From Hyaloraphidium curvatum SAG 235-1 (taxonomy: Eukaryota; Fungi; Monoblepharomycota): a stretch of 64,000 nucleotides of DNA. A program made the position numbers and the translations under genes. This document shows positions 1 through 64,000 of the stretch, piece by piece (the first letter of the stretch is position 1; every line of letters starts with the position of its first letter). Location: the NCBI GenBank assembly GCA_025558095.1, contig JAIVFI010000028.1, forward strand, positions 434,001-498,000, in the 5' to 3' direction. The notes below the pieces were generated by a model. That model was given only the letters and a program-made list of their open reading frames with translations, had not been told where the DNA came from and ran no database searches.

Positions 1-1047
1 ATCTCTGTCAAGATCCCTGCCGTTGACAAGAAGGATGAGGGTAGCTTGCCCGTGACAGTCAACAAGATGCGCATCTCTCGTGCAGACGTCACTTACACTG
101 AAGCCGACCGCCTTGGAGAAGGTGGTTTCGGCACGGTTTACCGTGGCTTGCTGCACGATACAACGATTGTAGCCATCAAGACCATCAAGGGGATTGTTGA
201 CCAGCGCGCTATCAAGCTGTTCCTGCAAGAGATCAGCATATGGGGCGGCCTAACGCAACGCAACAGTGAGTTTGTCTTTTGATGCTCAACAATTCCACCG
301 TTCTCATTCGAGCATACACTCTCCAGTCCTTCCTCTTCTTGCCTATTGCGATGACCCACCCATGATGGTATCGGAAATCGCATCGGATGGCAACATGAGG
401 GACCATATGGGTCGAATCGAGTGGGATCAAGTCAAGGGTCTCGACTATCTTCGCGGAGTTGCTGATGGCATGGCCTTTCTGCACTCTTTTAACGTTCTTC
501 ATGGAGACCTGAAGTGCATGAACGTTCTAATAGGTACGTCACTCCTCTTGGTTCCGCGCTGGGTTCAATCAGTGATGTGACTTCGTTGTTCTAGACCACG
601 GCATTGCCAAGATAGCCGACTTCGGCCTTTCTCGCATTCGTTCCATTTCAGCTGCTTCAACGAATTCCAAGACCGACTCGGTATCCGGAACCCCTTCCTT
701 CATGGCACCTGAGCTCTTCCAAGGCAAGAAGCTGCAAGCGCCTGCCGATGTCTATGCATTCGCCATGGTGATGTTTGAAGTTACGAGCAAAGGGGAGTTT
801 CCGTTAGAACATGTTCATGCGACGGTCGTAGGTTTCCACGGGCTTGCCTTGCTTTGGGCCGTCTCACATAATCGCGGCTGGTCAACAGATTCACCTCGTT
901 GTTCTAGAAGGCGGGCGTCCTGAACGCCCGGATTTGGCGACCGATGAAGCGTGGGCACTCATGCAGAGGATGTGGGAGCAGGATCCTGCCACCCGGCCAA
1001 GCTTCAGGGAGGTGCGCCTTGAGCTAGCCTCGTGGGCTTGGCAGTAG
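1..1047 (+). CDS. TKL-family protein kinase, C-terminal part (5' end outside window; 3 introns)
   Basis: Spliced motifs LGEGGFGTVY, VAIK, HGDLKCMNVL, KIADFGLS, GTPSFMAPE, DVYAFAM and RPSF. The first intron is GT..AG at 266-326. Confidence 0.9.
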
Positions 1048-1336
1048 CGACGAGGGACTGTTGAAGATGTGGAACATCAATGCTAGGATGTGCATGATGC
1101 AGTGTATGCGTATATTACTATCGCACATTCATTACACTACAGTAGGCTGCATGCATCATGAAGGTGTGTCTTCGATGGGGCAGATCATGAGCAGACCTCG
1201 AATCCCGTGTCTATTCCACCGAAAAAAGGGCCTAACCAACATAGAAGAAGAAGTTTCAGAGCAAAGAACGAGTACCTTCATGCGTATCAGCAGCGGGCCT
1301 GTGGGCGATGGCCCGAGAACCCACATGAAGGCGAAG

Positions 1337-2266
1337 TCAGTAGGCCAGCTCCTCCACGCGCGCGGCCCAGCGGTGGTAGGCGACCAGAAGGAGCATGGCG
1401 TCGGCGAGTTCGTCCTTTTTGCCGGGCATCTCGAAGATCGCGGCCACGGTGCCGGCAACAACCATGCCGCCGAAGTTGGCGTTGCCGATCATGTGCCGCG
1501 CACGTTCGACAGCTCGGGCCTTGCGGTACTTGTAGCGGCGCTTGCTCACCGCGGTCTTCTGCTTGCTGGTCATGTTCTGGTGCGCGGTGGGAGCGCCGAC
1601 CATGAGCCCGAACTCGGCGTCAATGCGCTTGGGGTCGACCAGCAGGACCTTGAAGCCGGCGGCAGACAGCGCGGCCACCATGGTGACTTCCCAGGCCACG
1701 AACTTGTGGGTGCCCTTGCGGACCTGGAAGTTGGTGCGGCCGTCGACGACATGCTGGCGCTCGAGGACGATGGTGACCTCCACGGGGTTGATCCCGGTCT
1801 CGGCGAGGGCGGCCGAGAGCCGCTCGGTCAAGGCACGGCCCCAGAAGACGAAGCGCTCGGCGCGATACCCTTCCGTCGCGAGGGGCACGGTTTCGAGGAC
1901 GCCGACGGAGGATAGCACCCCGAGCTGGTTGTCGTGGAGGGCGTACCAGGAGCGCTTGAGGCCCGGGTCGATGGCGAGGCGGTGGCGCGTCGGATAGATC
2001 GTGAGCTCCGCCAAGCGACAGACAAGCTCGATGCGCGACTTGCCGCCGGCGCCCAGAGCCTGCGAAGACGTAGTTAGCGCCGTTGAACATTCTCGCGCTG
2101 TTTGCGATGTCCGGTCGCCCCACAGGCACAGAAGAGCGGCCGACGCTAAATGCGGGCTTCGATGATAGGCTGGCGGCGCTGCGCAAGAGCCGATTGGAGC
2201 CCGCATGGCTGGGCCGCAGCTCGCGAATTGGAAGTTGGTTTGGGCGGACTCGCGCTCTCGCCGCAT
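1337..2266 (-). CDS. RuvC-like Holliday junction resolvase (Ydc2/Cce1 or poxvirus A22 type), apparently intronless; start uncertain
   Basis: The three catalytic motifs occur in order: LAIDPG, VLERQ and KKDELADAML. Confidence 0.75.
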   Translation of the reverse strand: MRRERESAQTNFQFASCGPAMRAPIGSCAAPPAYHRSPHLASAALLCLWGDRTSQTARECSTALTTSSQALGAGGKSRIELVCRLAELTIYPTRHRLAIDPGLKRSWYALHDNQLGVLSSVGVLETVPLATEGYRAERFVFWGRALTERLSAALAETGINPVEVTIVLERQHVVDGRTNFQVRKGTHKFVAWEVTMVAALSAAGFKVLLVDPKRIDAEFGLMVGAPTAHQNMTSKQKTAVSKRRYKYRKARAVERARHMIGNANFGGMVVAGTVAAIFEMPGKKDELADAMLLLVAYHRWAARVEELAY

Positions 2267-2535
2267 GCATGGAAAGTCAATAACCCGCTAGCCGGTGGTC
2301 AAGTATAGCTTTATTACACACATCACGGGCCGGTGGGTTGACATGCAGACCAGTCCGGGTCACTGCTTTCGACACGGCATGTGGCACGAGCCGACGCGGG
2401 CGAAGCGCGAAGGCTGCTAGCGGCGCCGCGGACGCGAGCCCCGCCTGTGCCGCAGTAGTGGACACCATGGACTTCTGCGCCGCTACCGCAATCTTGCTTC
2501 GTGTTTCTCATTTGTTTCGCATTCCCAGGGACACC

Positions 2536-2982
2536 ATGGCGGCGCTCTTTACGGGCCTCCGCCGTTTCCGGCTGTCGCGACTCGCGGGAGCTCGGTTTTC
2601 AACCGACAGCCTCGTGTCCGAGAGCCCGATACAGCACTTGCAGCGAAATGCGAGAGCGTACTCTCTCCTCGCCGCGCCTTTCGGCCTTCTTTTGGCCTTT
2701 GGCCTCCGCGTTGAGGTACCACCTACGCCGTTCCCTTTTCTTCGTGGTACTCCTGACGCTGGTTCGATCCAGAGCTCGTTGAAGTCTGATATGCAGTCTA
2801 TGAAAGCGGAGATACACCGGGACATTGCCCGCGTCGAAACTGATATCGGTCGCATCGAGGTACTTTTCTTCTCGTGCCTCCGCAGTCGTTGTCTGACTGC
2901 GTGCCACCAAAAGGTCACACTGCAGCACTTGCACAAGGATGTTGGGGAACTCAAGGGCCTCCTCACCAAGAACGTGGCGTGA
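2536..2982 (+). CDS. Small putative mitochondrial membrane coiled-coil protein (probably 2 introns)
   Basis: Arg-rich presequence-like N-terminus (MAALFTGLRRFRLSRL), one hydrophobic segment, then a heptad-like segment SSLKSDMQSMKAEIHRDIARVETDIGRIE..VTLQHLHKDVGELK. GTAC..AG intron-like gaps are present. Confidence 0.5.
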   Translation: MAALFTGLRRFRLSRLAGARFSTDSLVSESPIQHLQRNARAYSLLAAPFGLLLAFGLRVEVPPTPFPFLRGTPDAGSIQSSLKSDMQSMKAEIHRDIARVETDIGRIEVLFFSCLRSRCLTACHQKVTLQHLHKDVGELKGLLTKNVA

Positions 2983-3091
2983 CAGCTTCAAGGGCATCGT
3001 TGGTGGTGGACGGGACTCAGTGTGCATGGGTAGTGATTCGCAGCATGGGCGTCTGCGGCTGTGCTTTGTCGATAAGCCTCTTTGTTGTGCA

Positions 3092-3578
3092 TTAGAAGGT
3101 ACGGACGTACATAATAAGAAAGAGAGGGGAAGGAGAAGGGGAAAGAGGTGAGAAATCTTCATCCCTGCCCTCCTTTTTGGCTATCGTCAGTAGTGACTCC
3201 ATGTTGCCCGTGATGGTGTCCGCCCGCGCCACGACCGCGTCGGCGACGCGCTCTTGGACCGAGGCTCGGGCGCCAGCGCCCCGTTGCCGATCTGCACGCC
3301 CTGGCCGGAACCCCTGTAATACCCATTGCCCACGATGTGGGAGCGAATGCGAGCCCTGCATCGTCCGGTAATCCCATCACCCGCAAACGAGGGTCGTCGA
3401 CCAGGTTCTCCAGCTGTAGCACCAGGATTTGCGCATCCTCCAGGAGTCCGCGGATCTCGAGCAGGCGGGAGCCGAGCGTGGGCGGTTCCGCGTGGCCGGG
3501 GGCCCAGCTGCCGTCCAGCGACGAAGAAAAGGCAAAAAGCTCTACGGCCATGGACTCGAGAGAGCGTCCGGCGGCCAT
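3092..3578 (-). CDS. Hypothetical protein
   Basis: Two overlapping ORFs with protein-like helical composition and no recognisable motif. Confidence 0.3.
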
Positions 3579-3629
3579 ATTGTCTGACCAGACGACGAAC
3601 CGCTGTGCGGCTTCACTCGACGCTGCCGC

Positions 3630-5432
3630 ATGCCGCCGCGGCGGGCTGTCACCAAACAGACCGCGAATCCCGGTTCCACTGCCGCCATGTGTTCGTCATT
3701 AAAACATCCTTCTGCCGAAGAAGCTGAAGAAGCCGAAGAAGGGGCAGACGTGCGTCCGGCCCCCAATCTGCACCTGCTCCCGCCCGAAATCCTCGACGCG
3801 GTCCTGCGACGTCTCCCGCCGTGGGACCTCCTCAGCGCCGCGCGCACGCATTCCCTCCTCGCCGAACCCGCGCTGCGCTGCCTCTGGTGCGAGATGCACG
3901 TGTTCGGCGGGCCGCCGCGTGCGTCGTTCGCCGGCGGAGGCTTCGCGGACTATACTTCATTCGTTCGCTCGGTCGTATCGGGGTGGTTTGCCCTCGATTC
4001 GCCGGCACTGGACGCGGTGCTGTCCCGCGTGGGCGCGAACCTCGCCAAGCTGGACCTGTGGCGCCTCCGGATCCGCGCCGAACATGCCGCCAAGGGGTCG
4101 GACGTCGCGCTCGCGTCGCACCTCTCGGACCGCTTGACCACGCTGGACATCTCGGACGTGTCGACGGGGTTGAAACGGGAGCTGATCGAGCGCCCGGGGC
4201 TTTTGTTGCAGGCTGCCGCGGCGCGGTGCACCAATCTGAGGCGACTCTATGTCCACGAGACGTGCCTCGACCCGGCGGTGCTGCTCGGGGTGCTCGAGGG
4301 CCTGCCGCGGCTGGAGGAACTGTGGATGGGGCATGGAAGCTGGGCCGCAAAGAAGCCGGGCAGGTTTATTGCGGTCCAACAGGCGCAAATCGACGGGATG
4401 GCCAAGGCCGTGTCGGGATCGCTCAAGGAGCTGGGGCTGTTCCAAATGACCATGGACGGGCGGGCCTGCCGCGTGCTGCGTCCCTTCCTGGAGCGGTGTC
4501 CGCAGCTTCACAGCCTTGTTTTCAAACGGAACGACGCTAGGCATATCTTCGGGGACATGATCGAGGCCGCGGGGAGGCCGGGCTCGGCGGCCGGCCGCGC
4601 GGTGGCGGAGACGACGTCGCTGCGCGTCAAGATCGCCGCGGCGACGGAGCTGGAACCCTTTCTGGCGCTCCTGCCATCACTCACTTCGCTGACCTTTCTC
4701 CACCTGACGCTCTACTTTGACTTTCGCGATCCGAAAGCGGAGCTGAACGGGCTCACAAGGCTGACGGCCGCGCTCGAAGCCCTCCGGCTTCCGGCGCTGG
4801 AAACCCTCCGCCTCTCGCTCGAAATCTCCTACTCGACCTCGCTGGAAGCGGGCGAACGGGACGGCCTGTTTGCTTCCCTCCTGACCCGTCTTGACGTCTC
4901 TTTCCCGTCACTCTCGCACCTCGACTTCAAGGCGGCCTTCATGGACTCTCACTCCAAACAGGTCGCCTGGGGTCCGCTGACATCTTCGGCTCTCGCTAGC
5001 GTGGCCGCCGCCAAGGTGGACCGCGGCAGCCCGCTGCGCCGCCTCTCCGCCTCGGCATGGCACCTCGCTTCCCGCTCCGATCTCGCCGCAATGCTCGCCC
5101 CCTTCAGCGGCCGACTCTCCTCCCTCGTCCTCCGCGATGCCCCGCCCTCGCTCATTGTGGAGCTCAAATCCACATTCGGCAACGACGCGTGGGAGGAGGC
5201 CTGCGCCGCCGGTGCGCCTCTAGGCGTACGCGAGGCCATGCCGTGGAGGCGGTGGGCGGGACAGGCCGAGTTCTGGAGCAGCACCGGGTGGGGGATGTTC
5301 GACAATGCCGGGGGGGAAGGTGGAGAGGACGGGGAGGAGGAGACGTACGAAACGCACTATGCGTGGTTCGGGTCGGCAGGGGCGATCGCTTTTGCGGCGT
5401 GGGCCGACGGGCAGGCCGGGGCCGCAGAGTGA
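3630..5432 (+). CDS. F-box / leucine-rich-repeat protein
   Basis: 600-aa ORF. F-box LHLLPPEILDAVLRRLPPWDLLSAARTHSLL is followed by LxxLxL repeats (CTNLRRLYV, LPRLEELWM, CPQLHSLVF). Confidence 0.8.
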   Translation: MPPRRAVTKQTANPGSTAAMCSSLKHPSAEEAEEAEEGADVRPAPNLHLLPPEILDAVLRRLPPWDLLSAARTHSLLAEPALRCLWCEMHVFGGPPRASFAGGGFADYTSFVRSVVSGWFALDSPALDAVLSRVGANLAKLDLWRLRIRAEHAAKGSDVALASHLSDRLTTLDISDVSTGLKRELIERPGLLLQAAAARCTNLRRLYVHETCLDPAVLLGVLEGLPRLEELWMGHGSWAAKKPGRFIAVQQAQIDGMAKAVSGSLKELGLFQMTMDGRACRVLRPFLERCPQLHSLVFKRNDARHIFGDMIEAAGRPGSAAGRAVAETTSLRVKIAAATELEPFLALLPSLTSLTFLHLTLYFDFRDPKAELNGLTRLTAALEALRLPALETLRLSLEISYSTSLEAGERDGLFASLLTRLDVSFPSLSHLDFKAAFMDSHSKQVAWGPLTSSALASVAAAKVDRGSPLRRLSASAWHLASRSDLAAMLAPFSGRLSSLVLRDAPPSLIVELKSTFGNDAWEEACAAGAPLGVREAMPWRRWAGQAEFWSSTGWGMFDNAGGEGGEDGEEETYETHYAWFGSAGAIAFAAWADGQAGAAE

Positions 5433-5697
5433 CGGGATCCTGGCCAGGTGTACTGTTCCATCCATCTTGTTTCCATGGCAGTCAAGACTTCATGCTTGTC
5501 CGACGATCGTGCCGAGGCAAGCAAGCCCGTGCGATGATTGGAGGCGCGGCCAAACAAGTCGACAAACCAATTGCCAGCACATCCGACCCGGCTCCCCGCC
5601 TATGCGATGGCGTGACGGCCGGACTGTGTTTGGACTTGCCCTTCCGGCCTTTCGATCTGCGGGTTCTCGGGGTTTCGGCGGGACAGCAGCTTCGGCG

Positions 5698-8549
5698 ATG
5701 CGGTGGACGCTGCAGGTCGTCGGCGGCGGCACGGCCGGCGGGACGCCCGACGCCCCGGCTGCGGCCGCCCACGCGATCAGCGACGGAGCGGTGGGCGCGG
5801 CGGTGTTTGCGCTGCGGTTCGCGTCGCAGAGCTATCTGTTCAACGCGCCCGAGGCGGCGCAGCGCGCGCTGACGGCCCGCGGCGTGCGCGTCGCCACGAA
5901 GCTGCGCCACGTCTTCCTGTCGGGCGCGCCGGGCTGGGGCCGCTGGGGCGGGCTGCCGGGCCTGCTGCTCACCGTCGCCGACGCCGTGCCCGCGGGCCGC
6001 ACGCTGCACGTGCACGGCGGCGACGGCGTCACGCACTGCCTCGGCTCCATGCGCTGGTTCGTCTACCGCGGCTCCGTGCGCGTCGAGGTCGAGGAATACC
6101 CGCGGCACGCCCCGGCCGCCGGCAGCTTTGACTTTGAGGACGAGAACCTGCGCGTCAAGGTGGTGGCCGCTCCTCCCGGCCCGGACGCCGGCCACTTGCC
6201 GGATGCCTCGTCGGCCGACGGCGCGCTCGGAGCCCAATACGAACAAGCCCTCCTGGTTTTTGAGGAGCTGGAGAAGCAGTGCGGCTCGCTGGACGACGGC
6301 GGAGGCGTTCCCGCCGCCATGGGCTTCGTGGTCACTTCTCCGTCGGACCAACCGGGCCCCTCCCCGCCGTCGCCGGCCCCCGGCTCGAAGCGCAAAGCGC
6401 ACCCCGGTCCCTCCCCCGAGGCACACGCCTACAAGAAGCAGGTCCTCTCCTCCATGTTCTCCTCCTCCGCCTCGGACCCGCTCGCCCCCCTCCCCGACTC
6501 GGACTACGCCGGCCCCGCGCGCCGCTCCCTCGCCCGCCTCCCGCACCACGCCCCTTCCCGCCTCGCGCTGTCGTACCTGATCCTGACCCCCGGCATCCCG
6601 GGCAAGTTCGACCCGGCCAAGGCCAAGGCGCTGGGGATCAAACCGGGCCCGCTGTTTGGCCAGCTGCAGCGCGGGACGCCGGTCGAGATCGAGGGGCGCG
6701 AGGTCAGGCCGGAGGAAGTGATCGGGCCGTCGAGGCACGGCGCGGTGCTGCTGGTCGTGGACGTGCCGGACGCGGGGTACCTGCCCGGCTTCGCGGAGGA
6801 GCTCGCGCGCAAGGCGGCCGAGCTGGACGGCGCCCTGAACGGGCGGGCCGGGTGGGTGGACGGGGCCAACAGGCTCGTCATTATCCACGCTGCGCCGCGG
6901 GAGGTGGTCGAGAGCGACCGGTATTGGGATGTCATGGCTGCCGCGGCCGAAACCATCGTCGGCCGCGAAGCCAGCGATCGGGTCATGCACCTGCTCTTCC
7001 ACTCGGGGACTGCATCGGACGCTTTGGAGCCCCCTCGCGAGCCGACCGTCGAGGAAGCGGTGCGGCGCTACTCGCCAACTTTTGCAAAGGCCGCCGGGAT
7101 CGCGTATCGCTTCTCGCGGATCGACGGCACCGTCTTTCCCGACCCCGCCGAGCTGGCCCGGACGTACCCCCCCGTGCAGCCGGCCACCGCGGCGCCGAAG
7201 CGGCCTGCCGTAATCCCCGCCCTGCCCCTGCTCGAGCTCGTCGTTGAGCCGGCCCCGCCAAAGGTCGACCTCGCAAACTTGCCCGGGCCGTTCGCGGACC
7301 TTCGCAAGGAGATCGACGCCGAGGGCGCCGAGACCTGGGCTGCTGACCTGCCGGACCTGCTCCCGGGCTACTGCGGCGCGGACGACGAGCCGCCGTTCGT
7401 GGAGCCGGCCGACCCCGACTCGCAGATTGAGGTGTGGCCGCTCGGCACCGGCTCGGCGGTGCCGTCAAAGTACCGCAACGTCTCCTCCACCCTCGTCATC
7501 CTCCCCCGACCGTCGGCATACGGCCTGCTGGATCCAGACGCGCCCGATCCGCGGCCGACTGTGCTGCTGGACTGCGGCGAGTCCACCCTTGGCCAGATCC
7601 GAAGGCTGCTGCCGCACCCCGCCTCGGAATCCGCCATCCTCAACCTGCGCCTCGTGTTCCTTTCCCATCTCCACGCAGACCACCAGCTCGGCCTGGTTGG
7701 CGTTCTCCGCGAGCGATGGAGGTTGCACCGCCTCCGGGGTACCCCGCCGGAACAGGTGCCCAAGGTGCTCCTCGTCGCCCCGTGGAAGTACCGCCTCTTC
7801 CTGGACGAATACTCGGACCTCGAGGAGCCCGGCTCGGTCCGCGAGCAGGTCCTCTTCCTCGAAAGCGAGGCCCTCGTCGACCCGGCTTGCCACGGGAACG
7901 ACCCCCAGGGGGCCAACTGGCGCGGATGGCACGGCACCGCGGGCTGGGCCCCGCGCAGCGGGCATTCCCCCGCGACCATCGGCCCCCTGTTCCGCGAGCA
8001 CGGGATCCCCCTGGCCTCGTTCGCCACCGTGCCGGTGAAGCACTGCGCCGCCGCGTTCGCGGGGACTTTTGCCACCCCGCGCGGGTTCAGGGTGGGCTTT
8101 TCGGGGGACTGCAGGCCGTCGATGCTGTTTGCGGCCGTGGCGAGGGGTTGCGATGTGCTGGTGCACGAGGCGACGTTCGAGGACGGGATGGAAGACGAGG
8201 CGAAGGCAAAGAGGCACTGCACGGTGGGGGAGGCGGTGGCGATCGGGCAAGCGTGGGTTCAGGGACGGCCGTTTGCGAACAAATTGCGCTGACAACTCGC
8301 TGCCTACGAACCCACAGCATGAACGCCCGCTTCCTCCTCCTCACGCACTTCTCGCAGCGCTACCCCAAGGCCCCACCCCTCCCGCCGCCGACGCCGGGCA
8401 TGCTCGTTGCGCTGGCCTACGACGGCCTGCGGATCCGCATGGGGAGCACCGACCCGGCGCGGCTCGACAGGCTGTTCGGATCGCGCGAGGGCAGGAGGGT
8501 GCTGGACGCCATGACGGACAGGGAGGAGAGGGAGGAGGAGGCGGCGTGA
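5698..8549 (+). CDS. TRZ1: tRNase Z long form (ELAC2/Trz1); intron 8253-8317
   Basis: Motifs YLFNAPE, GKFDPAKAKALGIKPGP (exosite), LGTGSAVPSKYRNVS, SHLHADHQLG, FSGDCRP, VHEATF and, after splicing, LTHFSQRYPK. Confidence 0.95.
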
Positions 8550-8763
8550 GGGCGATCTCCTCGAGACGGCGGATCGGGCCGGCGGATGGACGGTGCTTTG
8601 CTGTAATGGAGCAGGGTTCCATTCATGGAGCGATTCGGCCGATCTTTGTCTTTCCGTCCTTGCCACCGACGCGCGAGGAGTTTTGGCTTTGGCCGCCCGC
8701 AACCAACTGTCTCCCTCACCTTCGCGAATACAAGTTTCCGTCACGTAGCGGCCTACTGCGACG

Positions 8764-11268
8764 ATGGAGCTGCCGGCGGAGCTTCTCTCCCAGCTGGACT
8801 TTGACCCCGTCGCGCTCCGGAAGAAGTGTGGGTGTTTTCGACCGTCCTCCGGCGACGCCGCTGAACCTCCCGCAGACGACGAGGAGCGCGACAAGCGCCT
8901 GCGTCCCGACGGCAACGAGCAGTGGATCCTGACCGACGGCGATCTCGCAAAGTACCGCGACGACCCGCACACGAAGCCGAAGCCGCGGGCGGCGGTCGAC
9001 GAGGAATGCGAGGTCGCGCTGCTCGGCGGCGGGTTCGGCACCCTCGTGGTCGGGTCCAAGCTCACCAAGGCGGGAGTTACGGGGATCAGGGTCATCGAGG
9101 AGGGCGGCGGCTTCGGCGGGACCTGTGGGTGGAGGCGCAGACCACCACGGATCGTTCTTTTAATCTCCCTCTCTCCGGGGCCTCTCGCTCTCTGTCACTC
9201 GGCGCTTCAAACCTTCACCAGGGTATTGGAACCGCTACCCGAACGCCAAGTGCGACACCGAGAGCTATGTCTGTGGGTGGAACGCCGTCGTTCCTCATTG
9301 TTCCGACAGAATGCGAACTGCCACCTCGGTGTAGACCTGCCCCTGCTTGAAGAGTCCGGCTTCATGCCGTCGACCAAGTACCCCGCGCAGAACGAAATCC
9401 TGGCGCACTGCGAATCGCTCGCTAAGCGGTTCGGCCTCTACGACAACGCCCTTCTTTCGACCCACGTCACCTCTATGGAATGGGACGACGTCGAGAAGCG
9501 CTGGCACATCAGGACCGATCGAGGCGACCACCTTCGCGCCCGCACGGTCGTGGTTTCGGTCGGGAACCTCACCAGGGCCAAGCTCCCGGGGATCGAAGGC
9601 ATCCGCCGCTTCAAGGGGCAGTCGTTCCACACGAGCCGCTGGGACTACTCCATCACCGGCGGGGATTCGACGGGAAACCTCACGAAGCTCAAGGACAAGG
9701 TGGTCGGCATCATCGGGACGGGAGGTAGGCCTTGTCCTGGTGTCTTTTCGGTCCCCATTTGATCCAGAGTCCCAACCAGCCACGGCTATCCAGTGCATCC
9801 CGGCGCTGGGCGAGCACGCCAAGCACCTCTATGTCTTCCAGAGGACGCCGTCGGCCGTCGATAGGCGAGGAGAAAAGAAGACGGATCTGGACTGGTGGAA
9901 AGAGATGACGTCGAAGCCTGGGTGGCAGCGCCGGAGGATCGAGTCGTTCAGCAACGTCACTTCGGGCATCGAGGACGAGGACCTGGTCAACGACGGATGG
10001 GGTGCGGTGATGCGCAAGATGACGACCGTCAAGCAGCGTTTCGCTGGCATGAAGATCAAGGTCGCGGACATGCTGCAGCTGGCGGACATGGAGCACATGA
10101 ACAGCATTCGGAAGCTCGTCGACGAGGTCGTCCAGGACAAAGAGACCGCCGAGAAACTCAAACCCTACTTCGGCTTCTGGTGTGCGTATCGTGCCTATCA
10201 TCTCGGCTCATGTGCAGTCCGATGGTTGAACGGCGTCCGCGAAGACTAGCTGGTTGACCTGTCCCGGCCCTCCTCCAGGCAAGCGGCCCTGCTTCTCCGA
10301 CACGTATTTGCAGACCTTCAACCGCGCAAATGTCACACTCGTGGACACGGACGGCAAGGGCGTTCAGGGCTTGACCGAAGACGGCGTCGTTGCGGTGCGT
10401 GGGTCTATGGACGCGTGCCAACCCGGAACTAAACCGCAATTCCCCCACCTCTCGTATCGACCACAGAACGGAAAGGAGTACAAGGTTGACCTCCTGATCT
10501 TCGCCACCGGCTTCGAGTACGGAGCTATCTCGCCCGGGACCTGGGAGCACCGGCTCGGAATCAAGTGCACAGGACGGAACGGCATCTCTCTCACCCAGAA
10601 GTGGAAGGACGGGGCGTCGACGTTCCACGGCATGACGGTGGGTCAAAATCGGGCGAGATTGGTCTTTCTGTTCTGATGGTCACCTGGAGTTTAGATCAGG
10701 GATTTCCCCTCACTCTTCTTCATGTCCAGCGTACAGTCGGCTCTCCCCTTCAACTGGCATCATCTCCTCTTCGAGCTGTCGGACTACATCGTCTACTGCG
10801 TCAAGCAGTACAAGGAGCGCGGCATACTGTCGATGGAGCCCACCCAGGAGGCCGAGGGTCGCTACACCGACCTGATCGTCAAGCTGGCGTCGCTACGAAG
10901 GTCGTTCTTCGAGGTGGGAACGTGCAGATGTGCGGCTGCCTGCTCCAGTTGACGCATGAGCCCGTTCCGCTCGGACCCTCGTTCGCCCGTTTACCGCACC
11001 CCCGAACACCCCCCGTGCACCTGAAACTGCCCTAATGCAAGTCTTGTATCCCGGGCTACTACAATGTATTTTTTGGTAACGCTGGGCGTTCTCTGGACTG
11101 ACCGGGGCGTCTCCCATGCAGGGCGAGGGTCAGGTCTTCCGTCGGCAGGCGCGTAACCTCCAGTACGGCGCGGGCCAGAATGCCTACTTCTCTCTCATCA
11201 GAAACTGGGCTTTGGAGGACAAGCTCGAGGGGATGGATATCGTGTACGCGCCCAAGGCGTCGCTCTGA
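8764..11268 (+). CDS. Type I Baeyer-Villiger flavin monooxygenase (multi-intron)
   Basis: GGGFG FAD motif, GGTW..NRYP, BVMO fingerprint FKGQSFHTSRWD, GTGATAIQ, FQRTPS, KRPCFSDTYLQTFN, FATGFE and PGYYN. Stop TGA at 11266-11268. Confidence 0.92.
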
Positions 11269-11640
11269 GGGGATGGAGAGGTTGGAGGCTCGGCGGAGCG
11301 TTGGAAATCCTCGAGCAAGCAGGCACAACGCAGTCTTCCGTTGGAAAATGTCACGAGTTGAATCGGATTTTGATGCGAGTCGATGCGATCGAGTGGCGTC
11401 CATCGGGATGTGGCCGCGTCGGACGGGTTCGGTCGGAAGGACACAGCCTCGCGCACGGCTCCGCCACACATCCTCGAAAGTCCGAACGTCTCCCGGAAAT
11501 CCCCCACGCCCCGCTCCCGAAATCGGCATGGCGGTGCACTCAGCAGGAAGAATATATATGGCCGGCCGCCCTACCGGCTCCCCATCGAACTCGACAGCAA
11601 TCAGCATCCACCCGACGCACTGAACCTCCGAACAACGACA

Positions 11641-12595
11641 ATGATTCTCTTCGGCAGCTCTTCCCGCACCGACTCCTCCAACCCGGCCGATGCTAGCGCC
11701 ACCAACCTGCACCCCGCCGCGGCCGCCGTCGACCTGTCCAAGGTCAGCCGCCTCGTGCTCAAGGAGAAGCCGGACTGGACCGAGGCCCGCATCGACGCGG
11801 CCGTGGCCGAGTACCGCCGGTTCGCCACGCTCGCGGCCGCGGGCGTGCCGATGCCGCCCTGCCTCGACGTGGACGAGATCTGGTGCGTCGCCTTGCATCG
11901 ATCTGCCCCGACATTGTCATAACTCCTCCGTTGACAGGCACGCCCACATCCTCCACACGATCGACTACGCCGCCTTCTCCGCGGCCCTCCTCGGCCCCGG
12001 ATCCTTCCTCCACCACATCCCTGCCGACCCCGAGGACACCCCCGCGGAGCAGCGCGAGGCTATGAAGGGCGGCTACGCCGCCGGCCTCGCCGCGTACAGG
12101 GAGCGGTTCGGCGCCGAGCCGCACGCGATCTGGGGCGCCGAGATGCCCGAGGAGGCCGACGCGAACTGCGCTCCGTGCCTGTACAAGGCCGAGGAGAGCG
12201 TCGTGCCAGCGCAGGATAGCCAGGCGGCCTTTTGCTTCCCGCCGCCCTGCTTCTCCAAGGCATCGCTCGCAGAGCCCGCCGAGCGCGGCGGGGCTCTCTG
12301 CCTTCCCATCAGGGCCGCCCCCGGCGGGGCCCTCTGCATCCCCAGGGATGCCGCGCGCGAGGCCTTCTGCATGCCAAAAAACGCTCCCCGCGACGCCTTC
12401 TGCATCCCCAAGACCGCCCCCCGCGACGCCTTCTGCATCCCTAAGGCCGCCTCGCGCGACGCCTTCTGCATCCCGAAGGCCGCCTCGCGCGAGGCCTTCT
12501 GCATGCCGAAAACCGCCCCCCGCGATGCCTTCTGCATCCCAAAGGCCGCTTCCGGCCAGGCCTTCTGCATGAGCATCCACCCGGCACAGGCCTGA
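11641..12595 (+). CDS. GRDP/DUF1399-like His-motif domain fused to Cys-repeat tail, copy 1 (exons 11641-11882, 11938-12595)
   Basis: A phase-2 intron (11883-11937) lies in the Trp codon. Splicing gives VDEIWHAHILHTIDY..FLHHIP, and the tail has 11-aa AFC(I/M)PK repeats. TATA box at ~11552. Confidence 0.9.
12314..12577 (+). repeat. 8 x 33-nt coding tandem repeat (11-aa units such as TAPRDAFCIPK)
   Basis: Units: AAPGGALCIPR, DAAREAFCMPK, NAPRDAFCIPK, TAPRDAFCIPK, AASRDAFCIPK, AASREAFCMPK, TAPRDAFCIPK, AASGQAFCMSI. Confidence 0.95.
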
Positions 12596-12778
12596 TGCGC
12601 GCACTCGTTCTGCATTGCAGGCGCGCAGAGGGCGTGAGCCGGCGTCGCGCGCGGGGGGGGGGGATGAGGGGGAGGGAATCCGGGCAAAAGCTCGTGTATG
12701 TAGTGCGATTCCATTTCGATATCCAGTTGATCCAAAATCATTCTGTTTTCCGTACGCTGATCGGCGGACCGCGTGCCG

Positions 12779-13960
12779 TCAACGGTAGATCGGCGCGTAA
12801 AAGGTCCGCATCGAGTCCAAGTCGCCAAACACGGTGCAGATGAACCGCAGCACGTCATTCTCCAGCGAGAAAACCCCCTGGAACACGAAGATGGGGTTCT
12901 CCAGGACGATCGATGCCGCGGCGGCGGTCTCCCCCCGCGACTCGACCGCCTCTGCCAGGCTCCCGAACGTGCCGGCCGATCCCGCCAGCCCCCGCGGCAG
13001 CAGCGAGGATACGAACGCCAGCGACTGCGCGTCGGGCGGCGTGTCGAGCCTGGTCTGCAGCAGGGACAGCAGCGCGCCGGCGAAGCCGCGCCTCCCGACG
13101 GCCACGTCCGTGACCGCGGCCTCCCACCGCGAGAAAGGGCCGTGGATCCTCCGCAGCAGCCTCTCCAGCCCCTCGTCCTCCCACGTTTTCACGGCGATGC
13201 GGATGTGGTGCCGCGCATGCCGGAAGGCGGGGCTGTTGCGCGGCCGCGCGTCCACGTCGACGGAGAAGCCCGCCATCCCCGCCAGCCGCACCGCAAACAG
13301 GCACGCGGGGTCAAAGTCGTACGGGCTGAGCCGGTCCTCGGGCAGGTTGATCCGGACGTACTCCGCCGCCGGGTCCGGGTGCGCGGCGCCCGCGGGGTGG
13401 ACCGCCCGCACGAGGCCCGCGTCGAGGGCGGCCAGCAGCCGCGGCGTGTCCGAGAGGTAGACCTCGCACGGGCCACCTTCACCGCGCAGGGGGTGCCCGC
13501 GCATGTCCATGCCGTCGTCGTCGCGCTGTCCCCGCACGGAAAGGACGCGCTCGATGGGCGGCGTCTCGTCCGACGGCTCCTCCAGCGACTCGGCCAGCGC
13601 GTCCAGCCCGTAGAACAACGCATCGTCCCTCAGCATCGCCCTCTCCGGCGCTCCCGGCGGCGGCAGCGGCTCCCTCCCGGGCACGGAGTACCCCCTCAGC
13701 AGCGGGTCGACGTACTTCCGGAACAGCTCGGGGTCGCGGTCCAGGAGGAACGACGACGGAGGGGTGCGGCCGGCGTTCAGCGGGTGCGAGGGGGAGAAGT
13801 GCGGGGCGAAGATGCTGTCCGGGAAGGAGGCGAGGGTCCCGCGGAGGTAGGCGAACGAGGGGCCCTGCACGAAGCGGATCGAGACGGTGTCGGGTTCCCG
13901 CGACGGGGAGGGGGCGCGGGGCGCGGGCGCCGGGAGGCCGCCATCGGCGTCGATTTCCAT
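12779..13960 (-). CDS. BTB/POZ (KCTD-type) domain protein
   Basis: RGTLASFPDSIF...FLLDRDPELFRKYV..LLRG...DDALFYGLDAL. Confidence 0.8.
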   Translation of the reverse strand: MEIDADGGLPAPAPRAPSPSREPDTVSIRFVQGPSFAYLRGTLASFPDSIFAPHFSPSHPLNAGRTPPSSFLLDRDPELFRKYVDPLLRGYSVPGREPLPPPGAPERAMLRDDALFYGLDALAESLEEPSDETPPIERVLSVRGQRDDDGMDMRGHPLRGEGGPCEVYLSDTPRLLAALDAGLVRAVHPAGAAHPDPAAEYVRINLPEDRLSPYDFDPACLFAVRLAGMAGFSVDVDARPRNSPAFRHARHHIRIAVKTWEDEGLERLLRRIHGPFSRWEAAVTDVAVGRRGFAGALLSLLQTRLDTPPDAQSLAFVSSLLPRGLAGSAGTFGSLAEAVESRGETAAAASIVLENPIFVFQGVFSLENDVLRFICTVFGDLDSMRTFYAPIYR

Positions 13961-14622
13961 GGTCGGGGCGCGGAACCCCGATGGCGTTGAGGTTTGGGTC
14001 GGCGGATCCTCGACGCCGTCCCGGTGGCGAAGGCCGCGCCCAACGGCACCGTCCGCCGTCGCACATCCGGGGGAAGATGATCAAGGCTGGCCGGGATGAA
14101 CAAAGTGCAGGAAACATGACAGCGCATGAAAGCCCATGTATCAAGAACAGCGTTCTCGTCTCTGGTGGACGGGCATCGGACTGGAAGGAGGCTGCCTGTT
14201 CCCTTCCGGCTACGGGCGAACCGAAACCCTCCAGAGAGGCGAAATCGAGTCAGTAGCTAAAGAGCCAAAGAGCTGCCGATCCATCTATTGTTGGTTGCGC
14301 GGTGGACCGCGGAGGACGGGAATCGCCTTGGCCACCGGGCAGGCGAGTCACCGGTGCCGGGCGGCCATCCATCCAAGGCTTCGCCCGCATCCCGGTCCCT
14401 CCGCCGAGCATTCCTCCGAAGTTATTCCCCGACCCATGAACACCGCTTTCCAGCCGTGCGGACCCACATCCGCAGGTAGGCTTCCCCCGATGGCCGTGTG
14501 CAGCTGGATCCTGGGCGCGGGCTGGTGAAGACAGATAGTGTCGGGGGTTGCCGGTGCCGCGTGACCGCTGCTCCCGGCACATGCGGCCCGAGCTGGCGGC
14601 GCCGCGCTCGGGGTCCGCCGCG

Positions 14623-16501
14623 ATGGACGTGCTCGCGCCGCCCGCCGCGGCGCTCGTGTCGCACCTTGCCGCGGCGCTGCCCGGCGTGTACTCCGCGCCG
14701 ACGGCCGACTCGGAGGCGACGGTCGGCGGCGCGCCCGACGCGGCGGCGCTGCTGCGCGAGTGCCTGCAGTCGCACTCGTTCTTCGCGCGCGTGGCCGCGC
14801 TGGCCGACCGCGTGCCGCTGCCGGACCTCGCGCTGCCCGCACGCCACCACACGATCGACGACCTGTTTGCGCCGCAGCCCGGCGGGCCGGCGGACCCGGC
14901 GGTGATCGACGCGGCGCTGGCGCAGCGGCTGGCGAACCTCAGCTGGCGCGCAATGGTGCTGGCCCGGGATGCGCTGCCCAGCCCAAAGGACGACCCGCTG
15001 GCGGACCACATGCTGGAGCTCGACGCCCCCTTCCTGCATCCGGAGCTGGCCCTGCTGCAGGGCTACCGGCCAGACCTCAACCCGATCCTGTCGGACGACG
15101 AGGGCCGCGAGGAGGACGAGGACGAGGGCAGCGACACCCCGACCGCCAGCAGGCCGGGCAGCTTCCAGCTCGCCAGCCCGCCCTCCTTCGGCGGGGGCGA
15201 GTTCTTCCCCACCATCGACCAGCTGGCCCTGCACGACCTGCTCTTTCCCGGCGGGCTGCCCGCCGCGGTGCCGATGCGCATGGCGGCGTCGCTGCCCGCG
15301 CACGGGTTCGCCCCGCAGGCGTTCGAGGCCGGCGCGGGCTTCCCCCTCCAAGGACTGCACTTCCCCGACTTTCAGCTCGCCAGCATCCACGAGCAGCCGC
15401 CACCTCTGGCCCCGGCGGACGACATGTTCGCCAAGAAGCCCACGCGGAGGGTCTCCCCGCCCCGGCCGGCGGACGACTCCCCCCGCCCCGCATCCCCGCG
15501 CAAACCCGCGCGCCGGTCCTCCGCCCGCGCCGATCCCGTGCCCCCGCAGCGGCCCGCATCCGCGCTGTCGAGGGCCGCCAAGGCGCAGGCACAGGCGCAG
15601 CCCAAGCAGGGCAAGTACAACACCATACCCGCCGTGGCCATCGCGCTGTGCAGCAACTGCGGCACCGAGAACTCGAGCCTGTGGCGGCGGAACCCCGCGG
15701 ATGGGGAGCCGCTGTGCAACGGTAATGCGCGTTCTGCGGAATGCGCGGTTCGCATGCTGACATCCCTGCGTCCGCTTTTCAGCCTGCGGCCTCTTCCTCA
15801 AGCTCCACGGCACCATGCGGCCCGTCTCCATGAAGACCGACGTCATCAAGAAGCGCAAGCGCGGCGGCGCAGCCTCCTCCCCCTCCTCGTCCAGCTCCCG
15901 CCGCCGCGCACCCAGCAGCCACGGCAAGCACACCCCACCCCCGGAACCCCCCGAGAGCCCCTCCCGGCGGAACCGCCCCCCGCGCCCGCGGCGCCGGCCC
16001 TCTGCCGACCCGTCCCCGCCCCCGATCGCGATGCACCACCCCGCCCCTCGCCGCCCGGACATCTTCTCCTCCTCCTCGGCCCCCACGCTGTCCCACCTCG
16101 CCATGCGGCTCTCGGCCGACGACCTCGCGCGGCACACCTCGGCCTCCCCGCTGCCTTCGTCCCCCGCATCCCCGTGGCCGCCGTTCGCACCCTCCCCCCT
16201 CTCGTCGTCCTTCTCCGGGAACGACGAGTTCCCGGGGGGCATCGACATCCCCCGCGCCTTGTCCGCCAAACGCGCACGCACCCCCGACGACGACGAGGAC
16301 CTCGAACTCCTCGCGGACGTCGACGGCACCGCGCCCACGCACGCCGACCCCCCCTCCCTCTCCGCGACCCCGGACTTCCGCGTGCCGCAGATGGACCCCG
16401 ACGCGCTGTACCGCCACCTGGGGAAGCTGATCGAGGCCGGGCGGAGGGAGGCGGAGGCGCGCGGCGGGGCGGGGGAGGCGGAGGAGGCGTGGGAGGAGTG
16501 A
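14623..16501 (+). CDS. AreA/Gat1-like GATA transcription factor (intron 15722-15782; alternative ATG at 14581)
   Basis: Spliced finger [51 protein letters not shown]. The N-terminal [10 protein letters not shown] resembles the DUF1752 motif of AreA. Confidence 0.9.
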
Positions 16502-17035
16502 CGGATCCACAAATGTAGGGGTTGGAGCTGCCGGTTGGGCATTGGATTACCCGGATTTGCGGATGTACAGGATAGAGAAGAGACTAGACGATTGGTTCTG
16601 CTGTGCGCGATGCATCGTTCGGCTGGTTTGGACGGTCTTGTGCATCCGACTTCGTTGACTCACCGAGACCATTTGAGGAGTTCGAGGTTCCTCGTCGTCG
16701 GACTGACGGTGCGCCGGACCGTCGCCAGAGATTTGATGCCCGACCACAGGCTTCCGCGACGGTGAGAAGTCGAGGACCCGCTCGGCGGTCGATTGGCCGT
16801 GATCAAAAGTGGCGTGGCGTCGATTGATCTCGATCGGGGGTCTGGTCGGCCCGGCGGCGGGCGGGTCAAAGACTGTCCCTATCGACCCTCGATCCAAGTC
16901 ACCCCAGGCTCCCGTGACTGCCGTCCGGGACCGTCGAACACCGCAGCGGGCGACGCAGACGCCCGCTTGCTCCCCTCCCGAGCCTTCCCCGACCGAACCC
17001 ACCGAGCGGAGGGCGAACCCGGACGCTCCCGAACG

Positions 17036-18283
17036 ATGGCCAACACCACATCCAGCGCCGTCGTCGGCGCCATGGCCGGCATGCCGGCGCACCTCCTCGG
17101 GGACTCGCTGTGGGCCCGCATCGGCCGCGGCTTCCTGAACTTCACCAAGCCGGTGTTCGAGAAGCTCGGCGGGGTCGGCACCCACACCGCCTTCACCTTT
17201 GCCGTCTTCTGGACGAGCTACATCGCCATGTACAACTTCTACACCGCCGTGGACAAGCACAACCTCTGGGGCCTGCAGAAGTACAAGATCCACCCGGGCA
17301 AGATGGAGCCCCAGGAGCTCAACGACAAGGTCGTCGACGGGATGAAGAGCGGCTTCTGGAAGGGGGTGGGTACCTATCGGCCGCTGATCCGGGGTACCGG
17401 CTGACGGGAAATCGCCAGGCCGTGCGCATGGCGGCCGCCTACGGCGTTTTCTTCAGCTTCGGCCGCCAGCCCGTCTTCTCGTTCCCCAAGTCGCCCCTCT
17501 CGCTGCTCGGCAACCTCGTCATCGGCTACTTCATCTTCGACTTCGGCTTTTACTGGTGCGTTTTGCCCGACCTCGGTGGTGGCCGTGGTCTGACGGCGCC
17601 CGCCTCGTCTTAGGCTTCACCGCATGGAACACCTGCCCTACTTCTACAAGACCTGGCACAAGCAGCACCGTGGGTTCATCCGCGGCCCCCTTCCGCCTTG
17701 TTCTGACCGCGACGGCAGACGAGTTCAAGCTGACCAACCGCGGCGCCACCTCCTGGAACGACATGCGCGAGTCCTTCGGCATCATGGTCCTCAACGACCT
17801 CACGGCCATGGTCCTCAAGTTCGACCTGTTCACCTGGCTCTGCTGGACCGTGCTGGCCAACTACCTCGACTTCCACATCCACTGCGGTGCGTGGGCGCCC
17901 GGTCTGCGGGGCTTGTGTGGTGCTGATGGATCGTGTCATTCAGGCTACAAGTTCCCGTGGAACCCCTTCAACCTGATTGAGGACCCTCTCGTTCACGATT
18001 TCCACGTAAGTTCCTGTGCGCGGCATGCAGATCGAGTGGTCTGACGGGTCTTCCCCCCTCCGATCCCCTTTCCCACTCCGCCGCATCCGCCCACCAGCAC
18101 TACCGCAACGTCGGAAACTACGCCCTCACGCACTGGGACATGCTCTTCGGGACCAACAAGCCCTACCTGGAGTGGCAGAAGCGGCAAGCCGAGCGCAAGG
18201 CAAAGGGCCTCGAGGAGGAGGCCGAGCGGCGGGACGACCCGGACGAGGCCGAGGACGAGGCGGTGGCGGCCAAGGCGGAGTGA
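17036..18283 (+). CDS. Fatty acid hydroxylase / sterol desaturase family protein (multi-intron)
   Basis: His boxes HRMEH, WHKQHH, HIH..GY and HDFHH after splicing, plus LQKYKI and WDMLFGT. Confidence 0.88.
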
Positions 18284-18755
18284 TGGAGGCGGTGTTGGGG
18301 CGGGCTCGCTGGACGTTCAAGGTTGACGTTCCCGGGTGTATGCGATGAGCGAAGATCATTTGCTATTGAATCTGCCGAGGTGGCGCGGATCAGGTCCAGA
18401 TGGCGCAGGGCAGCAGCAGCATCCGCTTGCCGACGAATGCACGAGCGACTCGATACAAGCACCGTCGTTCTAGAGGTGCTGACAGCCTTTAGTTAGGGAC
18501 CGCGGTGACTCGGAGGTGCCTGAGGGATGCCTGAAAGCCAAACCAAGGGCGCGTGACGCAGTCACCACAAACGTTCCAGAATTCTCGAGCCCCGCAGCCC
18601 AACAGGGCCGGCACACCGGACAAACGGTGTCCGCTTTCTTTACATTGAAGCCCGCCGAGCTCTCGGGCGGCGCCCGAGGTCTCCGACGTGCGCGGGGCAC
18701 CGCCGGCGTTGGTCCAAACATCCCGCGTCAACACCGACTGAAGCAAACTCCGGGG

Positions 18756-20034
18756 ATGTCCCGGACGGACGAGGCCGAGCTCCCGCCCTTGCCGACCCTC
18801 GATGAGGCGCGCGCGGGGCCTTTTGCGGCCGGCGAGGGCCGGGGCGCGCAGTTGTTGGAGCATGTGAACCTCTCGGTGGCGCTCGAGCCCGAGATGGTCC
18901 ACCAGGCGCGGCTGTTCTACGGGAAAGGCCTCGGCTGCAGACGCAACTGGACACCGCAGGCAGTCTTCGAAAGGCACGAGTCCTGGGGATTCTGGGTCGA
19001 CGGTGCGTCTTCCTGCGAGGATCAACCGGGTGTTCGTCGCTCACGTTGCCCGTTCCCCAGCTGGCTTCCAACAGTTCCATGTGCCCGTGATCCCGACGAA
19101 CTGGTGCACCAACGTCGATGCCGCTCCCCCCTCGCCCCAGCTGCTCGCCGGGACGGTCGTCATCGGCGTTGTTTCGCTGGACCGACTCGCTGCCGACCTC
19201 GCCGCCCTGCAAAGCGACCTCCGCGGGACGCTCTTTGAGTTCTCGGACGAGAGTGACATCGGCCAGATCCGGATCCGCTGCCCGTTCGGCAACCGGCTTT
19301 TGGCGAGGCAAGCAAGGCCCGTCGGGACCGCCGGCGACGGATCGGACGCCACCCGGGCGTACTGGTTGAACGCGGACCGCGACACCCCCGGGCTCCCGTG
19401 CCACCGTCTGCCCCCGCCGGCCGAGAACCGCGCCATGGAGGAGCTCTACTGGCCCGAGACAGAGAACACGGTTTCGATCATTGGCCTCGAGCTGCCCTGC
19501 CTCCCCGAAGCGATCCCCTCGCTCGCGGCGTACTGGCGCACCATGGCCCCGTGCAACGTGTCGGAAGACGGTCGGGAGCTGCGAGTGACCATCGGCACGG
19601 ACCAGAGCATCGTGTTCCGCGCGGACGAGAACTACGAGGGCGCGCCGCCCAGAAACCGCAACAACCCGCACATCTGCCTGTACCTCCCCGACCCGCTCTT
19701 CCGCGATACCTGGGAGATGCTCCGCGACAGGGGGCTCTTGTACCACTCGCACAAGCGCTACGCGACCGAGTGCCTCCCGCAGACCTGGGACCAGGTTGAG
19801 AAGACCGGGCAGTACAGGATCAGGGACGTGCCGGCGTCCATGGAGACCGGGGTCGGGACGGTCTACGAGCTCGAGATCGAGGTCAGGGGGATGAACCACA
19901 GGCTGTGTCCCTACGTGGAGCACGTCGTGGAGCATGTGCGGAAGCCGAGGATCGTGACCGAGAGGCGGGTCGACGAGGGCGTCGTCGTCGACCTCTCGCC
20001 CACTTCGAGCACTTCGTCTTCCGTTTCGACGTGA
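18756..20034 (+). CDS. Divergent VOC/glyoxalase-like protein (intron 19003-19060)
   Basis: LLEHVNL...FYGKGLG...FWVD/AGFQQFHVP, RCPFGN, PHICLY, QYRIRD and ELEIEVRGMNH. Confidence 0.65.
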
Positions 20035-20191
20035 TCGTGCCTTGATGGTCCGCTGTACATACTGTGAATATCTGCTTGGGATCTAGCGGTAGAGGCCCTC
20101 TTGCGGGGATACCAGGGACATAGATATCTTGCTCGCTCTAGTCGCTGCAGCCCATCGCCGTACAACCGTGACGCCTGTCCGCCGATCGAAT

Positions 20192-21689
20192 TCACATCCC
20201 GATCGTCCCCCCGACCCCGAGCTTCACCCTCAGGATGTGGAAGGGCGCGAACTCCTTGTAGTCCAGGCCCGCCATGTCGTACTGCAGGCACGAGCACGAG
20301 ATGTAGAGGTGGTTGCCCGGGCCGAACGAGAAGCCGTCGGGCCAGCGGAGGAGCTCCGGCGAGCGCAGGAGGACGTACGGCTTGCGCTCGCCGCGGGTGG
20401 GGTAGACGTTGACCGCCGAGTTGACAAAGTCGCTCACTGGAGAACGGGCGCGGATGAGGCCGCGCAACAGCGGAGGCTCGGTCAGGGCCCACCAAAGACG
20501 TTGTCGTCGACGTCCGTCGTCAGCCCGTCGCTGCTCGTCTTCTTGGACGTCACCACGTTCACCGCGGCAGCCACCTCGTCGTTCGTGTTTGTGCCTTCGC
20601 GGACGCCGCGGAGCGCAGCGGTCGGCACCGAGTAGAGGGAGGTGTCAGCGACAGCGGAGTAGAAGAGCGTGCGGCCGTCCGTGGAGAGGGCGATCGAATC
20701 GACCGCCGGCCGGACCTATGTTGGTCGCGATGAGGATCGGAATAGCCAAAAGCAGGCCACGGGGCGAACCTTGAGCAGGCCGCCAAACAGCTGCAGGGTC
20801 TTGTTTGCCGTCGGCCCGTCCTTAAGCGCCAGCACCACGTTCAGGGCGTCGAGCGACGGGTGGGAGTGCAGCGCCACCGCCGCTTTCCTCTCCACCGTGT
20901 CCAGGACGATCAAAGCGGGGCGGCCGCGGAGCACCGAGGTGTCGGCGATGTAGATGTGGCGGCCGTCGGGCGAGATGACGAAGTCGTTGAGCATGGAGCT
21001 GGGGCCGGCTTCAGAACTCGTGAACGCGGAAGTTCTGGCAAGTGGAACCCACCCGAATCCCGCGATCCACTTGAACTCGAAGCGCCATTTGACGCTCGCC
21101 GTGGCCGTGTCCAACGCGACCATCGACGGCGTGCCCGACACGCCAAAGTCGGCGTAGTCCAGCGCGTACAGGGTGCCGTCCCGCTCGCGGACCGAGAGGA
21201 CGCTGGAAAAGATCGACTGGTCTTGAGGGAAGGGCACCCAGCGCGCGTCCGCGGGCAGCCATTCCGCGACCTTGACGGGGAAGCGGTACTGCGGGTGGAA
21301 GGTCTGGGATATAGGCGCGCCCGTTACTCGTTTCTCGGGGAGATGAGGCCGAGGACACGCACGAAGAACACGCGTCCCGCCTTGTCGACGGCGAGGTTCC
21401 CCGGCGGCGACGGGAGCGTCGCGACGACCTCGATCGCCGACTCCGGCAGCAGCGGCGCGCCCATCTGCGGGAAGTAGTCCGGAAACGGGGCGCCTCCGAC
21501 GCCCCCGTTGCTGTACACCAGCCAAGCGACGAGGGAGGCCGCGGCCGCTGCCACGGCACCGAGCGCCCAGCCGAGGACGCGCAGCACGGAGAACCCGCCC
21601 GACTTGGGCGGCGCCGCATCGCGGGCGCGCGATTGCGGCGCGGGAGGGGCGGCGGAGCCCGCCGCGGCCCGTTTGCGGAGCTCCGACAT
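20192..21689 (-). CDS. Major royal jelly protein/yellow-like beta-propeller with N-terminal membrane anchor (multi-intron)
   Basis: PPGNLAVDKAGRVFF, LYALDY, MLNDFVISPDGRHIYIADTS, VDSIALS, TTDGLTTD and LRWPDGFSFG. Confidence 0.8.
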
Positions 21690-21808
21690 GTCGCCGCGGC
21701 CGACGCGTCTGCCAAGCCGGGCGATAGAACTCTTTCCGCACATCACGGGGACAACTCGGCAAAAGGCTCATTCTCTCGCCGCGAGATCCATTAGACCCGC
21801 ACGCCAGT

Positions 21809-22828
21809 ATGTTCCGCGCTGCGGCGGCACCGAAGCGCGTCCTCGCGAAGTGTCTCCCCGTCCCGGTTCCACGCTTCGAACGCATTCGCCACTTCTCCGC
21901 GAGCGACCGCCCCGCCGTATCCCGCTTCTTCCACATCAACGTCACCGTGTCCAATATGGACCGCGCCGTATCCTTCTACTCCTCCCTCGGCTTCCGCAAG
22001 ACGGAGCTCGTCGCCCCCTCCGGCGCCTCCATCGCCCCGCACCTCGGCATCGACGTCCGCGCGCTCAAGGCATGCATCATGCTCCCCGCCGCCGCCGACG
22101 GCCCGATGCTGGACCTCGTCGAGTTCGTGGACCCGCCGGCGGGGGAAGGACCGTACCCGCACGCGGGGCACATCGGGGCGAGCAGGGTATGCCTGGAGAC
22201 GTGGGACCTGGATGCTGCAATGGGACTGCTCAAGAAGGAGGGCGCCAAGTTCGCGGGGCCGGACGTCACCTACGCGACGCCGCTGGGGGAGCACAAGCGG
22301 ACCGCGATGTTCTTCGATCCGGAAGGGACGATGCTGCAGTTCATCGCGCCAGTGGATGCCCAGCGGGCGGATGGACGCGCGCGGCGGTTCTACCACCTGA
22401 ACCTCAACGTGGCGGAAATGGACAGGTCCGTCGAATTCTACCGTGCGCTCGGGTTCGAGGTCCTGGGCGACATCGAGGTGGAGAACGAAGCGTTGGGGGT
22501 GCCGATGGGGATCAAGGCGCGGAAGTTGCGGGCCGCCTTCCTCAGGATCAGGGGAGACGACGGGGGCATGATCCTGGACCTCGTCCGCTTCGCCCCACCA
22601 TGGATTACCGAGCCGTACCGGCAAGCAAACAGCCTGGGCATATCGAGGTTTGCGCTCTGGGCTCCGGACATTGGAAGGGCGCTGGAGGTCGCGGAGGGAG
22701 CGGGCGGCAGGACGGTCGCGGACCCATTCAGGTTTCCCGGCCCCGGTGGGCAGTTGACGGACACGGTGATGGTGCGCGATCCGGACGGAATCTTTGTGCA
22801 GTTCTTCGCGGCGGCGTCGGATGCTTGA
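21809..22828 (+). CDS. Tandem two-domain VOC (glyoxalase/bleomycin resistance) protein with mitochondrial-like presequence, intronless
   Basis: Duplicated FHINVTVSNMDRAVSFYSSLGF / YHLNLNVAEMDRSVEFYRALGF and FFDPEGTMLQF / VRDPDGIFVQF. Confidence 0.9.
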   Translation: MFRAAAAPKRVLAKCLPVPVPRFERIRHFSASDRPAVSRFFHINVTVSNMDRAVSFYSSLGFRKTELVAPSGASIAPHLGIDVRALKACIMLPAAADGPMLDLVEFVDPPAGEGPYPHAGHIGASRVCLETWDLDAAMGLLKKEGAKFAGPDVTYATPLGEHKRTAMFFDPEGTMLQFIAPVDAQRADGRARRFYHLNLNVAEMDRSVEFYRALGFEVLGDIEVENEALGVPMGIKARKLRAAFLRIRGDDGGMILDLVRFAPPWITEPYRQANSLGISRFALWAPDIGRALEVAEGAGGRTVADPFRFPGPGGQLTDTVMVRDPDGIFVQFFAAASDA

Positions 22829-23002
22829 GTTCGTTGCTGCCGTGCCAATGCGTTGAGGCTTCTCTTGTGTGCGGCTCCACGGACTGGGGAAAGCAGCGGT
22901 TCGCGAAAGAAGTGAATGACACAGTATTCATTGTATCGACTGGATATTGATGGAATCAAGAACATCACAATTCGAAGCTCAGGCCTGCATCACATTCGAA
23001 GC

Positions 23003-23927
23003 TCAGGCCTGCACCGCGGGCGCCATGAAGCACAGGGCCTGGTTGCCCCGCGCCGCGGGCGCCGCGAGGCCGTAGCCGCAGAAGGCCTGCCGGGGGGCGC
23101 CCGAAATGCCGAAGCCGCAGAAAGCCTGCTTCGAGTCCGCGGGCTTGGGCTCCCCGCGGCCGGCGGCCCTGATGGGGCTGCAGAGGGCCACGCCGGTCGC
23201 GGCAGCCTGGTTGCTGAACGCAAAACAGGGCACGCATCCGGCCTTTTCGGCCTTGTAGAGACAGAGCGCCTTGCCGGAGTCCGCGGCCTTCGGTTGGAGG
23301 CAGAGCGCCATGCCCGCCTGCTCGGGCTTGGAAACCGAGAAGATGCAGATCGGCGCCCGGCCAGACGGCTCGGAGGGCCCGTCATTGTCCTCGGCCTTGT
23401 AAAGGCAGGGAGCGCACTCGGCGTCGGCCTCCTCGGGCAACTCTCCGCCCCACATGGCATGCGGCTCAGCGCCGAAGCGCTCCCGGTAGGCCGCGAGGCC
23501 GGCGGAGTAGCCATTCTTCATGGCCTCGCGCTGCTCTGCGGGGGTGTCCTCAGGGTCGGCCGGGATGTGGTGGAGGAAGGAGCCGGGCCCGAGGAGGGCG
23601 GCCGAGAAGGCGGCGTAGTCGATCGTGTGCAGGATGTGGGCGTGCCTGTCAAGAAGGAGGTTAGCGGGCAATCGGAGCAGGTCGATGCGAAGAAGCTAAC
23701 CAGATCTCGTCCACGTCGAGGCAGGGCGGCATCGGCACGCCCGCGGCCGCCAGCGTCGCGAACCGGCGGTACTCTGCCACCGCCGCGTCGACCCGCTCTT
23801 CGGTCCACTGCTTCTCCTTGAGCACGCGGCGCCGGACCTTGGACAGGTCGACGGCGGCGGCGGCGGGGTGCAGGCCCGAGGCGGCGAAGGGCGAGGGCTC
23901 GGAGGTGGTGAGGTTGAAGCAGAACAT
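23003..23927 (-). CDS. GRDP-like domain + Cys-motif tail, copy 2 (intron 23646-23700)
   Basis: MFCFNLTT..VDEIW|HAHILHTIDY. Tail motifs: PICIF, ALCLQ, ALCLY, GCVPCF, ALCSP, AFCGFG, AFCGYG, ALCFM. Confidence 0.9.
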
Positions 23928-24444
23928 TGTCGTCTGGTTCGGGGTTCGGAGAGTCGGTTGCTGTTTGGTTGCTGTCGAGTTCGATGGGGAGGCCAGGCCC
24001 GGTGAGCATCTACATATACGCGTCGCTCCGCCATGCGGATTTCGACGCGGGGCGCAGGGTTTCCGGGGAGACGTTCCGGGCGCGTGGCGGAGCGGGGCGG
24101 AGCGCTGTGCTCCTTCCGTCGAAACCCGTCCGGCGCGGCCACCCTCCCGCTTGCAATCGCAACGACATGCCTCTAAGCGGGGCATCAAATGAACGATTAG
24201 CACCTAAACGGCCTTGTTCGAGGGCCTTTGCTGAGGATTCAGACCGCATCGCCAGCAGACGGTGCCCTTGGCTGTGAACTCCATATGCCCGCGTCCTTTC
24301 AAGCCTCTAGTTGCCCACTTTACAGTGTTTCCCAGTCCCAGGAAGAAGATGAGCCGAAGATCATGAAGACCATAGTTCGCTCTGCCCGCCGCACACGCAC
24401 TCCTCTCTCCAATTCCGACCGCACGCGTGGCATCCCCGCGATCA

Positions 24445-26034
24445 TCAGTCTCCCCGCCAGAAATCGAGCTGGCGTTGCACCGGCCTCCGGATGTCGGGCC
24501 ATTGGAAGCGGTCGGCGTAGTATAGTCTGACCCAATTGCCCCCCCAGTAGTTGCTCCCCTCGGGCGACATGATAGTCGGGTACCACGCCCGGCTCCCATC
24601 CATGCTGCCTGTGAGGGTGCGCACGGATTCCCAGTAGATCCCGTCGTCCGACGCCGAGATGTGCAGGCGGTTGTCCCCTGCGCGCATCAGGTTGAGCGAT
24701 GTACACCAGGGGACAAGCAGGCGCCGAAACCTACATCCGTTGAAGATGATGACCCATTTCTCGAGCAGGACGTTCCAGTGCAGCGAGGGGTTGGATCCGG
24801 GCACCCAATCCAGCCCCGGCGCGGGCACGTACGGCCCGTACAGCCCCGGCGAGTCGAAGCCGCCGCCGTTCCACTTGAACCAGGTGTGCGGGTATGCGTT
24901 CGGGTCGTACGAGACCGCGATGCCCATTTGGTGCTCGGCGAAGATCTGCAGAAGCAAAAAGGGGGGTCAACAACACCAGCACGTCCTTCAGCCATAGAAA
25001 GACGCACCATGAGCCACCTGTTGCTTCCCCGGTCCCATGCCACGATGTGGTTGCCCGTTCCGCCGAACATGGGGCGGTAATCCGGCGGCCGGGGCAACGG
25101 GGACGAGATGATCTGGCCATAGTCGTGCCACGTGATGCCCTGGTCCCACGAATGCACCAGGCCGATCGTCTTCCACGCCGGACCGCCCGCGGGGTGGCGC
25201 GGCCAGTACCCGTCTTCGGCGTGGTAGAAGGCCATGAAGTGCTGCGCGGGGCGCGTGGCGCGTCAGAAAGCGGATTAGGCAGCGGGAAGATGAGGCCCAC
25301 GTTTGGGTTGCCGTCGGTGGGGTGCCGGTGGACGGAAATGAGCCACTTTCCTCCGTTGTCAAAGCCGCGGTAGTCTCTGCGGCCCCCGAACTTGATCGAC
25401 GTTACTCTCAGCCCGATGTATGAAGGCATACCGGATGCTTACCCAAATGTAAGGATAAGGAGTGTAAGGCACCTGGTAGCCGGACGAGTCGAGCCAACGG
25501 TCGGTTGACACGGTGCGATAGTTCTCGCAGTTGGACCCTGGGAGGGGGTCAGACCGGGTCGCCATGCGATGCAGATACGACAAAACACGAACAGAAGGTG
25601 ATCCAGCCGCCGTCGCCTGGGATGATGGTCAGGTGCGCGTCCGGGAAGACGTGGTATGCCGGGTTCTGCTTCGTGTTCTGTCACGCGGAAGGCGGGATCC
25701 CCGGTCAGTCCCCGCCCCGCATCGCACCCAAATGCACCAGATCCACGAGATCCGGGGCCACGATGCCCACCGGCACGTCGTAGGCGCCTCCGAGCGAGAA
25801 TCCCCAGTTGCGCGACGGGGCGCGGCGGTACCGGCGGTAGGGCGAGTGCGCGAAAGACAAGTTTCCCTCCGGAACGTCGTTGTCGTGCTCCATGCCCGCC
25901 GTGATCGCGGACTGCTGCCCGAAAGAGCGGCCGAAGAGCGAGAGGGCGGCGGCGCGCGGAGCGGCCAGGAGGGCGAGCGCCACCGCGAGGAGCGCGCCGC
26001 GCCGCCGGCCGGGCGCGGAGGACACGGAGGCCAT
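24445..26034 (-). CDS. Secreted beta-propeller protein with Asp-boxes (glycoside-hydrolase-like; multi-intron)
   Basis: Signal peptide (RRRGALLAVALALLAAPRAAA), FYHAED, Asp-boxes SWDQGITW and SDDGIYW, TWFKW, NPSLHWN and WYPTI. Confidence 0.7.
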
Positions 26035-26584
26035 CGCGGGGGAGTTCTCTGGCACGGGCAGGGGGCGCGCACGCCGGAATGGAATCGGCGAGTCGACAAG
26101 CGAGTTGGTGCGCAAGGGCGATCCCCTCCCGGGCATCGGCGGCTGGGTGATCGTTGGCGTTGCGCATCCTTTTCGGCTGTGGGACTCTGCGCGGCAAGAC
26201 GCCCGCTGGAGCCCGCAATTGGCCTCGCGGTTCTCAGAGTCGGCGGAGGGCCGCAAGCACCCGTCCGTGCGCGGCGAGGGAGGGCTTGCGGAGCAACCGG
26301 CTCCTCCGACCCGCTGTCATGGCGCACCCGGCCCGGACCTCGATGTAATGCCTGACATACACAGAGACCTCCCCGGCCCCACCCTAAGAGCCAACGGCAC
26401 TTTGCAGCATCGTAACTTTACTTTCCGCTGGTTTCCGGGGCTCCTTTCGCGGGATTCGCCCCACCACGCCGCCATCCCGGAACCCGGTTTCCCCGACGCA
26501 AAACTCGCTCGATCGTCCGGATCTTCAGCTACTGTCACGGACGGTGGAAGGGAGCATCCGATGTCAATCGATCCGCTTCACAAC

Positions 26585-27643
26585 TCATGCCATGATGCCT
26601 GCGAGCACTGCCGCCGCCAGCGCGGCCCATCCCCCCACCGTCGCCCTTCCCGCCCCCGCGGGCCTGGTAGTCACCACCTTCTTCCCCCACAGCTTGGCCA
26701 TCCGCTCCACCAGGAACGCGACGCTCCCGTTGACGTCGTTGTGGATCTCCCTCTCCCGCGGCATCCCCATGGGCACCGAGATGAAGGCGGAATGCACGTC
26801 GCCCCAGACCTTCCTCGACGCATTCTGCGGGATCGCGCCGTCCGGCTGCAAGCAAAGCTGGCTCGCAAGCGGGACCGACCCGTCGTGCACGAGGTAGCCG
26901 GCCCCGCCGAGCGCGTCCCCACCAAGCAGCGCGACGTCCACGCCCTGCAGCACGCCCGCCTGCTTGGCGTTCCACCCTTGCGGGCCGTTCAGGAAGGTGG
27001 TAGTCAGGCTGGCCCCCGCCCCCTCGTCCGGCTGACCCTTCAGGCCAACTGTGAGGTTGAACCCCTGCTCACCCACGAGGGCAACCACCTGTTCGTCGGT
27101 GAGCAGGCCGGCGACCCAATCGTAGGACCAGGAGCCCTGGTGCGGGGTGACGAGGGTGGTTACCGACGCCACGCGGAGGCCGGTGAGGTTGGCCTGCTGC
27201 CCCGATATGATGTCGGCCGCGGCGGCCCGCACAACCAGGCCCCCGTAGGAATAGCCGACCAAGTCGAACGTGTCCTTGCCGTGGTTGTCCCTCAGATAAC
27301 CCAGGAACCGCGCCAGCGTCGCACCGGCCTCGTCGACACCGGCCACGGAGTTGACCTCGAGGCTCTCCCCCAACGCCACGCAGTCCGCCGCCGGCACGGG
27401 GGCTGTCGAGTTCCTCCCCTTCCGCGCGGGGGCGACATAAGCACCCAGGCCCGCCCGGGCCAAGCTGGAGCGGATCGTGTCGAAGGACGAGGAGCTGCAG
27501 GAGGTCGGGGTCGAGAAGGCGTGGCTGCCGGCCCCGCCGCCGACGAGCACGATGGCGCGGCGGGAGGTGTCGGGCGCCGCGGCGGCGAGGGCTGCCAGAA
27601 AGAGGAGGAGGAAAGCGGGCAGCTGCAGAGCCCGCGGAGGCAT
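26585..27643 (-). CDS. Secreted alpha/beta-hydrolase (lipase-like) with C-terminal hydrophobic/GPI-like tail
   Basis: Signal peptide, nucleophile elbow LVGYSYGG, TLVTPHQGS, HDGSVPLAS and a late His (DVHS). Confidence 0.85.
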   Translation of the reverse strand: MPPRALQLPAFLLLFLAALAAAAPDTSRRAIVLVGGGAGSHAFSTPTSCSSSSFDTIRSSLARAGLGAYVAPARKGRNSTAPVPAADCVALGESLEVNSVAGVDEAGATLARFLGYLRDNHGKDTFDLVGYSYGGLVVRAAAADIISGQQANLTGLRVASVTTLVTPHQGSWSYDWVAGLLTDEQVVALVGEQGFNLTVGLKGQPDEGAGASLTTTFLNGPQGWNAKQAGVLQGVDVALLGGDALGGAGYLVHDGSVPLASQLCLQPDGAIPQNASRKVWGDVHSAFISVPMGMPREREIHNDVNGSVAFLVERMAKLWGKKVVTTRPAGAGRATVGGWAALAAAVLAGIMA

Positions 27644-28105
27644 AGTGGAGGTCGAGTTTGTGGAGGAGTGAGGGACGTGAGAGGGATCTCGAAGGGATGG
27701 AGATGCCGCCGTGGCCGTTCCCAAAGCCCTCAAAGCAGTTCGGCTCAAATTCGGTCAATGGCGTCGACAATGTCAGCCGGGCATTCCTCTGCAACGCAAC
27801 GGCGTGGTGATCCCCCCCGGATGTCCATTCGCGTTGGCTCCGCCGGACTGAGTCTGCTCCGAGCCTGCTCTCGTCCAGCCCAGCGCCCTCTGAAAGCCGT
27901 CTCTACCGGTCTGCCCAGTCAAAGATGACCTGGCTACCTCTGCTATTTCAGATGAACCATTTCGGCCCCTGGAATAGATCAGTGGGCAACTTAGGCCAAG
28001 ATCACCTGCGTGGCTGACCCTTAGATCGAAACTCTGCTCTTCCGCCGCGCTTGTGCCGAAACGGTCTTGGCGCCAGTGCTCGCGTAGGCTTGGAGCACGG
28101 ACGGC

Positions 28106-29611
28106 ATGTCGCCACGGGAAGTTGCCCCGGAGGCAACGGCTCTGTCGCCGGAGGAATGGCTGGTCCTGTTCCCCGCCGGGATGTCTCCCTCCCCCTCGCG
28201 CCCGGTTGCGGAGCCGCCGCCCGACCCTGCTGCCGCCCGGCGCGCCGAGGATCCGCTCACGCTGGCAGCCGCCCGTGAAGCTTTTGCCTCCGCCGGCTTG
28301 CGGTGGACAGCCCGCCTGGTGCGCTTCCACGAGCGGCTGCCGTGGGTGAGGAGCTTCACCTGGTTCTTCTACCTCGTGGCCTTGGGAATCGCACCTGCCC
28401 TGGCCTGGACCGGGCTGCACGCGACAGAGAGTCCTTATGCGAGCCAGGCCACCGTTGCCGGACTTGCCGTTGCGCTGCTGGTGGCTTGGGAGAGCATGGT
28501 CTGCTTGTGTTGGGACTACTTGGCGAAGAACGGCCTGAGAAGGCCGAAACCTTTCCGTCCGTATGACAAGCTGGCTCTAGCGAGTGCGGTGAGGTGGCTG
28601 CAGCTTCGCAGCGACGTTAGCGGCAAGGCCGGGGAGTCGTCGGAAACGCCGGTTTCTGTGCTGCTGCTGCACGACGACGCCGACGCCATGTGTTCGTGCC
28701 CGCGTGGGCAGTGCGGGGGTGGACAGCTGAGGCGGGATGCCTACATCCGTTTCTTTGACTTCTGGGCCGATGTGCTCCGCACCGCCGTGGTCACTCTTCT
28801 TTTGCTTTGGACTCCCATGGTCTCCCTTGCGGGCAAAGGTTTCTGGCACTCCTGGGGCGTGACTGGTGCCATTTTTGCTCTTATCTGGACGACCCTCTTT
28901 TATCCTCTGATGGTTTCCGTGCGCGAGTACACCGTCCACACAGAAGCCAGCGCCAACATCGTGCGGAGGAATCTCCACAGGGCGCTCTCCGCATCCTTGC
29001 GCTCCTTCTTGCGGCGCTACAGGGAGTTTCTCTCGAAGTATTTGGGGGAGAATCCCGCAACAGCATCCTCGGTCGAACTGCACGCGCGCATCCTCGCCCT
29101 GCTCGAGTATGCATGGGCCTCCCAGCTGGGTTACCTGCCCCTCTACCGCCGACTCTTGGTCACATGCATCATCGCCAACCTGGTCGCCTTTATCGTGAAC
29201 CTGGCGGTCGGCCCGTGTATCACGGCATTCCAGATCGCGGACGTCGCCGGCATCATCTTCGTGGTCGCGCGGGAGCTCCTCATCACCGCGGCATATAACT
29301 CCCAGGTCGAGGATGTAGCGTCGCTGTGCGCCTCTGCCGCCGCCGCCGCCCGCAGCCTCCTCACCGAGCACGCCGGCGGCTCCCCCGACCCGCAGGCATT
29401 CGCCGCGCTCCGGGCGCACGAGCATCTCCTCGCCGGCGCCGCGGCGTCGGCGCTGGAGCGCCGCGTCAGGTTCCTAGGGCAGCCGATCGGGTTCGGGACC
29501 GCGAGGGGGCTGGCCATTACGGGGATCACGATCATATTCGCGGCGGTGGGAGCGATGAGGGGGTTCGGGGTGCGCGTGGTGCTCGGGACCGTCTGCACGC
29601 CGGGTCAGTAG
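28106..29611 (+). CDS. Multi-pass membrane protein, possible 7TMIC/gustatory-receptor-like (DUF3537-like); paralog A
   Basis: About 7 hydrophobic segments, a Cys loop HDDADAMCSCPRGQC, and C-terminal RFLGQPIGFGTARGLAITGITIIF. Paralog at 33342. Confidence 0.75.
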   Translation: MSPREVAPEATALSPEEWLVLFPAGMSPSPSRPVAEPPPDPAAARRAEDPLTLAAAREAFASAGLRWTARLVRFHERLPWVRSFTWFFYLVALGIAPALAWTGLHATESPYASQATVAGLAVALLVAWESMVCLCWDYLAKNGLRRPKPFRPYDKLALASAVRWLQLRSDVSGKAGESSETPVSVLLLHDDADAMCSCPRGQCGGGQLRRDAYIRFFDFWADVLRTAVVTLLLLWTPMVSLAGKGFWHSWGVTGAIFALIWTTLFYPLMVSVREYTVHTEASANIVRRNLHRALSASLRSFLRRYREFLSKYLGENPATASSVELHARILALLEYAWASQLGYLPLYRRLLVTCIIANLVAFIVNLAVGPCITAFQIADVAGIIFVVARELLITAAYNSQVEDVASLCASAAAAARSLLTEHAGGSPDPQAFAALRAHEHLLAGAAASALERRVRFLGQPIGFGTARGLAITGITIIFAAVGAMRGFGVRVVLGTVCTPGQ

Positions 29612-29992
29612 GAGGGATGTCATTCATTCCCCGTTGAACATCGTCCAATAATAGAAGAGGCAATGCACTCCGAGGCATTCCTGCCATTTTTGGTGCCGAT
29701 CGGCCGGCGAGAAGTTATGGCTTGCCGATCAGATCAGGAACGGGGGTTGCACAGCACTGCGCCGCGCTCCGCCACGCGTCCCAAAGAACGATCGCCGCGC
29801 CCCGGCGGGGATACCCCTATTCTGGGACGATCCCCGCGCCACCGTAGAAGATTCTATCGGCGGAGCGGATTCCTGCGCGCTCCGGTGCTCCGTTCCGCTC
29901 GGCTATAAAGGCGTTGGGTGCCGGCGACCAGACCTCGCAACCAGCACGAGCAGACTTTGACCTAACCAACGCACTCGTCAATTCTCCAACCC

Positions 29993-30702
29993 ATGATGGC
30001 CACCATTTCCGCCGACTTCACCATCTCCGGCCTCCACCCCGCCGCGGCCGCCGTCGACCTCGCCAAGGTCCGCCGCCGCGTTCTCAAAGAGAAGCCGGAT
30101 TGGACCGAAGCCCGTGCCGACACCGCCGTCACCGAGTACCGCCGGTTCGCGACACTCGCGGCCGCGGGCGTGCCGATGCCGCCCTGCCGCGACGTGGACG
30201 AGATCTGGTGCGTTGCATCGCAGCACTTGGCATTCGATCGCTCCTCACCTCGAAGTGTGACAGGCACGCCCACATCCTCCACACGATCGACTACGCCGCC
30301 TTCTCGGCCGCCCTCCTCGGCCCCGGCTCCTTCCTGCACCACGTCCCGGCCGACCCGGAGGACACCCGTGCGGAGCAGCGCGAGGCCATGAAGAGCGGCT
30401 ACGCCGCCGGGCTCGCGGCGTACAAAGAGCGGTTCGGCAGCGAGCCGCACGCCATGTGGGGCGGGGAGCTGCCCGAGGAGGCCGACGCCGAGTGCGCGCC
30501 GTGCCTTTACAAGGCCGACGATTGCAAGGCCGATGATGAGGGTGCCACGGATGATAACCGCTGGCGATGCCTGGTCTGCGTCGCCAAACCCGCCAACCGG
30601 TCAGAGCCGGCTTTCTGTGGCTACAGGGCCCTGGATGCCGTCCCCACGGGGAAGCAGGGCGGTGCGGGAAAGGCGGCCGTTGCCAGGGTTCAGCAGGCCT
30701 GA
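29993..30702 (+). CDS. GRDP-like domain + short Cys tail, copy 3 (intron 30208-30263)
   Basis: Same domain and intron position as the other copies. Tail CAPC..DDC..WRCLVC..AFCGY. TATAAA at ~29905. Confidence 0.9.
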
Positions 30703-31008
30703 ACTTTGATGTAGTGCATTCACATTTCTGTCTCGTTGTCGAATCATCCATTCACGCCCAACATCGAAGGCCCATGGATGATTTAGCTTCGTGAGCGGCA
30801 AGAAGGACAGCAATCGGTCTGACACTGGTCACATTGGTCCAGTGAAGATGAGTCTTTCATCCTGTGCATCGGACAAGCAGCTGTAAGTCCGCATGGCATG
30901 GTTGGGCGAGCGCTTTTGTGGGACAGACAGGACAGGCGATGACCAGCGATGACCCGCCCGCACATTTCATCGTTCGGAAAGCTCCACGCGCTTTACCCAC
31001 CCGGAGAA

Positions 31009-31967
31009 ATGCCGTCGTTCGACGCGCTGACCGCCATCTCCCTCGAATCGCGCACCGACGCTGGCGCCGCGTTCCTCGCCTCCGTCGACCCCGCGTGGGC
31101 GCGCGGGCCGGGGCTCCCCGCGGCGGGGTCCCTCGCGAACGCGCTGCTCATCCGCGCCGCGTGCGAGACCCTCGGCCCGTCGTACCGGCCCGTCTCGCTG
31201 CTCGTGGACTACCTGGCGCCGATGCGGCTCGGGGCTCGGGTGCGCATCGCTGTGGAGGTCGCCAGGAAGGGGGCGACGATGGCGCATCTGAGCGCGAGGA
31301 TCAGCCCGGCGGAGGGCGGGGCGCCGCTCGTCCTCGCGCTCGCCGTGTTCGGCCGCGACTCGGCCAGCGCCGCCGAGATGGAGCGCGCGCAGCGCAGCCT
31401 GTATCGGGCACCGGCCGTCCCTCCGCCCCCCGACGCGGGCGGCTTCCACAGCGGGGCCGAGGGACAGTACCGCAGCATGTTCCGGACCGTCGAATGCGAG
31501 CCGGACGCGTCGATGCTGGATTCCCAGGGCCACCTCGTGCCCGGACCCGCGGCTTACTGGGTCAGATGGGGCCTGGACGAGAGCCCCGTGTCCTGGCCGA
31601 TGTTGGCGCTCATGGCGGACTTTGTGATGCCCACGCCGAAGCAAGTGGAGGAGTATTACATCGTCGGCGGCAACGGAGCAGGGGCCAAGCTGACTCCCGG
31701 TATGTCGATGCCTTGTTGATGGACCTTGTTGTGAACTGGTATCCGACTCGGCATCATTCAACAGCAACGGCCTCGTCTTCCGTGAACTTCATCCGACTGC
31801 CGAAAGGACCGTGGTTGCGCAGCTCGTACAACGTCGCGCTCAGGTCGTCGGATGTGATCCTCGAGTTCATGTGCGTGATGGTCGAGTTCCTGCCGGTGGC
31901 GATCACTGATGCCGACCGGCCTCCTTCACCAGCTGGTGGGACGAGCAAGGCGGTCCACCATGCGTGA
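31009..31967 (+). CDS. Double hotdog-fold thioesterase family protein (one intron ~31700-31764)
   Basis: VDPAWARG..AAGSLA..., PVSLLVDYLAP, VARKGATMAH, LALMADF, STAT..SVNF and GPWLR. Confidence 0.75.
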
Positions 31968-32304
31968 TGGGCAGGCAGACGTCGGTGCTCGCGGGATTTC
32001 AGTCCAAGGTTTAGTGTCGTAGACGGCTGCCACCGGCCCGGCAAGGTTTTGGTGCCGTCAAGGCCAACGGACATCGTAGACTCGAGGCGCGAAAGTGTCC
32101 GCACAGAAGTTCGCCATGGGACAGAAAATTGCATCATTCGCCCGTCTGAGCGGCCCGAAGGCGATGATCACGGCGAACGACTATCGTGGTCGAGTGGCTT
32201 GCCGGGTGGTCCACCCCACTCGACTGCCACGTCTCCCGAACAACAACTCACCAGCTGCGTTCAACCGACAGCCCGAGCAGCCCACTCTCCCCCAGCTACG
32301 AAAA

Positions 32305-33134
32305 ATGACGTCCATCGCTTCCATCGAGGACCTCACGCGTGGGGCAACTCCCTCCGCGCGCGCCGCCTCGCCCCCAAGCGTCCCCGCAGGGGCGCCCCCC
32401 CACGCTTCCGTTTTGGGGAGTTCCCGCCCGAGGTCGCCCGCGAGGTGCTCAAGTTCGCCGAGCCGCCCGAGCTGCTCGCCTGCGCGCGCGTCTCGAAGAA
32501 GCTGCGGGCGATGGTGCTCGACAAGGGCTTCTGGGACTTCTGGCTGGCCGCCCCGCCGACGCCGGACCGCCGCCTCGCGTGGGACGCCGCCAAACCGCTC
32601 GCAGCCGAGATGCTCGCCATCGAGCCTCACCTGCGCGTGCCCGTGGTGCTGCACCAGCACGCCTCCAAGGGCTGCACCTTCTGCGGCACGCAGCGGGTGC
32701 GCAAGGTCTACGCCCCCTGGGGATGGCGATGCTGCGGCCCGTGCAAGATGGCCCGCACCGTCGCCGAGTGGGAGCTGCCCCACGGGCTGGGCAAGGCGCA
32801 GCTCGCCGCCGCGTACCCGGCCGGCTGGGGGGAGAGGTACTCGCGGTATAACAGGCAGCGGGTCAGGTTCGACGTGTGGAGCAAAACAGACGTGGAGAGG
32901 GCGGCGAGGCGGCTGTGGAAGGTCGGGGAGGGGGAGGATCTCGTGGACAAGGCGGAGACAGGAAACGCGGCCCGCAAGGAGCTCGTGAGGGCCAAGCTGG
33001 TGGCCAGGAAGAAGTTGTCGATCAGGAAGAAGGCGGAGAAGGCGGTGTTTGCGGCGCTGGGCAGGCTGCCGCTCGACGCGGGTGAGGACGAGGTGGAAAA
33101 GTGCGTCGACGAGGTGATCGGCTCGCTGGTCTGA
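32305..33134 (+). CDS. F-box protein with Cys-rich zinc-ribbon (5' structure uncertain)
   Basis: EFPPEVAREVLKFAEPPELLACARVSKKLR, followed by GCTFC...RCCGPC. Confidence 0.7.
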
Positions 33135-33341
33135 AGGCATCGTGGACCGATCCCGTTCTTTGAGCCATGTACGGCGATTTGCATGCTGGTGCTATGCAGT
33201 CTGGAGAGGGCTCGATCTGCGGCACGGCACCACGGACGACCCGGTTTAGGATGACCAGCCTTGGGGCTCGGACGCCCCGCGATCGCAGTGCAGTGTTTGC
33301 GCGTGTCCCCCACGACCACTCACCGAATATCTCGAGCCAAG

Positions 33342-34925
33342 ATGCCGCCGTCGAACGAAGACGACGCAGAAAAGGCGACCTTTGCGCCGGAGGGCGCCAC
33401 AGGGGCAGCGGACTTCCCCATTTCCGCCGCCGAGTACCTCGCGGCCGTCCCGCATTTTCCCGCGCTGCCGCCGTCGCTGAGGGGCGCCGCGCCGCCCGCC
33501 GACCGCGCCGCGGAACTGCGCGACGCGCGCCCGCTGGACAGCCGCGCGCTCCTCGACGGCCTGTCCGCCGCGCCGGCGCTGCGCTGGATCACCGTCGCGC
33601 AGCTCCGCGTGGCCCCGTTCGCCGCCCTCGCGCGCGAGCGCACCGTGGCATTCATCGCCACCGGGATCGTGGTCAACTCTCTCCCGTGGGCATTCGGGAG
33701 GGACCGCTTCGGCACCAAGCAGCTGGCGGTGGGCTACGCGACGTGGATCGCGCTCTGGCTGTGCCTGGGGATCGTGAACCCGCTGACGGCCGGGTTCCGG
33801 CGGGGCCTGGGGCTGAAGGGGCAATCGTCGGCCTCGAGGCCGAGCCTGGACGCCTCGCCGCTGGCGGGGTTGGTGCGTTGGAATCAACTCGTTGCCGACG
33901 GCGGCACCTCCCGACTCCTCCGGCACGACCCCGACGACAAGCTTTGCCCGTGCGCGCTCCCCGGTTGTTCCGGAGGCCTGTTGCGCGAGATAACGATCCT
34001 CCGGCTGCTGGAGTTTGCGTTCAAACTGACAACCGTACTGACGGTCTTCTTGTGCGGTTTCTGGACGCCCACCGTGACCCTGGCATCCGTCGTTTGGACT
34101 TCGCCGTGGGCCGCCACACTCGCTGCTCTCAATAGTGAGTTTCCCTACCCCTCGCGCTAGTCAGCCGCCTAACGATCCGGGAAGCATTTGTCCTGCTAGC
34201 GTACTCGTTTCCAAACGCCCTCTGCCGGTTCACAGGCAACGTCGGCATCTTCCGCCTCTCCGAGCGCGTATCTCACCGCGCGATGAAGCTGGCCCTCGAG
34301 GACCTGCTCCACCGGCTCTCGTCCGGCGCCGCGAATCCCTCAACCCCGATCTCGGACGAGCCCCACGCGCAGCTCCACGCGGTGTTCACCGCCGCGTGGC
34401 GCACCAGGGTCTCTGCTTTCCACACCTCCGGTAGCGTGCTGTTTGCGGCTGCAATCTGCGTGGTCATGGCCGGGATCAACATGGTGCGCGGCTTCCGCTC
34501 CCTCATCGGATCCTAACTGACACGTCCCTGTTTTCCAGATAAGTGGCTCCTGCGTGCCCTCGTTCTACATCGCCTACCTCCTCTACGTCCTCCTCTCCCT
34601 CTCCCTCTTCGACCTCCTCTCCCTCGCCGCCTCCAACGCCCAGGTGACCTCCCTCGTGGACCTGTACCTCGACGCGCGCCGCGAGATCCGCGAGCTCCCC
34701 CTCCCCGCCTCCCCCGCCCTCGCCGCGGACCTGCGGCGGCACGACGCCGCGCTGTCTTCGTACGCGGACGCGGCGCGGAGCAGGGGGCGGTTCCTCGGGT
34801 TCGCGGTGGACTACGGGGTGGTGAGGACGGTGTATGCCACGGCGCTGACGCTGGCGGTGGGGATTTGGAGCGTGCTGAGGGGGTTGGGGGTGGTGGCGAC
34901 GATGGACATCGCGTGCGGGGGGTGA
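33342..34925 (+). CDS. Multi-pass membrane protein, possible 7TMIC/DUF3537-like; paralog B (2 introns)
   Basis: HDPDDKLCPCALPGCSGG, FWTP, LAASNAQVTSL and RFLGFAVDYGVVRTVYATALTLAVGIWSVLRGLGV. Colinear with paralog A. Confidence 0.75.
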
Positions 34926-35039
34926 GCGGATGGTCCGGCCGGGGGGATCGGCTCGTTGCTCAACAGACATGTGCGAATCCCCCGGTCCGGGCATATTGCC
35001 GCGAACTTGTACACCTTGGAAGACTGGAAACAGTATATG

Positions 35040-35285
35040 CAGCGCGATCGAGCTAGCATACTGGTTTAGGGAGTGGCCGCCCCGGCGGGTTTCGATCGAA
35101 GTGCACAGCGCTCCGCCCCGCTCCGCCACACGTCCCGAACGTCTCCCGGGAAACCCTGCGCCCCGCGTCGAAATCCGCATGGCGGTGCGACGCGTATATA
35201 TAGACGCTCACCGGGCCTGGCCTCCCCATCGAACTCGACAGCAAACAAACAGCAAACGACCCTCCGAACCCCGAACCCGACGACA
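35040..35285 (+). promoter_or_regulatory. Conserved promoter/5'-UTR module of the Cys-repeat gene family
   Basis: GCACAGCGCTCCGCCCCGCTCCGCCAC..GAACGTCTCCCGG..GAAATCCGCATGGCGG..TATATATA..CTCCCCATCGAACTCGACAGCAA recurs upstream of copies 1, 2, 5 and 6, and partly of copy 3. Confidence 0.7.
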
Positions 35286-36193
35286 ATGTTCTGCTTCAAC
35301 CTCACCACCTCCGAGCCCTCGCCCTTCGCCGCCTCGGGCCTGCACCCTGCCGCCGCCGCCGTCGACCTGTCCAAGGTCCGGCGCCGCGTGCTCAAGGAGA
35401 AGCAGTGGACCGAAGAGCGGGTCGACGCGGCGGTGGCCGAGTACCGCCGTTTTGCGACGCTGGCGGCCGCGGGCGTGCCGATGCCGCCCTGCCTCGACGT
35501 GGACGAGATCTGGTGAGCTTCTTCTCATTTTCCTGCTCCTACTTCCTGCTAACCTCTCGCGGTGACAGGCACGCCCACATCCTGCACACGATCGACTACG
35601 CCGCCTTCTCGGCCGCCCTCCTCGGCCCCGGCTCCTTCCTCCACCACATCCCGGCCGACCCTGAGGACACCCCCGTGGAACAGCGCGAGGCGATGAAGAG
35701 CGGCTACTCTGCTGGTCTCACGGCCTACCGGGAGCGCTTCGGCGCCGAGCCGCACGCCATGTGGGGCGGAGAGTTGCCTGCGGAGGCGGACGCCGAGTGC
35801 GCGCCATGCCTTTACAAGGCCGAGGACAATGATGAGCCAGCCGAGCCGTCTAGCCCGGCGCCGATCTGCATCTTCTCGGTTTCCAAGCCCGAGCAGGCGG
35901 GCCAGGCGCTCTGCATCCAGCCCAAGGCCGCGGACTCCGGCAAGGCGTTCCGTCTCTACAAGGCCGAAAAGGCCGGATGCGTGCCCTGTTTCGCGTTCCG
36001 CGAGGAGGCCAAGACGGCGGACTCGAATCAGGCCTTCTGCGGCTTCGGCATTGCCGGCGCCCCCCGGCAGGCCTTCTGCGGGTACGGCATCGCCGGCGCC
36101 CCCCGGCAGGCTTTCTGCGGCTACGGCCTGGCGGCGCCCGCGGCGCGGAGCAACCAGGCCCTGTGCTTCATGGCGCGCGAGGTGCAGGCGTGA
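35286..36193 (+). CDS. GRDP-like domain + Cys-motif tail, copy 4 (intron 35513-35568)
   Basis: Same domain. Tail PICIF, ALCIQ, AFRLY, GCVPCF, AFCGFG, AFCGYG x2, ALCFM. Confidence 0.9.
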
Positions 36194-36455
36194 TCTTGCC
36201 GCGGATGATGTACGATTCCATCGATATCCATCGATGTTTTGCATACTGTGTCATTCTTGATTTCTCCGCCGCCGGACGTCCGAGGGATGGAGCTGGATGT
36301 AGAGGCAAGCAACCGTCGGAAAAGGGTGAAAGGGGCACGTCGATACCAACACGAGACGATCACCAATCAGCTTTAGCCCAGCGCATCTCCACATGAGACC
36401 CGCATCATTTGCTGCTCTTTCCGGCCCCCAAGCTGCTTCGGGCCTTGGCGGCTAG

Positions 36456-37303
36456 ATGGGAGATGAGGGCACCAGCCCACCCCGCCGCCAGCCAGCCGAC
36501 ACTGCCCTCGCGCCGCTGACCCCCCTTGGCACCGGCGCGATGGCGTCTCCCGAGCCGGGGCGGCGGGGGAGCACGGCGCGGCAGATGCTCTCGGCCCTCG
36601 CGGTACCTTTTTCGCGGCCCCGGGGCCGGTCCCCGTCACCGTCCCTCACACTGCCGCACCCGCGGACCGATGCGAGCCCCGGCCGCGGGCGCTCTCCCTC
36701 GCACGCGCCGATCGTCACGCGCAGCAACTCGGAGCCGCTGGCCGCGCTGCTCGCGCCGCCGCCGTCGCCGTCGCCGCACTCGGCTCCGCCCGCGCCCCGA
36801 AGGTCGTCGACCACGCCCTCCACGCTGGCGCCCGCGCCGTCGAGCTACCCCGCCGATCCGTCGCCGCCGGAGCGCGCGGAGCTGATCGCACACGGCCGGA
36901 GGCGCCGCAAGGCACATGTAGACATCGCGGTGATCGGCGTCGGCTCCGAGGGCACCGTGAAGCTGGCGCTGTGCACCGAAACCAACACAAAGGTGGCCAT
37001 CAAGAGCATCCCGCGCGTGCAGCTGCCCCCCAATGCGCCCGCCGCGACCCTCGAGGCGCGCGACGCCCGCGAGCGCGCGATCCGCAAGCGCGCGCTGGCC
37101 CTGCTGACCCACTGCGGGCACCCGCACCTCCCCGAGATCCACGAGGTCTTCGAGACGGAATCGAAGTTCTACGTCGTCGGAGAGTACTGTGCCGGCGGCG
37201 ACCTCGCCCGCTACCTCGCCTCGAGGGGGGGCATGCTCCCCGAGCCGGAAGCCGCCGGGATCGTGGCCACGCTGATTCGCGCCCTCTCTTATCTTCACGC
37301 GCA

Positions 37304-37339
<36 letters not shown>

Positions 37340-38253
37340 TCTCCTGCGCAGGGAAGACGACGTCGCCTCGATCTGCGTGGCCGATTTCGGCGAGGCCTTC
37401 GTCGGCGAAGCCCTCATCGGACCGGGCGATCCGCTCGCTGCGGGCTCGAGCGCCTCCCTCGCGGACTCGCAGATGAAAACCATGGCCGGCACCCCCTTCG
37501 TGGGCATCCCACGTCTCCCTCTGCTTTGCGCCGCTGACCTCCCGCCCGCAGTACCTCGCCCCCGAGATCGCACACGGCAACAGCTACACCTCCAAGGTGG
37601 ACCTCTGGTCCCTCGGCTGCATCGCGTACGAGCTCCTCGCCGGGCGCTCCCCCTTCTCGGACTCGCGCTCCATGGCGGAGCTCTTCTCCCGCATCGAATC
37701 CGCGCGGTACTCCCCGCCCGCGGGTGCCTCCCCCGCCGCGCTGGCTTTCCTCGCGCGGCTGCTGGACCCCGACCCCGCGCGCCGGCCCGACGCCGGGGAA
37801 GCCCTGGGCGACCCGTGGATCCGCGGCGGCATGTCCAAGCTCAAGAGGATGCAGAGCGGGTTGGAGGTGTTTTTCCGCAAGGGCACGGGGGAGGTGATGC
37901 CGGTGCACCACGCCGCGGGGGGGTGGGAACCGGGCGAGGACGGGGACGAGGAGGAACCGGGGGAAGCGGAGCGGGTGGAGATCACGGAGGTGCTCCTCCC
38001 CGGTGCCGAGCGGCTGGGGAGGCGGAATTCGGGGACCAGGGTGACGATCCGCGCCGGCGGGGTGGTGCCCGTCCTCGACGGGACGGCGGTGGGGACCGGC
38101 GGAAGGGCGCGGTGGACGCGGGGGAGGAAGCAGGTCCGGTTCGGGGACTCGGGGGTCGACGTGGAGGCGGCGGAGATGGGGTTCGCGGAGCTGAAGCTGG
38201 AGGCGGCGTGGGTGGCGGAGGACGACGAGGAGGGGGAGGAGGGGCGGAGTTGA
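36456..38253 (+). CDS. CAMK-group Ser/Thr kinase (intron ~37500-37550)
   Basis: IGVGSEGTVK, VAIK, HRDLKPANVL, ADFG, AGTPF|YLAPE and DLWSLG. Confidence 0.9.
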
Positions 38254-38483
38254 AAGGATGCGGGCGTTTGGACTCTGGCACGCAATCGTTGGATCTGATT
38301 CGCAGCTGTGGCATGGCATGGTGGGGCGGTCGTTGTTCGTTGTTCGTCGTTCTTGGGCGTTATTACATCTACATCGGCCTGCAGGCCAGGACCATGGGGC
38401 AGAGGATCCAGGTCCGAAAGATCGGGCATTGTAGGTATCACAGATGTATTGGATCGAGTGGATATCGTCGGAATCTCGCAGCA

Positions 38484-39364
38484 TCACACGGAAACCTGGG
38501 GAGCCTGCCAGCAGAAGGCCTGCTTCGAGTTCGCGGGCTTCTGGGAGACTGTATGGAAGCACAGGGCCTGCGCAGGGGCGTTGATGCAAAGGGCTGCTCC
38601 GCGAGCCTCGCGGGAAGAGGCATTGAAGCACAAGGCCTGCGCGGGCGCGTTGATGCAGAGGGCTCCCCCGCGGGAGGTAGCCATGGCGTCGCTGCCGGCG
38701 GCCTTGTTGTAGATGCAGAGGGCCGCAGGGGCGGTCGTCCAGTTGACGCAGCGCGCCATGCCCGCGTCCTTGCCGGCCGCGTTGATGCAGAGAGCCCTTC
38801 CGGACGGCTCGGCGGGCGCTGCACCGTCCTCGGCCTTGTAGAGGCAGGGAGCACACTCGGCGTCCGCCTCCGCGGGCAACTCTCCGCCCCACATGGCGTG
38901 CGGCTCGGCGCCGAACCGCTCCCGGTAGGCCGTGAGGCCGGCGGAGTAGCCGTTCTTCATGGCCTCGCGCTGCTCTGCGGGGGTGTCCTCGGGGTCGGCG
39001 GGAACGTGGTGAAGGAAGGAACCGGGCCCGAGGAGGGCGGCGGAGAAGGTGGAGTAGTCGATCGTGTGCAGGATGTGGGCGTGCCTGTCACCGCGAGAGG
39101 TTAGCAGGCATAAGGAGCAGGTCAGTGAGAAGAAGCTCACCAGATCTCGTCCACGTCGAGGCACGGCGGCATCGGAACTCCCGCGGCCGCTAGCGTGGCG
39201 AACCGGCGGTACTCGGCCACGGCCGCGTCGACGCGCTCTTCGGTCCAGTGCTTCTCCTTGAGCACGCGGCGCCGGACCTTGGCGAGGTCAACGGCGGCGG
39301 CGGCGGGGTGCAGGCCGGAGGCGGACATGTCGGCGGAGTCGTAGGCGTAGGCGAAGCAGAGCAT
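38484..39364 (-). CDS. GRDP-like domain + Cys-motif tail, copy 5 (intron 39085-39140)
   Basis: MLCFAY..VDEIW|HAHILHT. Tail ALCIN, ARCVN, ALCIY, ALCIN, ALCFN, ALCIN, ALCFH, AFCWQ. Confidence 0.9.
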
Positions 39365-39957
39365 GGTCGTTCGGGGATGGTTTATCGGGTCGGTTGGGTG
39401 TTTGGTTGCTGTCGGGTTCGATGGGGAGGCCGGCGGGGTGACCGGTCATATATAGTCTCGCTGCTGAGCGCTCCGCCATGCGGACTTTCGGCGGGGGGGC
39501 GCGGGGTTCCGGGGGACGTTCGAGGACGAGTGGCGCAGCGGGCGGAGCGCCGGTGCCCCCCTTCCTCGAAGTCGACCGCTGCAGCCCCTCCCTCTTCCAT
39601 TGCATCGTTTGGCCAAAATCTAGTGATTCATTAACCTCAATCCCTTATTTGTCGAGCTCAGCTCAGCTCCGCCGTTTGGGGTGTGAAGGAGAGTGTCCGG
39701 GCTCCCGAAAGGAGCTGGCGCAGAGAACCAAGTTTTCCATCCCTCTCTATGACGCATTGCCATTGCAGTTGCGCGGGACGTCCGTTGCGCTACCACTGCA
39801 TTCACTTTCCCTTGGAGGCAGGCCTCAGAACCCCATCGGATGAATCAGTTGTGTGGCAAATCATGAGCGTCCCTGGGCTCCGCCACCGTCGGAGTCATCC
39901 ACAGCTCACACAGCTGCGATCCTGCGAATCGTGCCCCAAAGCACACACACCACACCA

Positions 39958-40629
39958 ATGAACCCGTACCGCTACCCTGAACCCGGCCCGGCGGCAGCGC
40001 CGGCGCCTTCGGCCGCAGCGTGGCCCGCCGCCGCGCCGGCAATCCCGACCCCTGACTACGCGGAGCCTTCCCCGCCGCCTGGCTCCTCCCCACGCATGAC
40101 CTACTACTATGGCCAGCCCGGGTCCGACCTGGGTTATCCGGACGCATCGGGCTATACGTACGGCCCGCCTGCCTACCCGGCGCAGCCGGCGCTCCCGCCC
40201 CCGGCTTACCCCGCACATCCGGCCGACTACTACCCCCCGCAGTCGACGACCGTCGTCGTCTCCGACGGAACAGACGACGAGAGCGTGGCCGCTTCCAAGA
40301 CCCCGCCGACCAAGCGCAGCGGCTGGACATACCTTGGCATCGGTCTGCTCCTTACGATTGCCGGCGCCGCCCTGCTGGCCCTGTACGCGACCCAGCGTTG
40401 CGGATACCAGCGTTTCACATATACCTGCTATGTAGGGCTCCCTTGCCGGGCGAACGGAACCGCTACTTCGGACGTGCTGACCCGCGTTCTGCAGGAAATG
40501 GTGTCGTACCTCTACAGTGGCATCGTGTGCGTCATCTTCGCCGCCATCTTCATCGCGTGGGGTTCGTCGATCTTCTACCGCCTTTCCAAGACCGCGTCAA
40601 TCGCCCCGCAAGCGCACCAGACGAAGTAA
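39958..40629 (+). CDS. Pro/Tyr-rich N-terminus, two-TM membrane protein (one probable intron)
   Basis: PPAYPAQP-type repeats followed by two hydrophobic helices with Cys between them. Confidence 0.65.
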   Translation: MNPYRYPEPGPAAAPAPSAAAWPAAAPAIPTPDYAEPSPPPGSSPRMTYYYGQPGSDLGYPDASGYTYGPPAYPAQPALPPPAYPAHPADYYPPQSTTVVVSDGTDDESVAASKTPPTKRSGWTYLGIGLLLTIAGAALLALYATQRCGYQRFTYTCYVGLPCRANGTATSDVLTRVLQEMVSYLYSGIVCVIFAAIFIAWGSSIFYRLSKTASIAPQAHQTK

Positions 40630-40735
40630 CGGAGGGATGACGGGCGATCCAGTCAAAAGCCGGCGTGCCCCATCCGAGAGGTGAGGCCCCGAGAAGTGTT
40701 GACCGCCAATTCCATGCCATGTTTCGTGAGCGTTT

Positions 40736-41062
40736 TTGGCTTCTATGCCTCGCATCCGAGCTTGTTGGTACCGTGGAGTGTGGAACGAAGGTTGTACTCT
40801 CCCCGGGCGTCCGAAATGGATGCATGTAGGACGAGATGTAGTGGGACTAAGATGCTCGAGGTGCAAAACGACCGAGTACTGCTCGCCCGAGTGCCAGAAG
40901 GCACACTGGTCCGTGCACCGCCATGGTTGCAGGCCTCGAGGCACCGCCTTTGGACCTGATGACTTGTTGGGCCATTCCATGGTAGAGGTCATTGATCGGG
41001 CTACTCACCGCAACAAGGTAGTGGTTTCTCATGGACTGACCAATTCTCGCAACGGTCGATGA
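40736..41062 (+). CDS. MYND-type zinc finger protein (small or partial)
   Basis: LRCSRCKTTEYCSPECQKAHWSVHRHGC. The first CxxC pair and the start are not resolved. Confidence 0.55.
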   Translation: MASMPRIRACWYRGVWNEGCTLPGRPKWMHVGRDVVGLRCSRCKTTEYCSPECQKAHWSVHRHGCRPRGTAFGPDDLLGHSMVEVIDRATHRNKVVVSHGLTNSRNGR

Positions 41063-41175
41063 AGCCACGTCGTGACGATGTGCGGTAATCGATTCCTTCA
41101 ATGCGTGTTTCTCTACAAGATGCAGCGTTGGTTGCCTGGTATCCCTCCTCCTCCCCCTCCCCAGACCGAGATCCT

Positions 41176-43944
41176 TCACTTCTTCCTCCCCCCGCGCCCG
41201 CCCTTGCCCCTGCCCCGCTGGGACCCCTTCTTCCTCGGCGACTTCTGCCCGACGGAAAAGTCGCCGTCCGACATGCCCTCGTTCCCGTCCGACATCCCCA
41301 CCTCGTCGTCGCTGTCCGCGCGGATCGCCCGCCTGGCCCTGGTCGGCGTCTCGGGGGTCCTCGGCGGCGGGCGCTGCTTCTTGGACGGCGGCGTGGTGCT
41401 CGCGGGCGTCGGCTCCTGCGGCTGGTTCTTGCGCTTGACCGGCGTCGCGGGGACCGCTTGCACCGGCGCCGTCGGAGCAATGTGCACCGCGGCCGGGGTC
41501 GGCTCCTGCAGCTGATTCTTGCGCTTGACCGGCGTCGCCGGGGCCGCTTGCACCGGCGCCACGTGCACCGCGGCCGGGGTCGGCGCGGCCACCCTCGGAA
41601 CCCTGGCCTCGGCCCCGCCAAACGCCCGCCTGAACGCCTCCGAGTTCTTCTTGTGCAGCCAGTCCAGTTTCCCGTACTTCCAGCTCAGCGGGCCGCAGTT
41701 GATGTCCACGAGCAGCAGCTCGGCCTTGGACCGGGTGAGCGCGACGTACTGCCCGAAGAGGGAACATCAGCTCGCTCGGCGCGCACCGAGAGACGGTCCG
41801 ACCCACGATCAGGTTCGCCTCCTGCTCCCTCTCCCACTGCATCGCCCCCCTCTCCCCCCGGGGGAAGAACGGGCAGTCCCACGGCTGCACGATCACCACC
41901 CTCGCGCGCTCGAGCCCCTTGGCCTTGTGCACCGTCGAGAGGTGCGCCGCCCCCGCCGCTCCGGGGGAGTGCCCGGGGGACAGGGCGGGGTAGAGGCGGT
42001 GCAGCTCCTCGAACAGCGCGTGGCCGACCGCCGGTCCGGGCCCCGTGGCAGAGGCGAGCAGGCGGTCGATGATGCGCACGAGCAGTGACCCCGGATCGAG
42101 CGGCTTGTCTGTCACCTTCGCCGCCGCGATCGCCCGGAGCTCCGCCAGCGGCACCGCACTCCCCTCGTGGTACGGATCAGGGAACCGCGGAACCGCCGCC
42201 CCGTGCTTCCTCAGGAACGCCGCGAGCCTGCTCCCGACGTTGACCGCCGAGCACGTGTGCGGGATGCCCCACTCCCCTAGCTTCCAGGCGAGCAGCTTCA
42301 GGGGCTGGTTCAGGCGCGCGAGGACCAGGTCTCCCGGCCTGAAGATGGCGGCAGCAGCCTGGCCCGCATCGGGGGAGTCGATGTCCCAGATCCCGGGTCG
42401 GTATTCGAGCGCACCGCGCGCGGCACCGGGTCGGGCGTCGAGTCGCACGGGGCGTTGGAGCAGGTTGGCCATCTGCATCGTGGCTTCGACGTGGAGGGCG
42501 GGGCAGCGCCACGTGATGGGGAGGTCGAAGCGGGTGAGGGCGCCGAAAGAGTGGGGGAGGTGGTCCAGGGAGTTGGGGAGGGAGCCGGCCCTGTGAAGCA
42601 CTCGTGTCAGCCGAGTTGGACCACACCCGGATTGAACACCACCCACCATGCGTAGATCGACTGGTGGCGGTCCCCCACGGCCACGAGCCGCCCGCCCTGG
42701 TCCAGGCACCGCCGCACGAGCTCGATCCGCATCAGGGAGAGGTCCTGTGCCTCGTCCACAAAGACGAACTTGAGCCGCGGGAACTTGACACCGCGCACGA
42801 GCACGGGGAGGTAGATCAGGTCGTCGAAGTCGACGACGTGCTTCCTGCGGGGCTCCAACGCCCAGCCCACGGCGCGGCGCATGGCCATGCCGAGCACCTG
42901 GACCACCCTGCGCTCGACGGCATCCAGGGGCAGGTGGGCGAAATCCTTGTGCTCGAACTTCTTGCCGTAGAACCGGAACAGAGAGGCAAAGTCGGTCGGC
43001 GTTTCCACCGCGGGCGGGGGGAGCGGCTGCAGCAGGTCGCGGAGGTTCCTGCTGGTGTCGACGACAAGGTGCTGCACGGGGTCGAGCGGAGGTGGGATAG
43101 CGTTGCAGCGCGCGAGGGAGACGAGGTGCCGCAATCGGAAGGCCTTGTTGAGATCCGGGATCGACGGCACGGGGGGCGGGACCTTGCGCTTCATGGCGGC
43201 CTCGACCTCCTCGCCGTGCAGCGACTTGAGGATCTTGGACATCTTGGCGCCGTCGAGCCTGATGAGGTCGCCGGCCCCGCGCGATGCCGACCTCGCTTCC
43301 GCAGACCGCTCGTCGTCGCCCTCCTCCCCGTCGTCCTGCAGGTCCGCGGTCCAGTAGTCCGGGTCGTTCTCGAGGTCGTCCAGGTCGTCGTCGTCGCAGT
43401 TGAGCGACGAGTCCCACGACTCGTCGGCATCCTCCGCGTCGGGCTGCCGCGCGAGCGCCTTGACGTGGTCGAACCAGATGCGCCGGCCGAACGCGTGGAA
43501 GGTGAAGACCCTGCCCGATGGCCGCGTTAGAAGGGGAAACGCGCGTGGGACAGCTGTCACGAGCACCTGCGGCTGGCCCCGGCACCGTCCTGGATCTTTT
43601 CTCCGAGCTCTGGGGGCGGCGGCGGAGGAAGAGGGAGGCGTCAGACAAGGCAACGCGGTCGCACAGGGCGGGCGCCCACCCTCCATGATCCTTCGGTTGA
43701 ACATGAGGCACGCGACGCCCTCGTGCGGCACGTGCTGCAGCGCGTGCAGGATGGCGGTCGTCTTGCCGCTGCCGGCGCGGGCCTCGATGAAGCCGCTCCC
43801 GCGGCCGGAGCGCAGGAAGTCGGCCAGCCGGCGGAGGTTCGCGTCGCTCTCGGTGGACCCGGCTCCCGGCACCGGGCGCGGTCGGGCGGGGGCGCCGGCG
43901 GGCCCGCCCGCGCGGGGCGTCGCCGGCGGGGAGGCCGAGGCCAT
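41176..43944 (-). CDS. UvrD/REP-like superfamily 1 DNA helicase (multi-intron) with basic low-complexity tail
   Basis: ARAGSGKTT, TFHAFG, DFDDLIY, FVDEAQDLS, AVGDRHQSIY, TWRCP, LSTVHKAKGLE and EANL|YVALTR. Confidence 0.92.
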
Positions 43945-44230
43945 CGCGATGCGCCCGCGGGAGGTAGCGGCACGTGCTGGTGGGCCGGCCGGGGCTTGTT
44001 TGTTCGACGTGTTTGGTGGAGGGGGCCGCGACCTCGGCGCGACCTCGGCGCGGCCCGCTGCTTCGGACGCCTTTCTCGCCAGATCTGCAAGCTCTGCCCC
44101 GGTTTCCCGTCTTCAGAGGACGGAGGTGTGCAGAAGAATGGACCTCTCTTTGAGCCTTGGAAGTTATAACGCACAGAATGTATTGTATCGATTTGGACAT
44201 CGATGGAATCGCACGTCATCTCGGAGCAGA

Positions 44231-45155
44231 TCATGCCTGCACCGCGGGTGCCATGAAGCACAGGGCCTGGTTGCTCCGCGCCGCGGGCGCCGCCAGGCCG
44301 TAGCCGCAGAAGGCCTGCCGGGGGGCGCCGGCAATGCCGAAGCCGCAGAAGGCCTGCTTCGAGTCCGCCGTCTTGGCCTCCTCGCGGTTGACACCCCTGA
44401 TGGGGCTGCAGAGGGCCTCGCCGGTCGCGGCAGCCTGCTTGCTGAAAGCAAAACAGGGCACGCATCCGGCTTTTTCGGCCCTGTAGAGACAGAACGCCTT
44501 GCCGGAGTCCGCGGCCTTGGGCTGGATGCAGAGCGCCTGGCCCGCCTGCTCGGGCTTGGAAACCGAGAAGATGCAGATCGGCGCCGGGCTAGACGGCTCG
44601 GCTGGCTCATCATTGTCCTCGGCCTTGTAAAGGCATGGCGCGCACTCGGCGTCCGCCTCCGCAGGCAACTCTCCGCCCCACATGGCGTGCGGCTCGGCGC
44701 CGAAGCGCTCCCGGTAGGCCGTGAGACCAGCAGAGTAGCCGCTCTTCATCGCCTCGCGCTGCTCCACGGGGGTGTCCTCAGGGTCGGCCGGGATGTGGTG
44801 GAGGAAGGAGCCGGGGCCGAGGAGGGCGGCCGAGAAGGCGGCGTAGTCGATCGTGTGCAGGATGTGGGCGTGCCTATCAAGAAGGAGGTTAGCGGGCAAT
44901 CGGAGCAGGTCGATGCGAAGAAGCTAACCAGATCTCGTCAACGTCGAGGCAGGGCGGCATCGGCACGCCCGCGGCCGCCAGCGTCGCAAAACGGCGGTAC
45001 TCGGCCACGGCCGCGTCGACCCGCTCTTCGGTCCATTGCTTCTCCTTGAGCACGCGGCGCCGGACCTTGGACAGGTCAACGGCGGCGGCGGCGGGGTGCA
45101 GGCCGGAGGCGGCGATGGGCGAGGGCTCGGAGGTGGTGAGGTTGAAGCAGAACAT
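44231..45155 (-). CDS. GRDP-like domain + Cys-motif tail, copy 6 (intron 44874-44928)
   Basis: Same domain. Tail PICIF, ALCIQ, AFCLY, GCVPCF, ALCSP, AFCGFG, AFCGYG, ALCFM. Confidence 0.9.
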
Positions 45156-45958
45156 TGTCGTCTGGTTCGGGGTTCGGAGAGTCGGTTGCTGTTTGGTTGC
45201 TGTCGAGTTCGATGGGGAGGCCAGGCCCGGTGAGCATCTACATATACGCGTCGCTCCGCCATGCGGATTTCGACGCGGGGCGCAGGGTTTCCGGGGAGAC
45301 GTTCCGGGCGCGTGGCGGAGCGGGGCGGAGCGCTGTGCTCCTTCCGTCGAAACCCGTCCGGCGCGGCCAGCTGTTGCTTGCAATCGCACTGGCTGGTCTC
45401 TAATGAGGGCATCACATAGACGAATAGAAAGTAGGATTCGTCCCCCGCTCGTTCGATGGCCGAGCATCCGTTGCTGGCGACGATTCGCGCGTTCTCCGTG
45501 CTCACTACCGGAGCATCTCGACCACGTCTCGAACATGATCTTCTCCGTCAGTTCCGCAGGCAGCCGAAAGAACGTTCCGCGATCCAGAGCTTCCACCGCG
45601 CGACCTCGAACACGTCGCCCATGAGCCCGCAATACCTTGACCCCCAGTGGCACCGCGCGCTAGAGCCGCCCACCACCGGAGCGCCGCCCAGGCTTCCAGG
45701 AACTCCGCATGGTTGGCGGCGGCGGCGACTTCGGGAGCCGAGTAGATGACGACGGAGTTTGGTGCAAAACGGTGCGTGAATCGGGCGTTCCTCAGGCGCG
45801 CAGCCCGCTGTTCCCGGTCCGGGGCCCCCGCGCGCGAGCATGCGCAGGAGCGCCACGTTCCCCGTCGCCGTGGCTACGAAGACTGGTTGCACGAACTGAA
45901 AGCGCAGGACGCTCGAAATGAGGTCGCGGTCGGGGAACATGGGTGAAACTGGTGCACG

Positions 45959-46813
45959 GTGCGCTCGTCCCGCGAGTCGCCCGACCATCACCCCAACTCT
46001 CCTCGCGAAATCCACGAGCGCTGGCCCTTGCTCTCCCTTCAGAGGACGAGGAAATGCCAACGAAATCTCGTCCCGTTTTGCCCTCAGAGCTCCTGGGACT
46101 GTTCGGGGCCGCACTTCCCTCCCGCCGGTTGGAGGCGCACGTTGCTCGAATTCTCCCTCGGGAACCGGGACACCTATGCCTGGGGTTCCCGCCTCCTATC
46201 TGCCAGCATCGAAGTCACGGTCACCAACGTGCATTCCCTCCTCTGTGCGGCCCTTTTGCCGAACACATGGGGCGTTGACGTGAGAAGCCCCCTGACGGTA
46301 GTGTTCCGCGGCATCAGGATCGAAGAGGTCGGATCGAGCGCCGTGTGCCGGTGCGCCAGGCTCATCGGAGATGTGGCGACGACGGTAGTTTTCGAGGACT
46401 CGGGGACCACGTCGCTGTTCTGCTACGCGGCCGTGGAGATCCTCCACCTGGTCTGCGAGTTCGGCCGCCTAAACCGGATCGTCTTTCGCATCTCGGAACC
46501 GAACTCTTGGTCCCTGTCGGAGGCGAGCAGGGTCTGGCGGACGACTATGTACGCCAAAGAGTGGCAGCTCCTGCCCGCCGTCGCCCTGCCGAGGACTGTG
46601 AGGAGGCTGAACGTCGAAATCTTGGGTAGGCCGTGCGGGGTGGAGAACTTCCTGGAGCTGGTAAGAGGACATCCCTGGCTCGAAGTGCGCATAAAGGTGG
46701 ACGAGGTGATCCTGCCGTGGCTCGCCGGGCCGTTCCGAGGGGTGGCGGGGCAGATCAGGGCCGTGGAAAGTCCTGCTGGCGACCGTGTCGTAGACATGCT
46801 CGGGCTCCAGTGA
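45959..46813 (+). CDS. Hypothetical protein
   Basis: 284-aa ORF whose C-terminal two-thirds has globular composition. No recognised motif and the start is unclear. Confidence 0.4.
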   Translation: MRSSRESPDHHPNSPREIHERWPLLSLQRTRKCQRNLVPFCPQSSWDCSGPHFPPAGWRRTLLEFSLGNRDTYAWGSRLLSASIEVTVTNVHSLLCAALLPNTWGVDVRSPLTVVFRGIRIEEVGSSAVCRCARLIGDVATTVVFEDSGTTSLFCYAAVEILHLVCEFGRLNRIVFRISEPNSWSLSEASRVWRTTMYAKEWQLLPAVALPRTVRRLNVEILGRPCGVENFLELVRGHPWLEVRIKVDEVILPWLAGPFRGVAGQIRAVESPAGDRVVDMLGLQ

Positions 46814-46860
46814 CATAGAGACGTATCTTGTTGTTCCAAATCTGTACACGCAGCAAACGC

Positions 46861-49800
46861 CTAGCGAGGATCGCCCTTCCGCCGCCTGGAGCGAGAGTCA
46901 GTTCGCCGTCGGCGAGCAAACCCACAGCACACTCACCGGTAGACGAACACGGCCGTCGTAAAGACGTTGAACACCGTGAAGGCGAGGAGGATACCGTAGT
47001 TGCGCCACGTGTTGCCGGAACTCCAGCTCAGCTGCAGCTCCAGGTAGGCGTCGCCCGTGGCGACGGGGCAGTACAGGCAGCCCGAGGTCGCCGAGGGGTT
47101 TTCCAGGTAGCCCGGGGCCGTGGGCAGGAACCCGGCGGACCATTGCCCGCAAGTCAGCCCTGGCGGGGGGTTGTAGCTCACGAACTCGTTGGGAGCACAG
47201 GTGACAATGAGGCCGCCGAGCTGGGAGCCCAAAGCACCCTCCAAATAGTAGTGGTAAACGCTTTGCGGGATATCAGGGCGATGTAGAAGGAGGCAGGGCG
47301 TGATGAACGCACCTCAACCAGTAGATCCAACTAGACCAGAACACGGGCTGAAGAGGACATGTGTGACCAACAAACAATGATACTAAGCGAAAAAGGACGC
47401 ACCATGGCCGAGACAGGGATGGTGATACCGGCAAACAAGCTCATAATGGATGTGACGATCGGGTTGATAATGGCTGCAGGGGTTGTCCAGCCTCGTCAGC
47501 TCGACATCAAGAGGGAGGAGCGCCTTACCCACCGGCCACCTTGATGTTCGGCGAGAACGCAGCGATGCTCTGACCGAGAGTGACGCAGAAGAACGTGAAG
47601 GTGATGTAGAGGAGGAAGAAATAGGCGGCTTGGCCACCCAGAGGAAGTCCGACCTGAGGCATTTGCCCGTTAGGCCAAGCAAGAATTAGAGAGGAAGGAT
47701 CACGAACCAAGAAGTAGAACGGGATGTAGAAGCAGACGGCCGAAAGGAAAGCGAACGGAAGCTCCGCGGCCAGGATGGCGATGAAGAAGCTCCTCCAGCT
47801 GTAGAACCCGCTACCGACCTCGCGGTTGAACCACTTGCGCTCCTCGATGAGACTGGGCTGCACCTGACTGATGACGAGGGCTCCAAGCGTGCAGGTCTGG
47901 AAGAGCGCAAACATGCGGTTCTGCAGGCCAGCGTAGGTGTCGGGCACCCGGAAGAAGGTCAGGCCCAGGATGAGGCCGGTGGCGAACTGCATGACGGCGC
48001 GTCCGACGTTGTAGTTTGGTTGGCGCTGCGAATGCCCGAGTGGGTCAGCCAGAGCCCGAGCCCGTCGTCGAAGGCCACCCACGTAGTAGTTCACCAGCAT
48101 GCGCTCCGTAACTATGGCCGTTTCCTTGGGGTTCCGGCTGCCGTCCGTGACGTGTCCCGCGGCCTTCATCGTGCCGTCGTTGCCCGAGCGCAGCTTCTCG
48201 ATCTCAGCCTCGATCACACCCTTCTCCGGCGCCGCGTTCCAGGCGTCGACCCACTCGTCCTGCCCCTTCATCTTCGGAGACGCCGAGCCCTCGCGCCCGT
48301 TGATGGCGTCCAGGATGTACTCGGCCGGGTTGCCCTGCTCGTCCAGCTTCGGGCAGCCGTAGCGCTCAAAGTAGGAGAGCAGCGTGTTCGAGTGGTCGCC
48401 AATCGCGCCGAAGTAGATCGTCCGGCCGCCGCGACCGAGGAGGAGCAGGTCGTCGAAATACTCGAAGAGGACGGCAGAAGGCTGGTGGACTGGAGAGCAA
48501 AATGGTCAGCAACGCAATCGGCATAGGCAAGCAATTGACGCACTTGTGCAGATGACGGCCTGACCGCGCTTTGTCAGCTTCTTGATCAGGCGGACGATGG
48601 AGTAGGACGCGGTGGAATCCAAGCCGGACGTCGGCTCTGCAGGGAGAAGAATTCAGATTGAGGCGCAGCCACGAACAGAGAGGAGCCCACCATCGAGGAA
48701 AAGGATCTCGGGCTTCGCCACCAGCTCGACCGCGATGGTGAGCCTCTTCCGCTCCTCGACCGAAATGCCCAGGCCCGACTCGGTGGTCCCGATCATGGCG
48801 TCGCCGATGCTGCGCATTTCGAGGAGGTCGATCACCTCCTCGACCCACTTGAGCTTCTCCGCCTTGCTGATCTCGGGCGGCTGCCGCAGCTCCGCCGAAA
48901 ACACCAGCGCCTCGCGAACCGTCTGTGTCGGCATGTGCACGTCCATCTGCTCCGCGTAGCCCGTGATCTGCTTGAAGTCGGGGCCCTGCGGCGACGAGCC
49001 GAGGTAGACCTCGCCTTCGACCTTGCCAATTGTCTTGCGCTGCGCCAGCACGTCCAGGAGCGTGGTCTTGCCAGCACCGGAGCTGCCCATCAGGGCGACC
49101 ATCCTGCCGGGAACGACGTAGCCGGCCACGTTCTGCAGGAGCTGGCGCTGCCCTTTCTGCACGGGGACGAAGTAGTTGAGGTGCATCCAGGTAAAGGGCC
49201 GGCCGTGGAACATCTGGACGTCCTCGTCGGCGGCGGCGGCCTGCACGCCCTTGCCGTCGACCTGGACGACGGTGGCGGCCGGTGTGGGCACGACAGCGGC
49301 CTTCTTCTTGCGCAGCTTCTGCTTCTTGTAGACGTTGACCGAGATGCCGCCCTTGCCGTACTCGATGAGCTCGGTGCCGAGCATGGCCAGGAAGGTGAAA
49401 CCGATGAAGAAGACTGGGCGGGCGGTGAGCTTCGCTGGGCAGCGCAGGGACAAGCGGGACCTACCGGCGAGGGCCAAGACGTTGATCCACAGGTGCCCCA
49501 TGTCGCCGAACCGCGCGTTGAGGTAGTCCTGCCCCGACACGTAGTCCTGGCCCGGCACGGCGCCCGGGATGGTGCACGTCTGGTACGCGAGCGAGGCGTT
49601 CGGGTACGGGGGGATGAGCGTCGACCCGGAACAGTAGAAGTTCTGCCCGACGAATTCGTTGAGCGCCAGCGCCTTGTACCCGTAGGCCAGCGGGTTGACC
49701 CAGACGATCCACCCGAACCAGGGCGGCATCTGGTTGAACGGGATCAGATACCCGTTGTAGACGAGGAACAGGATCATGATAATGCCGGCGGCGCGGTTGG

Positions 49801-52218
49801 CGCTGTTGAGGTCCACGGAGTAGGTGCCCATCATGCGGCAGAAGGCCGCGAACGAGACGTAGGACAGGAACAGCACGAAGTAGAAGATGCCAAAGTGCAC
49901 GCCGCGGTCCGTCATGTTGAGGCCGACCATGAAGTAGAAGATGACGGTGAAGAAGAGGATCTGGACCAGCTTGATCGGGATGTCCCAGACGACCTTGGCG
50001 AAGTAGTAGATCATGGGCTGGTACAGCACGAAGCTCTTGTGCTTGTAGAGCACCTGGCGGCCGTCCATGGTCCCGGGGATCTCGGACTGCGCGGCCAGCG
50101 AGTTGAACAGGAGGGCAAAGAAGAGGACACCGCCGCGGGAGAAGGCGCCCGTGCCGGTGAAAGGCAGCTGGAAGTAGACCGAACCGACTGGTAGGAACCG
50201 TCCGTTAGTGGGAAACAGCGGACGCCCCGGCGAACCCACCGATGATGGCCATCATGGTGTTGAACACCGTCCTGAAAATCACCTCCTGCTTCCCTCCCCA
50301 CAGCAGCTGCCCCTCGCGGATGAGGCAAGCGACGAGCTGCTCCCCGTAGGTGGTCGAGTAGGTGCTCGCGACCTTGGTCTTGCCGCTCGTCTCCTTGTAG
50401 ACCCCGTACGCCTCGTCGAACTCCTTTGCCGCCGCCGCCCCCGCGGCGTCGTGCTCCGACATCTCGGACATCATCGCCGCGCACTCGGGCGACGCCAGCC
50501 AGCGGGCCTCGAACTCGGCGGGGGTCTTGGGCACCGAGCCCTCCATCCCCGGCCGGATGACCTGCTCCGCGGGGACCGTGACCCCCGTGAGGAAGTCGGG
50601 GGTGGTGGCCCGCGGCGGGCAGACGAAGCCCATGCGCTCGAAGTAGGCCTTGGCCTCCTCGGTGGGGCCGCAGTAGATGCAGCGGCCGCCGGCGATGAGG
50701 ATGACGCGGTGGAACTTTTCGTACACGGCCTCCGAGGCCTGGTAGAGCGAGGCGAAGATGGTCTTGCCGAGGTAGTCGCACGACAGCCGGAGCGCCGAGA
50801 CGAAGTCGAGCGCCGAGGCCGAGTCGAGGCCCTTGGTCGAGCCGTCGTAGAAGCCGATGGTGGAGCCCACGAGGAACTGCTCGGCGATGGAGACTCGCTT
50901 GCGCTCGCCGCCCGAGACGCCGCGCACGTAGGCGTTGCCGACGATGGTGTTGGCGGCCTTGGTGAGGCCGAGGACACGCATGACGATGTCGACGATGCGG
51001 CGGCGCACGTCGGCCGTCGTGGCGTTGTCCGTGTACGGGACACCCGACTCGCCGACTTTAATGGAAGGGGGAATCGTCAGTTGAGGAGAAGAGAAAGGCA
51101 CGCCAACGTCAACCCACTCCGACACCGAAGAGCAAAGTCAAGCGTCTGCCTGACTGTCAGCGTCGCGTAGTGGTAATCGTCCTCGCCCGAGTAGCTCAGC
51201 TGCCCCTTGTACTTGTGAAGGAAGTCCTTGAGCTCCACGCCGGCGATCTTGATCTCGCCCGTGACCGACTTGAAGAACTTGTGCTGCCCGGCCAGCGCGC
51301 GCAGGAAGGTGGAGCAGCCCGAGCCGGGCTTGCCGAGGACCAGGGCCATCTCCTGCGCGCCAACGAAGCCGGTGAAGTTCTGCAGGAGTGGCCCGGGCGG
51401 GGGGCCCTCGGGCGGTTTGAGGGCCTGGGCGATCTTGTAGCACGAGAACATGGCCTAAACGCGGGGGGAGACCGGAGATAAGCAATTCGGTGTGAAAGAC
51501 GTCGCAAATTAGTGGAACCCACATTGACGACGGTGCTGATCTCGCGCCCGCTGAGGTCGATCCCCTGGACGGCCAGCCCCTTCCAGACCACGCCGCCGCG
51601 CCGCTGCGCGTCCGTCAGCCCCACGGCCGACATGCGCTCCCTGCGCATCTGGGCCATCTTGCCCAACACGTACTCGAAGTCGAAGGCGGGGTCGGCGGGG
51701 TCGAGCCGCGCGTCGGCGTCGCCGGCGGTGCGCTCGGCCAGGGCCAGGATGTCTGCGTACGACGGGTTGCGCGAGGCGATCGCCTTCATCGAGTTGTCCT
51801 GCTGCGAGGCGAGGCCCACGGCCTGCATGGCCAGGTCGGTCAGGCCCTCGGCCACGCCCGGGGTCGGCTCGAAGTTGACGACGGTCTTCCGCCGGGTGAG
51901 CGTCTTCGCGGCGTCGGTCGGAGCCGCGGAAATTGTCGACGGGTTTGTGGCGGCGGTCGACGCGGCCTGGGCCACGGGAGGGGGCAGAGGCGTCGCGGGG
52001 GAGACGAGCCCGGAGGACGCGCCGTTGGCCAGGCCCGCCGCGGCAGCCGTCTCGGCCGGCGCCGTCGCGGCAGCCGCCGCCACGGAGGTCGCCGGCGCGG
52101 TGACGGCGCGCATCTCGATGGGCTCCGCGGCCGACCCCGCGACGACCACGCCGGGCACCCAGTCCCCCGTCGACTCGTCCCACACCTTCGGCCCCGCGTC
52201 CGCGTCTGGCTCCGCCAT
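46861..52218 (-). CDS. Pleiotropic drug resistance (PDR, ABCG full-size) transporter, multi-intron
   Basis: NBD1 LGKPGSGCSTFL and VSGGERKRVSIAE. NBD2 MGSSGAGKTTLL, SVEERKRLTIAVEL and LFLD|EPTSGLDS. Two TMDs with PDR extracellular Cys loops. Confidence 0.96.
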
Positions 52219-52632
52219 CGCCCGCGGTGCGAAGGAAATTTCGCGTCCGGCTGGGAACGCCGCAGGCAGACGGACTGCTCGCGAGTGGAAGCGGGAAGTG
52301 AAGCCCTGCTGTCCCCGAGGCCGCCCGCAGCCGCAGTCAACGACATCCCTGAACCCTCGGCCACGCGACTTTAGGCCGTGGACAGCCACCAGCGCATCAG
52401 AATGACAGACAACGGATCGACAATCCTAAAGCAGCCCAGCTCCGGAGTGTCTTTCGCCCACATGTTATCTCCGCCCCCCCCCATTTCGCCGCTGTCACCC
52501 CGGTGGCCGCACCTCGAGCTCCGGCCCGAAACGCCCGAGAAAATCCACGCCCACCATCCAGCCAGCACATTTGATGCAGACCGAAAGTCGTCTGGCGCGT
52601 TCTGGGCTCCGCCTATCACCTATCTCCCCTCA

Positions 52633-53025
52633 TCAAAACCGCCGAGCGATCAGGTCCACCTCAACCAGCGCCCCCTTGGCCAATCCTGTCACCCCGATGC
52701 ACGTCCTGGCCGGCAGCTTCCCCTCGGCAAAGAAAGACTTGTAGGTCTCGTTGAAAGCAGCGTAGTCCCTGTCAAACTCTTTCAGATAGGCCCTCGCCAT
52801 CGTGACGTTCGCGAGTGTCAACCCGCCCAGCCCCGCCAGCACAATCTCCAGGTTCTTCATGACCCGCACCGTCTGTTTCTCGATGCCCTCCGGCAATGGA
52901 GCGTCCGGCTGGCCGGGGAGCGTGGGCATCTGGCCGGTGATGAAAATCCAACCGCCCGCCTCGGTGGCGTGGCTGAAAGTGGCCACGGGCTCCGGAGCGC
53001 CGGAGATCATGTAGAATTCGATCAT
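52633..53025 (-). CDS. RidA/YjgF/UK114 family enamine deaminase, intronless
   Basis: FSHA..IFITGQMP..QTVRVMKNL..FNETY..LPARTCIGVTGLAKGALVEVD. Confidence 0.93.
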   Translation of the reverse strand: MIEFYMISGAPEPVATFSHATEAGGWIFITGQMPTLPGQPDAPLPEGIEKQTVRVMKNLEIVLAGLGGLTLANVTMARAYLKEFDRDYAAFNETYKSFFAEGKLPARTCIGVTGLAKGALVEVDLIARRF

Positions 53026-53236
53026 ATCGACGGGAACCGGGCGATTCTAAGGCCAGCGAGGGCGAAAGCGACTCCGATAGCGCGATCGGTTCTGAGTTCG
53101 ATCGCCGACGCGCGCGCCCGTCGGGCCGACTCTTGCCCTTGCGTTTTCCTGCTGTGCCTCCGTTCCGGGCTCTTTTTCCGTCCAGCAGTGTTGCTGGACG
53201 AGCTCCGATTCGCGTCTCCCCGGGCCCCGCGGAACA

Positions 53237-54004
53237 ATGCCCTCCGAGGTCCACATCCTCCCCATCTCGACGCTCTTTCACGCCATCGCCGCGCGGCACG
53301 GCCCCGAAAGCGCGACGGAGCGGATCGCGCCCGTGCTCCGCCGGTTCGCGGCCGAGGTGCACGAGCACTGGACGGCCGAATTCTCCGGGTTCGGCCTGGA
53401 TACGCCGGAATCGCTTGCCGACGAGTACATCGGCCCTTGCTGCAAGGCGTTGCCCGCCCCAGAGTGCACGCCACAGATGTGCGCCGCCCTCCTGCTCGGC
53501 ACCGACACACCGACGAAGGACTCGATAGTGGAGCATCCCTTTCTCGCAGCAGACCTCCCCGCCTCCCTCCTGGACCTCGACCCCGCCTCGTGCACCCTGG
53601 TCGGCACCGCCCTCCTGGACGTCGAGGACCTCAGCCCCCGCCCTGGCCTCCCCCGGCCCACGCACCCTTATGAGGCGGTCTCTCCGTGGCTCAACACCGT
53701 CTACGTGTCCCCGGGGCACCGCGGGCTCGGCCTGGCGGACAGGCTGGTCCGGTACGCGTGCCGCATGGCGAGGGAGGCGATGGGGATGCGGTGGTTGTGG
53801 CTTTACACGGATGTGGACGGGGAGTTCGGGATGACGAAATTCTATGAGGGGAGGGGGTTCAAGATGGTCGAGACGTTCGAAGTGCCGTGGTTGGGCAAGG
53901 TGAAAGGGGGGGAGTGCTCGGCGGCTGCGATCATGCGGGCTGATTGGGGGTGGAACGACCCCGAGGGCGGGGACGACGAGGAGGGCATGATCAACGGGGC
54001 ATAA
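53237..54004 (+). CDS. GNAT-family acetyltransferase
   Basis: PWLNTVYVSPGHRGLGLADRL, LWLYT and FYEGRGF. Confidence 0.85.
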   Translation: MPSEVHILPISTLFHAIAARHGPESATERIAPVLRRFAAEVHEHWTAEFSGFGLDTPESLADEYIGPCCKALPAPECTPQMCAALLLGTDTPTKDSIVEHPFLAADLPASLLDLDPASCTLVGTALLDVEDLSPRPGLPRPTHPYEAVSPWLNTVYVSPGHRGLGLADRLVRYACRMAREAMGMRWLWLYTDVDGEFGMTKFYEGRGFKMVETFEVPWLGKVKGGECSAAAIMRADWGWNDPEGGDDEEGMINGA

Positions 54005-54395
54005 GCTGGGATTGGAGCGTCGGCTGGGATTGGCGCTTCGACCCGCCGGAAGGGGCGCTGGCGGGGCTTGCTGCGATGCTCGAGCCGGATACCATCATCT
54101 ACAACACGGGCTTGTGGGTCTCGTACGCCTTCAACGACGTGGTGAGGGCCTGTCGTTGGGAGCACGGACGGCGGTTGAGAAGGGACGGGTGGAAAAGCGC
54201 AAGCTCTTTTGGAACAAGCGCCATTTCATGCCCGGCGTTCATCGTGCCTTCAATGAGGTGCTCCTGAGGGAGGTAGTTGCTGCCGATTGGGGGGTCGGGC
54301 AACGTGGGGCATGTTGAGCTTGCAACATCGCGAGATGGATGCCGTGCAGCTTCTCTTTCTTTAGATTGTTACTCCTGGTTTGGGCAATCTGCTAA

Positions 54396-56178
<1,783 letters not shown>

Positions 56179-56335
56179 TGCGGGACATTTGGAGACCCAG
56201 GGAATCGGACAGGAATTGACTTCTGGCATTACTGTCGATTGTGGAGTACCCCTATGACGTTCTGCGCTAGATGCTAGACGTACTCTAGACTCTAGTAGAT
56301 TCTTTGCCACAAGACCAAGTTCTCATTTTCCACGC

Positions 56336-58225
56336 CTAGTGCCTGTTCGCGAAGTCGCGGTACGTCCTGATCAGGGCAACCCTTTCCTCCGGCGTCGGCG
56401 CGCCGTCCAAGGCGACAACCTCCGCGGCTGCGGCCTCGCCCCCCTCTGAGTGGAAGTTCGCCACGTAGCTGTCCCAGAGCCCGACAAGGACCCGGCAGGC
56501 ATCCGCGGCGTTGCTGCAAGGATGCGTCAGCGCCGTCAGTGGTGACAGCCCGTCGGAGAGACCCACCTTCGCAGCTGCTGGAGATTCGAGGTGTCGATGA
56601 GCTGCCGGACGTCCTGCACCGTCATCCGCGAGAAGCGGCTTGTGAACTGGCCCAGCTTCATGATTAGCTGGAACTTCATTGTCGTGCACGCGCCCAGGAC
56701 GATCCGGTGCGCCTTTTCCTGGACGCCTTTGGCGATGTCGCTAGCCGCCTGCAATCAATATCAGCTACCGCGGTGCACCCCGGGGGAGCAAGCGACGGAA
56801 GGCAACAAACCGACGGAGTGTCGCGCATCAGGGAGGCCAGCCGCGTCTCATTGACCGTTCTCTTGTTCGCCTTCTTCGCCCCCCGTGCTCGATTGAACGT
56901 TTTGCCAAGGATGGTGTTCGTCTCCTGATCCAGCTTCATGCTGAGCTCCCTTCGCAGGGTCGCAAGAGTCGTCCACGCGTTGTTTGTCCACGTGGTCCGG
57001 AGATCATCGACGAAGCGGGCTCGCTCGTCCTTCAGAATCCGCGTGGCCAGCTGCGTCTGATCCTCGTCAGCATCGTCGAGGTCCAGGTTGTCGAAGTCGT
57101 CCTTGATGATCTCGGTGATTGACGTGACGGGAGCATTGTCGGCCCGGGCCGCCCTGCTGCGTCGCGAGGACCCCGCAGGGGAGTCGTTCAGCTTCTCCGC
57201 GAGGAAAGACTCCATGACGGTGTCGAAGCGCTTCGCAATATCGTGTGCGATGCCTTCCACGAGCAGGTTCTGAAGCGGTGCAACTGAGAAGGAAGTGGCG
57301 TTGTTGGCGGCCCAACCGCCCTGCGTTGGAATTGGATCCTTGCGCAGATCCCAGCCAGCGCTTTAGAGCCCTTTTTCAGGTCTGCCAGTAGGACGATCAG
57401 GGTGAGAACACGACAAGTAGCCCTGGGACCGGCACGAAACGGACATTTCTCACGTAGGTCCTTGCACTCGGCTCCCATCATTCGGCGCTCACTGCACTCC
57501 AAGGCAATCGACTTGACGATCTCCTTGATGGAATCCGGGTTCCAAATCAAGGAGAGGTTATTCTGGACCAGCTCTGCATATTGCCGTTTGGCTTCCGGCT
57601 TGTCCCACTGACACAAATGGAGTGAGGATCCCACAATGTGGGCGCAGATCAAAGAACACGCACCCGCTGCGAAAAGTCTTTGATGTAAAAGAGAACCGCT
57701 TGGAGGGTATCCTCGGCATCCAGGCTGGCAAAACTCTGCAGCAGGCGGGCCACAGACGAGAGTTCCGTCAGGAGCCGGACTTGGTGGTTCTGAAGAAGCG
57801 GAGTTAATCTTTCAGCTGGCTTTCGGATGTTCAAGAGGTGCTTCCCACCTGAGCCTTCCTTCGCCACTGCTGAGCGGTTTCCTCGCTGACGATTTCGGCC
57901 AGCTCGGTCACAGTACGTTGCTGTGGGTTGTTCAAGAGCACATTCGCAGCCACTGGCACAATGCGCGAGACGACAGCATCTTGCCGCCGCTTCTGCTCGT
58001 CCTCCGAAAGCCTCAGAGCTCGAGACGCGACGCCGCTCCCGCTGTCCTTGACCAAAACCTCCGTGAGGAAACCCCGATGGAGGTTCACGGGTGCACGCGG
58101 GCCCAGGAAGGGACGCGGTGGCGCGCGGGGAGACGCACGGATAGGAGGCGTCCCCAACACGCTACGCCTGGAACAAGGTTCAAGAGTACCGCGGTAGGCT
58201 CTAGTGTAGATCGTCTGTCTGTCCA
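56336..58225 (-). CDS. Multi-exon hypothetical helical protein
   Basis: A chain of protein-like ORF segments separated by GT..AG gaps. No family recognised and the ends are approximate. Confidence 0.45.
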
Positions 58226-58269
58226 TCACCGTCACCACGTTCCAGTTCCACCTCGCAAGAGCGCACGAA

Positions 58270-59769
58270 TCACAGCCACCTCGGCCTGCCCCTCGCCGCG
58301 AGCCGCACGAGGAAGAAAGCCACGAAGGTGCCCCCAGGGCCCCTAGCCAAACGCGATCCATCCGCCACGCCCAGATCCGCCGCGACCCGGGGCATCGCCA
58401 GAGCCAGGGCCGAGAGCAGCGTCAACCCGGCGACAAAGTGCGGGAACGACGAGCGGTTCTGCCGCACGGGGGCGAGCGCCGGCAGGGCGTAGAGGCCCGC
58501 CAAGGAGGTAGCGATCAGGTACAGCTGAGCCCACAACCTCGCGAGGAGCAGCGCCGCCGATGTCCAGGAAAATGAGGTGGAGGGTGCTCCGGCCGGCGGG
58601 GAGAAGCCGAGGAAGGATAGCAGCGACGCCGCCACGTGTCCCGAGAGACAGGCCCACCCTCCCAACAGGCACAGGTACACCGCCCCGCAGGCCAGGTCCC
58701 AGAGCGCGATCGGCACCCGAGCCGTGCTCTCGTTCACCAGCAGCTCGAAGTCCAGCGCCTCGATCTGCTGCTCGATGGATTCCCGGTCCAGTGGCGTGTC
58801 GTCCGCGGGCCTGGTAAGCGGGGTTTCCCACTTGTTTGGTTGCGGGGAGAGAAGGCCAGTAATCGAAACGTGGCGGGCGTAACGCCGCGTGACTTCCCGC
58901 GGGCGCGAGGCGCTCCTGGGCGTCGACAGCGACCGCGAGCGGCGGTCCGCCGCGGTGTCGGGGGAAAGCAGGTTCCCGTTGACTGCCGAATCCTGGCGGG
59001 CGAGCAGCCGGGATGCCGCCCCGTGCTTCCCCGGCGCCGGGTTCTCCAGCTGGGATCGCAGGTAGCTCCGCTCCACCTCGATGGCCTCGTTGCGCGCCTC
59101 GAGCCTCGCTCGCAGGTCCAGCGGAATCCAGGCCGAAGCCACGCGCCGGAAGCCCACTTCCGCGCCGAGAGGCGAGGCAAGGAGGCACAAAAGGTACATT
59201 GGCGCGCGCAGCACCCCGAGGAAGAGCGATCCAATCGAGGAGAAGCCCAACAGGCGGCCCGCGGCGACGAAAAGAGCGGCCACAAGGGCGTACGTGAGCA
59301 GCAACGACTTGGCCGCCTCCCGCAAACGTCTTCCGACGTTAGCGCCCGTGTCCGTCTCGAGGTACAAATACGCAGTCGGCAAAAGGCACGCGAGGCTGCC
59401 CGCAGCCACGACGTCCGCCGCCGCGCCCATTCTCGCCAGCAACCCGGGCGTCAGCCACGGTTTTCCCCAGCCCCACGACGCGCAGGCAGATCCGGCCGTG
59501 GCCAGGGGTATCATGGTAAGCTTCTGCAGCACGCCCGCGACGGCCACGGTGCAGAAGAAGAACACGAGCGACAGCGGCTCCCCGAGCGTGTCCGCCAAGA
59601 AAAGTTCAACTTCGTCGTCCTCGGCCCCGGGCCGCTCGGCCTCCAGGCGCTCCCGGGCGCGTGCGGGGCGCCGCCAGCGCGACGCGAGCGACCACGCGCC
59701 GACGACGGTGAAGGCCCAGCTCCAGCCCGCCAGCACGATGTCCTTGACGAGCTCGTGAAACTCGGCCAT
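58270..59769 (-). CDS. LMBR1-like membrane protein
   Basis: TM pattern with WLTPGLL, LLPTAYLYLETD, LLASPLG, a coiled segment, LYLIATSLAGLY and ALAMPRVAADLG, matching the LMBR1 family layout. Confidence 0.7.
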   Translation of the reverse strand: MAEFHELVKDIVLAGWSWAFTVVGAWSLASRWRRPARARERLEAERPGAEDDEVELFLADTLGEPLSLVFFFCTVAVAGVLQKLTMIPLATAGSACASWGWGKPWLTPGLLARMGAAADVVAAGSLACLLPTAYLYLETDTGANVGRRLREAAKSLLLTYALVAALFVAAGRLLGFSSIGSLFLGVLRAPMYLLCLLASPLGAEVGFRRVASAWIPLDLRARLEARNEAIEVERSYLRSQLENPAPGKHGAASRLLARQDSAVNGNLLSPDTAADRRSRSLSTPRSASRPREVTRRYARHVSITGLLSPQPNKWETPLTRPADDTPLDRESIEQQIEALDFELLVNESTARVPIALWDLACGAVYLCLLGGWACLSGHVAASLLSFLGFSPPAGAPSTSFSWTSAALLLARLWAQLYLIATSLAGLYALPALAPVRQNRSSFPHFVAGLTLLSALALAMPRVAADLGVADGSRLARGPGGTFVAFFLVRLAARGRPRWL

Positions 59770-60115
59770 GGGAAAGCTATCGGCAGGGAGCGCGGACCGG
59801 GGGCCCCATTCTGGCGACGGGGAAGGTGGAGGCACGTGTTTCGGGTCGCTGGTCCCCGCGCTCCTCCGGAATCTGTAAGCACTTTACCTGTGAGGCAGAG
59901 CCTGGCGAGGCACGCACGCCATGAGATCAATCCAAGTTGTCAGCTCCAGCACTAGATCTGGCTTTTGCGAGTCATGCCTGCCCACTCGGTGGACTCGGAT
60001 CCCTCTATGCCATCTCGGCGGTTTTTCCGGCCTCACCCGCTCGTTTCAACGCCGGGTCCGTACGGCTCTGGCTCTAACATACCATTGCATTCATCGAAGA
60101 CTATTGCTAAACACA

Positions 60116-62125
60116 TTACGGCACAATACACTCCCCCCAGTGCGCGATTATCTTGCATCGACCCGAGAATCCATAAACCAGGTCCGGATGATTCGCGAAC
60201 TTGAGCGTCACCGTCGTCGGGGGAACGCCGTCCGGTGCGTAGATGAGGATGTGGTTATCGCCCGGCCAATACCGCGGAAGCGCGTATGTGCTGGTGCTGC
60301 CCTCGAGCAAACCCTCCGTCCACTCCGCCGCCCATCGATCCGAAGGAGTGAAGGTTAGGGTGCCTCCGGCTAACACTCCGTCACCGCTGTTCCGGATGAT
60401 AAGCGGACGGTAATTTCCCCGTCCCTCCCGGAAGTCTGCATGGCGTGACAATGTGTAAGCGGCCTGCCATCATCTTGCTGCATCCTATTGCCTACCGGTG
60501 CAGGTTCCCGGGCTCCAATCGGAGCCATTTGCAATCGTCGGACCAGTTAAGGTACATGCCAGGTCGGCCTTGTAAACCGCGGGCTTGCCGTAGATCCTGA
60601 ACACGAGGGGCGCCGTGTCCGGTGGGCTCGTCGCAGTTATGGTGACGGTGGCCTCCAGCCCTGATGCGAGGTCCGGGATGGTGCCGATTCGGAATCGGGT
60701 CCCCCACCAAAAATGCTGGGTAGCAAGCCTCATGGGGACCTGGTCGACAATCCAGGCCGATTTGTTGACGCCGGTGGGAACAGAAATGGTGGCTGTGATC
60801 CCGTCGATGAACTCGTCCCCAATATTCTTCAGGATTAGATCGTTGTATCTCCTCCCATAGGGGTCGTATGGATCAATGTTCTTGAACTCGGTGCAGGACC
60901 TCTCGATCGGTGAGTAGAACGAGTTGTTGGCGACGCGGGTCGTGTTGTGGACGGATCCGGTGGTCATGCTGTCGTCGCAGAAGAGCGCCAACCGCTCGAC
61001 GGGGACCGCAATGGTGGTCGTGGGGGTGGTAGTGAGGCTAGTGCTCGAGGTCGTGCTGGTCGTCAGGGATATCTGGACGTGCGAGCCAGTGAGTGGAAGC
61101 ATGGGACGCGCACTCTGGGAGCGGCTGCCCACAGTCGTAGATGTCCGTGTTGCGGTGCTGCTGGTCCTCGTGAAGCTGCTCGTGCTGGAAGTTCGGGTTC
61201 TCGAGCTGGTGCTGCTCGTCCTCCAGGTCTGGAATGCGTCCTTGAGACGGCAGGCCGCGAGGCAAGCAGCGGCAGAGCAGCTTACCGTCGTAGATGTCTG
61301 GGACTTCGTGCTGCTCGTTCGCGTGGCGCTGCTCGTGCTCGAAGTCCACGACCTCGAGCTGGTGCTGCTCGTTCTAGTGAAGGTGCTTGTACGGGATGTC
61401 TGGGACCTGGAACTGGTGCTGCTTGTCCGTGAGGTCTGTGATGCGTCCGTGAGGAGGCAGCAGGGGAAATAGCGGCCGAGCAGCTTACCGTCGTAGATGT
61501 CTGCGATGTGATACTGCTGGTTCGCGTGGCTCTGTTTGTGCTGGAAGTCTGGGACCTGGTGCTGGTGCTGCTGGTGATCGAGATCTGGATCGCGCATGAG
61601 CGGATGCCGGAGCAAGGAGAGGGGGCCGGCCCACAATGGTCGACGTTGAGGTGCGCGACGCCGTGCTGGTGCTTCTCGAAGAGCTCCTAGTGCTGCTCGT
61701 TTGCGTCGGGGTCGGAGAAGTGCTGCTCCGGCTCGCGGTGCGGGTCAAAGTGGTTTGGGAGCTCTGCGGAGTCTCGTGGGCGGTCGCCATGAATCAAACA
61801 TGAGGACTGACCATCGTCTGCGACGTCGTTCCGGAAAGGGAGGTGGTCGAACGTGTCTGTGACGTCGAAGAGCTGGCTGTTCGCGACTTGGTTGAGCTTG
61901 TGCGGGAGCTCTGTTCAGGAGAACGGACTCATGAGAGGATGCTCCGCCATTCCAGCAGAGCAACCGGTCCGTACCGTTGTTGGCGTTTGCGTCGCGGTCG
62001 CCGAGGTTGTCTGGGAGGGCAGGATCAGCGGGAGATCGCAGGATGGGGCCATGACGTGATCTCACCGATGTGAGGCAAGGACACGAGGCCGCGAGATCCA
62101 CAATTGCGGCTAGATTGTTCCGCAT
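60116..62125 (-). CDS. Ser/Thr-rich (mucin-like) protein with C-terminal beta-rich domains; multi-exon, 5' end uncertain
   Basis: TSSTSSRSQTS repeat exons followed by two similar segments (YNDLILKNIGD / YRPLIIRNSGD). Confidence 0.6.
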
Positions 62126-63063
62126 GGTAACGAAGACGGTCCTAGTCCGGGTGATCTCGGCGCACTGCGAGAGTGATCAGCACGACCCGCAGTACGGGGC
62201 ACATGTCCGGCCCACAGTCTGAAGCACGGTTTGGGTGCGGGTCCGGAAGACGGTCGCGGTGCTGCGCGGTCAGCGTTAGCCTCCTTCTCCTCCGCGGCCG
62301 CCGGCGGCTCACCAATCGGGAAGGAGGTCGCGCTCACTGTTTCTCGGCCATTCCACGGGCCCTGCCGACGCGTCCGTCGCGGAGTAGAGCACCATCGCGA
62401 CGGCACAGGCAATCCCTGCGAGTGACAACGCCGTGCGGGTGCGAATCGTCGCGTTTCTGCTGCGTGTGGGTGGTTCCCGGTTTTCGGGAACGCGGGAACC
62501 GATTCGCCAGTCCCGCATCCTGGGCGCCCGCGACGTGCCGAGAGAAGGATCCACGGGCGCGGCGAAAGCAATTCCAGTTGTCCTACTCGGTGTAGAGTCA
62601 CAGGCGAGAGGCAGCGGGAGGATAAAGTGACGGTCGGAGGGAAATCAGTCAGTCAAGTCAGCACCGCGATCGTAAAAAAAAAGGCGGCATTGCGCAGGGA
62701 TAACCCCAAGAGCAGAGCTGTGTCGACATCGGATCGCACCAAGATTAACCTCGAAAGCGACATTGTGCCAAGTATATCCAGCCACCGCCATCGTCACTCG
62801 AACCACCCAGATCGTTGTCATGGTCGTTATCTGAAGGCGATCCACGACGCAGCAAGCAAACAATATGTTCCCGACGCGTTTACCCTATTGGACGTGTGGT
62901 TGGCCGCGTCCCAGGAAAGGGTCGTTTGCCTTCGCCTATCGTCTTCTTGCCCTTGTTCGGCCACAGCCGGGACCCGTATTTCACCCGTGGCCGGACGCCT
63001 TCAATCCTCTCACCTCGCGGCGAGGGCATTTCGCTTCGAATCAGCTACAGCACCATATCAAAA

Positions 63064-64000
63064 TCACGCCTGCCCCTCCGTCAGATCCTTCTCCTCGGCG
63101 GTCCCCTCGGCCTTCTTCCTCATCCACTCGTTGAACACCCGATCCGTCCCGCACAGCCAATCCCAGAAGCCAGTCTGGCTAGCGTACATGCCCATGTTGA
63201 CGGAATGGTGGAACGCGTGCGCGGGCTCGTGGCGCACGACGTCGGGGAGCAGCGCCCTCACGGGACTCCAAGGGAACGTATAGCCAACGTGCTCGTCGAG
63301 CGAGACGACCATCCGCACCATGGCCCACAGGGCGACGGTGAAGATGTGCACGCGCAGCGAGGGGAAGCGGGCCGAGAGGGCCGAGAGGACGAGGGGGCCG
63401 GCGATGACCGGGATCACGTTGCCGAGGAGGAACTCGACCGGGTGGGCGTTCTCGGCGGCCAAGGTGGCGTTCTCCTTGTACTGATGATGGACCTTGTGAA
63501 TGTAGGGATACCACGAAGGGTGGTGGAGGGCGCGGTGCGACCCTGGAATGTCAACGAGGTCAGTGATCAGCACACGCTGTCAATTCCGCCGCCGAAACCC
63601 ACAATAGAAGAATGCGTCCTCGACCAGCAGCGAAAAGTAAACCTGCAGCACGATCTTGAGCGGCCCGGGGAAATCGGCCGCCTTGGCGCTGAAGGACCCC
63701 GCGGGCAACTTCGTCTCGCGCGTATCCCACATGCTCAGGCCGATTGGGTAACCGAGGGCCGCGTTGTTGAACAGCGTGAGGGCGAGTGACCTCCTGAAGA
63801 GCTTCCAGAAGGCGGCGCGCTTGGCGGGGTCCTCGGACCTCCACGGAAAGTCCTTCTTAAGGGAACGGAACCGCTCGAACCATGGATGGTTCGCGTAGTA
63901 GACCGGGAGCATGGCCAAGTTGCCGAGCAGCACGGTGCCGAAGCTCGTGACGAACACAATTCTCTGTACCGTCGCCTTTTCGCCGCCCAGGAGGTCGACG
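63064..64000 (-). CDS. Sterol C4-methyl oxidase-like (ERG25 family) desaturase, 5' end outside window
   Basis: HRALHH, IHKVHH, AENAHPVEF, DEHVGYTFPW, HAFHH and WDWLCGTD. Confidence 0.88.

Follow-up and report, generated by a model that had tools for sequence, protein, structure and literature searches.

The window, a 64,000-nucleotide stretch of the genome of the aquatic fungus Hyaloraphidium curvatum, carries six intact genes (open frames of 299, 289, 217, 283, 274 and 289 aa) in which a head domain is fused to a cysteine-bearing tail, and the question it raises is what such a fusion makes or does. The sequence-only reading held that the head modifies cores in its own tail, and offered a metallothionein-like tail as an alternative. 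All six frames it described are open, and for five of the proteins (P0001-P0005) the spliced models are identical to the NCBI models of this organism. As had also been described, each copy has a 55-56 nt intron in the Trp codon of the DEIW|HAHILH motif, and no signal peptide is apparent by hydropathy. The intron borders are GT..AG, and hydropathy shows no membrane segment either. Two further copies on contig C46 bring the family to eight genes. The genes under study and two that directly precede them are as follows.

11641..12595, + strand: copy 1 (299 aa, P0001); exons 11641-11882 and 11938-12595, intron 11883-11937; head 11707-12190; tail 12191-12595, containing 10 A-[FL]-C units, most of which lie in repeats of 33 nt
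23003..23927, - strand: copy 2 (289 aa); intron 23700-23646; head 23873-23393; tail 23392-23003 with 6 A-[FL]-C units and AGCVPCF
28106..29611, + strand: gene immediately preceding copy 3; its product is a membrane protein with seven hydrophobic segments, from a large family found throughout the genome
29993..30702, + strand: copy 3 (217 aa, P0003); intron 30208-30263; head 30032-30516; short tail 30517-30702 with 1 canonical unit
33339..34925, + strand: spliced gene immediately preceding copy 4; a second protein of this membrane family, sharing ~30% identity with that at 28106..29611
35286..36193, + strand: copy 4 (283 aa, P0005); intron 35513-35568; head 35340-35821; tail 35822-36193, which contains 5 units and AGCVPCF
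38484..39364, - strand: copy 5 (274 aa, P0004); intron 39140-39085; head 39313-38832; tail 38831-38484 with 7 units of the ALC[I/F]N type
44231..45155, - strand: copy 6 (289 aa, P0002); intron 44928-44874; head 45101-44621, identical to the copy 4 head; tail 44620-44231 with 6 units and AGCVPCF

A spliced contig of RNA run X1 crosses the copy-1 intron (11881>11937, GT..AG; contig end near 11595), and seven introns of a neighbouring gene are likewise found in spliced contigs. Thus, copy 1 is transcribed and spliced, which for this copy speaks against an unspliced intron or a silent gene, the earlier concern; the evidence comes from contigs of a single run, with junction k-mers partly common to paralogues.

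The head belongs to PF27765 (UCP032817-like; a precomputed hit on P0001-P0005), a relative of GRDP, and contains the D-x-x-W-H-x-H ... H-H-x-P motif. Its earlier placement in the GRDP/DUF1399 family holds as a relationship between families, PF27765 being the better name, since the PF07173 GRDP-like (DUF1399) model gives 14-17 bits, below its gathering cut-off of 22.7, and is matched in its last third only. Atlas matches to the PF27765 family score 0.91-0.92 for features and 0.76-0.77 for shape (TM). An exon-by-exon Pfam scan gave no significant match, NCBIfam and PDB sequence searches returned none, and a fold search of two models against the PDB retrieved no solved structural relative and no enzyme (best Z 3.8 and 4.1). 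Relatives of the GRDP/UCP032817 head number more than 4,000 at 50% clustering, and Cys-bearing flexible tails are common in the family (at least two Cys in 105 of 123 tails): many short homologues have dense Cys tails, some have no tail or no Cys, and in other homologues the head is fused to the N-terminus of some TIGR04222 proteins. The genes described here share the head and the flexible tail with the PF27765/PF07173 family and are distinguished by their multi-core form and the CHASE link presented below. Plant GRDP genes, which are among the relatives of the head, have growth and stress phenotypes, and we know of no biochemistry assigned to the PF27765/GRDP family.

Across 89 diverse homologues, Y, D, W, H, H, T and Y are invariant and HHxP is nearly so, and with a dN/dS of about 0.06-0.19 or lower the head is under purifying selection. 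Being polar and invariant, the D/H/H/H/H set would fit an active site rather than a leader, and a putative metal site is placed at the Asp/His residues solely because they are invariant. At a position where 88-93% of heads keep Cys, all six window copies have Ser. The heads are 88-100% identical, in agreement with the near-invariance claimed for them, but the acidic linker, to which the claim extended, varies (EEADANC, AEADAEC). The head is modelled with confidence (pLDDT 88) and the tail is disordered. Docking of the tail onto the head appeared in one low-confidence AlphaFold model (pLDDT 46-59) and not in a second, and was dropped as evidence.

Past the head, each fungal protein has 6-15 Cys and 1-2 CxxC motifs. 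In the eight genes, 52 of the 90 post-head Cys lie in A-[FLMYW]-C, compared with a mean of 2.8 and a maximum of 10 in shuffled sequences, so the repeated A-(F/L)-C motifs noticed earlier are enriched; they recur in most copies, with copy 3 having only its single unit. The tails, which had been called copy-specific, fall into four types among the six genes, one of them common to copies 2, 4 and 6 (77-95% identical). Copies 2, 4, 5 and 6 start with M-[F/L]-C-F, a core-like unit ahead of the head, and AGCVPCF is also present in three unrelated homologues. The tail Cys (7-9% of residues) are isolated and spaced 9-20 residues apart, CC and CxC motifs are absent from the fungal tails, and each tail has 3-12 aromatic residues. 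No dibasic KR/KK/RR/RK site occurs in any of the six tails, and CH and HxxHC motifs are absent from all six window proteins. The formylglycine motif CxPxR is merely sporadic, and a reading based on it was dropped. Repeat number and spacing vary freely, and the tails evolve via slippage and conversion; since gene conversion and repeat slippage produce a constant head with diversified tails as well, this pattern, once presented as the expected signature of self-modification, is weak evidence by itself. We read each gene as a probable fused precursor, in which a conserved PF27765 head is followed by a disordered tail of A-hydrophobic-[Cys/Ser] cores.

Bacterial proteins with the PF27765 head carry A-[Y/W/F]-[C or S] repeats (for example, AAWCG, AAFCYV and TAYCASP), and the jakobid Andalucia has four copies of AALCFAR, which is like the fungal core type; the core unit is conserved across domains of life (bacteria, jakobid and fungus). 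The residue before Cys is Tyr or Trp in 81% of bacterial cores, and Leu, Phe and Met fill the hydrophobic position in the fungus and some bacteria. Ser stands for Cys in 23% of bacterial cores, trees require 4-6 Cys/Ser changes, and in Janthinobacterium and other lineages all cores have Ser. A tree of low resolution places the fungal heads together with those of eukaryotic homologues and not in the CHASE-linked clade. The nearest homologues (P0006-P0009) either have eukaryotic genes around them or were sampled together with contigs of this kind; a recent transfer from CHASE-linked bacteria is therefore unsupported.

A CHASE sensor gene adjoins 48 of the 52 well-flanked bacterial multi-core loci as an upstream, downstream or divergent neighbour, and two more loci show a sensor output domain; for 29 homologues with short or Gly tails, the search found no CHASE sensor in the 1.5 kb around them. 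The receptors are of two output types, CHASE-HisKA_3-HATPase and CHASE-GGDEF-EAL. Between paralogous modules of one genome, CHASE is 55-64% identical, the kinase 93-100% and the head 80-98%. The aromatic residue of the core changes 12 times on the CHASE tree versus 20 on the kinase tree and 21 on the head tree, and in an 18-module Massilia set the corresponding counts are 2, 10 and 10. As can be seen, the CHASE tree tracks the core aromatic residue better than does the linked kinase or head. These loci come mostly from Burkholderiales and are therefore non-independent, and the co-variation could arise through module orthology and gene conversion of the kinase-head block. At loci L044, L164, L179 and L198, one sensor lies beside two core genes with different aromatic residues. 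A search of the H. curvatum genome, weakened by introns, found no CHASE gene.

Neither the bacterial loci nor the window showed a modifying enzyme. YcaO (PF02624) had no match in the fungal genome, where controls were positive, and neither YcaO nor an AgrB-like protein was seen among the recurrent bacterial neighbours. MNIO (PF05114) was not found in the fungal genome or in bacterial genome G003; MNIO genes are present in three of the four bacterial genomes tested, the nearest being 50-60 kb away or on other contigs. A DUF3328 oxidase was not recognised among the window neighbours, and no signal peptide, protease or exporter that would account for product release was found. The neighbouring genes, identified by eye and with Pfam for some, are RNase Z-like, flavin monooxygenase, BTB, GATA, desaturase-like, glyoxalase, alpha/beta hydrolase, thioesterase, kinase and UvrD genes, and on these identities a biosynthetic gene cluster in the window was rejected.

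Since the core unit is conserved in homologues, the loci show no modifying enzyme and the bacterial CHASE receptor co-varies with the core, the self-modifying, multi-core reading is strengthened, its chemistry being a proposal. We give a probability of about 0.5 to the proposal that the head makes small molecules of peptide origin by processing its own cores, and that these would act as signals in the bacteria. The head, probably via a metal held by the Asp/His set, would act on cores in the same chain or in a partner chain, a step for which we see roughly even odds. The chemistry that might follow is a much weaker guess, unlikely to be right in all its parts: the amide between the hydrophobic residue and Cys/Ser would be activated and attacked by the thiol or hydroxyl, with the outcome being either an N-to-S/O acyl shift with chain cleavage, which would release a small cyclic or acylated product ending in the hydrophobic residue, or a thiazoline/oxazoline ring. 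The adjacent CHASE sensor of Burkholderiales would bind this product as its ligand, so that the two form pairs resembling pherotypes, and the fungus would have kept the producer and expanded it into a varied core library. The findings suggest an undescribed route, in which a protein's own tail is cut or modified into small signal molecules; no description of the multi-core A-hydrophobic-[C/S] form or of the CHASE linkage was found in the literature searched. More speculative, and on balance doubtful, is the wider proposal that PF27765 is a new class-defining self-acting peptide-processing enzyme converting A-hydrophobic-[C/S] repeats into small signals, which cognate CHASE receptors would read in Burkholderiales (an undescribed Gram-negative peptide-derived signalling with pherotypes), with Hyaloraphidium and some protists making related libraries for their own receptors or against bacterial neighbours.

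The head may instead be a non-catalytic leader or docking domain, the cores being modified by an enzyme encoded elsewhere (e.g., an MNIO) or freed unmodified by housekeeping proteases. This would agree with the lack of an enzyme fold match, with the MNIO genes in three of four bacterial genomes and with the fusion of the head, seen in other homologues, to proteins of the TIGR04222 type, for which a role as MNIO substrates has been proposed (PMC12452194). We nevertheless hold it to be unlikely: MNIO genes are distant from the bacterial loci and not found in the fungus or G003, MNIO chemistry on Cys leaves Ser cores unexplained, and the invariant D/H/H/H/H set would suggest an active site. Also improbable is a tail that yields no product and serves as a low-complexity assembly or regulatory element (self-association or a redox switch), with the enzyme having another small substrate and the CHASE kinase merely controlling expression. 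Neither the divergence of sensors alone among paralogous modules nor the tracking of the core aromatic by the sensor, as opposed to kinase and head, is explained in this way, even though the free variation of repeats, evolution by slippage and conversion, tail-less homologues and single sensors next to two different core genes are what one would expect.

A metallothionein-like Cu/Zn/Cd or thiol buffer, with the head as a metal chaperone, could account for the Cys number and CxxC motifs of the fungal tails and for the dense Cys tails of many short homologues, and the related TIGR04222 proteins are tied to copper-related MNIO clusters (PMC12452194). However, unlike metallothioneins, the fungal tails have no CC or CxC clusters, just 7-9% of isolated Cys and several aromatic residues; chelation needs no fixed Ala and hydrophobic context, and the Cys/Ser switches, which left whole bacterial lineages with Ser, are evidence against it. 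This alternative, raised by the sequence-only reading, is thus disfavoured, and we give it little chance. The least probable reading, with a very small chance, is an oxidative cross-link of the aromatic residue to Cys/Ser or to a neighbour by a Cu/Fe site of the head, as in BURP or DUF3328 cyclases. The four invariant His could hold a redox metal, Tyr or Trp prevails in bacterial cores, and fused multi-core BURP cyclases exist (PMC12186524), but in the fungus and some bacteria the position is also taken by Leu, Phe and Met, and there are no CH or HxxHC motifs and no fold match.

Among known systems, the fused borosin OphMA joins an enzyme domain and a core in one cytosolic fungal polypeptide (PMC8429565), and the like arrangement here makes iterative action on the own or partner tail plausible. 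Unlike borosins, the present genes have no methyltransferase domain (no Pfam, NCBIfam or PDB match), the head is ~140 aa with another fold, and the cores are short repeats centred on Cys/Ser. Fused BURP cyclases, which produce burpitides, are autocatalytic (PMC12186524), and their fused design, multiple cores and His-rich site recur here, where autocatalysis is a proposal; signal peptide, CH motifs and BURP match do not, and the core tolerates Leu and Met. The genes also differ from dikaritins, having no hydrophobic N-terminus and no Kex2 dibasic sites between cores. Some TIGR04222 proteins bear this head N-terminally, and low-complexity stretches of Cys/Gly/Ser form their C-terminal ends. They are Gly-tailed membrane proteins and often have MNIO genes close by, neither of which applies here. 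Unlike MNIO-modified RiPPs of the bufferin and methanobactin type, no PF05114 enzyme is next to the precursor, and unlike YcaO azol(in)e RiPPs, no PF02624 cyclodehydratase was found in the fungal genome.

In agr autoinducing peptides, a Cys or Ser nucleophile forms the thiolactone or lactone, a hydrophobic residue determines specificity, and peptides and receptors form co-varying pairs. The Cys/Ser core residue, its hydrophobic neighbour and the receptor co-variation of the bacterial loci can be likened to these features by analogy. Unlike agr, the loci show neither AgrB nor AgrC and no single-core AgrD, a CHASE protein takes the place of the receptor, the hosts are Gram-negative, and the presumed enzyme is fused to a precursor with several cores.

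The multi-core members provide the GRDP/UCP032817 head with a concrete candidate substrate and a one-gene assay, and the bacterial two-gene module offers a candidate ligand for the CHASE receptor family, with Tyr, Trp or Phe cores against their receptors being a built-in specificity test. If true, the proposal would add a new RiPP class with members as far afield as a fungus of an early-diverging lineage, and Gram-negative bacteria of soil and water would have a new signal derived from peptides. The two membrane proteins upstream of copies 3 and 4 are possible partners of the system.

All six genes proposed by the sequence-only reading (copies 1 to 6, at 11641-12595 +, 23003-23927 -, 29993-30702 +, 35286-36193 +, 38484-39364 - and 44231-45155 -) are present, each with an open frame encoding a conserved head and a tail of A-hydrophobic-[Cys/Ser] cores. 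The 55-56 nt intron in the Trp codon of DEIWHAHILH was seen in all of them, with GT..AG borders, and five of the six spliced forms are identical to Hyaloraphidium curvatum models in the protein database (spliced models were searched one exon at a time; full-length searches were run with the database proteins). Two further copies lie on another contig, C46. Whether the intron is spliced or the genes are silent was checked with one RNA run, X1, for copy 1: its contigs skip the copy-1 intron, as well as seven introns of the neighbouring gene. Thus, copy 1 is transcribed and spliced. The heads are 88-100% identical among copies, with dN/dS of ~0.06-0.19 or lower, and the mosaic pattern between copies in both introns and heads indicates gene conversion. 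The description of the tails as hypervariable and copy-specific was overstated, since copies 2, 4 and 6 have one common tail type and copy 3 has a single canonical unit; the Cys unit itself was borne out, A-[FLMYW]-C holding 52 of 90 Cys (2.8 expected). The head-tail gene family is real and selected, with copy 1 expressed.

Sequence of both copy 1 and a convergent BTB-like gene is on a single RNA contig (11937-13418), which suggests that their 3' ends overlap, at 12595-12785. Most copies have in common a CCGCATGGCGG-like element ~90 nt upstream, preceding a TATA-like box, and five have a GATTCCATCGATATCCA-like 3' element just downstream. The C46 copies (L007 and L008; G000:C46:24693-36254) each lie head-to-head with a short-chain-dehydrogenase-like gene, the pair being duplicated in inverted orientation.

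The head, previously called GRDP-like/DUF1399, belongs to PF27765 (UCP032817-like), while the GRDP-like family PF07173 scored below the cut-off. Its relatives number 4,231 at E<=0.001. Seven residues never vary (Y49, D69, W72, H73, H75, T79 and Y82, numbered as in P0003, the database protein of copy 3), and three more, H97, H98 and P100, are close to invariant. Since the confident, mainly helical head model (pLDDT 88) found no match among the solved structures searched, a candidate metal site is proposed from residue type. In the protein P0053, the head is fused to a ubiquitin-like domain with an LRGC end, and a ubiquitin-like frame in the fungal genome (L223:1149-1511) ends in FWGC; a terminal Gly-Cys may represent the same substrate theme.

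Homologues also carry tails, as the earlier reading had asked: 105 of 123 have a flexible Cys-containing one. Andalucia, Arcella and other eukaryote-like contigs have repeated cores. The motif AGCVPCF, present in copies 2, 4 and 6, also occurs in three unrelated proteins. Bacterial multi-core heads, which come from Massilia, Telluria, Ideonella, Janthinobacterium and related metagenomic contigs, are followed by 3-19 repeats of [T/A]-A-[Y/W/F]-[C/S]-small. Ser replaces Cys throughout whole bacterial lineages, requiring 4-6 changes on the trees. A metallothionein-like thiolate array, offered earlier as an alternative, could not use Ser, which can serve as a side-chain nucleophile; with Cys at 7-9% of the tail and both CC and CxC absent, that alternative is unlikely. 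R-P-x-[L/I] ends 27 of 88 bacterial multi-core proteins (L120-L212) and occurs in single-Cys homologues too; it is possibly a follower or recognition element.

One or other CHASE-containing protein cluster is represented at 51 of the 55 loci of a first batch (53 bacterial, two of these on the same contig). A second batch, overlapping the first in taxa, had 52 multi-core loci with 1.4 kb or more of upstream sequence. CHASE was found at 48 of them and a sensor output domain at two more; of the remaining two, one is the second gene in a tandem and one is at the end of a contig. The CHASE gene lies upstream (44), downstream (6) or divergently (5), the last arrangement being that of P0102. Among 29 short- or Gly-tail homologues, no such neighbour was found within 1.5 kb. 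The receptor is CHASE-HisKA_3-HATPase in Oxalobacteraceae and CHASE-GGDEF-EAL in Ideonella. A Dictyostelium CHASE domain detects a peptide (PMC6324907).

The sensor and core-gene pair occurs two or three times in Massilia, with identities of 55-64% for CHASE, 93-100% for the kinase and 80-98% for the head. Counted on the CHASE tree, the core aromatic residue must change 12 times (13-15 times on trees of half-length CHASE), versus 20 on the kinase and 21 on the head tree; for the Massilia subset, the values are 2, 10 and 10. Cys/Ser and the +2 residue fit the CHASE tree no better than the others. The CHASE-linked loci are kin, and orthology together with conversion of a kinase-head block could mimic co-evolution of CHASE and core. 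At some loci, one sensor lies beside two different core genes. The two-gene module (L012, L016-L065 and L120-L212; Burkholderiales genomes and metagenomes), tandemly repeated with divergent sensor domains in Massilia, is a candidate signalling system. The L062 contig, titled Streptosporangiaceae, clusters with Oxalobacteraceae in both trees and is probably misbinned.

No enzyme, protease or exporter recurs at the bacterial loci, which leaves the head as the sole candidate catalyst. Most likely, the genes encode fused self-processing multi-core precursors, the bacterial form pairing with a cognate CHASE receptor; self-processing by the head, of any kind, has a probability of about 0.5. The head would act on the bond joining the hydrophobic residue to Cys/Ser, the thiol or hydroxyl attacking that amide to give an acyl shift with cleavage, or an azoline. 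Such attack is established for inteins, autoinducing peptides and YcaO enzymes, and as the chemistry used here it is a tentative, rather doubtful proposal. Cleavage, which would free a small product ending in the hydrophobic (aromatic) residue, is speculatively and slightly favoured, since it is the aromatic residue, rather than the one after it, that the receptor tracks.

The architecture resembles that of fused borosins (PMC8429565) and BURP cyclases (PMC12186524), and the receptor pairing that of agr pherotypes, but by membership tests the head-tail genes belong to neither protein group and the system is not an agr system. Some TIGR04222 proteins, proposed as MNIO substrates (PMC12452194), contain a PF27765-type head. 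No account of the head-tail/CHASE system came up in the literature searched, in which subscription papers were few, either under the family name or for CHASE combined with RiPP.

In a tree of low resolution, the fungal heads cluster with eukaryotic homologues, outside the CHASE-linked clade. Searches of the fungal genome for CHASE, YcaO and MNIO genes found none, within the limits set by introns. A signalling role would therefore extend to the fungal genes only by analogy. Copies 3 and 4 are each immediately preceded by a membrane gene:

28106-29611, + strand, seven-segment membrane protein directly upstream of copy 3, no Pfam match
33339-34925, + strand, seven-segment membrane protein directly upstream of copy 4, no Pfam match

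They contain an H-D...C-x-C...C-x-G-G loop and are the only window members of a large family (at least 87 genomic matches; 656 candidates). Since the chance of this adjacency is 1-3%, with family and gene counts assumed, and it was noticed post hoc, they are only a lead as partners of these copies. Elsewhere in the genome (G000:C43:319727-325379), two inverted ubiquitin-like repeat arrays lie either side of another family member (C43:321289-322761).

Follow-up and report, generated by a model that had tools for sequence, protein, structure and literature searches.

Copy 1 of a gene family of the fungus Hyaloraphidium curvatum lies on the forward strand of the stretch of DNA analysed here (64,000 nucleotides of contig JAIVFI010000028.1, hereafter the window). 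It is a two-exon gene whose product is the public protein P0001 (299 amino acids), and the translations of both exons match that protein. Exon 1 (11641..11882, +) starts at Met1 and breaks off after the second base of the Trp81 codon, and exon 2 (11938..12595, +), covered by an RNA contig at 11937-13418, holds the repeat units and ends with the stop codon at 12593-12595. RNA contigs show that the gene is transcribed and that the 55-nt GT..AG intron (11883..11937, +) is spliced out: the contig joint 11881>11937 skips 55 bases. We read a TATA-like element from the sequence at 11552..11559 (+), and the 5' end of the transcript probably lies near 11595, where one RNA contig stops and then runs into sequencing-adapter letters. 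The word depth of the RNA contigs is high, although this is a poor measure of transcript level.

Pfam and NCBIfam scans of the separate exon products returned no significant family because the domain signature described below spans the intron. Neither exon product gave an NCBIfam match to TIGR04222, and a word-based protein search with exon 2 returned Hyaloraphidium paralogs only. No signal peptide was found in P0001 (top hydropathy in the first 30 residues was 0.9, versus about 3.0 in signal-bearing relatives) and no hydrophobic, membrane-type segment was seen. The protein is therefore probably cytosolic.

The repeat array of copy 1

Reading exon 2 in frame bore out the original prediction of eight in-phase 33-nt units at 12314-12577 (+). 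Tandem Repeats Finder reports the array at 12315-12570 with a period of 33, 7.8 copies, 80% matches and a score of 260. The consensus of the eight units is x-A-x-x-x-A-[F/L]-C-[I/M]-P-[K/R]. Ala6 and Cys8 do not vary, and neither does Ala2, which the original prediction had missed. Position 7 is F in 7/8 units and L in 1/8, and position 9 is I in five units and M in three. As had been stated, P-[K/R] closes seven of the eight units, with S-I in its place in the last. A ninth unit, ..GGALCLPIR (12281-12313, +), is offset by one residue from the register of the others, and a further AAFC lies upstream at about 12224-12235.

Synonymous differences between units had also been predicted, and this held for part of the unit. 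All four Pro codons are used among the seven units with Pro, Lys is encoded by both AAA and AAG, and the codons of Ala2, Ser3 and Asp5 vary as well. In contrast, the A-F-C codons are uniform wherever the residue is present (GCC in 8/8, TTC in 7/7 and TGC in 8/8), so that synonymous variation is local. These uniform codons end in G or C, and the open reading frames have 80-90% GC3. Counting synonymous and non-synonymous differences over the aligned units showed that variation is unevenly spread: pairwise pN/pS was 0.87 for columns 1-5 and 0.40 for columns 6-11, the latter falling to 0.20 when the last unit was omitted.

A conserved helical domain precedes a disordered tail

Residues 21-166 of P0001 (11701..12193, +, interrupted by the intron) form a UCP032817-like (PF27765) / GRDP-like helical domain. 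Proteins P0001-P0005 carry a precomputed Pfam assignment to PF27765.1, and the PF27765 core D-x-D-E-x-W-H-x-H-x-L-x-T-x-x-Y ... F-x-H-H-x-P is present in P0001. A phmmer search with the domain found 3699 representatives of clusters formed at 50% identity, which span bacteria, DPANN archaea, protists, fungi, plants and animals. By Atlas feature search the domain falls among PF27765 clusters, in which GRDP-like is co-assigned. Seven residues are invariant in 60 aligned sequences (Y58, D78, W81, H82, H84, Y91 and H107) and six are near-invariant (E57, L86, T88, G102, H106 and P109). AlphaFold2 (AF2) predicts an all-helical domain with pLDDT >85 for residues 21-150. Its fold matches two UCP032817-like Atlas models (TM 0.75 and 0.67, target-normalised, 142 residues), and structure comparison also matched it to a GRDP-like model. 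Against GRDP-like/DUF1399 (PF07173), P0001 scored 17.2 bits, over the C-terminal third of the profile only, where the gathering threshold is 22.7. P0001 is kin to GRDP-like/DUF1399, yet it is not a scoring member of PF07173.

A sequence-profile search of the PDB with the domain returned nothing, Foldseek against the PDB gave no match at E <= 0.001, and the best hit of an exhaustive VIA search (Z 3.8) is at the level of noise for a helical domain. The domain thus has no solved relative, and it is from conservation that we infer a possible metal site at its invariant His and Asp residues. The literature searched for DUF1399, PF27765, UCP032817, or GRDP1 with copper yielded no functional data. 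Erv/ALR sulfhydryl oxidases also join a helical domain to a tail with shuttle cysteines; this is an analogy only, as no match to their fold was found.

The remainder of the protein, residues 167-299 (12194..12592, +), is a tail that carries the Cys motif and is predicted to be disordered, with pLDDT <50 for residues 167-274. For copies 1 and 3 alike, AF2 gave a folded domain (pLDDT >85) with a disordered tail (pLDDT <50) and no confident docking of the tail on the domain. P0001 has 13 Cys from residue 143 onward (8.3%), 11 of them after residue 166. A CxxC (C-A-P-C, residues 158-161; 12167..12178, +) directly follows the domain and is kept in all six copies in the window. Selection on the two parts differs, with dN/dS of 0.06-0.19 in the domain (exon-2 part, residues 82-166) and about 0.5-0.9 in the tails.

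Eight paralogs share the A-Phi-C motif

We located eight paralogs, six in the window and two on another contig. Besides copy 1, the window contains copy 2 (23003..23927, -; intron 23646-23700); copy 3, which is P0005 and has a short tail (29993..30702, +; intron 30208-30263); copy 4, which is P0003 and is built of 13-residue Q-A-F-C-G-Y/F-G units (35286..36193, +; intron 35513-35568); copy 5, which is P0004 and has A-L-C-I/F-N units (38484..39364, -; intron 39085-39140); and copy 6, which is P0002 (44231..45155, -; intron 44874-44928). An intron of 55-56 nt in the same phase occurs in 6/6 window copies, and M-F-C or M-L-C opens the protein in 5/6, among them copies 2, 4, 5 and 6. Aligned tails of near-identical copies differ by the gain or loss of whole units.

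Across the eight paralogs, 52 of the 76 tail cysteines sit within A-[LFIWM]-C. Shuffles of the eight tails that preserved composition placed 2.7 +/- 1.6 Cys in this motif, with a maximum of 12 in 10,000. The motif recurs in every paralog tail although the flanks otherwise differ, and the conserved element is R/G-D/E/Q-A-Phi-C. It extends to homologs from other sources, holding 5/5 Cys in P0012 of the jakobid Andalucia godoyi and 8/9 Cys in the metagenome protein P0107, and it occurs in a second metagenome protein, P0009. A longer string, A-G-C-V-P-C-F, is common to copies 2, 4 and 6 and to P0006, P0009 and P0079. The enrichment in the paralogs, together with the motif in the jakobid homolog, supports the earlier proposal that it is the peptide motif, and not the repeat at DNA level, that is under selection; the pN/pS contrast points the same way, and 52/76 against 2.7 does so more strongly.

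What the paralogs have in common lies N-terminal of the Cys (A-P-R-D/Q-A-F-C), whereas the Pro-Lys junction is peculiar to copy 1. The single Cys of each A-Phi-C recurs every 9-24 residues in the Hyaloraphidium tails, with a spacing of 11 residues in the copy 1 array. The proteins end in ..HPAQA, ..VQA or ..VSV; none has a CAAX there, and their final Cys stands 8-10 residues before the end. Several known short motifs were considered and rejected. Heme regulatory CP motifs, the lipobox, CAAX and lanthipeptide Ser/Thr-Cys pairing each fit at most a few units. Copies 1, 2 and 6 have a single instance apiece of the sulfatase tag CxPxR, which in copy 1 lies inside the offset unit at 12281-12313. 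None of these motifs explains the array.

Genomic surroundings

The duplicated DNA blocks comprise promoter, coding sequence and UTR only, and no cluster. No gene for UstYa, an MNIO, a P450, a methyltransferase, a prolyl oligopeptidase (POP) or a macrocyclase was found in the window or at the second locus. Genome-wide, UstYa (DUF3328) gave no match in a search run without a positive control, and MNIO (PF05114) gave none in a search in which a Caulobacter control was positive. The genome contains one POP-like gene, a weak match (32.5 bits) on another contig. The window does encode a PDR-type ABC transporter (47528-52425), an alpha/beta hydrolase (26588-27754) that weakly matches palmitoyl thioesterases, and an acyl-CoA thioesterase (30943-31716). 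Neither a metal-responsive element nor a copper gene was found in the window; Ctr genes lie elsewhere in the genome. Sixteen prokaryotic loci of the family, found from a 9-sequence alignment, have no common maturase or neighbour, and a search for a recurrent partner gene over the window, the second locus, these 16 loci and six single contexts found none. AhpC/Redoxin genes were seen near family genes in two contexts only.

Cysteine-rich tails of the family and possible links to copper

Among the best 150 of the 3699 relatives, tails are commonly 7-30% Cys, often as repeats, versus about 1-2% in the domain. Some members of the family lack a Cys tail altogether. In a divergent set (P0052, P0123 and P0160-P0162), the domain and a Cys-rich linker are fused to a Ctr copper transporter (PF04145, E 9e-29); as the Cys stretch is an internal linker in these fusions, it cannot be a released product there. 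The bacterial proteins P0146, P0153, P0124 and P0126 combine the domain with a TIGR04222 membrane domain and a Gly/Cys tail, and secreted members of the family carry C-x-x-C-H repeats. TIGR04222 proteins of this type have been put forward as candidate substrates for MNIO enzymes, the known products of which are copper chelators; the N-terminal moiety of TIGR04222 proteins may take part in biogenesis, and MNIO is absent from a third of the genomes that bear them (PMC12452194). The link to copper comes from domain fusions in other organisms and from a paper about a partner domain.

Comparison with known systems

By sequence and predicted fold, the N-terminal domain is that of the UCP032817-like/GRDP-like family, including the bacterial TIGR04222 'near_uncomplex' proteins, and the general plan, in which a low-complexity tail rich in Cys or Gly comes after the domain, is also the same. 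The Hyaloraphidium proteins lack a membrane domain and a signal peptide, and their tail is an A-Phi-C array instead of G/S/C low complexity or CxxC clusters. A second comparison is with metallothioneins, of which roughly 20-30% of residues are Cys and of which yeast CUP1 is encoded by a tandemly amplified gene. Metallothioneins are likewise thiol-rich, disordered, repeat-built and gene-amplified, and soft-metal binding is a plausible further likeness. Unlike them, P0001 has a tail of 8.3% Cys, no CxC clusters in its units and a large folded domain attached.

The copper-binding products and substrates of MNIO enzymes (methanobactins, bufferins and TIGR04222 proteins; PMC12452194) likewise bear a Cys-containing C-terminal segment after a conserved N-terminal part, and relatives of P0001 suggest a copper link there too. 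However, the Hyaloraphidium genome lacks PF05114, and P0001 has neither a DUF2063 or PME partner nor a signal peptide. Fungal ribosomally encoded peptides (RiPPs; dikaritins, Kex2 repeat proteins, MSDIN and borosins; PMC9233826, PMC7329392) resemble P0001 in having a tandem short unit in a precursor-like gene. The prediction had set copy 1 apart from Kex2-processed dikaritins on the ground that KR sites are missing, and this distinction stands: neither KR nor RR occurs in the tail (the sole RR lies within the domain), no signal peptide is present and no UstYa was found. In amatoxins, as in P0001, Pro adjoins a Cys-containing unit; the MSDIN precursors of amatoxins are about 35 aa long, with a conserved leader and follower and a dedicated POPB macrocyclase, whereas P0001 has 299 aa, contains a folded domain and has no linked POP. 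Borosins share a folded domain fused upstream of the candidate core, yet their domain is a SAM-dependent alpha-N-methyltransferase, and P0001 matches no methyltransferase family. Finally, HPP1, the h-type pheromone precursor of Trichoderma reesei, is a fungal precursor of 5 kDa in which a short Cys motif occurs several times, together with a C-terminal CAAX and Kex2 sites (PMC3068285). P0001 has no C-terminal CAAX and no Kex2 site, and it has a 145-residue folded domain.

Discussion

The reading that we favor, tentatively and at a probability of about 45%, is that P0001 is an intact multivalent thiol array tethered to a conserved-His domain and dedicated to soft-metal (copper) or related thiol chemistry. 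A helical domain of ~145 residues, bearing D78, H82, H84, H107, the near-invariant H106, Y58 and Y91, is followed by a tail with about a dozen exposed thiols, and each of these sits within [R/G]-[D/E/Q]-A-[F/L]-C-hydrophobic. This motif has been duplicated in tandem as the 33-nt units, in which selection keeps the motif while the spacers drift. The most likely job would be the binding, buffering or hand-over of a soft metal, with copper as the best candidate, or a closely related thiol chemistry. Duplication of units and of genes (eight copies) would both raise capacity, much as amplification does for metallothionein genes. By inference, P0001 would stay uncleaved, its tail cysteines would bind metal and the metal would be copper. 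Several points weigh against this reading: with one Cys per 11 residues and hydrophobic flanks, copy 1 is far from the CxC/CxxC density of metallothioneins, the window has neither a metal-responsive element nor a copper gene, the copper link comes from other organisms, the domain has no solved relative, and AF2 places no tail on the domain.

The specificity of A-Phi-C also suggests that some protein, for instance an enzyme, recognises it, more than that the cysteines simply ligate metal. One alternative, which we consider improbable, is that P0001 is a RiPP-like precursor with many cores. Its domain would serve as leader or recognition element, and its tail would be cut into linear or cyclised Cys peptides of ~7-13 residues, with cleavage perhaps after Lys/Arg or, by a prolyl oligopeptidase, after Pro. 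An expanded gene family whose 'leader' parts are conserved while the repeated tails diverge would suit such a precursor, as would the in-phase units of copy 1, which keep Pro-Lys while the third base of the Pro codon varies, and the high RNA-contig word depth, for all that it gauges level poorly. The nearby PDR-type transporter, the one POP-like gene of the genome and the discussion of bacterial TIGR04222 relatives as RiPP-like substrates (PMC12452194) could be added. Yet P0001 lacks a signal peptide and dibasic sites; UstYa, MNIO, P450, methyltransferase and macrocyclase genes are missing from both loci; the duplicated blocks carry no cluster, and no maturase gene recurs beside the prokaryotic members. 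The POP match is weak and unlinked. The candidate cleavage junction is not common to the paralogs, whereas A-Phi-C is. The proposal that Pro-Lys/Arg-Ala marks a release site for ~11-mers therefore found no support: the junction is specific to copy 1, no signal peptide and no maturase gene at either locus was found, and the corresponding stretch is internal in the Ctr fusions. Equally improbable in our estimate is a self-contained modification, in which the domain, as an enzyme or as the docking site for one, would turn the A-Phi-C cysteines of the tail attached to it into, for instance, heterocycles, cross-links or persulfides, giving a protein-borne cofactor or chelator. Consistent with this, the Cys motif is shared by proteins that otherwise have only the domain in common, the invariant D/H/Y set resembles an active or metal site, family genes stand alone without partners, and MNIO is absent from the Hyaloraphidium genome; the possible role of the N-terminal TIGR04222 moiety in biogenesis, and the third of TIGR04222 genomes that lack MNIO, fit as well (PMC12452194). 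Against it, the domain has no fold or sequence likeness to known enzymes, AF2 docks no tail, and some relatives have no Cys tail. Slightly less probable again is that domain and A-Phi-C tail together make up a self-contained eukaryotic in-cis system, with the domain recognising the tail cysteines and either converting them chemically or directing that they be excised.

Two further explanations were considered. Multiple S-acylation, with the tail cysteines and the M-F/L-C start palmitoylated as a reversible membrane tether, seems to us unlikely. The Cys does lie in a hydrophobic-Cys-hydrophobic context followed by Lys/Arg, copies 2, 4, 5 and 6 begin with M-F-C or M-L-C, and a palmitoyl-thioesterase-like hydrolase and an acyl-CoA thioesterase are encoded nearby. 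Those matches are weak or generic, though, an invariant Ala at -2 would not be needed, and Cys tails also occur in prokaryotic, secreted and Ctr-fused members, where S-palmitoylation is unexpected. The least probable explanation, and one we regard as very unlikely, is a largely neutral low-complexity expansion, in which replication slippage multiplied a Cys-holding unit and the domain alone is functional. Tail dN/dS near 0.5-0.9, the gain and loss of whole units between near-identical copies and the identical A-F-C codons of the units that carry them would all agree with slippage. Neutrality fits poorly with a motif about 20-fold above shuffles in eight tails with differing flanks, with its presence in homologs from other sources, with a Pro that is retained although its codon varies at the third base, and with tails that are Cys-rich family-wide.

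At this locus it can be seen with unusual clarity what selection retains beside the PF27765 domain, namely A-Phi-C, which has been amplified both within genes and across eight gene copies. If the tail were only low complexity appended to a housekeeping domain, the finding would be ordinary. The Ctr fusions, the TIGR04222 architecture and the rule of Cys-rich tails make a copper/thiol hypothesis for the family testable. Should an in-cis system be the answer, the product could be a copper-chelating or redox-active peptide, protein-borne or released, and bacteria, archaea and eukaryotes would share a new, MNIO-independent class of ribosomal peptide modification. Should the copper/thiol hypothesis be confirmed, it could bring to light a eukaryotic metal buffer, or a Cys modification, of a new kind, and it would give a role to a widespread uncharacterised domain, including that of the plant GRDP stress proteins.

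Results

We found eight in-frame 33-nt units at 12314–12577 (+ strand) in copy 1, as originally described, reading x-A-x-x-x-A-[F/L]-C-[I/M]-P-[K/R] when translated in frame with the surrounding ORF. Tandem Repeats Finder places a repeat at 12315–12570 (period 33, 7.8 copies, 80% matches, score 260), in a window with a GC content of 57–72% and short GT..AG introns. Identical public proteins are named as coming from the fungus Hyaloraphidium curvatum. Beyond what had been noted before, unit position 2 is alanine in all eight units. A ninth unit, ..GGALCLPIR (12281–12313, + strand), lies one residue off the register of the eight, with an additional A-A-F-C upstream of it. Within the ninth unit, C-L-P-I-R (12299–12313) has the form C-x-P-x-R, the sulfatase string on which formylglycine-generating enzyme acts, and C-S-P-I-R is found in the tails of copies 2 and 6. 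Because the string occurs once per copy and a sulfatase domain is absent, the match is probably coincidence. A 203-bp tandem repeat (two copies, 78% identity) in a lower-GC stretch at 61154–61572 is unrelated to the array.

To analyze variation between the units, we counted synonymous and non-synonymous differences by column. The A-F-C codons are uniform wherever the residue is present (GCC 8/8, TTC 7/7, TGC 8/8). Synonymous differences fall mostly at proline, where all four codons occur among seven units, and otherwise at lysine (AAA/AAG) and a few alanine, serine and aspartate codons. Pairwise pN/pS is 0.87 in columns 1–5 versus 0.40 in columns 6–11 (0.20 without the degenerate last unit), ratios that are indicative and carry no formal test since the units are recent duplicates of one another. 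An even spread across the unit had been named beforehand as the pattern that would argue against selection on the peptide motif; the variation is instead uneven.

Cysteine motifs build the tails of all eight paralogs while the spacers differ. The motif is R-D/E-A-F-C-I/M-P-K in copy 1, R-Q-A-F-C-G-Y/F-G in copies 2, 4 and 6, A-L-C-I/F-N-A in copy 5, and A-L-C-L-K-P-P-A and Q-A-L-C-A-S-V-G in the two copies on a second contig, C46. Across these tails A-[LFIWM]-C holds 52 of the 76 cysteines, compared with 2.7 ± 1.6 in per-tail shuffles (maximum 12 over 10,000 shuffles). The profile by position is [A]-[A/D]-[S/G/P]-[G/R/K]-[Q/A/D/E]-A-[L/F]-C-hydrophobic, with alanine at −2 in all 46 distinct sites, and A-P-R-D-A-F-C of copy 1 has its counterpart in A-P-R-Q-A-F-C of copy 4. 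Thus, the element common to the paralogs lies N-terminal of the cysteine. Selection on the peptide motif is borne out, and more strongly than could be seen at the outset. The Pro-Lys that had suggested a protease site is found in copy 1 alone among the paralogs.

Gene models were searched exon by exon, and the spliced product of copy 1 is the public protein P0001 (299 aa), found via the exon 2 search. Exon 1 (11641–11882), a 55-nt GT..AG intron (11883–11937) and exon 2 (11938–12595), which holds the array, all lie on the + strand; P0001 equals both exon translations, with Trp81 spanning the junction. Transcript evidence comes from contigs of one public run, X1, putatively RNA, which skip GT..AG introns as expected of RNA. 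Because these contigs skip exactly the 55-nt intron and cover exon 2 completely, copy 1 is transcribed and spliced as modelled. One contig terminates at 11595, where it runs on into adapter letters; a TATA-like element lies about 40 nt upstream of this end, which suggests a transcript start there. Two GT..AG introns of 128 and 56 nt (10911–11040 and 11065–11122 in the X1 contigs) lie in the 3′ part of the flavin-monooxygenase-like gene upstream of copy 1 (8749 to about 11270).

The domain preceding the tail carries a precomputed Pfam assignment, PF27765 (Atlas name UCP032817-like), and matches the GRDP-like/DUF1399 model below threshold (17.2 versus 22.7 bits). Exhaustive phmmer with residues 21–168 returned 3699 cluster representatives at E ≤ 0.001. 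In a 60-sequence alignment Y58, D78, W81, H82, H84, Y91 and H107 are invariant, and E57, L86, T88, G102, H106, P109, Y134, F138 and W146 nearly so. AlphaFold2 models of copies 1 and 3 alike show a confident all-helical domain (residues 21–150, block-mean pLDDT 85–97) followed by a disordered tail (pLDDT below 50). The predicted fold resembles UCP032817-like and GRDP-like models in the Atlas (TM up to 0.75); neither sequence profile nor Foldseek found a solved structure, and the exhaustive aligner reached a best Z of 3.8. Our literature search found no biochemical function for the UCP032817-like/GRDP-like family.

Using tblastn, we located six copies within the window: copy 1 (11641–12595, +), copy 2 (23003–23927, −), copy 3 (29993–30702, +), copy 4 (35286–36193, +), copy 5 (38484–39364, −) and copy 6 (44231–45155, −). 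All six share an intron of 55–56 nt at the same position, and a whole-genome search added the two copies on C46. The duplicated blocks hold only a promoter of about 240 nt, the coding sequence and a short 3′ UTR, and neighbouring genes are absent from them. The promoter stretch of copy 1 (11404–11640) includes the TATA-like element, and equivalents of about 240 nt lie upstream of each copy (80–94% identity). The exon 2 part of the domain is under strong purifying selection (dN/dS 0.06–0.19); in the tails dN/dS is about 0.5 for close copies, and the tails of distant copies are essentially beyond alignment. Copies 2, 4, 5 and 6 begin M-F-C or M-L-C, a cysteine motif at the extreme N-terminus (23919–23927, 35286–35294, 39356–39364 and 45147–45155), and the homolog P0006 has two A-L-C-A-I-V-G motifs ahead of its domain.

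Cysteine-rich tails are the rule in the family. Among the best 150 of the 3699 phmmer matches the post-domain stretch is commonly 7–30% cysteine, versus 1–2% in the domain, and such stretches are often tandem repeats of unrelated sequence. Their sources include the jakobid Andalucia godoyi (A-A-L-C-F, four repeats), the amoeba Arcella, Picozoa, the fungus Allomyces, bacteria and DPANN archaea. A-G-C-V-P-C-F is common to copies 2, 4 and 6 and the metagenome proteins P0006, P0009 and P0079, indicating that the tail vocabulary extends, at least in part, well beyond Hyaloraphidium. A 948-aa protein of the early-diverging fungus Allomyces javanicus (P0013) combines three domain copies with a SUMO-like Rad60-SLD domain, an alternative architecture within the family.

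Five homologs of metagenome or metatranscriptome origin (P0052, P0123 and P0160–P0162) carry the domain and a cysteine-rich linker in fusion with a copper transporter of the Ctr type (PF04145, E 9e-29); they are divergent, about 50% identical among themselves, and one carries a signal peptide. Further members are secreted, with tails of C-x-x-C-H repeats, the heme c attachment motif, although the spacing of these sites is too tight for a multihaem cytochrome. The secreted P0120, P0092 and P0089 carry up to about ten tail repeats of A-G-C-G-N-C-H-G-K or P-S-G-S-C-S-T-G-K-K. In long bacterial members the domain is combined with the TIGR04222 "near_uncomplex" membrane domain, and the C-terminus is of the Gly/Cys type. 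A 2025 survey lists TIGR04222 proteins with Gly/Cys tails as putative MNIO substrates (known MNIO products bind copper), notes that the N-terminal moiety may contribute to biogenesis, and finds MNIO missing from one third of TIGR04222-bearing genomes (PMC12452194).

We compared 16 prokaryotic loci, together with six other single contexts, and no recurrent gene neighbour of the family emerged. An AhpC/Redoxin gene adjoins the family gene in two independent bacterial contexts, one on two contigs (L018 4220–4750, L046 3946–4464, L047 3760–4278), with Fe-SOD and NifU also near the first; this recurrence is too small for us to count it as a partner. The window also encodes F-box proteins, tRNase Z, the flavin monooxygenase, a BTB-like protein, a glyoxalase/VOC protein, kinases, a UvrD helicase and GNAT. 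Some 2.4 kb separate copy 6 from a full-size PDR-type ABC transporter (47528–52425, −; ABC_trans_N, two ABC2_membrane domains, PDR_CDR). Two multi-pass membrane proteins belonging to no Pfam family (28088–29608 and 33255–34922, +) are encoded immediately upstream of copies 3 and 4; they are distant paralogs (35% identity over 100 aa) outside the duplicated block, and one has a C-S-C-P-R-G-Q-C loop. The C46 locus encodes glycosyltransferases, an SDR and a kinase; kinases alone are common to both loci. Five Ctr loci are located elsewhere in the genome.

Discussion

We favor, at a probability of roughly 45%, an intact two-part protein in which A-Phi-C thiols tethered to the conserved-His domain would act jointly with it. 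The only functional clues point toward copper or related thiol chemistry, namely the fusions to Ctr, the association with TIGR04222/MNIO, and relatives whose tails are metallothionein-like or built of C-x-x-C-H; a specifically copper-handling form of this reading is possible but doubtful. It is unlikely that the domain instead modifies the tail cysteines in cis, a proposal we retain because the low cysteine density and very specific motif of the Hyaloraphidium clade are no less compatible with recognition by a protein than with simple metal ligation.

Similarly unlikely is a RiPP precursor whose tail is released by a protease as 11-mers, as originally proposed, since signals, neighbours, paralogs and relatives lend it no support. 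The P0001 tail indeed has no dibasic site, and P0001 has neither a signal peptide nor a membrane segment. Nothing resembling a known peptide-tailoring enzyme occurs at the window or the C46 locus; genome-wide, MNIO is absent (positive control included), UstYa gave no match (run without a positive control), and one weak POP-like match lies on another contig. S-acylation of the tail cysteines is improbable; an alpha/beta hydrolase (26588–27754, −) that weakly matches DUF676 and palmitoyl-thioesterase-like models, together with an acyl-CoA thioesterase (30943–31716, +), lies amid the Cys-tail genes and gives a faint hint of thioester chemistry. Neutral low-complexity expansion is the most improbable.

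We found no earlier work that treats the A-Phi-C array as a short conserved motif, describes the eightfold amplification of the gene in an early-diverging fungus, or takes the Ctr fusions as a clue to function. The domain family is already catalogued, and both the TIGR04222 name and PMC12452194 imply its co-occurrence with low-complexity cysteine tails, so this is not a new kind of object. The Hyaloraphidium A-Phi-C proteins belong to a known but uncharacterised kind, and the UCP032817-like family has no direct functional lead other than the Ctr fusions.
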